Shown here one piece after another: positions 1 to 25,769 of a stretch of 25,769 nt of DNA. Each line of letters begins with the position of its first letter. The stretch's first letter is position 1. Under the pieces are notes generated by a model. The model was given only the letters and a program-made list of their open reading frames with translations, did not search any database and was not told the origin of the DNA. Position numbers and translations under genes: made by a program. Origin of the DNA: a virus. Lineage: Duplodnaviria > Caudoviricetes. The stretch lies in IMG/VR virus record IMGVR_UViG_3300031472_000006, positions 1 to 25,769 of that record; one strand, written 5' to 3'.

Positions 1-315
1 GTTGGGAGAGTAGGCCGGTCCCGGCGTGCTGACGGTGTCGCCGGAAACGCCATGGTTGGCGCCGCCCATGAATCGGTTGACGCCGTGATCGTCGGGCGCA
101 ATCCACACGTCGCAGCGAAATCGTGGATCCAGGGTTTGGGCAGTGACAACCTCGCCTTTTTGTTGGGTGGCGAGAGTCGAGTTCGTGGCGCTGGCGTTTT
201 GGTGATTGAACTGCATGATGCTGTCGCCGATCCAGGCGACGCGAGCCCCGACCGGGAGCAGGCGCGGAACGACATAGGCCCTGACCCCCGCAAGGCCAGG
301 GTTGAAGACGCTCAC
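1..315 (-). CDS. SGNH/GDSL-family hydrolase (N-terminal part; truncated by window edge), probably virion-associated esterase
   Basis: Not in ORF track. GTG at 315..313 overlaps the TGA of the upstream gene (GTGA). The frame is open to base 1: [38 protein letters not shown]...[16 protein letters not shown] (block I) and NxGxSG (block II) motifs. Confidence 0.8.
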
Positions 316-2687
316 TGGGTGTTGCCGACCACGTACGCGTTGCCGTTGCCGTCGCACAGCACGGACAGAATTGCGCCCCGGCGGGCGGTGGTGAACGACG
401 CGACGGCTTTGTCGGAGACCAAAATCGTTGCCGTGCCGGCGACGATGGTGACTTGGCCGGCCGCCTGCTGCATGACGGAGAACGAGCGGTTGGCGCCGAG
501 GTCGGTGACGGTGACGGTGACCGCAGAGGCGCTGGTGTAGGCGATAAGGCCGCCATCGTCGGTGACGGCAGGAGCGTCCGTCGTGCCGGACACCGTCCGT
601 TTCGGCGGTGACCAAGCGGTGCCGGGCGTACCTGCGGCCCCTTGAGGACCGGTGGGTCCGGCAACAGGAGCGGAGGCGGCGAGGGTTCCGTCAGCGGCGA
701 CCGTGAGGTTTGCGCCGATTTTAACCGCTCCGAGCGCGGTGGTGGTGGCGGGGACGGTGAGGCCCGGCGCGGCGTAGGGTACCCAACCGGGCTGGCCCGT
801 TCCGGTTTCCTTGATGTAGAGCGTGGTTCCGGAACCACCGTCGCGGCGTGCGTAGATTGAACCCGCGGGCGCCGTGATCGCGGGGGCGCCGGTCCCGCTG
901 TAGATACCGGCAATGACGCTCTCCTGAGCGTTCACCCAAGCGATGGCCTGGTTGGCCGCGATCTGCAGAGCGTTTCCAGACGCGATCGTGGCCGTGTCGG
1001 TGCGAATGCCGGTGGTCCAGTTCCCCGTCCCGACCTCGACTGGCGCGTGGGGAAAGTTTGCCGAAAGATTGGTCGTGTCGCCGGTCAGGTAGACCGCGCG
1101 GCCGCCGGGCGCGATGGCATCGCTGCCGACCAGGAAGCCGTTGTAGGTCTTGGGGACGATGCCGAATTTATTAGCGCCGCCATTCTGATTGACGCCCCAG
1201 CCGTAGAGGACGTGGCCGCCGTTGCCAAAATACTGGTAGCCGGCATCGGGGACGAAGTTGAAGCCGGCCGTCCACTGCGCCAGTCCGACCGGACTTGGTT
1301 TCCAGCCGGTCGCGGGGCCGCCGTAGACGACGTTCACTTCGGCGGCCGTCATGCCGTAGGTCGCGTTCGGCGCCTCGGTGAGGTCGGGCGTGCAGGTGAC
1401 GAGACAATGCCCGATCAAGCCTGGTCCGGCTGCGCTGTGCCAATGCGCGAACTCGCCTTTGGCGATATCGGCGAGGCCGGAATCGGCGGCGCTGAGGAAG
1501 GCCTGGTAGCTGTAGATGTCGCCGTAGGCGACGTGGGGACCATTGTTGGTGACGTCGATTTCGTGCGCGATCGCCGTTCCAGTTTGCGAGCCCTGTGACA
1601 CGGTCTTGAGCACGCCGTTGGTTCGCTGCTCGGTCCGCCCGACGTCGAACGGGTTCGCGCCCGCGACCCCGGTGAACTTGACGCCGTCATCGATTTGGAT
1701 GGTGGCGTTCAAGCCGACGATGTTCTGACTGAGCGAGTATGATGCAGTCGGCCGAGTCACGTGCAATTGCACGGGAGCGGCCTTGGCGCTGGCGATCGCC
1801 GCTGCGAAGGCGGGGTAATCGTCGGTGGTCCCGTCACCCTTCGCCCCGAAATCCTTCGGATTGACGATGCGTGCGGCATAATCGGCGATGGTTGTCACGG
1901 CTGTGGCGCTGGAGGGCACGACAGTAGCCTTCGACACGTCCGCGGCGGCAAAGAAGTTCGCCACCGAGATTGCGTGGTCTTTGGCGCCTTGGCTGACGCC
2001 CACGAGGTCGGTCGCGGCGACGGACGGAATGAGGGATGCAGCGGTGATGCTTGTTCCGGTTCCGGCCGGACCAGTTGCGCCGGCTGGGCCGACTAAGCCG
2101 GTGAGGCCGGTTGATCCGGTCGGACCAGCAGCGCCGCTTGGGCCAACTAAGCCGGCTGGGCCGACAGCTCCGGTGAGCCCAATGGGGCCGGAGAGCCCGG
2201 CGGGGCCGGTTAGGCCGGTAGTGCCGGTCGGCCCCACTGGACCGGTGGCTCCGGTCAAGCCTGGTGACCCCCCTGAACCCGTCGTAGCAATGACGCCATT
2301 CGGATCGATCGTGACGTTGGTACCGGCGGTGAACAGGCCGCGAAGCTGGAATAGCGGAAGTTGGCGCGGCTGGCCTCCGCTGCTGATGATGGCTTCGTCC
2401 GTGACCGTCAGGCCAGGAGCTGCGGGAAAGGTCGCGTGGTCGGCGCCGGTTGCGGCGAGGTTACCGGATACCAGAGCCAGGCCTAGGCCAATTGCGACCG
2501 GTTCAGGGCCACCTGGACCAAGCGAGACGCGGCCAAGAAGCGTGTTGGGCGCCGTGGTAATGATCGGTTGCGTGGCGGCGAGAAGAGTGCCGATCGCGGC
2601 GCCGCGGGCGGTGCCCGCTTGGCTGATCGGCAAGACGTCGTTGGGGTTGATCTGGATGGCGATTGGAAGCTGGTTGATTGTCGGCAT
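312..2687 (-). CDS. Tail fibre/tailspike with collagen-like stalk and pectate-lyase-3-like entry motif (791 aa)
   Basis: AAGGA RBS; about 24 Gly-X-Y triplets; [20 protein letters not shown] motif typical of tailspike beta-helix N-termini; fibre-type motif [24 protein letters not shown]; position after baseplate. Confidence 0.85.
2056..2270 (-). repeat. Collagen-like (Gly-X-Y)n coding repeat
   Basis: [69 protein letters not shown]; 9-nt periodicity in DNA. Confidence 0.9.
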
Positions 2688-2726
2688 AGTCGTCCTTGGG
2701 AACGTTCGATCGTCGGAAAAGAAGGG

Positions 2727-5052
2727 TCAGGCGACGGCGAACCAGCCGTGCCAATCGACTCCGACGCGCTTGATCCAGAGCGTGGCGCCGAGGCCACCGT
2801 CGAGGTTGCGGTAGTCGGAACCGGGGGGGCGCCGTCACCACTCCGTCGGGCGAGCCATGACCGGTCGTGGCGAGGTAGCCGGCCGGATTGCTATCGCTGG
2901 CGAACCGTATCCGCCCGTTGGCGGCCGGCCTAAAGGTGAGGTCGCCATTGCCGGAGGTGTGCACGACGAGGCTGCCGTCCCCCGGCGGCGCGAAATAGTC
3001 GGCGAGCGGGACCGAGTCGGCGCGCCATGCTCCGAAGATCGCGGTGAAGGATATCGTCGCGTTGGCGGGCACGGTGACGTCGCCCAGCGTCCAGTTCTCC
3101 TGAAACGGCGACGACCCGAGGCGATTGAAGACGGTTGCGGCGTTGCAGGCGAGCCGGACCTGGCGACCCTCGATAAGGGGCAGTCCGACGCTGGCGGTCG
3201 CGGCAGCGCCTTGCCCGTCGCCGGTGATCACGACGCTGGCGCCATTCGCGTAGCCGGCGCCCGGGTTGGTGATCGCAATGCCGAGAAGCCGCCCTTGCGC
3301 GACGTAAGCGACCGCAGTCGCCCCCGACCCGGCGCCGGTAATCTGGACTGTAGCGTAACTGTAGCCTGACCCACCGGCGGTTGGCTTGATGAAGCCGATC
3401 GTCCCCCACGTCTGGACTTGCCGTTGAGTCTGGATCGATTGGACGCCGCCCGGTGCGGCGGAGATCATGGCGTTGTCGGCGAAGTCAGGCAGTTGGACGG
3501 TTTGGCGGCCGTTGACGAGCGCCGGGTTGCAGATGATCCGGGCGCCGCCGCAGTGGTTTTGTTCGATGATCGCGCTGTCGGTATGCGCCCACAGGCACTG
3601 GGATTGATTGGCAGGCGCCACCACGTTGAAAACGTTGCGTGCTAAAGTAACGGATTGAGGCGCATCGATGAGATAAATGCCTCCACCGGAGGTGGTTGAG
3701 AAGCCGATGGTATTATCGGTGATCGCGAGATTGATGGTTGCAATGCCGAAGTTGTTGCCGGCTCCGTCGGTCTCGATGTTGTAGGCGGTAATGGCCCAAA
3801 CGTTGTCTTGCAGGTAGTTCGAGGCGACGGACATGCCTGAGCTGCCGCCCGGATTTATCCCGACGCCGGCGCCTGTAACGTGATTGGCGTCAATGAGGCA
3901 ATTGATGCTGCCCCCTGCGTCGATCCCGAAGTAGTTCGGGCCGGTGATGATGTTTCCGGTAAGCCGGCTCTGGGCGCAGTTGAATAGGATGCCAGCGCCG
4001 GTGGTGGCGCTGCCGTTATTGCTCAGAAGATTGCCGCTGACTGAAATCGATCGTCCGGAGACAGCGATGCCGTAGGAAAAATTCTCGTGGCAGACGTTGT
4101 CGGCGATCAGCACGCCGATCGCATCGGGGTTGGCGTTACCCCAGGTCGGGGGCTGCCGGTTGGTCGCGTTGTAGTTGCCGATACTGATGCCGCGCCCGTT
4201 CATCCAGCACTGGTTGGCAGACACGGTGGCGAGGCGGACGGCCTGGGCGAAAGTCGGATCGTTGAAGTCGGCGCAGATGCCATAGGCGGCGTTGTGGTGG
4301 GCGCGGCAACCGTGGACTCGGGCCGCGTCGATGGCCTGCAACCATATGCCGTGGCCTGCATTGGCAGTCGCCTCACAGTTCTCGACGACGTGGCGGGAGA
4401 TGGCTGGGTCAGAGGCGAGGAGGGTCAGGCCGTTGCCGAGCGCTGGGTCCTGAGCGTTGGCGAACACGCAGTCACGGAAGGTTGCGGCGAGGCATGAGGC
4501 GGCGACGAGGACGCCCCAGGTAGGCGCGTGGATGGCGGCGTTGGCGTCGAATGCGACCCCCTCGGCACAAAAGCTCGGTCCCTGAATACTGATCCACGCG
4601 CCGCCGTTCGATTGTCCGATGCGTCGCAGGATCGTCTGGCCCGGGGTTCCAAGCAGGGTGGCGGGAGCGGCGATGGTCCACTGGCCGGTGATTGCGTAGG
4701 TACGGGGGCCGAGGCGGACTGGGTGGCCGCTGGCGCATGCGGCCGTGAGGGCTGCGGTGTCGTCGGTGACGCCATCGCCGATTGCACCGTATGACTCTGG
4801 TAGAACCGTGGCTGCAAACAGGATCGCAAGCGGTACTGGCGTCGCGCCGCCGGAGGGAGTTGCAAGCGCACCAGACGCGTTGAGCCCGGCGAGGTTCGGG
4901 GTTGTGGAAGCGAGCGCTGCCGCGATGGAGGGCTGGAGGCCGGAGAGCAACTGGGCGTGCGTGAGCTTGCGGAGGGTGCCTGCGTGGCTGGCGGAGATTT
5001 CGTCGGTGTCGGAGGCGGCCGAGACTGGGCATAGTTGATCGACGGTTGGCAT
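2727..5052 (-). CDS. Right-handed beta-helix tailspike / polysaccharide depolymerase-like protein; one extra base in the G7 tract 2823..2829 frameshifts the 3' end
   Basis: PESYGAIGDGVTDDTAAL motif followed by Asn/Gly-rich parallel beta-helix repeats. Removing one base from G7 gives ...APPGSDYRNLDGGLGATLWIKRVGVDWHGWFAVA* (774 aa, stop 2727..2729). As written the ORF runs to 2503 with an Arg-rich tail overlapping the next gene. Confidence 0.85.
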
Positions 5053-5055
5053 GGA

Positions 5056-5541
5056 TTAGGGTCCGGCCAAGATCGGGCTACCGTTCTGGTCGGTGAGGAT
5101 GATGCCATCGCTGGTCGTGAGGCTGCCGGCGACCGAGACAGGAAGGGCGAGTTGCGCGACAGGCAGAAGAACGGACCGAGCGAGGCTTCGGCCTGCTTGG
5201 GTGCCAATTGAGAGGCTGACGACGTAGGTTACCCCTATTTGCCCGCCGCCGAGCCAGAGAACGGCGCGGGTGCCGTCGGCGGAGGTCGCGGTCAGGGCGA
5301 GGTCGCCGGGGTTGGACGGAGTGATGGCGATGTCGAGGGTTGCGATTGCGTCGCCGTCATTGCCGATCAGTGCGGGTGCGATATCGAACTGGTAGTCAAG
5401 GAGGTCGGCGGGATCCTTCAGGGGCCACGAGGGAATCACGGCGGGCGCCGGAGTGGCGCCGCGGGGAACGGGAACGAATGCATCGAGCGTCACGGTGCGG
5501 GCCGCGCTCGGCTTCCAGATGTGTGTGGCGGGAGTCGGCAT
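5056..5541 (-). CDS. Putative fibre-tail adaptor protein (161 aa)
   Basis: WPLKDPADLLDYQFD (KDPxxxLDY) motif seen in small phage fibre adaptors; beta-rich; lies between the fibre and tailspike genes; AGGA RBS. Confidence 0.6.
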   Translation of the reverse strand: MPTPATHIWKPSAARTVTLDAFVPVPRGATPAPAVIPSWPLKDPADLLDYQFDIAPALIGNDGDAIATLDIAITPSNPGDLALTATSADGTRAVLWLGGGQIGVTYVVSLSIGTQAGRSLARSVLLPVAQLALPVSVAGSLTTSDGIILTDQNGSPILAGP

Positions 5542-5562
5542 GGGTGCGTCCTGGCTGTCGGA

Positions 5563-6807
5563 TTAGAATTCGATGATGGTGACGCCACCTGCGCCAGCGC
5601 CGCCGTTGCCGGCCCCGCCATAGGCGCCGCCGCCGCCGGACCCGAAGGCTTGCCCGTTTTGCTGGATGGTGTTGCCGTTGGCTGCAGCGCGACCGCCACC
5701 CCCGAAGTAGGACGCGCCACCATTCCCCGCGAGGACGAGGTTGCCGGAGTTGCCGTCACTGCCGTAGCCGCCGAGAACATTGAGCGATCCGCCGGTGCCG
5801 GCACCCGGTGCGCCGCCGCCGGAGTAGGCCGCGGCACTGGTCCCGCCGGCGCCTCCGGACGCGCTGAACAGGCCGCCGAAATTGCTGGTTCCTCCAGCGC
5901 CGGCGGGCGTGCCAGCAGCGGTTCCGCCCGTGCCGCCCTGTCCGATGTAGGCGTAGAGCGCCTGACCCGGGTAGATGCTCAGGATCGAAGCGGTATAACC
6001 TCCGGCGCCGCCGCCGGCACCCCCGTATCCTGTACTTCCAGAACCCCCTCCGCCACCAGCGCCACAAAGGGCGACCTTGATGAGGCTGACGTTGTTGGGG
6101 GCTGTCCAGGTGCTCGATGCGGTCAGGACGACCTGACGCGAGAAACCAGGCGCCAGGGCAGATAGCTTGAAAGGAATGAAGGGAGCGTTAGGCATTTGGG
6201 CGATGGCGGCTGTGGCAAGCTGCGTCTGGCCGTAGGGCACGGTTACGACATAAAGGCCGACCCATCCTTGATCGACCGGAGGCGTTGCCTGCGTGCCGGC
6301 ATTGGCCGGGGCGCCGGGCTTGACCTGAAGCTGCACTCGCTGCACGCGCTGGGTGTTCTGCGCGGCGCCGGAGTTGGACTGGCCGCTGAATGGCTGGAGC
6401 GGGTTGGCGGCGTTGTAATAGGGCAGAACGATGGGGGACGCATCGGCTTCGAGGAGACTGGCTTGGATGAGATAGGCGATTGACTGTCCCGATACGGCGG
6501 GGGCGGTCAGGGTGAACGATACTGGCCCGGTGTTGACGCCCATCTTCAGCAAGGGATCGGAGGTGTCGGCTGGAAGGGAGCCGAATGGGACGGGATCGAT
6601 GGTTCCAGGAGCGGTGATGCTGCCGGGGCCGATTTGGACGGTGAGGCTGGCCGGACTGGTGGGGGTGCATGCCAAGCCGTCGACGACGGGGGACGCGCCC
6701 AGGGTCGCCTGGATGAGGTATCCGAGAGCCACCATGGTATTCCGCTGAAGCGATAGAAGGTCGGTGTCGAGCGGAATGCTGCCGGGATAGACGATTTGGC
6801 GATCCAC
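5563..6807 (-). CDS. Baseplate-proximal tail fibre protein with glycine-rich C-terminal domain (414 aa)
   Basis: GTG start with AGGAGA RBS; follows the J/I-like wedge genes; C-terminal TWTAPNNVSLIKVALCGAGGGGG...GAGGVTIIEF Gly-rich fibre domain. Confidence 0.8.
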   Translation of the reverse strand: MDRQIVYPGSIPLDTDLLSLQRNTMVALGYLIQATLGASPVVDGLACTPTSPASLTVQIGPGSITAPGTIDPVPFGSLPADTSDPLLKMGVNTGPVSFTLTAPAVSGQSIAYLIQASLLEADASPIVLPYYNAANPLQPFSGQSNSGAAQNTQRVQRVQLQVKPGAPANAGTQATPPVDQGWVGLYVVTVPYGQTQLATAAIAQMPNAPFIPFKLSALAPGFSRQVVLTASSTWTAPNNVSLIKVALCGAGGGGGSGSTGYGGAGGGAGGYTASILSIYPGQALYAYIGQGGTGGTAAGTPAGAGGTSNFGGLFSASGGAGGTSAAAYSGGGAPGAGTGGSLNVLGGYGSDGNSGNLVLAGNGGASYFGGGGRAAANGNTIQQNGQAFGSGGGGAYGGAGNGGAGAGGVTIIEF

Positions 6808-6860
6808 TTAGGTATCTCCTATGAAATTGCGAAAGGTGGCTTCGCCAGGTGCGACCCGCG

Positions 6861-6993
6861 CTAGTCTCCCGATTCCGAAGTTCGTCGCATTGAGTTGCGG
6901 CCGGGCTCGGGACACTAGCTCTTTGTTTTCAGTGGCCTGCTGATCCGCTGCGTCCGCCGCGAAGAACGGCGAACTTCGGAGGCAGGACACTAG
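6861..6993. mobile_element. MITE-like element with 27-bp imperfect terminal inverted repeats bounded by CTAG
   Basis: 6861..6887 ctagtctcccgattccgaagttcgtcg vs reverse complement of 6967..6993 ctagtgtcctgcctccgaagttcgccg (22/27 identical); extra internal end copy cgggacactag at 6908..6918; no transposase. Confidence 0.65.
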
Positions 6994-7631
6994 TTGGTGA
7001 TCCGGGTCCAAGCGATGGCGGCGGTCGGAAGGACGGATGTGATCGCAGTCATGATGTCGGCGTCGGTCACTTGACCTTCGACCATGATTAGGTTCGCCCG
7101 AGCGAGCGGCCCCGGCGTGCCGTAGCCGGCGATGGTGGCAATGCCGGAGGTGTGTGGGCGGTAGGCGGTGACGAAGCACTGGAAGGGCAGGGCGAGGCTG
7201 CCCCAACCGCCGGCAGCGCCGTATGCGAGGCTTGGCGAATTGTATGCGCCGGTATCCGCGGGCAAGGCGGGCTCGAAGATGACCGGGATGCGGCCGGTTA
7301 GGTCGGTCAGCATCGCGACGACGGCGCTGCGGGTTGTCCGGTCGCGAAGCAGCTCCCGGCTCAGTCGGTCGCGAAAGGCCGGATCGGATTCGAGGATGCG
7401 CCGTGACAGCCGAGCGCCGAAGAAGTCGATGCCGAAGCCGTCGAGAAAACTGTCGGTTGCAGTGGCAAGGCGCGCTTGCGTGCGGGTTGTTGCGAGCAGG
7501 GCGCAAAGATCCGACCAAGTGGTGGCCAGGCCGTTCAGCACTGCGTCAAGGGTCGGTGTGCTATCGGGAAACCATCGGCTGGGAAAGACCGCTTTTAGGC
7601 GCGCGACGATGTCGGGTGGGTCGCCAGTCAT
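6990..7631 (-). CDS. Baseplate wedge subunit (P2 gpI / Mu gp48 positional equivalent, 213 aa)
   Basis: Directly after baseplate J; RLATATDSFLDGFGIDFFG...ESDPAFRDRL motif typical of wedge proteins. Confidence 0.75.
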   Translation of the reverse strand: MTGDPPDIVARLKAVFPSRWFPDSTPTLDAVLNGLATTWSDLCALLATTRTQARLATATDSFLDGFGIDFFGARLSRRILESDPAFRDRLSRELLRDRTTRSAVVAMLTDLTGRIPVIFEPALPADTGAYNSPSLAYGAAGGWGSLALPFQCFVTAYRPHTSGIATIAGYGTPGPLARANLIMVEGQVTDADIMTAITSVLPTAAIAWTRITN

Positions 7632-7632
7632 C

Positions 7633-8745
7633 TCAGCTCACCACGATCGTGCCGGGCTTGACGACGGTCCGACTCGACGGAATGAGGTCGTGGGCGACGG
7701 CATTGATCGTAATAGAGGAGACGTTGGTGACGGCGGGTGCGGCAGCGTAGGCCAACTGAGCGATACGGGAGATGGGTAGAGGCGCGCCGATCGGGAGGTT
7801 TGCCACATAGAGGCCGATCGATGCCGAGATGGCACTCGCCGAACGCGCATCGGGTGTCGTCAGCGTGAGGGCGACGTTGGCGTAAAGGACCGTTGGGGGC
7901 AGGACGGCGAAAATGGTTCCGACTGGACGCACGGCGTCGACGGCGGCTGCGACGGCCGCGACGAGGGCGGTGGAGGGGAAGCCGGTGCCGTCATCCAGCG
8001 TGACGACGAAGCTGCCGGGTTGTGGGGCTCCGGCCGGGGAAATGTTTTCGGTCAAGGAGTGGCGAAGGCCTTGCTGGAGCGAGGCGATGGCGAAGGCGAT
8101 GGCGGCCGGGGTTGCGCGAGAACGGCTGTCGATGAAGTTGGCGAAACGGGCGCGGAGGTCAGCGTCGGGCTCGGCGTCGAGGCCGCCGGTGGCGGGCGCC
8201 GGGTTGCTGACGGCGTCAATGCCTGGGATTGCGGTGGCGAGAAGGGATAGCGCGCCCGCTTGGATATTGCCGATGCTGCCGGGCGCTGCCGCTTGGAGGG
8301 GCAAGGTGATCGCCGCGATGGTGGGCGCGAGGCTGTAGGCGGCGGTCGTTGGGTTGAAGGCGGGATTAGCGGCGTCGGCGACGACATTGAAGGTTTGCGA
8401 TGCGTCGGCTGTCTTGACCTGGGCGCCGACGGGGATGCTGGACGCTGTGCCGGTGGTGATCCGCGAGAAGGTCGCCGAGACGGCGGCGCTGGTTGCCGGC
8501 AGGCGCAGGAGGGCAAAGTCGGCGACCCAGGAATCGAGATCGGTCCCGACCGAGGTGGCGGCGCGAGTGGTCGAAAGGACTTGCAGGATAAGCCACTGCA
8601 GCCAGAGTGCGACAGAGGCGTTCGCCTCGATGATGGCGCGCAGGGTGCTTCCGGTGGTGAGGTCGATCAGCGCGCGAGCGCTGCCCTGCACGCTGGCGGC
8701 CATGTTGCGGACCAGCGTGGTAAAGTCTTGAAGCTGGAGTTGCAT
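7633..8745 (-). CDS. Baseplate J / gp47-family wedge protein (370 aa)
   Basis: ATSVGTDLDSWVADFALLR, APGSIGNI and ATGGLDAEPDADLRARF motifs; size and position. Confidence 0.92.
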   Translation of the reverse strand: MQLQLQDFTTLVRNMAASVQGSARALIDLTTGSTLRAIIEANASVALWLQWLILQVLSTTRAATSVGTDLDSWVADFALLRLPATSAAVSATFSRITTGTASSIPVGAQVKTADASQTFNVVADAANPAFNPTTAAYSLAPTIAAITLPLQAAAPGSIGNIQAGALSLLATAIPGIDAVSNPAPATGGLDAEPDADLRARFANFIDSRSRATPAAIAFAIASLQQGLRHSLTENISPAGAPQPGSFVVTLDDGTGFPSTALVAAVAAAVDAVRPVGTIFAVLPPTVLYANVALTLTTPDARSASAISASIGLYVANLPIGAPLPISRIAQLAYAAAPAVTNVSSITINAVAHDLIPSSRTVVKPGTIVVS

Positions 8746-8757
8746 GGGTTCGGTCCG

Positions 8758-9123
8758 CTAGGGAATGGTCAACGAGAGGGTCTGCGTGGTGCCCGCCTGG
8801 GCGTCGGCATAGCGGAGGTGCACGTAGAGAGAGCCGGTCAGCGCGGCGGTGACGTCGATGATCGGTTCTGGCGTCCTGGCGACGCCGGCTTCCTTGAAAA
8901 TCTGGCCGCGGATCGTGGCACGGATGGTATCGGACGCCCCAGGCAGCCCGACGAAACGGGACAGCCCGGCGCCGTAGTCGAGCGACCAGATATCATCGCC
9001 AGGGTTGGTGATGAGGCGGCGGAGGACACGTTGCTGGGTCAGCGTCACGCCGTCCACGAGGGCGAGATCGCCGGTTGGCGACAGGGTGAGGTCGCTGCCC
9101 CAAAGATGGGCAAGATCGGGCAT
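8758..9123 (-). CDS. Baseplate gp25/gpW-like sheath initiator (121 aa)
   Basis: DLTLSPTGDLALVDG...QQRVLRRLITNPGD..W..DYGAGL pattern; between spike and J. Confidence 0.8.
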   Translation of the reverse strand: MPDLAHLWGSDLTLSPTGDLALVDGVTLTQQRVLRRLITNPGDDIWSLDYGAGLSRFVGLPGASDTIRATIRGQIFKEAGVARTPEPIIDVTAALTGSLYVHLRYADAQAGTTQTLSLTIP

Positions 9124-9134
9124 GGTTGCTCCTG

Positions 9135-9650
9135 CTAGTCGGGCTGGGACGTGACGCCGACCTGACCGCCTTGCGGGTCGGGATGCAGGTGAGCGTTGTA
9201 GTGGGCGCGCAGGGCGGAGAGGGACCCGTGACGGTCGAACAGGTCGCCTGCCACGTGGATGTCGCCATGGGCCTGGATGGTGCCGTCGTTTTGGAGCTTG
9301 AGGAACGACCCGGATTTATGGACGAGCCAGAATTCGCCGGGTGGGGTTGGCGGCGGCGGCGTGGTGGCGGACCAACTGGACGCGACGACGAGGCCGTGTT
9401 CCGCGTCGCCTTCCTGGGGGAGCACGAGAACCTGGTCACCGGGCGAAGGGGGTGCGAACAGGCCCCATCCGGCGCCGACCCAGGGTGAGAGGAGCGGGAG
9501 CCATCCGGTGAGCACGGCTTCGGGCTGCAGGGTGACGCGGACGGTGGCGGTGGCGGGATCGACGGACGTGACGATGCCGAAGCGGGGAACGCCGGCCGAC
9601 TGGTCCTGGGCGGCGGACTGCGCCTTCAGCGCGTTGAGCAGGCGGTCCAT
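9135..9650 (-). CDS. Baseplate central spike (P2 gpV-like, 171 aa)
   Basis: OB-fold N-terminus (GIVTSVDP...TGWLP...PSPGDQVLV); C-terminal HxH metal-binding tip motif (YNAHLHP). Confidence 0.9.
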   Translation of the reverse strand: MDRLLNALKAQSAAQDQSAGVPRFGIVTSVDPATATVRVTLQPEAVLTGWLPLLSPWVGAGWGLFAPPSPGDQVLVLPQEGDAEHGLVVASSWSATTPPPPTPPGEFWLVHKSGSFLKLQNDGTIQAHGDIHVAGDLFDRHGSLSALRAHYNAHLHPDPQGGQVGVTSQPD

Positions 9651-9660
9651 GAGGATATGC

Positions 9661-10713
9661 CTAAGGTGAGGGTGCGTCGGCGGGCGGGGTCGCGGCGTTC
9701 ATGGGGCTGCTGTTCTTGAGCCGCAGACGCTGGGTGAAGCCGTGGTCAAGGCTGAAGTGGCGGTCGAGCTCGGCGACGAAGTAGGTTTGATCGAAGTCGG
9801 TCGCCGTGCCGATCAGGGTGACCTGGCTGCGGGATGTGAGCGAGAGTTCGCCGGGGAGTTCGACGCGGACAATTCGTTCATGTCGGGACAGATCGGCAAG
9901 GATGCGCTGGGCGAGTTGCAGAGCCTCGTCAGCGGTCAAATTGGGCCGCACGACGACGATATGCTGGGGTGGGCCGGTACGGCGGCCGCCAGGCGCGCTG
10001 CTTCGAGCCGTTTGGGTGAAGGCGGCCTGGTGACGGGTGTTCCAGGACTTGACGGTGACCTCGATGTCGCGGGCGAGAGTCAGGGCACGGTCGAGGGCCA
10101 GGAAGAGACAGTCGGCGACGCCGAGCAGGATGGGTGGCGTCGCGGTGGCAGGCGGCTGAAAGACCAAGGTTTGACCTTGAACGAACACGTCGAAGCCTTC
10201 GCGTGCGGCGAGGAAGGTCAGCAGATCCCACTCGGTCAGGGCGCGGGAGAACTGGCCGAGGGTGATGCGGTCGTGTTCGGCGCCGTAGTAGCGGCCGGCG
10301 AGGGTCGTGGTGGCGGTGATGGCTGGGGTGAGGCCGTGGCGTGCCGCAAGGGTGGTGGCGATCTCGCTGGCGGTCTGGTTGGCATAGGTTTGCTGGGTGC
10401 GGACGTCGAGCAGCCGTGCGGTCAGGTCGCGGCCGTCGAATTCGATGGTGCGCTGGATGGGATCGATCGAGACGGTGTCGATTTCACCTTGAATCAGCGA
10501 TCGGAAGGCGCCGCTGAGGGCCATCTGGATGTCGATGATCGTGCCGGCCTGGAAAGGAGTGGCGTATGCGGTGGTGAGGGCGACCCGGATGCGGAAACGG
10601 TCGGCGGCGAAATGGGCGTTGCTGAAGACGTCGGCTTCGAGGACGCCAAACACCGGCGCACCGTCGGCGAGGACGCTGAGGGTTGGGGTGCGGAGGAGCT
10701 CATTGGCGAGCAA
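9661..10713 (-). CDS. Baseplate hub (P2 gpD / Mu gp44-like, 350 aa)
   Basis: TTG start; GRDLTARLLD...YANQTASEIATTLAARHGL and EWDLLTFLAAREGF motifs; between LysM and spike. Confidence 0.85.
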   Translation of the reverse strand: MLANELLRTPTLSVLADGAPVFGVLEADVFSNAHFAADRFRIRVALTTAYATPFQAGTIIDIQMALSGAFRSLIQGEIDTVSIDPIQRTIEFDGRDLTARLLDVRTQQTYANQTASEIATTLAARHGLTPAITATTTLAGRYYGAEHDRITLGQFSRALTEWDLLTFLAAREGFDVFVQGQTLVFQPPATATPPILLGVADCLFLALDRALTLARDIEVTVKSWNTRHQAAFTQTARSSAPGGRRTGPPQHIVVVRPNLTADEALQLAQRILADLSRHERIVRVELPGELSLTSRSQVTLIGTATDFDQTYFVAELDRHFSLDHGFTQRLRLKNSSPMNAATPPADAPSP

Positions 10714-10885
10714 CGTCGCCCCCTGCGCTAAGGTCCGGCGTGGGCAGTTTGAGGGTGACCAGGCCGGTGAGCATGGGGTCGGACAGCTGGTTCAGCTGGG
10801 CGATGCGTATCCACTGGGTCGCATCGCCCAGCTGCTCGGCTGCAATGCGGAACAGGTTGCCGCCGGCGGTGGTGAAGGTCTGCAT
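10700..10885 (-). CDS. LysM / P2 gpX-like baseplate protein (61 aa)
   Basis: True start is ATG at 10885..10883 (TGATG overlap with the upstream stop): MQTFTTAGGNLFRIAAEQLGDATQWIRIAQLNQLSDPMLTGLVTLKLP. Confidence 0.85.
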   Translation of the reverse strand: MQTFTTAGGNLFRIAAEQLGDATQWIRIAQLNQLSDPMLTGLVTLKLPTPDLSAGGDVARQ

Positions 10886-11571
10886 CAGGTGCTGGCCTGG
10901 CCGAGGTTGCGGTTGGCACGGGCCATGTAGCCCCGTGCGGCGGTGAGCCTGGCGAGCTGTGCAGCGGCGGCTGTGGCCGCGAGCAGGTCGGGCGTGTTTA
11001 GGCCGGGGCCGGCATTGGCGATGCTGGTGTCGAGAAAGGCTGTACTGCCGGCGAAGGTGGATTGAGCGACGGCGTTCGCAGCCGTTCCGGCGGTGGTGGC
11101 GGCCGGGTCGGCAAGGGACGCGGCTGGAGCCGAGACGTCGGTGTAGGCGCCAGCTTGGGAGATATCGGCAGCGAGGCTGGCGACAAGAGAAAGGATTGGG
11201 CCGATGGGAATGGCTGCTTCGTAGCGCAGGACGGAGCAGGTCAGGCGGTAGGGAATCCACCAAGGGCTGCGGTAGTCGGCCTCGAAGCTTTCGATGATGA
11301 CGGTGTAGAGGAAGGCGTCCCACGCGAGGGGAAGGGCGACGCCGGCGATGCGCAGGGCGTCGAGAATGCGGGCACGGTCGGCGGCGTCCGGGCCGGAGAA
11401 GATGCCGTTGAAGGCAAGGTCGGCGTGGTCGGCGCCGAGGGCGTCGATGATGCGGAGGCCGCCGGGCAGGCGATGGATTGCGAGGCGCTGGCGGCCGCCG
11501 AGGGTGATGGCGCTGGGTAGCTCGAAGCCGGCGAAGTCGATGGGGCCGAGGGTGAGGCTGAAGCCGGACAT
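10885..11571 (-). CDS. Tail tube initiator-like protein (P2 gpU positional equivalent, 228 aa)
   Basis: LTLGPIDFAGFELPSAITLGGRQRLAIHRLPGGLRIIDALG N-domain; between tape-measure-like gene and LysM. Confidence 0.7.
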   Translation of the reverse strand: MSGFSLTLGPIDFAGFELPSAITLGGRQRLAIHRLPGGLRIIDALGADHADLAFNGIFSGPDAADRARILDALRIAGVALPLAWDAFLYTVIIESFEADYRSPWWIPYRLTCSVLRYEAAIPIGPILSLVASLAADISQAGAYTDVSAPAASLADPAATTAGTAANAVAQSTFAGSTAFLDTSIANAGPGLNTPDLLAATAAAAQLARLTAARGYMARANRNLGQAST

Positions 11572-12612
11572 TCAGTATCCTTGCGCTTGGCCAGACCAGA
11601 GCGGGGTCTGGCGGGGATCGGGACCGGTTGGGCCGGCCGCGGGGCGGGCAGCCTGGCGAGCGAGGGTGCTGGCCATCCAGCGTCCAACGCGGGCGCCGTC
11701 GAGGGTGATGTCGCCTTGGAGGGTGATGGGGGGCGAGGTTTGCGTGGGCGGAGCGTGGGAAACGGCGGTGGGCTGGTCGGGGCGAGGAAAGTTGCCGGAG
11801 GAAGGCGCGTGCTGGAACGCGGGCGCTGCAGGGGCGGAGCGAGTGGGTTGATGGGGAGGCGGGACGGAAGGCCGAGGCGTCACGACTGGCGTTGGCACGG
11901 TCCGACTTGGAGCGGGGGCAATCGGGGTCGTTTGGGAAGGTTCGCGGTATTGGGTGATAGGAGCCAAGCTGGGCGAGGTGGGGGCGGACACAGAGGCGCG
12001 AGGCAGGGACGCTGGGCTTGATTGATGGGCAAGGGTAGCGAGCGGCATGAATGCTGCCGGTTGATTGCCCTGCGGTGGGGTGGGACGTGAATAGGACGGA
12101 GTTGGGTCGAGCTGGAACGGTGGCGGAGAGATATCGGGAGACGTGGGAACGGACGGGCTTGTTAAGCGCGTCGGCGCTGCAGGTGGGATTGGGATAAGCG
12201 GGGGGGATAAGGTTTGTGGAGTGCCGATGGGCGGAGCACGCGGCGATGGTGTGGAGACGGGTATGGGGGCGGGGGTGGGCGATGCGAGATCGAAGGTGAC
12301 GGTAGGCGCGGGCGAGCTTGGCGGGCCTTTTGTGGGTTCGGTGGCGGGCTGGCCGGCGATGAACTGAGGTTTGGCTGGAATGCTGGTGATGACCGGCTCG
12401 CCGGCTTGAGGCGATGGACCTGGTGAAGGCTTAGGTGGGAGGGCTGGGGCGCGAGGTGGGCTGGTTTCCGCCTGATGCAGGTGGGCAAGGTTGGCGGAGG
12501 TGGCGGCGATGGCGCGGTCGAGGGTGGCGAGGTCCCGGCGGATGACGGCGATGCCGTCGCTGACGCCGTTCTGCAGGGCGAGGGTGATGCCGATTTCGTA
12601 GGCTTCAGTCAT
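11572..12612 (-). CDS. Short tape-measure-like protein with Pro/Ser/Thr-rich core (346 aa)
   Basis: Tape-measure position; TMP-like N-terminus (EAYEIGITLALQNGVS, coiled coil) and C-terminus (LQGDITLDGARVGRWM); low-complexity middle. Confidence 0.6.
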   Translation of the reverse strand: MTEAYEIGITLALQNGVSDGIAVIRRDLATLDRAIAATSANLAHLHQAETSPPRAPALPPKPSPGPSPQAGEPVITSIPAKPQFIAGQPATEPTKGPPSSPAPTVTFDLASPTPAPIPVSTPSPRAPPIGTPQTLSPPLIPIPPAAPTRLTSPSVPTSPDISPPPFQLDPTPSYSRPTPPQGNQPAAFMPLATLAHQSSPASLPRASVSAPTSPSLAPITQYREPSQTTPIAPAPSRTVPTPVVTPRPSVPPPHQPTRSAPAAPAFQHAPSSGNFPRPDQPTAVSHAPPTQTSPPITLQGDITLDGARVGRWMASTLARQAARPAAGPTGPDPRQTPLWSGQAQGY

Positions 12613-12640
12613 CCGGGGTGCCTTGCTTGTTAGGCGCTGC

Positions 12641-13018
12641 CTACGTCAGTGCACGCGCGAGGAGGACGGTTAGGGCGGCGGCGATGTCGTGGGCGATCGG
12701 TTCGGCGAGGGTAGCGGCGACAGGGCCGAGAAAGGGACGGGGCTGGGCGGTGGCGGTACCCTGCTCCTGCGGAGCGGCGGCTGGGTCGTTGGAGCCGATC
12801 TGCGCTGTGAGACCGTCGACGGTGCAGCCGATGCTGGTTTGGAGAGCGCCGGATTGACGCCAGGGCGTGTCGTGGGGACCGCCGGGCGGAGTGGCGAGCT
12901 CTGTGCGGATGGCGTCGGCAAGCCGGGCGGCGGCGGCTTCGAGGGCGTTGGAAAGGGTTTCGATGATAGGGAGATTGGCGAGAGCGGCGGCGGCTTGGCC
13001 GGGAGTTTGGGAGGGGAT
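12641..13018 (-). CDS. HK97 gp10-like tail completion / neck protein (125 aa) with ATC in place of a start codon
   Basis: Not in ORF track. Frame reads (I)PSQTPGQAAAALANLP...PWRQSGALQTSIG...IGSNDPAAAPQEQGTATAQPRPFLGP...ALT*. SGxLxxSI and ExGTxxxxPRPFL are gp10-family motifs. GAGG lies 7 nt before the ATC and an in-frame TGA 4 codons upstream. Confidence 0.75.
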   Translation of the reverse strand: MPSQTPGQAAAALANLPIIETLSNALEAAAARLADAIRTELATPPGGPHDTPWRQSGALQTSIGCTVDGLTAQIGSNDPAAAPQEQGTATAQPRPFLGPVAATLAEPIAHDIAAALTVLLARALT

Positions 13019-13246
13019 GGAGCAGCCTCACGGGATAAGAGTGTGTAATTTAGCGAAATGGCGGGGATGGAATTGCCTGGCTGAGTGTTCTGTCCAAGGG
13101 AGTTTTAGGCCAGCCTTGGGAAGGTGATGTTAGGGACGGATTGAGGCGGGACATGCCCTTGTCCCGGGCAGGTCTCGGACATGCGATTGTAATTGTTATA
13201 GCGATGATGATTGTATCGGACTGGTCATGCGGTTGAAAGCCAGGCA

Positions 13247-13752
13247 TCAGCGTGGCTCGCGCCAGGTTTCGGTGGCCCAGTCGAAGTCTCCGCCGTCGAA
13301 CCGGCCCATGATGGCGACCCAGGCTAGGCGGTCGCGTGGTTCGAGGGAGAAGGCGACGTCGAAGGGCACCCCGTTGCGGACGAGATAGAGGCTGTCCACG
13401 AGGTCGGGGTGCCGGCTTAGTTTCCCGCTGTGGCGGCGGCCGGCTCCTCGCGATTGAGGGATGCGCCGATGGCGTGGACGCCGGCATCGCCGAGGCGCTC
13501 GATGAGGGCTTCGACTTGGGGTTCGTTGGCGGGCTGAGGGCAAGGAATGCCGTCGATGGCGACGATGGCGAAGGCGAGGCTGGCAAGACCGAGGTAGCGG
13601 TCGTTGTAGCCCAGGGTGGGACCGACGGCCTTGAACAGGCGGAGACGGTCGAGGGCGTTCAGGCGGCGGATGGTGAGGGTGCGGCCGTTGGCGTCGGTGA
13701 CGTCGTGGATTTCCTGGGCGGCGGCGATGAGGGATTGGGTGGGAGTTGGCAA
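13247..13752 (-). CDS. Tail assembly chaperone, long -1 frameshift form (gpGT-like, about 168 aa)
   Basis: The -1 frame after GGGAAAC continues LSRHPDLVDSLYLVRNGVPFDVAFSL...FDWATETWREPR*. Confidence 0.75.
13365..13426 (-). promoter_or_regulatory. Programmed -1 ribosomal frameshift signal (G GGA AAC + 3' stem-loop)
   Basis: X XXY YYZ heptamer at 13426..13420, 6-nt spacer, then 9-bp stem GGCACCCCG (13413..13405) / CGGGGTGCC (13373..13365). Confidence 0.8.
13417..13752 (-). CDS. Tail assembly chaperone, short form (gpG-like, 111 aa)
   Basis: TTG start with GGAG RBS; directly after the tube gene; ends GCG GGA AAC TAA. Confidence 0.8.
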   Translation of the reverse strand: MPTPTQSLIAAAQEIHDVTDANGRTLTIRRLNALDRLRLFKAVGPTLGYNDRYLGLASLAFAIVAIDGIPCPQPANEPQVEALIERLGDAGVHAIGASLNREEPAAATAGN

Positions 13753-13770
13753 CTCGGGGTTCTCCGGGAA

Positions 13771-13816
13771 TGAGGGCCACCCTCACCCCGGCCCTCTCCC
13801 GCCGACAGGAGAGGGA
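13771..13816. repeat. BoxC/CIR-like intergenic palindromic repeat
   Basis: ccctcaccccggccctctccc-gccgaca-ggagaggg matches the widespread proteobacterial CCCTCACCC..CCCTCTCCC...GGGAGAGGG element; preceded by hairpin tgaggg-cca-ccctca. Confidence 0.7.
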
Positions 13817-13837
13817 GAAGAGGAGGAAGGTGAAGGG

Positions 13838-14266
13838 TTAGACGCGTTTGCGGCGCGAGGCGAAGAATTCAAGCTTCTGCTTGACGCTCTGGTCGCCGCG
13901 ATAGGAACCGGCGGCGGAGAGCTTGAAGACGGCGCCTTCGTATTGGTAGGTGCTGGTGCTGCCGTTGGCTTCGGTGACGTACTGATACAGCGTGCTGACG
14001 CTCATCTGGCCCTGGGCGTGGTAGGCCTGCTCGGTTGTGGCGACGAAGTCGTCGACGGCGCTGTTGCCCCGCTCGATCTCGAAGCTGCCTTCCCAGCCTT
14101 TGGGAAGCTCGGCGGCCATTTGCGTGCCGTCGAGGCGATCGACGCGGATGGGATGGGTGATCTGGCGGCTCTCGAAGCCGGTGACGTGGGTGAGGTCGAT
14201 GCGGCCGGTCGGGGCGATGACGACGAGTTGGCAGTCCCGGCCTAGGGAGAAGGTGTTGGTTGGCAC
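13838..14266 (-). CDS. Tail tube protein (142 aa)
   Basis: GTG start, AAGGA RBS; immediately after the sheath; size and beta-rich pattern (GWEGSFEIER, YQYVTE.NGS.STYQY). Confidence 0.85.
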   Translation of the reverse strand: MPTNTFSLGRDCQLVVIAPTGRIDLTHVTGFESRQITHPIRVDRLDGTQMAAELPKGWEGSFEIERGNSAVDDFVATTEQAYHAQGQMSVSTLYQYVTEANGSTSTYQYEGAVFKLSAAGSYRGDQSVKQKLEFFASRRKRV

Positions 14267-14295
14267 TTAGGATGATCCTTGGTGGGGGCTGCCGG

Positions 14296-15870
14296 TCAGC
14301 CGACTTGGCCGGTCGGCAGGGTTTGCCGGCTGACCTGGACGGTCTGGCCGCCTTCGATGTTGACGATGAACTTCTCGTTAATCGCCTGGTACTGGATTTG
14401 CGAGTCGGACTGAACGTAGCCGAGGGCGGTCCGGGCATTCGGGTTGTTGGACGTGTCGCAGATGACGGAGAAGGGAAGGCTGCCGTCGACGCTGCCGAGG
14501 ACGCCCTGGCTGAGCAGGTTCTGCAGGAAGCTGAGCTGGGTCGCGCGGATGCGGCCGAACAGGGTGGCGTTGATCACCTGGCCGACATACTGGCCCATGC
14601 CGGAGGCGAGGGTGGCGGCGATGTAGTTGGTAAGACGGGTGTAGTTGTCGCCGAGGGTCGCCGCGTTACTGCTGCTGTTGTGGCCGCCGCGGACACCCCA
14701 GAAGCTGCCGGCCGGTTGTGGATTGGCGATGACGTCGATGCCGGAACCGAGCAATACGGCCAATTCGGCGCTGCTGTAGCTGGTCGTCTGGCCGGAACCG
14801 GGCGCACCGGATTTCTGAGTGCCGATGACGGCGTAGAGCGGTTTGTTGAGGCTGGACTGCTCGGGAGACAGGTTGGCGAGACGCCCGGCGGTGAAACCCT
14901 GCGGGGAGACGAGGCGGATGGTATTGTTGGCCTGGTCTGACCAGTAGATCCAGTCGCCGAACATGAGTTTGACGGCGTAGCTATCCAAGGCAGCGGCTTG
15001 CTTGGCGGCGACGGCGTTGGACATGGTGTCGCCGAGCGGGCCGGTGGCGACCATGTAGATGCCTTCGGAAAGTCCGAAGCTGGCCTGAACGGTATACTGC
15101 GCCGGGTCGTCGGCATCGGAGAGCAGGGCCAGGCTGCAGCCCTGGCCACGAAGGGCGTACATGCCGGTGCGGGGAAGGGTGTCTTGGCCGACAAGGGACG
15201 CGACGGTGACGGCGCCGGCGCCGTCGGTGCCGCCGAGCAGCGTTTGGTTGGCGAGAAGGGCCGGTATGGTGGCGGTGGCGGTCCCGAGGCTGGCGACCAC
15301 GAGCTGGCTCGGGCCGCGGAGGGCGGAGCTGCCGTTGTTGACCGCGCTGGCGAGGTTGGCCCAGAACGCGGCCGGGCTGGGTGCGGCGATGTTGTCGAAC
15401 GTTTCGGGCGGTCGGCCAGTCACGCCGATGGCAAGGCGCCAGGTCGATACCTGGGAGCCCGGCGTGATGGCCAGGGCGATTTGGTTGCCAAGGGTGCCGG
15501 TATAGCGTGCGGTGAGCTGTAGCGGGTAGGCGCCCGCGACGTAGAAAGCGGCGTAGGTCGCGGCGGTATCGGTGCCGTCGGTGACGCGGACGCAGCGGAA
15601 GTTGCTGGCGCCCTGCTGCACGGCCGTGGCGACAGGCGTGCCGAGGTCGTATTTGCGAGGCATCACCGGACCGAAGGTGCGGGCGTAGTCGGCCATGGTC
15701 GCGACCACGACGGGCTGGTTGACCGGTCCCCAGGTGGCTGTTCCGACCACGCCGAGCAGGTTGGTGGGGACCCCGTTCAGAACGAGGTTCTGGGGTGGGA
15801 CGATTTGGACGTAGAGGTCGGGAACGACGAGCGCAGTGGTGTTCAGGGCGCCTTGCTGGACGATGGGCAT
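14296..15870 (-). CDS. Contractile tail sheath protein (524 aa)
   Basis: True start ATG 15870 (AGGAG RBS): MPIVQQGALNTTALVVPDLYVQIVPP; GVVGTATWGPVNQP, ARYTGTLGNQI, LLGGTDG and VICDTSNNP sheath motifs. Confidence 0.92.
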   Translation of the reverse strand: MPIVQQGALNTTALVVPDLYVQIVPPQNLVLNGVPTNLLGVVGTATWGPVNQPVVVATMADYARTFGPVMPRKYDLGTPVATAVQQGASNFRCVRVTDGTDTAATYAAFYVAGAYPLQLTARYTGTLGNQIALAITPGSQVSTWRLAIGVTGRPPETFDNIAAPSPAAFWANLASAVNNGSSALRGPSQLVVASLGTATATIPALLANQTLLGGTDGAGAVTVASLVGQDTLPRTGMYALRGQGCSLALLSDADDPAQYTVQASFGLSEGIYMVATGPLGDTMSNAVAAKQAAALDSYAVKLMFGDWIYWSDQANNTIRLVSPQGFTAGRLANLSPEQSSLNKPLYAVIGTQKSGAPGSGQTTSYSSAELAVLLGSGIDVIANPQPAGSFWGVRGGHNSSSNAATLGDNYTRLTNYIAATLASGMGQYVGQVINATLFGRIRATQLSFLQNLLSQGVLGSVDGSLPFSVICDTSNNPNARTALGYVQSDSQIQYQAINEKFIVNIEGGQTVQVSRQTLPTGQVG

Positions 15871-15874
15871 GCGA

Positions 15875-16015
15875 TCAGTGCTCCTGCGCGGCGGTGCGAA
15901 CGGTGGAGTGGGCGTGGTCGGAGGCGAGAACCCGTCCGACCTCCGCGGCGTCGGTGATGAGGTCACCCACCGCGTAGGGCCCGAAGGCGCTGGTGACGAC
16001 GAGGATGATTGCCAT
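15875..16015 (-). CDS. Small pre-sheath protein (46 aa)
   Basis: GGAG RBS + ATG: MAIILVVTSAFGPYAVGDLITDAAEVGRVLASDHAHSTVRTAAQEH; exactly fills the gap; small genes at this position are common in myoviruses. Confidence 0.7.
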   Translation of the reverse strand: MAIILVVTSAFGPYAVGDLITDAAEVGRVLASDHAHSTVRTAAQEH

Positions 16016-16026
16016 GGAGGCTCCGG

Positions 16027-16866
16027 TCAGGAGGTGAGGGTTGTGTCGGTCGCACCTTCGACGAAGCGAGCGATGCCGAAGAGCATGGAGGGCTGGAGGG
16101 CGGAGGCGAGGGTCGGGAACTCGACCGAGTAGAGGAGGTCGCGGCGGTAGAGGGCGGCATCCTGGCTCTGGTCGAAGGTGGTGGTGGAGACGTAGCGGAG
16201 ACGGCAGGCGGCGCTGTCGGTCGGGGCTGCGGCCGCAGTCACGGTGAGGAAGGGCGTTGCGGCGAAGGTGGCGTCGACCGTTGCAGCCGCGACGTCCCGG
16301 CTCGTGGGGGTCGGACACCACGCGGTGATGCGGAAGGTTTGTATCTGGCGGCGGAGGTCGGACGTCGCTGCGGTATCGATCGCGGTGCGGGCGAGCAAGT
16401 CGGTAGCGCCCGGTATCGTGATGGATGTGCCGGCGGCCAACGCGGGACGGTCGGCGGCGACGGCCACCGCGAGGATGGCGGCGACGAGTGCGAGCGTCTC
16501 GTTGGGGCCGATACGGCGGACGTAGGTTTTCGCGCCGACGCGGAGACCGGCCAGTTGGCCCGGGTCTGCCGAACCGGTGAAGCTGATGGTGTCGCCGAGG
16601 ATGGATGCCATGAGAGTGGGTGTGGCAGAGGTGGCCTGCCAGTCGGGTGTGTAGCGGGTCGTGTCGCGGATGCTGCCGGTGATGGGAAAGACGGTCACGT
16701 TGATGCGTCCGGCGGCAAGGTCGGCGTCCAGGGCAGCGGCGTTGGGCCACCCGCGGTAAATCCGGGTGAGGCTGCCGGTGGCGCTCGGTGCGGTGGGGCC
16801 GTTCGGGTAGATGGCGGACGCGGCGAGGGAGGCGAGGGCGAATTCGACGTCTGACTGGTCGGGCAT
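16027..16866 (-). CDS. Putative tail terminator / neck protein (279 aa)
   Basis: True start ATG 16866 (TGATG overlap): MPDQSDVEFALASL...RIYRGWP...FRITAWCPTP...YRRDLLYSVEF; position before sheath. Confidence 0.7.
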   Translation of the reverse strand: MPDQSDVEFALASLAASAIYPNGPTAPSATGSLTRIYRGWPNAAALDADLAAGRINVTVFPITGSIRDTTRYTPDWQATSATPTLMASILGDTISFTGSADPGQLAGLRVGAKTYVRRIGPNETLALVAAILAVAVAADRPALAAGTSITIPGATDLLARTAIDTAATSDLRRQIQTFRITAWCPTPTSRDVAAATVDATFAATPFLTVTAAAAPTDSAACRLRYVSTTTFDQSQDAALYRRDLLYSVEFPTLASALQPSMLFGIARFVEGATDTTLTS

Positions 16867-17501
16867 CAGGTGGCGGCCTGCTTGGCGGTGAGGCGCCAGC
16901 CGAGGTCGGTGAGTTCGGCGGAGGCGATGATATGGGTGCGGCCGAGGTCGTCCTGGATGAGGTCGGCGGGTCGGAGCGTGGCGGGCGCGGTGGGCAGGAG
17001 AATGGACCACCAGGGCAGGCGCGAGTCGCCGGGCAGGTCGCCGGCGGACCCGCCGCCGCTGGCCAGGATCGAAGCCAGCCAGGCGGTGAGGAGGGGCAGC
17101 GCGGTGGCGAGGGTGGTGCCGCCGTAGGTGTTGATGCCGAGGGCGCCGGGGGCCGCCGGGCGGGAGATGGTGACGGTGCGGTTGGTCTGGACGCAAAGGA
17201 TAGGCAGCAATGATTGCTGGGCGGCGATGAAGAAGGTGGCGTTCGGCCCGACGAGATAGTCGCCGGGCCGGGTGTAGGCGCTGTCGAGGATGGCGAACCA
17301 GGTCGCGCGGGCGTAGCCAGACGGGCGCTGGAAGCGGGGGTCTTCGGCGTTGAAGGCGGCGGAGAGACGAAGGTAGCGGTTGCTGGCGGCGAGAGGGGTG
17401 GACGGGCCGGAGGGACGGTGGGCGTCGTAGGGCAGGCCTATGTGACGCGCTGCGGCCCCGAGCCCGCGGGAGATGCGATCCTGGAGGTATTCGGCTCGCA
17501 T
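16866..17501 (-). CDS. Putative head closure / head-tail connector (211 aa)
   Basis: Position after the adaptor; operon-like codon usage; coupled to the next gene. Confidence 0.65.
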   Translation of the reverse strand: MRAEYLQDRISRGLGAAARHIGLPYDAHRPSGPSTPLAASNRYLRLSAAFNAEDPRFQRPSGYARATWFAILDSAYTRPGDYLVGPNATFFIAAQQSLLPILCVQTNRTVTISRPAAPGALGINTYGGTTLATALPLLTAWLASILASGGGSAGDLPGDSRLPWWSILLPTAPATLRPADLIQDDLGRTHIIASAELTDLGWRLTAKQAAT

Positions 17502-17507
17502 GATGGG

Positions 17508-17885
17508 TTAAACGATAAGCGGGATGGAGGCGGTGGAGGCTAGACCGGGGCCGGGCGGGATACCGAGGAAGGCGCAGAGGCGGCGGCCCTAGGATTGCTC
17601 GAGGCGCTGGCGATCGAGGATTTCGGTAGGGTTGCGGGTCCAGACGGCGGCGGTCGAGGTGTCAAGGTTGCCGGCGGCGGCGGGGATGGCGAGCTCGAAG
17701 CCGCGCAGGGTGGCGAGGTGCTGGCGCAGCACGGCTTCCTCGGCGGGGCTTAGATTGTTCAGCCGGTATTCGAGAGCGCCGTATGCCTGGTAGAAGCGCC
17801 ATCCCATGTTGCCGGCGTTGCCGGCGCCGTAGGCGGGGTAGCCGCAGAAGCGGCGGGCGTCGGTCTTGTCGGGGTCGGTGATCAT
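17508..17885 (-). pseudogene. Head-tail adaptor-like gene (125 codons) interrupted by in-frame TAG at 17589..17591
   Basis: AGGAG RBS; after RLEQS* the frame continues GRRLCAFLGIPPGPGLASTASIPLIV* to a TAA 6 nt before the next start; TAG is one substitution from TGG. Confidence 0.75.
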
Positions 17886-17904
17886 GGGCTGGCGCTCCTG
17901 AGGC

Positions 17905-19227
17905 TCAGCCTACGTGTTCGACCATGACGGCGCGCTTGTAGGCGGCGTTGGTGGCGGTGGGGATGACCGTCGGGTTGGTGGTGGTGTCGCTGGGGGCGCA
18001 GAAGCCGCCGATCCAATACCAGGACTGGGCGATGATCTGCTGCAGGCGGTCGATCGGCTCGCGGGTGACCATGGCGATGCCGTCCACGATGCTGACGATG
18101 CTGTCCTTGGGCGCGACGTCCTCGGCGCCCATGCCGGCGAAGTCGCCTTCGATGAGGGCGCCTTTGCCGCAGATGATGGGGCGGCGGATGACTGCGCCGG
18201 GCAGCGTGGGGTGGGGCTGGACGTAGGCTTCCGTGGTGGGGATAAAGCGGAGGCCGAGGAAGTCGTTGACCATGCCCTGTTTGAAGACCTGGTTGGCGGA
18301 GGTGGCGCCCTGGAACAAGCGCTGGAAGTCCTGGTCGGCGAACAGCTGACGCGCGCTGACGGGGTCGAGGTAGCAGTTGTAGACGCCGTCGATCTCGGGG
18401 ACGGCGTTCAGGCGCAGCTTGGCGACGGCATCGAGCAGGTTGGCCATCTGGAGCGTGCTGCCGACGGCGAGCGCGGCGGTCGTGAGCGCACCGTTGGGAC
18501 GGATGACGACGGAGGCGTTGGCGGCCTGGACCGCGTTGCCCGCAGTGGCGTCGGCGACGGTGACGCTGGCGTTGAACGTGAGCGTGCCGGAAACGCCGCC
18601 GGGTGCTGTGGAAACGTTGCTGACGTCGGGAGCGGCGCCGATCAGGGTATAGGAGTTAGCGCCGACCGTAACGGTGAGGGATGTGGTGCCGCCAACCGGG
18701 GACTGCACACCGTTGACGAAGACGGTCTGGAAACCGCGGATGTCGTCCACGGCGATGGCGGGTCCGGTTGCGGCAAGAGTGATGCGGACGCGGGTGTTGC
18801 CGCCGAAATAGGGGGCGAACAGGGCGTTGCGGGCGAGCTCGTCGAGGGAGCGGGCGGCCTGCTCGCCGTTGGTGTAAGCGTTCTGCAGAAACTGGCCCAC
18901 GATTCCGACGCGCGAGGTGACCATGTTGAGGTCGGTGGTGGCGGCGTAATGATTGATGGAGATGGTGTACTGCTCGACGCCCCAGGTGGTGGGGGTGAGG
19001 CCATTATCGAGGTTGGTGTTGGTGTTAGGGGCGAGCGGGGTAGTGACAGAGGGCTTCAGGCCGGCGCGGGTTTTGGTGAGCGTCTCGCCGATGCCGACGG
19101 AGAAGTCCTCGCGGTCGGCAACGGCCCGGTAGCCGAGGCGGGAGGCGAGGGCCTGCTGGAACTCGCGCTCGAGGAAACCCTGCTGGATGATGGGCTGGAG
19201 CGCGAGGGGGAAGTTCTGGATGCCCAT
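17905..19227 (-). CDS. Major capsid protein (440 aa)
   Basis: AAGGA RBS; after the scaffold; GIGETLTKTRAGL, YNCYLDP and EPIDRLQQIIAQSW motifs reminiscent of N4-gp56/P22-coat-type capsids. Confidence 0.85.
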   Translation of the reverse strand: MGIQNFPLALQPIIQQGFLEREFQQALASRLGYRAVADREDFSVGIGETLTKTRAGLKPSVTTPLAPNTNTNLDNGLTPTTWGVEQYTISINHYAATTDLNMVTSRVGIVGQFLQNAYTNGEQAARSLDELARNALFAPYFGGNTRVRITLAATGPAIAVDDIRGFQTVFVNGVQSPVGGTTSLTVTVGANSYTLIGAAPDVSNVSTAPGGVSGTLTFNASVTVADATAGNAVQAANASVVIRPNGALTTAALAVGSTLQMANLLDAVAKLRLNAVPEIDGVYNCYLDPVSARQLFADQDFQRLFQGATSANQVFKQGMVNDFLGLRFIPTTEAYVQPHPTLPGAVIRRPIICGKGALIEGDFAGMGAEDVAPKDSIVSIVDGIAMVTREPIDRLQQIIAQSWYWIGGFCAPSDTTTNPTVIPTATNAAYKRAVMVEHVG

Positions 19228-19389
19228 GTGGGTTCCTTGAGTGGTGGAAAGCGGAATGGCGGCGGGCGCCGAATTATCGTGGGCGCAGCCGACGAAGCTG
19301 GTCGGCGTACCGGGGTGGGGCGAAACGAGGAGATTAGAAAGTCGGCTACGAAGTCGAAGGGCAGTAATCCCGGTCGGTGGAATGAAGCT

Positions 19390-19761
19390 TTAGCGGCCTC
19401 GCCGCAGGCGCTCCCGGGCGAGTTGCCATTCGCGGTAGGTCATGTCCTTGGCCATGCGAGGCTTTGCTGGCTCGGGGGTCGGGGGTGGGGCGGGGTGGCT
19501 GCTGTTCGGCTTGGTGAACAGCCACGGCTTGTCGCGCTTGAGCTGGTCCATCAGGCCGGCGGCGCCGGCGATGTTGCCGTCGACGTCGAGCTTGAGGGCG
19601 GACTGATCGAGGAGCTTGAGGCCGTCGAGGTCGATGATGCCGGCGTGGATGGCGTGCGCCTTCATTTCGGCGTGGATCAAGCGGCTGTTGGCCACGGCGA
19701 GCTGGTGCTGGAGGGCCTCGGTGGTGGGCGCGTCGGGGGACGATTCGGGAATGTCGGTCAT
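19390..19761 (-). CDS. Capsid scaffolding protein (123 aa)
   Basis: Between portal and capsid; helical N-terminus, LKRDKPWLF motif, Pro linker, C-terminal MTYREWQLAR helix; ATGA overlap with portal. Confidence 0.8.
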   Translation of the reverse strand: MTDIPESSPDAPTTEALQHQLAVANSRLIHAEMKAHAIHAGIIDLDGLKLLDQSALKLDVDGNIAGAAGLMDQLKRDKPWLFTKPNSSHPAPPPTPEPAKPRMAKDMTYREWQLARERLRRGR

Positions 19762-21188
19762 GTGCCTTCGCGGGGTTGGCTGGACAGGCCGGCGTCGGCG
19801 CGGATGCGGGCGAGTTCGGCGGGGATATCGGCGATGTCGTAGGTGCTGGCGAGCGCCTTGAGGGCGGTTTCGCGGCTGAGCTGGCCGGCGCCGGTGAGGG
19901 TGGTCAGGGTCTGTGCGTCGCGCTGACGGTCTTCGGAGGTGGCGGGATACCAGTGCGGCCAGATCAGCGAGATCGGGGCGTTGGGGTCGAGGGCGGGAGT
20001 GTCCTGGCCGGCGATGCGAAGGCGGTAGCGGGTGCTGGCGCGCAGGACCATGCGGGCGAGGGAGAGCAAGGCACCCTCGCCGTAGGAGGTGCGCAGGTTG
20101 TCGGCGAGCCAGAGCAGGCCCTGGTTCATGAGTTCGAGGGCACGGCCGGAGGTGGCGGCGGACAGGCGGGAGGCGTCGGCGCGGTTGCCGTGGACGCTTT
20201 CGAGGGCGAATTCACGCAGGGTGCGGACGTATTCGATGACGGCGGCGGCGGCGGTTCCGCCGATTTCGAGCAGCTTGGCGTCACCTTTTTCGGAGACGAT
20301 GAGGGCATTGCCGGCGCCCTTGGCGATCTCACTGTCGAGTCCGGCGGGCTCCTTGATGAGGAGGGTTGGGTCGGAGCTGTATTTGAGGCCGCGGCCGGCT
20401 TGGGAGAGCTGGTAGTCGATCTCGATGGAGGTCTCGATGGCGGCGCGGAAGGTGGATGCGCCGTCGGCGGGGTCGAGGGTCCAGGACGGGCCGGGGAGGT
20501 TGCGGACCCAGACGAGGGGAGCGAAGCCGAGGCCGTGCTGGACGGTGCGGGCCGGGTCGACGGTGAGAGGTCCGGGGGAGCCGACGGGTTGGGGTTCAAA
20601 CCAGGTTTCGGCAGATAAGTCCCAGCGGCGGGTGAACCAGTAGGCGGTGGCAGTGTCGGTGATGTCATAGCCGGCGGCGATCAGGGCGTTGCCGGAGATT
20701 TTGTAGCGCTCGGTGATGGAGGCGAGGGTATCGGGGGCGTCGGGTTGCCAGGCGGGGGTGAGGTTCACCGTGTCGAGACAGGCGAGGAAGACGCGTCCGC
20801 GGAGGACACGGAGGAGGATGGAGACGGAGCCGATTGCGCCGCGGAGGGCGGCTTCGGTCATGACCTCGTTGAGATGGGTTTCCCGGGCGAGGGCGGCGAG
20901 GGTGTCGCGGACGGGGTGATCGGGGGAGTCGATGGCGGGAAAGTGGCCTTCGGAGAACAGGAGGGCGACGCTGTCTTCGGTGACGATGCGGGCGAGGGCG
21001 TAGCGGACCGAGGGGCGGCGGAGGCGGAGCGGGATGTATTCGCCGGAGGGGGTCCGCTCGTCGTGGAATTCATGCGGGAGGGCGTCGTAGAGGGTGCCGT
21101 CCAGGACCCGGCGGAGAATGTCGAGCCGCCGGGCGCGAAGCGGCATGTCGGGGTCGGCGGGTATCAGGTCGCAGATGGATTGGAACAT
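19758..21188 (-). CDS. Portal protein (SPP1 gp6-like, 476 aa)
   Basis: After TerL; YALARIVTEDSVALLF, HGLGFAPLVW, SGRALEL and LSRETAL motifs; size. Confidence 0.88.
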   Translation of the reverse strand: MFQSICDLIPADPDMPLRARRLDILRRVLDGTLYDALPHEFHDERTPSGEYIPLRLRRPSVRYALARIVTEDSVALLFSEGHFPAIDSPDHPVRDTLAALARETHLNEVMTEAALRGAIGSVSILLRVLRGRVFLACLDTVNLTPAWQPDAPDTLASITERYKISGNALIAAGYDITDTATAYWFTRRWDLSAETWFEPQPVGSPGPLTVDPARTVQHGLGFAPLVWVRNLPGPSWTLDPADGASTFRAAIETSIEIDYQLSQAGRGLKYSSDPTLLIKEPAGLDSEIAKGAGNALIVSEKGDAKLLEIGGTAAAAVIEYVRTLREFALESVHGNRADASRLSAATSGRALELMNQGLLWLADNLRTSYGEGALLSLARMVLRASTRYRLRIAGQDTPALDPNAPISLIWPHWYPATSEDRQRDAQTLTTLTGAGQLSRETALKALASTYDIADIPAELARIRADAGLSSQPREGT

Positions 21189-21205
21189 GGGACGCCTTAG
21201 GAGGG

Positions 21206-22615
21206 CTATCGCTGAAGAAGGGGCAGATTGGCGCGGCGGGTGGGAGCGGCGGAGTCGGTGAGCATGGCGAAGGCGCGGCTGAGAGCGTCGACTTGGTCGT
21301 CCTTGGCGCCGTGGGGGAAGTCCTGCAGTTCCTCGAGAAAGGCGCGGTTCCAGGGGGCGCGGCGGAGGGCGAGGTTGCCGGCGTTGGCCTGGCTGGCGGC
21401 GGGCATGGCGCGGGTTTCCTTGGCGCCGGTTTCGGGGGAGGAGAAAACGCGGTGGCCGGCGAGGCGGGCGGTGAGGTAGCGGATTTGGGCGCGACCGGCT
21501 TGGCCGGGATCCTGGGGTAATCCGATTGGGATGAGAGGACCGTCGGCAGCTGCGGCGTCGAGGATGGCCTGCTCGACCTCGTGCGGGCCGCCGCGGAGGC
21601 GGATGACGTCGAGGACACAGAATGCGCCGTTGGCGTCGCGGGTGAGTTTGACGCCGACGGTGTAGTCGGGGTCGCGCCCGGAAGTTTCGGCGGTGGCGGC
21701 GAGGTCCCAGGCGCGAACGGTCGGGCCGATGCCGGGCTCGGTGAGGATCGGGATTTTAGCCGGGTGGAACAAGCGGCCGGTACGAAGGGTCGGGGATTGC
21801 TGGAACAGGGCGGCAAACGCGCGTTCGCCGACGATGGCGCGCTTGCGGGCGAGGGCGTCGGCGGTTTCCCACTCGGGCCAGAGAGGTTCGCCGATGGCGC
21901 GGCCGAGGGCGTCACCGGGTTCGGCGAGGGCGGGGAGGCGAAGGGTGCGCCAGGCGTCGGGGCCGTTTTGGATACGGCCGCCGAGGTCGTCGGGATGCCA
22001 GCGGGTCATGATAAGGATGATGCGGCCGCCGGGTTTTAGGCGGGTGACGAGATCGGAGCGGTACCAGGACCAGAGGTGGTCGCGTGCGGCGGGGCTGTCG
22101 GCCTCGGCCTGGGATTTGAATGGGTCGTCGATGAGAATGAGGTCGGCTCGGCGGCCGGTGATTGGGCCCCGGACTCCGGTTGCGAAATATTCAGCTTTGG
22201 TGGAGGTGGCGAAGTTGTGGGCGGCGCGGCTGCTTGGATCGAGCGCGTAGCCGAGGCGGGCGGCGTGCTGGTCGATGAGGGCGCGGACGCCGCGGCCGAA
22301 GTGGCGGGCGAGGGATGCGGTGTGGGACGCCGCGATGATGGACGAGCCGGGATGGCGGGCGAGCCACCAGGGCGGGAAGAGGAGGGAGGCGTAGGTGGAC
22401 TTTGCCGAACCTGGGGGAAGCAGGAGCATGAGTCGGTCGGTTTGTCCTCCGGCGAGGGCGTCGAGTTCGGCGAGGAGGAGGCGATGGTGAGGCGCTGGGG
22501 CTTGGCCACGGTCGGCGAGAGCCAGGGTTGCCCAGGCGAGGAGGTCGTTACGGATTGTGCGCCTGAGTGCGCGCTCCGTCGTGAGGTCGGAGGGCGTCCA
22601 GGTCTTGATCGGCAA
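21206..22615 (-). CDS. terL: Terminase large subunit; start uncertain (TTG 22615 preferred, ORF open to ATG 22717)
   Basis: Walker A PPGSAKST, ITGRRAD, Walker B ILIDDPFK, coupling motif MTRWHPDDL, nuclease RAWDLAAT and DDQVDA. Confidence 0.95.
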   Translation of the reverse strand: MPIKTWTPSDLTTERALRRTIRNDLLAWATLALADRGQAPAPHHRLLLAELDALAGGQTDRLMLLLPPGSAKSTYASLLFPPWWLARHPGSSIIAASHTASLARHFGRGVRALIDQHAARLGYALDPSSRAAHNFATSTKAEYFATGVRGPITGRRADLILIDDPFKSQAEADSPAARDHLWSWYRSDLVTRLKPGGRIILIMTRWHPDDLGGRIQNGPDAWRTLRLPALAEPGDALGRAIGEPLWPEWETADALARKRAIVGERAFAALFQQSPTLRTGRLFHPAKIPILTEPGIGPTVRAWDLAATAETSGRDPDYTVGVKLTRDANGAFCVLDVIRLRGGPHEVEQAILDAAAADGPLIPIGLPQDPGQAGRAQIRYLTARLAGHRVFSSPETGAKETRAMPAASQANAGNLALRRAPWNRAFLEELQDFPHGAKDDQVDALSRAFAMLTDSAAPTRRANLPLLQR

Positions 22616-22763
22616 GGGTTGCGAGGTCCGTGGAGGGGCGTGCGGCGAGGACGCGGGGGTGAAGGTAGGGTGCGGCGACGCGGGCGAGAGCGGCTGCGCC
22701 GTCGTAATCGCCGTCATCCCACTTGCGCTGCATAGCGGCGAGGAGGATGGCGAGGTGGATCAT
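22548..22763 (-). CDS. Putative minimal terminase small subunit (71 aa)
   Basis: First gene of the operon, overlapping terL; AAPYLHPR motif and DLATLADQDLDAL tail typical of TerS-position proteins; in-frame TAA 5 codons upstream of ATG. Confidence 0.6.
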   Translation of the reverse strand: MIHLAILLAAMQRKWDDGDYDGAAALARVAAPYLHPRVLAARPSTDLATLADQDLDALRPHDGARTQAHNP

Positions 22764-22798
22764 GTGAGGTGGTGTTTACCTCGGAGATCGTAATGAAG

Positions 22799-22845
22799 AA
22801 GGTAGGGTAGGTTGGGGCGTTTGGGTAAGGGTTATTTTCCTACAT
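22799..22845 (-). promoter_or_regulatory. Candidate promoter of the structural operon
   Basis: AT-rich patch GTAGGAAAATAACCC, then TTACCC-N18-TACCTT about 35 nt upstream of the first ATG; weak consensus. Confidence 0.3.
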
Positions 22846-22875
22846 CTTAGTTCTTGCGGCGATTGGGTTTACACC

Positions 22876-23298
22876 GGGCCGTTATGGCTGGAGTCGGATC
22901 GCATCGTCGTGGAGGGGATCTGCACCGTCTTGTCCGACACGGAGTTGTGGCATTTTGAGCTTCCCGGGAATGTTCGGCAACTTGTGATCAGAAGCCAGAC
23001 GACGATGCCGAAGCCGGGTGGGGCGGAGGGTCGGAATTTGGGCGTTGCGATCGGGGCGGTGACGATCGATCGCGAGCCATGCCCGCTGCGTTCGGTTGGG
23101 ACAGAAGACAGCGGTTGGTATCCGATCGAGTCAGCTCAGCACGGGACATGACGCTGGATGGACGGGGCGGCGACGCTTCCCGTGACTGGGCGAGAGGTCA
23201 GCATCCAGTTGGCTCATCGCGCGACGTCACATTACACGAACGGCGTGACGACTGACCCTGCAGGACTAGACAGCGGCCGAGGAAAGGGCGTTTCCTAG
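22876..23298 (+). pseudogene. Remnant resembling the C-terminal domain of alphaproteobacterial Hint-domain / glycosyltransferase-associated proteins
   Basis: FELPGNVRQLVIRS...RNLGVAIGAV...GWYPIE...GT*RWMDGAATLP; the motif GW..E....RWxDGxAxL continues through an in-frame TGA at 23149..23151; no convincing start. Confidence 0.5.
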
Positions 23299-23326
23299 TC
23301 TCAACTGGGGCGTTCGGGCAAGAATT

Positions 23327-23713
23327 ATGGTCCGCAGACTGAGGAGGTTTGTGGCAACTGTAGCCACGGCGACAACACTGGCGGCCTGTGCCGGGGGAGC
23401 TGTCGGCCGTGAGTTCGGGGGAACCCCAGCCGTGGTAGCGGGTGCGTGCCCGGAACTCATGAGCCACGGGCATACGGTACGCAGCGTGCTGACGATACGA
23501 AACGATTTGGTGGTGTTCACGCCGGCCGATGGGGTCGTTCAGCTCAGTGGCCACCTGGACAAGACGGGACGGGTGACTGCCAGCCGCAGTTCGACCGGCG
23601 CCGATCACCACCCGTTCGAAATGGTATTCGAAGGAACACTCGCCAACGACTCCGTGAGCGGCACTTTTGCGACGCCGCGTTGCCGGGCGTCGGTTAAAAT
23701 GGACGCTGTATAG
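23327..23713 (+). CDS. Putative lipoprotein (128 aa)
   Basis: Basic N-terminus, hydrophobic stretch, lipobox LAA-C; small beta-rich domain with two further Cys. Confidence 0.7.
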   Translation: MVRRLRRFVATVATATTLAACAGGAVGREFGGTPAVVAGACPELMSHGHTVRSVLTIRNDLVVFTPADGVVQLSGHLDKTGRVTASRSSTGADHHPFEMVFEGTLANDSVSGTFATPRCRASVKMDAV

Positions 23714-24278
23714 GGCGCCTCGCGACGGCGTCCCAGAGCTTGGCGGCCTGCTGATCGGTCCTGAGTGCGGCGACGATCTGATCGATTGCGCTCGCATGCC
23801 AGCGCTGGATCGCCTTGTGGTCGGCGGCGACGAGGCGGGCAAGACGCCGCCAGCTGAATAAATGGCGTCCGGTCAGAGGACTCACGAGGCAGCGGCAGCC
23901 GACAATCCGGCGCAAGACGATCTTATCGCCGGGAATAAGTGGTATCCATGAGAAGGCTTGATCCATGCGGGTGATGCGATGGGCGGGCGGAACGGGTGGC
24001 ACTGGCCGACCCTCACCGGGTGCGGCAAAGGCCTCCAGCGCGTCGCGGACGAAGTCCTGGCGGGTCTGCCGCAGTTTCGTCGTGTAGCCTGATTGTGGCA
24101 AGGAGAGCAGGGTATGACCGGCTTCTTCCAGTCGATAAATGACGGTTTCGGCGTCGTACAGCTCTTCAGACCTAGCTGGCTGTATCGAGAGGCGCGACGG
24201 ACGACGGCCTTGAGGAAGGCTACGGGGAGACGCGTCCGGATGATCATTGAGGCTCAGCGTGACTCGTGGCTCGGTCAT
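23694..24278 (-). CDS. DUF6362-like protein; candidate late-gene activator / antiterminator (194 aa)
   Basis: VIYRLEEAGHTLLSLP, PPAHRITRMDQAFSW and C-terminal HTH-like SWRRLARLVAADHKAIQRWH; sits upstream of terminase like Q-type genes. Confidence 0.7.
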   Translation of the reverse strand: MTEPRVTLSLNDHPDASPRSLPQGRRPSRLSIQPARSEELYDAETVIYRLEEAGHTLLSLPQSGYTTKLRQTRQDFVRDALEAFAAPGEGRPVPPVPPAHRITRMDQAFSWIPLIPGDKIVLRRIVGCRCLVSPLTGRHLFSWRRLARLVAADHKAIQRWHASAIDQIVAALRTDQQAAKLWDAVARRPIQRPF

Positions 24279-24300
24279 TGCAGAGATCTTTCGACTGGGG

Positions 24301-24597
24301 TCACAGGAACACTGGGTAGGGGTAGGGCTCGCCGTCGAGAATCGTGCCGGCGGTGATGGCTGCCCATGTCAGGGGATGACCGGGGGGCATGCAGGTGCGA
24401 TCTGCGCGGCATGGGGGGGAGGCTGGGCGGGAGGCGGTCAACAGGGTGGGCGGAATGCCGAGCCGCCGCGCGCGCTCGATGACGGCGCTGCGGCCGGCTC
24501 GGAGCTGGGCCGCAATCGCGTGCCAAGTTACCCCGTGGTCGCGCATCTGACGAAGCTGCTGATCGGCGTGAGCCGACCATTGAATTTTGAGGGCCAT
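24301..24597 (-). CDS. GcrA-N-like helix-turn-helix protein (98 aa), Cro-position regulator
   Basis: AGGAG RBS; WSAHADQQLRQMRDHGVTWHAIAAQLRAGRSAVIERARRLG resembles the GcrA N-terminal HTH. Confidence 0.7.
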   Translation of the reverse strand: MALKIQWSAHADQQLRQMRDHGVTWHAIAAQLRAGRSAVIERARRLGIPPTLLTASRPASPPCRADRTCMPPGHPLTWAAITAGTILDGEPYPYPVFL

Positions 24598-24614
24598 TCG
24601 TTTCTCCTACGCAA

Positions 24615-24643
24615 TAGTTAGTATGGCTAACATAGTTCGTCAA
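24615..24643 (-). promoter_or_regulatory. Candidate leftward promoter with palindromic operator GTTAG-N5-CTAAC
   Basis: TTGACG (-35) at 24643..24638; perfect inverted repeat 24617..24631 in the AT-rich gap between divergent regulators; -10 is imperfect. Confidence 0.55.
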
Positions 24644-24691
24644 ATGTTCTTATGTGGTGCAGGTGGGGCTGGAGGTTGGTGTGAGGACGGA

Positions 24692-25033
24692 ATGGTGAAC
24701 GAGACGGTCGGACATCGGATTGGCGCGCTCAGGCGCGCGGCGGGGCTATCGCAGGCGGATTTGGCGGAGCGGACCGGAGTTTCGCGAAGTGCGGTGGCAC
24801 AGTGGGAGACCGATCGTGCCGGGCAGGAACGGGACAACCTGGCCCGGATCGCGGCGGCCTTGGATGTTTCGGTCGAGGTTCTCTTGCAAGGCGACCAGGC
24901 GCGCGGGTTGCTGGTGACGATGGGAGACGAGCTGGCACTGGTCCGGCTGTATCGGGGCTGCAGCGTGCGCGACCGGGGAAAGTTGCTGCGATTGGCCCGG
25001 CAGATGGCAACGACTTCGGTGGATGGGGCTTAG
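24692..25033 (+). CDS. XRE-family HTH repressor (113 aa)
   Basis: True start ATG 24692 with GAGGA RBS; RIGALRRAAGLSQADLAERTGVSRSAVAQWE; C-terminal DELALVRLYR helix; no S24 peptidase domain. Confidence 0.9.
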   Translation: MVNETVGHRIGALRRAAGLSQADLAERTGVSRSAVAQWETDRAGQERDNLARIAAALDVSVEVLLQGDQARGLLVTMGDELALVRLYRGCSVRDRGKLLRLARQMATTSVDGA

Positions 25034-25063
25034 GACGAAGACACAGGGAAGAGGGGATGATCG

Positions 25064-25756
25064 GTGGAGCGAGGTGACGATACCGCGTTGGCGATTTGGG
25101 CGGATGAGAGGGGGGCGCTGCTGAACTCGGCGATGACGGCGGTGGAGCGGGACGAACTGGCTGCGGCTGTACGGGTGCTGACCAAGGGGAGCGGCGTGCT
25201 CTCGCGCCTGAGGGACATGACGACCGGCGTGACGGCGAGGATTGGCACCAGGGGGCTGAAGATGGTGCCCGGACTTCAGGAAACCCTGTCAGAGGTGGCG
25301 GAGGCGGCGTTGGGCCGGGCGTTCGATATCGCCATTCTTGGCTTGCCGGCCGGTACGGGCCGCGCGAACGGTCGGATGGGAGCGATGATCGTGGGAGTAT
25401 CGGGAGCGATCGGCGGGTTTACCGGGCTTGCGGGTTTTGTTCCCGACGCGTTCGTGACGACGCTTTCGATCATGCGCAGCGTGGCCCAGATCGCTCAGGC
25501 GGAGGGCGAGGATTTGTCGGTTCCGGCAAGCAGGCAGGCCTGCTTGAGGGTATTCGCGACGAGCTTGGAGGCCGGGACTAGCGGGGAGGGCGGTCCTGAT
25601 GTGAGTTATTTCATTACACGGTCGGCGCTGCAGGGGCATTCAGTCAGGGCTGTTCAACGCTCTTGCGCCACCGCGACTGAGTCCGATGTGCAACACGCGC
25701 TGCGTGAAGCGACCGTTCTACTGCGTGGGGGGATTCTCAAAGGGGGCAATCTCTGA
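25064..25756 (+). CDS. EcsC-family protein, probably 3'-disrupted at about 25645
   Basis: SGAIGGFTGLAGFVPD..VTTLSIMRSVAQIAQAEGEDLS.P..RQACLRVF...SYF motif; the expected C-terminal 'VPxIGA...N' segment is absent and the last ~37 aa look non-coding. Confidence 0.7.
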   Translation: MERGDDTALAIWADERGALLNSAMTAVERDELAAAVRVLTKGSGVLSRLRDMTTGVTARIGTRGLKMVPGLQETLSEVAEAALGRAFDIAILGLPAGTGRANGRMGAMIVGVSGAIGGFTGLAGFVPDAFVTTLSIMRSVAQIAQAEGEDLSVPASRQACLRVFATSLEAGTSGEGGPDVSYFITRSALQGHSVRAVQRSCATATESDVQHALREATVLLRGGILKGGNL

Positions 25757-25769
25757 CTCTTCGCAAAGC
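25645..25769. mobile_element. Possible end of an insertion sequence
   Basis: Abrupt loss of EcsC-like sequence at cagggctgtt; GATTCTCAAA...TCTGACTC resembles the leader of several alphaproteobacterial IS elements; no transposase visible. Confidence 0.3.

Follow-up and report, generated by a model that had tools for sequence, protein, structure and literature searches.

Gene transfer agents (GTAs) are recognised by phage-derived proteins, a genome endogenised in the host and often split over several loci, mostly vertical inheritance, the packaging of mostly random host DNA, a head too small for the agent's own genome and the delivery of DNA (PMC9662315). In the published descriptions that we compared, GTA tails are non-contractile, short or absent, and the discovery of further GTA families in genome sequences is still an open problem. 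RcGTA and CcGTA are stand-alone head–tail clusters of vertical descent with accessory genes at other loci, controlled by a repressor and a two-gene activator operon, the sigma-like antiterminator of which binds between the -35 and -10 elements (RogA, GafYZ; PMC11150451). Their small terminase (TerS) has no N-terminal domain, the loss of which has been proposed as a GTA hallmark (PMC6854486). The Bartonella GTA is an independent alphaproteobacterial agent with tailless or non-contractile particles (PMC9662315). R-type tailocins and eCIS have contractile tails without capsid, portal or terminase. PBSX of Bacillus subtilis, which is induced by DNA damage, joins a domesticated head to a contractile tail and is reported to kill without injecting DNA. 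It packs evenly spread 13.4-kb fragments of the host chromosome, and tailocin activity has been reported for it (PMC12946183).

Our study concerns a window of 25,769 bases, the entire IMG/VR record IMGVR_UViG_3300031472_000006 (a whole 25.8-kb contig). Family profile searches revealed three regulators at the right end and, behind them, genes for terminase, portal, capsid, sheath, baseplate and fibres, with the head, packaging and tail families on the minus strand. The earlier note had described a full head, DNA-packaging and contractile-tail operon, and the TerL, portal, scaffold, capsid, sheath and baseplate families were all matched. From right to left, the structural and packaging genes are:

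22548..22763, minus strand: small terminase TerS, 71 aa, without a basic N-terminal segment; in-frame stop just upstream of the start
21206..22717, minus strand: large terminase TerL, Terminase_6N/6C, with ATPase and nuclease domains (phrog_38, E 2e-95)
19758..21188, minus strand: portal, SPP1 gp6-like (PF05133; phrog_145)
19390..19761, minus strand: scaffold, 123 aa (PF06810)
17905..19227, minus strand: major capsid protein, 440 aa (phrog_1357)
15875..17885, minus strand: four head–tail connector genes, assigned from their position as adaptor, stopper, terminator-like and small ORF
14296..15870, minus strand: contractile tail sheath (phrog_23, E 2.8e-45; Pfam sheath matches weak)
13838..14266, minus strand: likely tail tube, next after the sheath; 35 % to the phiKX1 gene following its sheath
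13247..13752, minus strand: from its position, likely a tail assembly chaperone, followed by a small partner gene
12641..13027, minus strand: tail completion or neck protein (phrog_5, E 4.7e-7)
11572..12612, minus strand: short tape-measure-like protein, 346 aa, 23 % proline
10700..11571, minus strand: pair of small tail/baseplate genes whose position makes them likely X-like and tube-initiator-like; 36–50 % to the matching phiKX1 genes
6990..10713, minus strand: baseplate wedge, J, W, spike V and hub (PF04865 for J; PF04717, phrog_6, phrog_120, phrog_52)
5563..6807, minus strand: glycine-rich tail fibre (PF21722; phrog_863)
5056..5541, minus strand: fibre–tail adaptor of the Gp77 family (PF23148, E 7.8e-22)
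2503..5052, minus strand: beta-helix tail spike
312..2687, minus strand: collagen-repeat tail fibre with a pectate-lyase-like domain
1..315, minus strand: gene truncated at the contig end, likely one more fibre or spike gene; no match in family searches, but a GDS motif hints at an SGNH-type domain

The TerL reading frame is uninterrupted, although its start codon is uncertain. In this contig a frameshift at a C run near 2823 breaks the beta-helix spike gene, which runs X1 and X2 show interrupted by a repeat at 3851. No integrase, recombinase or replication family was found among the 40 ORFs scanned in the window, and neither a tRNA nor a lysis gene was found there; the contig stops inside the gene beyond the last fibre. 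The sole metagenome match to a left-end pattern was contig L272, the same 25,769 bases, so the left edge was not extendable. Three runs showed even depth between TerL and EcsC, contig depth not being a measure of copy number. A generic promoter scan of the window and a search for a terminator on the coding strand returned nothing, and the C-rich coding strand is not a family-wide trait. A 'remnant' at 22909..23151 had zero matches in family and profile searches, and its candidate identity as a Hint-domain protein found no match.

The head and tail genes derive from phiKX1-like myoviruses. Komagataeibacter phages phiKX1 and phiKX2, for which myovirus-like particles are reported (PMC8566455), and related prophages of acetic acid bacteria share the gene order, with 24–53 % identity from portal to first fibre. 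However, the 53-kb phiKX1 has an integrase and early genes, its terminase is a different one and its tape measure is 742 aa long. The miniature tape measure claimed for our locus is real by this comparison, and both of its ends, compared by eye, resemble the phiKX1 protein at the same position. The capsid is 62 % identical to that of Ralstonia phage Raharianne and 53 % to those of phiKX1/2; neither it nor the DUF6362 regulator described below had a sequence match among solved structures. Acetobacter phiAO1 has the closest TerL among cultured phage records (50 %) and a short TerS homologue; it lacks an integrase, was sequenced from a DNase-treated particle fraction, has host genes inside its record and was called a degenerate prophage by its authors. 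Its head and tail module differ from those of our element, however, and its TerL groups outside the element clade. The element's TerL and portal split from prophage homologues at support 0.997 and 0.994.

A capsid at least 70 % identical was found in 110 of 301 Acetobacteraceae genomes, as a single match in 103. In the closest genus 18 of 20 genomes carry it, 13 at 82–86 % identity and five at 78 %; in Acidocella it occurs at 65 % or more in 27 of 42, and class-wide in three of 351 genomes. The family is common in Acetobacteraceae of soil, peat, lichen and acid habitats, as judged by record titles, and its cultured carriers include Acidocella facilis ATCC 35904 and Acidisphaera sp. L21. Four examined loci of the 78 % capsid type carry a phage-type portal and another terminase, which indicates that the element swaps genes with phages.

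The cluster is inherited vertically within the Acetobacteraceae and is under purifying selection. Both were checks set by the earlier note, and both agreed with its expectation. Across 28 genomes, the capsid tree shared 20 of 25 splits with that of rpoB, the single marker gene used as host reference (shuffled mean 0.19; Mantel r 0.79), and no conflict was seen at support 0.95. Values of dN/dS were 0.024–0.127 for the capsid (12 pairs) and 0.026–0.171 for TerL (9 pairs), mostly <0.25, and low also in variant pairs; in four of seven pairs, synonymous distance was either saturated or two- to eight-fold above that of rpoB. Head and packaging genes show the same constraint as tail genes, the capsid is the best conserved protein, and the five core genes are unbroken in 34 of 39 full loci. 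The integrase just outside the window that would have spoken for a phage was likewise not seen: in relatives, the flanks sampled (23 upstream, 12 downstream and eight regulator loci) hold host genes and lack an integrase, and the temperate-prophage module of integrase and replication genes beside late genes was found neither in the window nor in the sampled flanks. Related prophages hold primase, helicase or RecT at the corresponding flanks, and among 80 viral-contig loci replication genes were matched only where TerL was at most 53 % identical. A conserved chromosomal position was upheld in part, with EcsC adjoining the regulators in 15 of 70 loci and other neighbours in other lineages. On this evidence the cluster has almost certainly been domesticated by its host.

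The element has lost the N-terminal segment of TerS, and the minimal TerS noted earlier is genuine: at 71 aa it lacks the basic segment of related prophage proteins. The basic motif, which we assume to bind DNA, was present in none of 40 element loci compared with four of nine other loci. Among the matches listed, it was seen in none of the 50 closest homologues, whereas the 50 most distant included 15 with it. One homologue of full length matches a gene that a phage record annotates as TerS, no longer forms appeared in a search spanning 211–2000 aa, and cultured phage records gave no match to TerS or to DUF6362. The scaffold is mostly 114–141 aa long in the element, compared with 169–206 aa in nine of 13 other loci and 144–177 aa in four, a weak indication of a small head. 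Judged from the truncated TerS, packaging is probably non-specific, so that heads would contain random host DNA.

The regulatory region and its flank comprise the following features:

25064..25640, plus strand: host EcsC-family gene (flank), its 3' end running into a high-copy repeat from about 25641
24695..25033, plus strand: XRE repressor-like protein, transcribed away from the GcrA-like gene and lacking an S24 peptidase domain
24301..24597, minus strand: GcrA-family HTH protein in the Cro position (PF07750)
23694..24278, minus strand: DUF6362 protein with a predicted sigma-4-type HTH
23327..23713, plus strand: lipoprotein-like gene, conserved in the family
23280..23321, minus strand: further copy of the promoter element, lying upstream and lacking the second -10-like box
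22787..22828, minus strand: late-promoter element, TTACCC (-35-like), 18-nt conserved spacer, TACCTT, 6 nt, TACGAT (second -10-like)

The repressor has no S24 domain, in line with the non-autocleaving type proposed earlier; similar GcrA-family genes occur in prophage loci L118, L173 and L174. The late-promoter pattern was found in 86 of 101 element loci and, in operons split by inserted DNA, recurs ahead of the portal or capsid. It fits the description of Q promoters, in which the spacer element is conserved and a -10-like box lies downstream (PMC6606751). Genome-wide, five genomes held three extra sites, all before unrelated genes, and the motif was not found at stand-alone lysins. The predicted DUF6362 fold aligned modestly with phage 21 Q (6jnx_P; Z 6.6, 118 aligned, rmsd 5.4), tied with sigma factors at Z 6–7.2, and a Foldseek search gave no match at E 0.001. 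DUF6362 is a likely Q-like late activator or antiterminator, and its predicted sigma-4-type HTH and the conserved promoter suggest a Q-like switch. The other reading of the promoter is a simple activator site whose actual -10 would be nATGAT. DUF6362 is present in 107 of 110 capsid-bearing genomes and also in 39 genomes without any capsid match, from which we conclude that the cluster is often lost. Regulators and lysin lie apart from the cluster in several genomes, and GH108 was absent from two of five close genomes.

The earlier claim that integrase, replication and recombination genes are lacking holds for the window, but not for part of the family. A single-copy AAA_25 helicase gene occurs in 37 of 301 genomes and adjoins DUF6362 in all 36 checkable, as in G152 (EcsC, XRE, GcrA-like, small ORF, helicase, DUF6362, lipoprotein, TerS, TerL). 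It is absent from five close genomes, including G001, G002, G003 and G012, and the window has no room for it; neither an origin nor a primase domain was seen next to it.

We propose that XRE would repress the divergent GcrA-like/DUF6362 operon. Once repression lifts, DUF6362 would bind the promoter spacer, load on paused RNA polymerase like phage Q and drive the 22-kb late operon. The shortened TerS would initiate headful packaging at no preferred sequence, and particles would be released by a GH108 lysin and a holin-like protein, encoded in the cluster or elsewhere, and would inject random host DNA into other cells. Delivery of packaged DNA, as far as gene content can tell, is somewhat favoured. 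In Acidocella-type loci it is less supported, since the tape measure has no room in six such loci and was not found in three genomes searched. On balance, we consider that this vertically kept head, packaging and tail set of a temperate myovirus likely works as a GTA, of a contractile-tailed kind apparently undescribed so far.

Set against the systems above, the element resembles RcGTA and CcGTA in its stand-alone cluster, descent, dispersed accessory genes, truncated TerS and repressor with two-gene operon, but it has a contractile sheath and P2/Mu-type baseplate, and DUF6362 and the GcrA-like HTH stand where GafYZ would. The g15 gene and non-contractile tail of RcGTA-type agents (Rhodogtaviriformidae) are not its features: PF13547, the TIM-barrel marker of RcGTA g15, was found in one of 301 family genomes and not in the window, and a Caulobacter control was positive. 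Nor does it fit R-type tailocins or eCIS, its head and packaging genes being present and constrained. By description, it may share with the Bartonella GTA the persistence, in part of the family, of a phage-derived replication relic. The earlier comparison with RcGTA, the Caulobacter GTA, R-tailocins and eCIS left out PBSX, the main rival.

The element resembles PBSX by architecture only, with a Gram-negative host, a different phage ancestor and, in contrast to the induction of PBSX by DNA damage, a repressor that has no S24 domain. A PBSX-like killer, in which random host DNA only completes head assembly and the contractile tail kills related strains, is the most serious alternative, though an unlikely one. 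Besides PBSX itself, the PBSX-like particle of Bacillus pumilus looks contractile (PMC8347963), fibres and spikes differ among strains of our family, and sheath, tube and baseplate are retained where the tape measure was lost. The conserved lipoprotein could then give immunity, although it has no named look-alike at 0.9 or more. However, a pure killer has no obvious need for head and packaging genes as constrained as its tail, and the repressor lacks a self-cleaving domain. A role against phages or another host function, whereby particle genes package or mis-assemble incoming phage DNA or lyse a subpopulation to release DNA, is improbable; the four loci with an element-type capsid beside a phage-type portal speak for it, and the full tail, baseplate and fibre set under selection against it.

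An ordinary or decaying prophage, with integrase and replication genes beyond the contig edge or recently lost, is largely refuted and very improbable. The unreadable left edge, the gene order shared with phiKX1, and insertion sequences and breaks at the fibre end would suit it, but the rpoB congruence, the single copy per genome, the host genes flanking either end in relatives, the truncated TerS and the confinement of replication genes, among viral-contig loci, to distant TerL types do not. A Sphagnum metagenome study describes shared phage-like contigs that align with regions of Acetobacteraceae; they carry genes for structure, packaging and lysis, have no excision/replication module, are compared with Raharianne and are read as degraded prophage (PMC12142844). 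By description these contigs probably belong to the present family; GTAs are mentioned only generally, and the passages compared contain no test of descent or selection. Least probable is a variant that would add to the GTA reading rather than replace it, in which the helicase beside DUF6362 could drive run-off replication on induction, amplifying adjacent chromosomal DNA and biasing packaging towards it, as in Bartonella. It does not apply to this window, and the absence of the helicase from the window and close genomes and of an origin or primase domain beside it speaks against it.

In summary, the GTA reading accords with proteins derived from tailed phages (family and phage-homologue matches), with endogenisation on genomic evidence (host flanks, no integrase, dispersed regulators and lysin) and with mostly vertical co-diversification in 28 genomes on one marker gene, alongside a recombined variant. 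Of the myovirus-type GTA-like family first suggested, domestication is thus supported by descent, selection, copy number and flanks, whereas fixed position and absence of replication genes hold only partially. We tentatively suggest, though slightly less readily than the GTA reading itself, an independent contractile-tailed GTA in RcGTA's place in the Acetobacteraceae, convergent in its trimmed TerS, Q-like switch and dispersed accessory genes, the reduction of which is visible stepwise in helicase-keeping lineages and in the Acidocella tail without tape measure. Metagenome catalogues probably list many host loci of this type as 'viral' contigs. The family also offers a test of two questions: whether random packaging can be predicted from a missing TerS N-terminal domain, and whether contractile particles can serve gene transfer or only killing.

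The window spans its entire source record. Pfam and PHROG scans of 40 ORFs bore out the complete head, DNA-packaging and contractile-tail gene set proposed in an earlier note. On the minus strand lie the large terminase (TerL), SPP1-type portal, scaffold, a 440-aa capsid protein, connectors and sheath, and, towards the tail end, baseplate hub, V, W, J, adaptor and three fibre/spike genes. None of these ORFs matched an integrase, recombinase, replication or lysis family. The right end carries three regulators and EcsC, and the divergent XRE gene has no S24 domain, in agreement with the suggested repressor without autocleavage:

23694-24278, minus strand, DUF6362 gene
24301-24597, minus strand, GcrA-family HTH (GcrA-like) gene
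24606-24643, XRE/GcrA-like intergenic stretch conserved in close relatives, a candidate promoter and operator
24695-25033, plus strand, XRE gene
about 25641-25769, high-copy repeat terminating the EcsC gene

In sequencing runs X1 and X2 a copy of this repeat also interrupts the spike gene at 3851. A frameshift near 2823, in a C tract of the spike gene, differs between sequencing runs, being missing from one low-depth contig of X4; it may reflect decay or phase variation. At the left, the last fibre gene is followed by one partial gene cut by the contig end, and an exact pattern from this end matched only contig L272, which is of the same length as the window and adds no sequence beyond the edge.

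Flanking DNA was scanned at related loci of the element, the Acetobacteraceae cluster family to which the window belongs. No integrase was found among the ORFs scanned upstream of TerL (131 of 166 called, 23 loci), downstream of the fibres (100 of 161, 12 loci) or around the regulators (49). These ORFs were host genes (tRNA synthetases, release factor, enolase, rplT, transporters) plus some transposases, with a GH108 lysin downstream of the fibres in 4 of the 12 loci; of five close genomes, three have GH108 and a holin-like neighbour on their own at a separate site, and in the other two GH108 was not found. In control prophages with related terminases, the interval from repressor to terminase contains primase, helicase, RecT or methylase genes, and eleven phage replication or integrase queries of this sort, a narrow test, had no match in loci with an element-type capsid. 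The reported lack of replication and integrase genes holds for the window and, for integrase, the sampled flanks. The lack of replication genes does not extend to the whole family: 37/301 genomes have a single-copy AAA_25 helicase gene next to DUF6362 (position checked by coordinates in 36). This helicase is possibly a relic of run-off replication; in genome G152 it occupies the same EcsC locus as in the window. At L170:5335-6564 (genome G076) and in L274 (G152) the gene is intact and flanked by the GcrA-like gene and DUF6362, and no integrase is close by.

Conservation of chromosomal position was upheld only in part. The order EcsC, XRE, GcrA-like, DUF6362, lipoprotein, TerL was intact in every one of the closest loci that had sufficient upstream DNA (11 loci), whereas flanking neighbours vary by lineage, EcsC adjoins the regulators in 15/70 loci (three of them distant) and in Acidocella facilis it lies at the tail end. 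Beyond the fibre genes, two loci show short stretches (L089:11110-11394 and L091:12188-12430) that match a portion of the capsid protein at 35-37 %. Separately, terminase-portal clusters with a different small terminase (TerS) family directly follow host genes in L182 (G121), G195 and G254, at nearly the same coordinate in these three 2.7-Mb genomes.

Among 8000 candidates scored, 3029 capsid homologues were found at E 1e-10, the best 120 having 80-100 % identity. Of 392 pattern matches in species genomes, 359 encoded a relative; titles of the 80 retained were mostly Acetobacteraceae or unclassified proteobacteria, and the four under other names are probably mis-binned. Capsid matches occurred in 148/301 sampled family genomes, 18/20 genomes of the closest genus, 31/42 Acidocella genomes (27 at ≥65 %) and 3/351 genomes of a class-level sample, counts that represent presence in assemblies of unstated completeness, with absences not positioned on the tree. 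Sorting the 148 by hand gave 110 carriers at ≥70 % capsid identity and 38 lower. A single match was present in 103 of the carriers; the other seven comprised five whose best match was incomplete, the gene likely being split, one with two full copies and one with a second match outside those listed. Several matches per genome were seen in 9 of the 38.

Congruence with the species tree was supported using nine concatenated cluster proteins from 28 genomes picked for long contigs (30 searched, two without rpoB; two of the rpoB sequences were incomplete, and a second copy occurred in one genome). The cluster and rpoB trees had 20/25 splits in common, against a mean of 0.19 and a maximum of 2 with shuffled labels, no conflicting split pairs at support 0.95 and a Mantel r of 0.79; single cluster genes shared 12-16 splits with rpoB. 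In three genome pairs, synonymous distance was close to the rpoB value; in four others it was far above that value or saturated. Element TerL and portal separated from prophage homologues at support 0.997 and 0.994. The exception was four loci (L028, L044, L046 and L050) with a capsid (about 77 %) inside the element clade, a phage-type portal, a different terminase and a basic TerS-like gene; within the closest genus, this variant seems to take the place of the element in some genomes. The five core genes were intact in 34/39 full-length loci and, as anticipated, dN/dS (Nei-Gojobori, 12 close pairs) was well below 1: capsid values spanned 0.024-0.127, TerL values 0.026-0.171 (9 pairs), and no gene exceeded 0.44. 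As the two variant pairs were equally low, selection alone does not discriminate.

The TerS and tape measure also proved to be reduced, as the earlier note had proposed. The 71-aa ORF preceding TerL is conserved, and phrog_15261 was matched by 10/20 members of its family and by full-length homologues, one of which has a 70 % match to a gene that a phage record labels small terminase. At the N-terminus of full-length forms is a basic, Gly-Arg-rich segment, presumed to bind DNA, that was present in 15 of the 50 most distant and none of the 50 closest homologues among the matches listed, and in 0/40 element loci versus 4/9 others (with some redundancy). A G103 prophage has the long form ahead of a TerL with 56 % identity. 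In the window, any N-terminal extension is barred by a stop codon immediately before the start. Short TerS forms also occur in the Acetobacter phage phiAO1 (L152), which has no integrase and has host genes within, and in phiAO1-like loci of small genomes (L180, L183 and L184); phiAO1 may be a second domesticated particle. Most element tape measures are proline-rich proteins of about 300-430 aa; the counterpart in the Komagataeibacter phage phiKX1 has 742 aa. Six Acidocella-type loci (L054, L064, L071, L073, L075 and L076) retain sheath, tube and baseplate with no tape-measure gene, only 172-239 bases being available for it, and none was found in three searched genomes of this type.

Strong DUF6362 orthologues were present in 150/301 genomes, including 107/110 carriers. 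Of these 150, 39 had no capsid match yet keep DUF6362, usually with its GcrA-like neighbour (loci L153-L165), which suggests a second role or recent cluster loss. Several genomes carry the three regulators at sites remote from the cluster. In one prophage DUF6362 follows a replication-type gene, the place of a late regulator. Its predicted structure (pLDDT 80.6) resembles sigma region 4; Foldseek gave no match at E 0.001, and the longest high-ranking alignment, to phage 21 Q, was modest (Z 6.6, 118 residues, rmsd 5.4). Prophage locus L174 (14823-15497) has DUF6456, presumably a GafA domain, then a GcrA-like gene just before the terminase.

A conserved element upstream of TerS had 80 matches in 4.1 Mb versus 11 in shuffled DNA, and 74 of the 80 lay no more than 700 bases from the start of a cluster gene. 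With a matrix trained on element loci, 86/101 of these exceeded the shuffled maximum, versus 9/34 others; the motif was missing in two Acidocella loci (L071 and L073). The consensus is a -35-like TTG(A/C)CC, an 18-base spacer whose core is conserved, TA and, 12 bases further on, nATGAT, whose A and T are kept in 81/82. In Q promoters the binding element sits between -35 and -10, and a pause element resembling a -10 follows it (PMC6606751, in the text available), and GafZ of the Caulobacter GTA binds between -35 and -10 (accessible part of PMC11150451). Alternatively, nATGAT may itself be the actual -10, preceded by an activator site.

Taken together, the window is a real, host-domesticated, myovirus-derived system. 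A GTA-like function is its most likely reading, by a modest preference. The element shows the three genomic features among the six in the GTA definition (available portion of PMC9662315), and the RcGTA marker (PF13547) occurred in 1/301 family genomes. The main rival, a PBSX-like killer particle, is clearly less likely; PBSX packages 13.4-kb host fragments with reported killing without injection (PMC12946183, accessible text), and a PBSX-like particle has a contractile appearance (PMC8347963, likewise), so the general combination of a domesticated head and a contractile tail has a precedent. Among phages, phiKX1 and phiAO1 come closest (PMC8566455, in the part available), and fragments reported as degraded prophage in the available text of PMC12142844 are probably related to the element. 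No paper describing the family as a GTA or naming DUF6362 was found, with subscription journals and bioRxiv supplements outside the scope.
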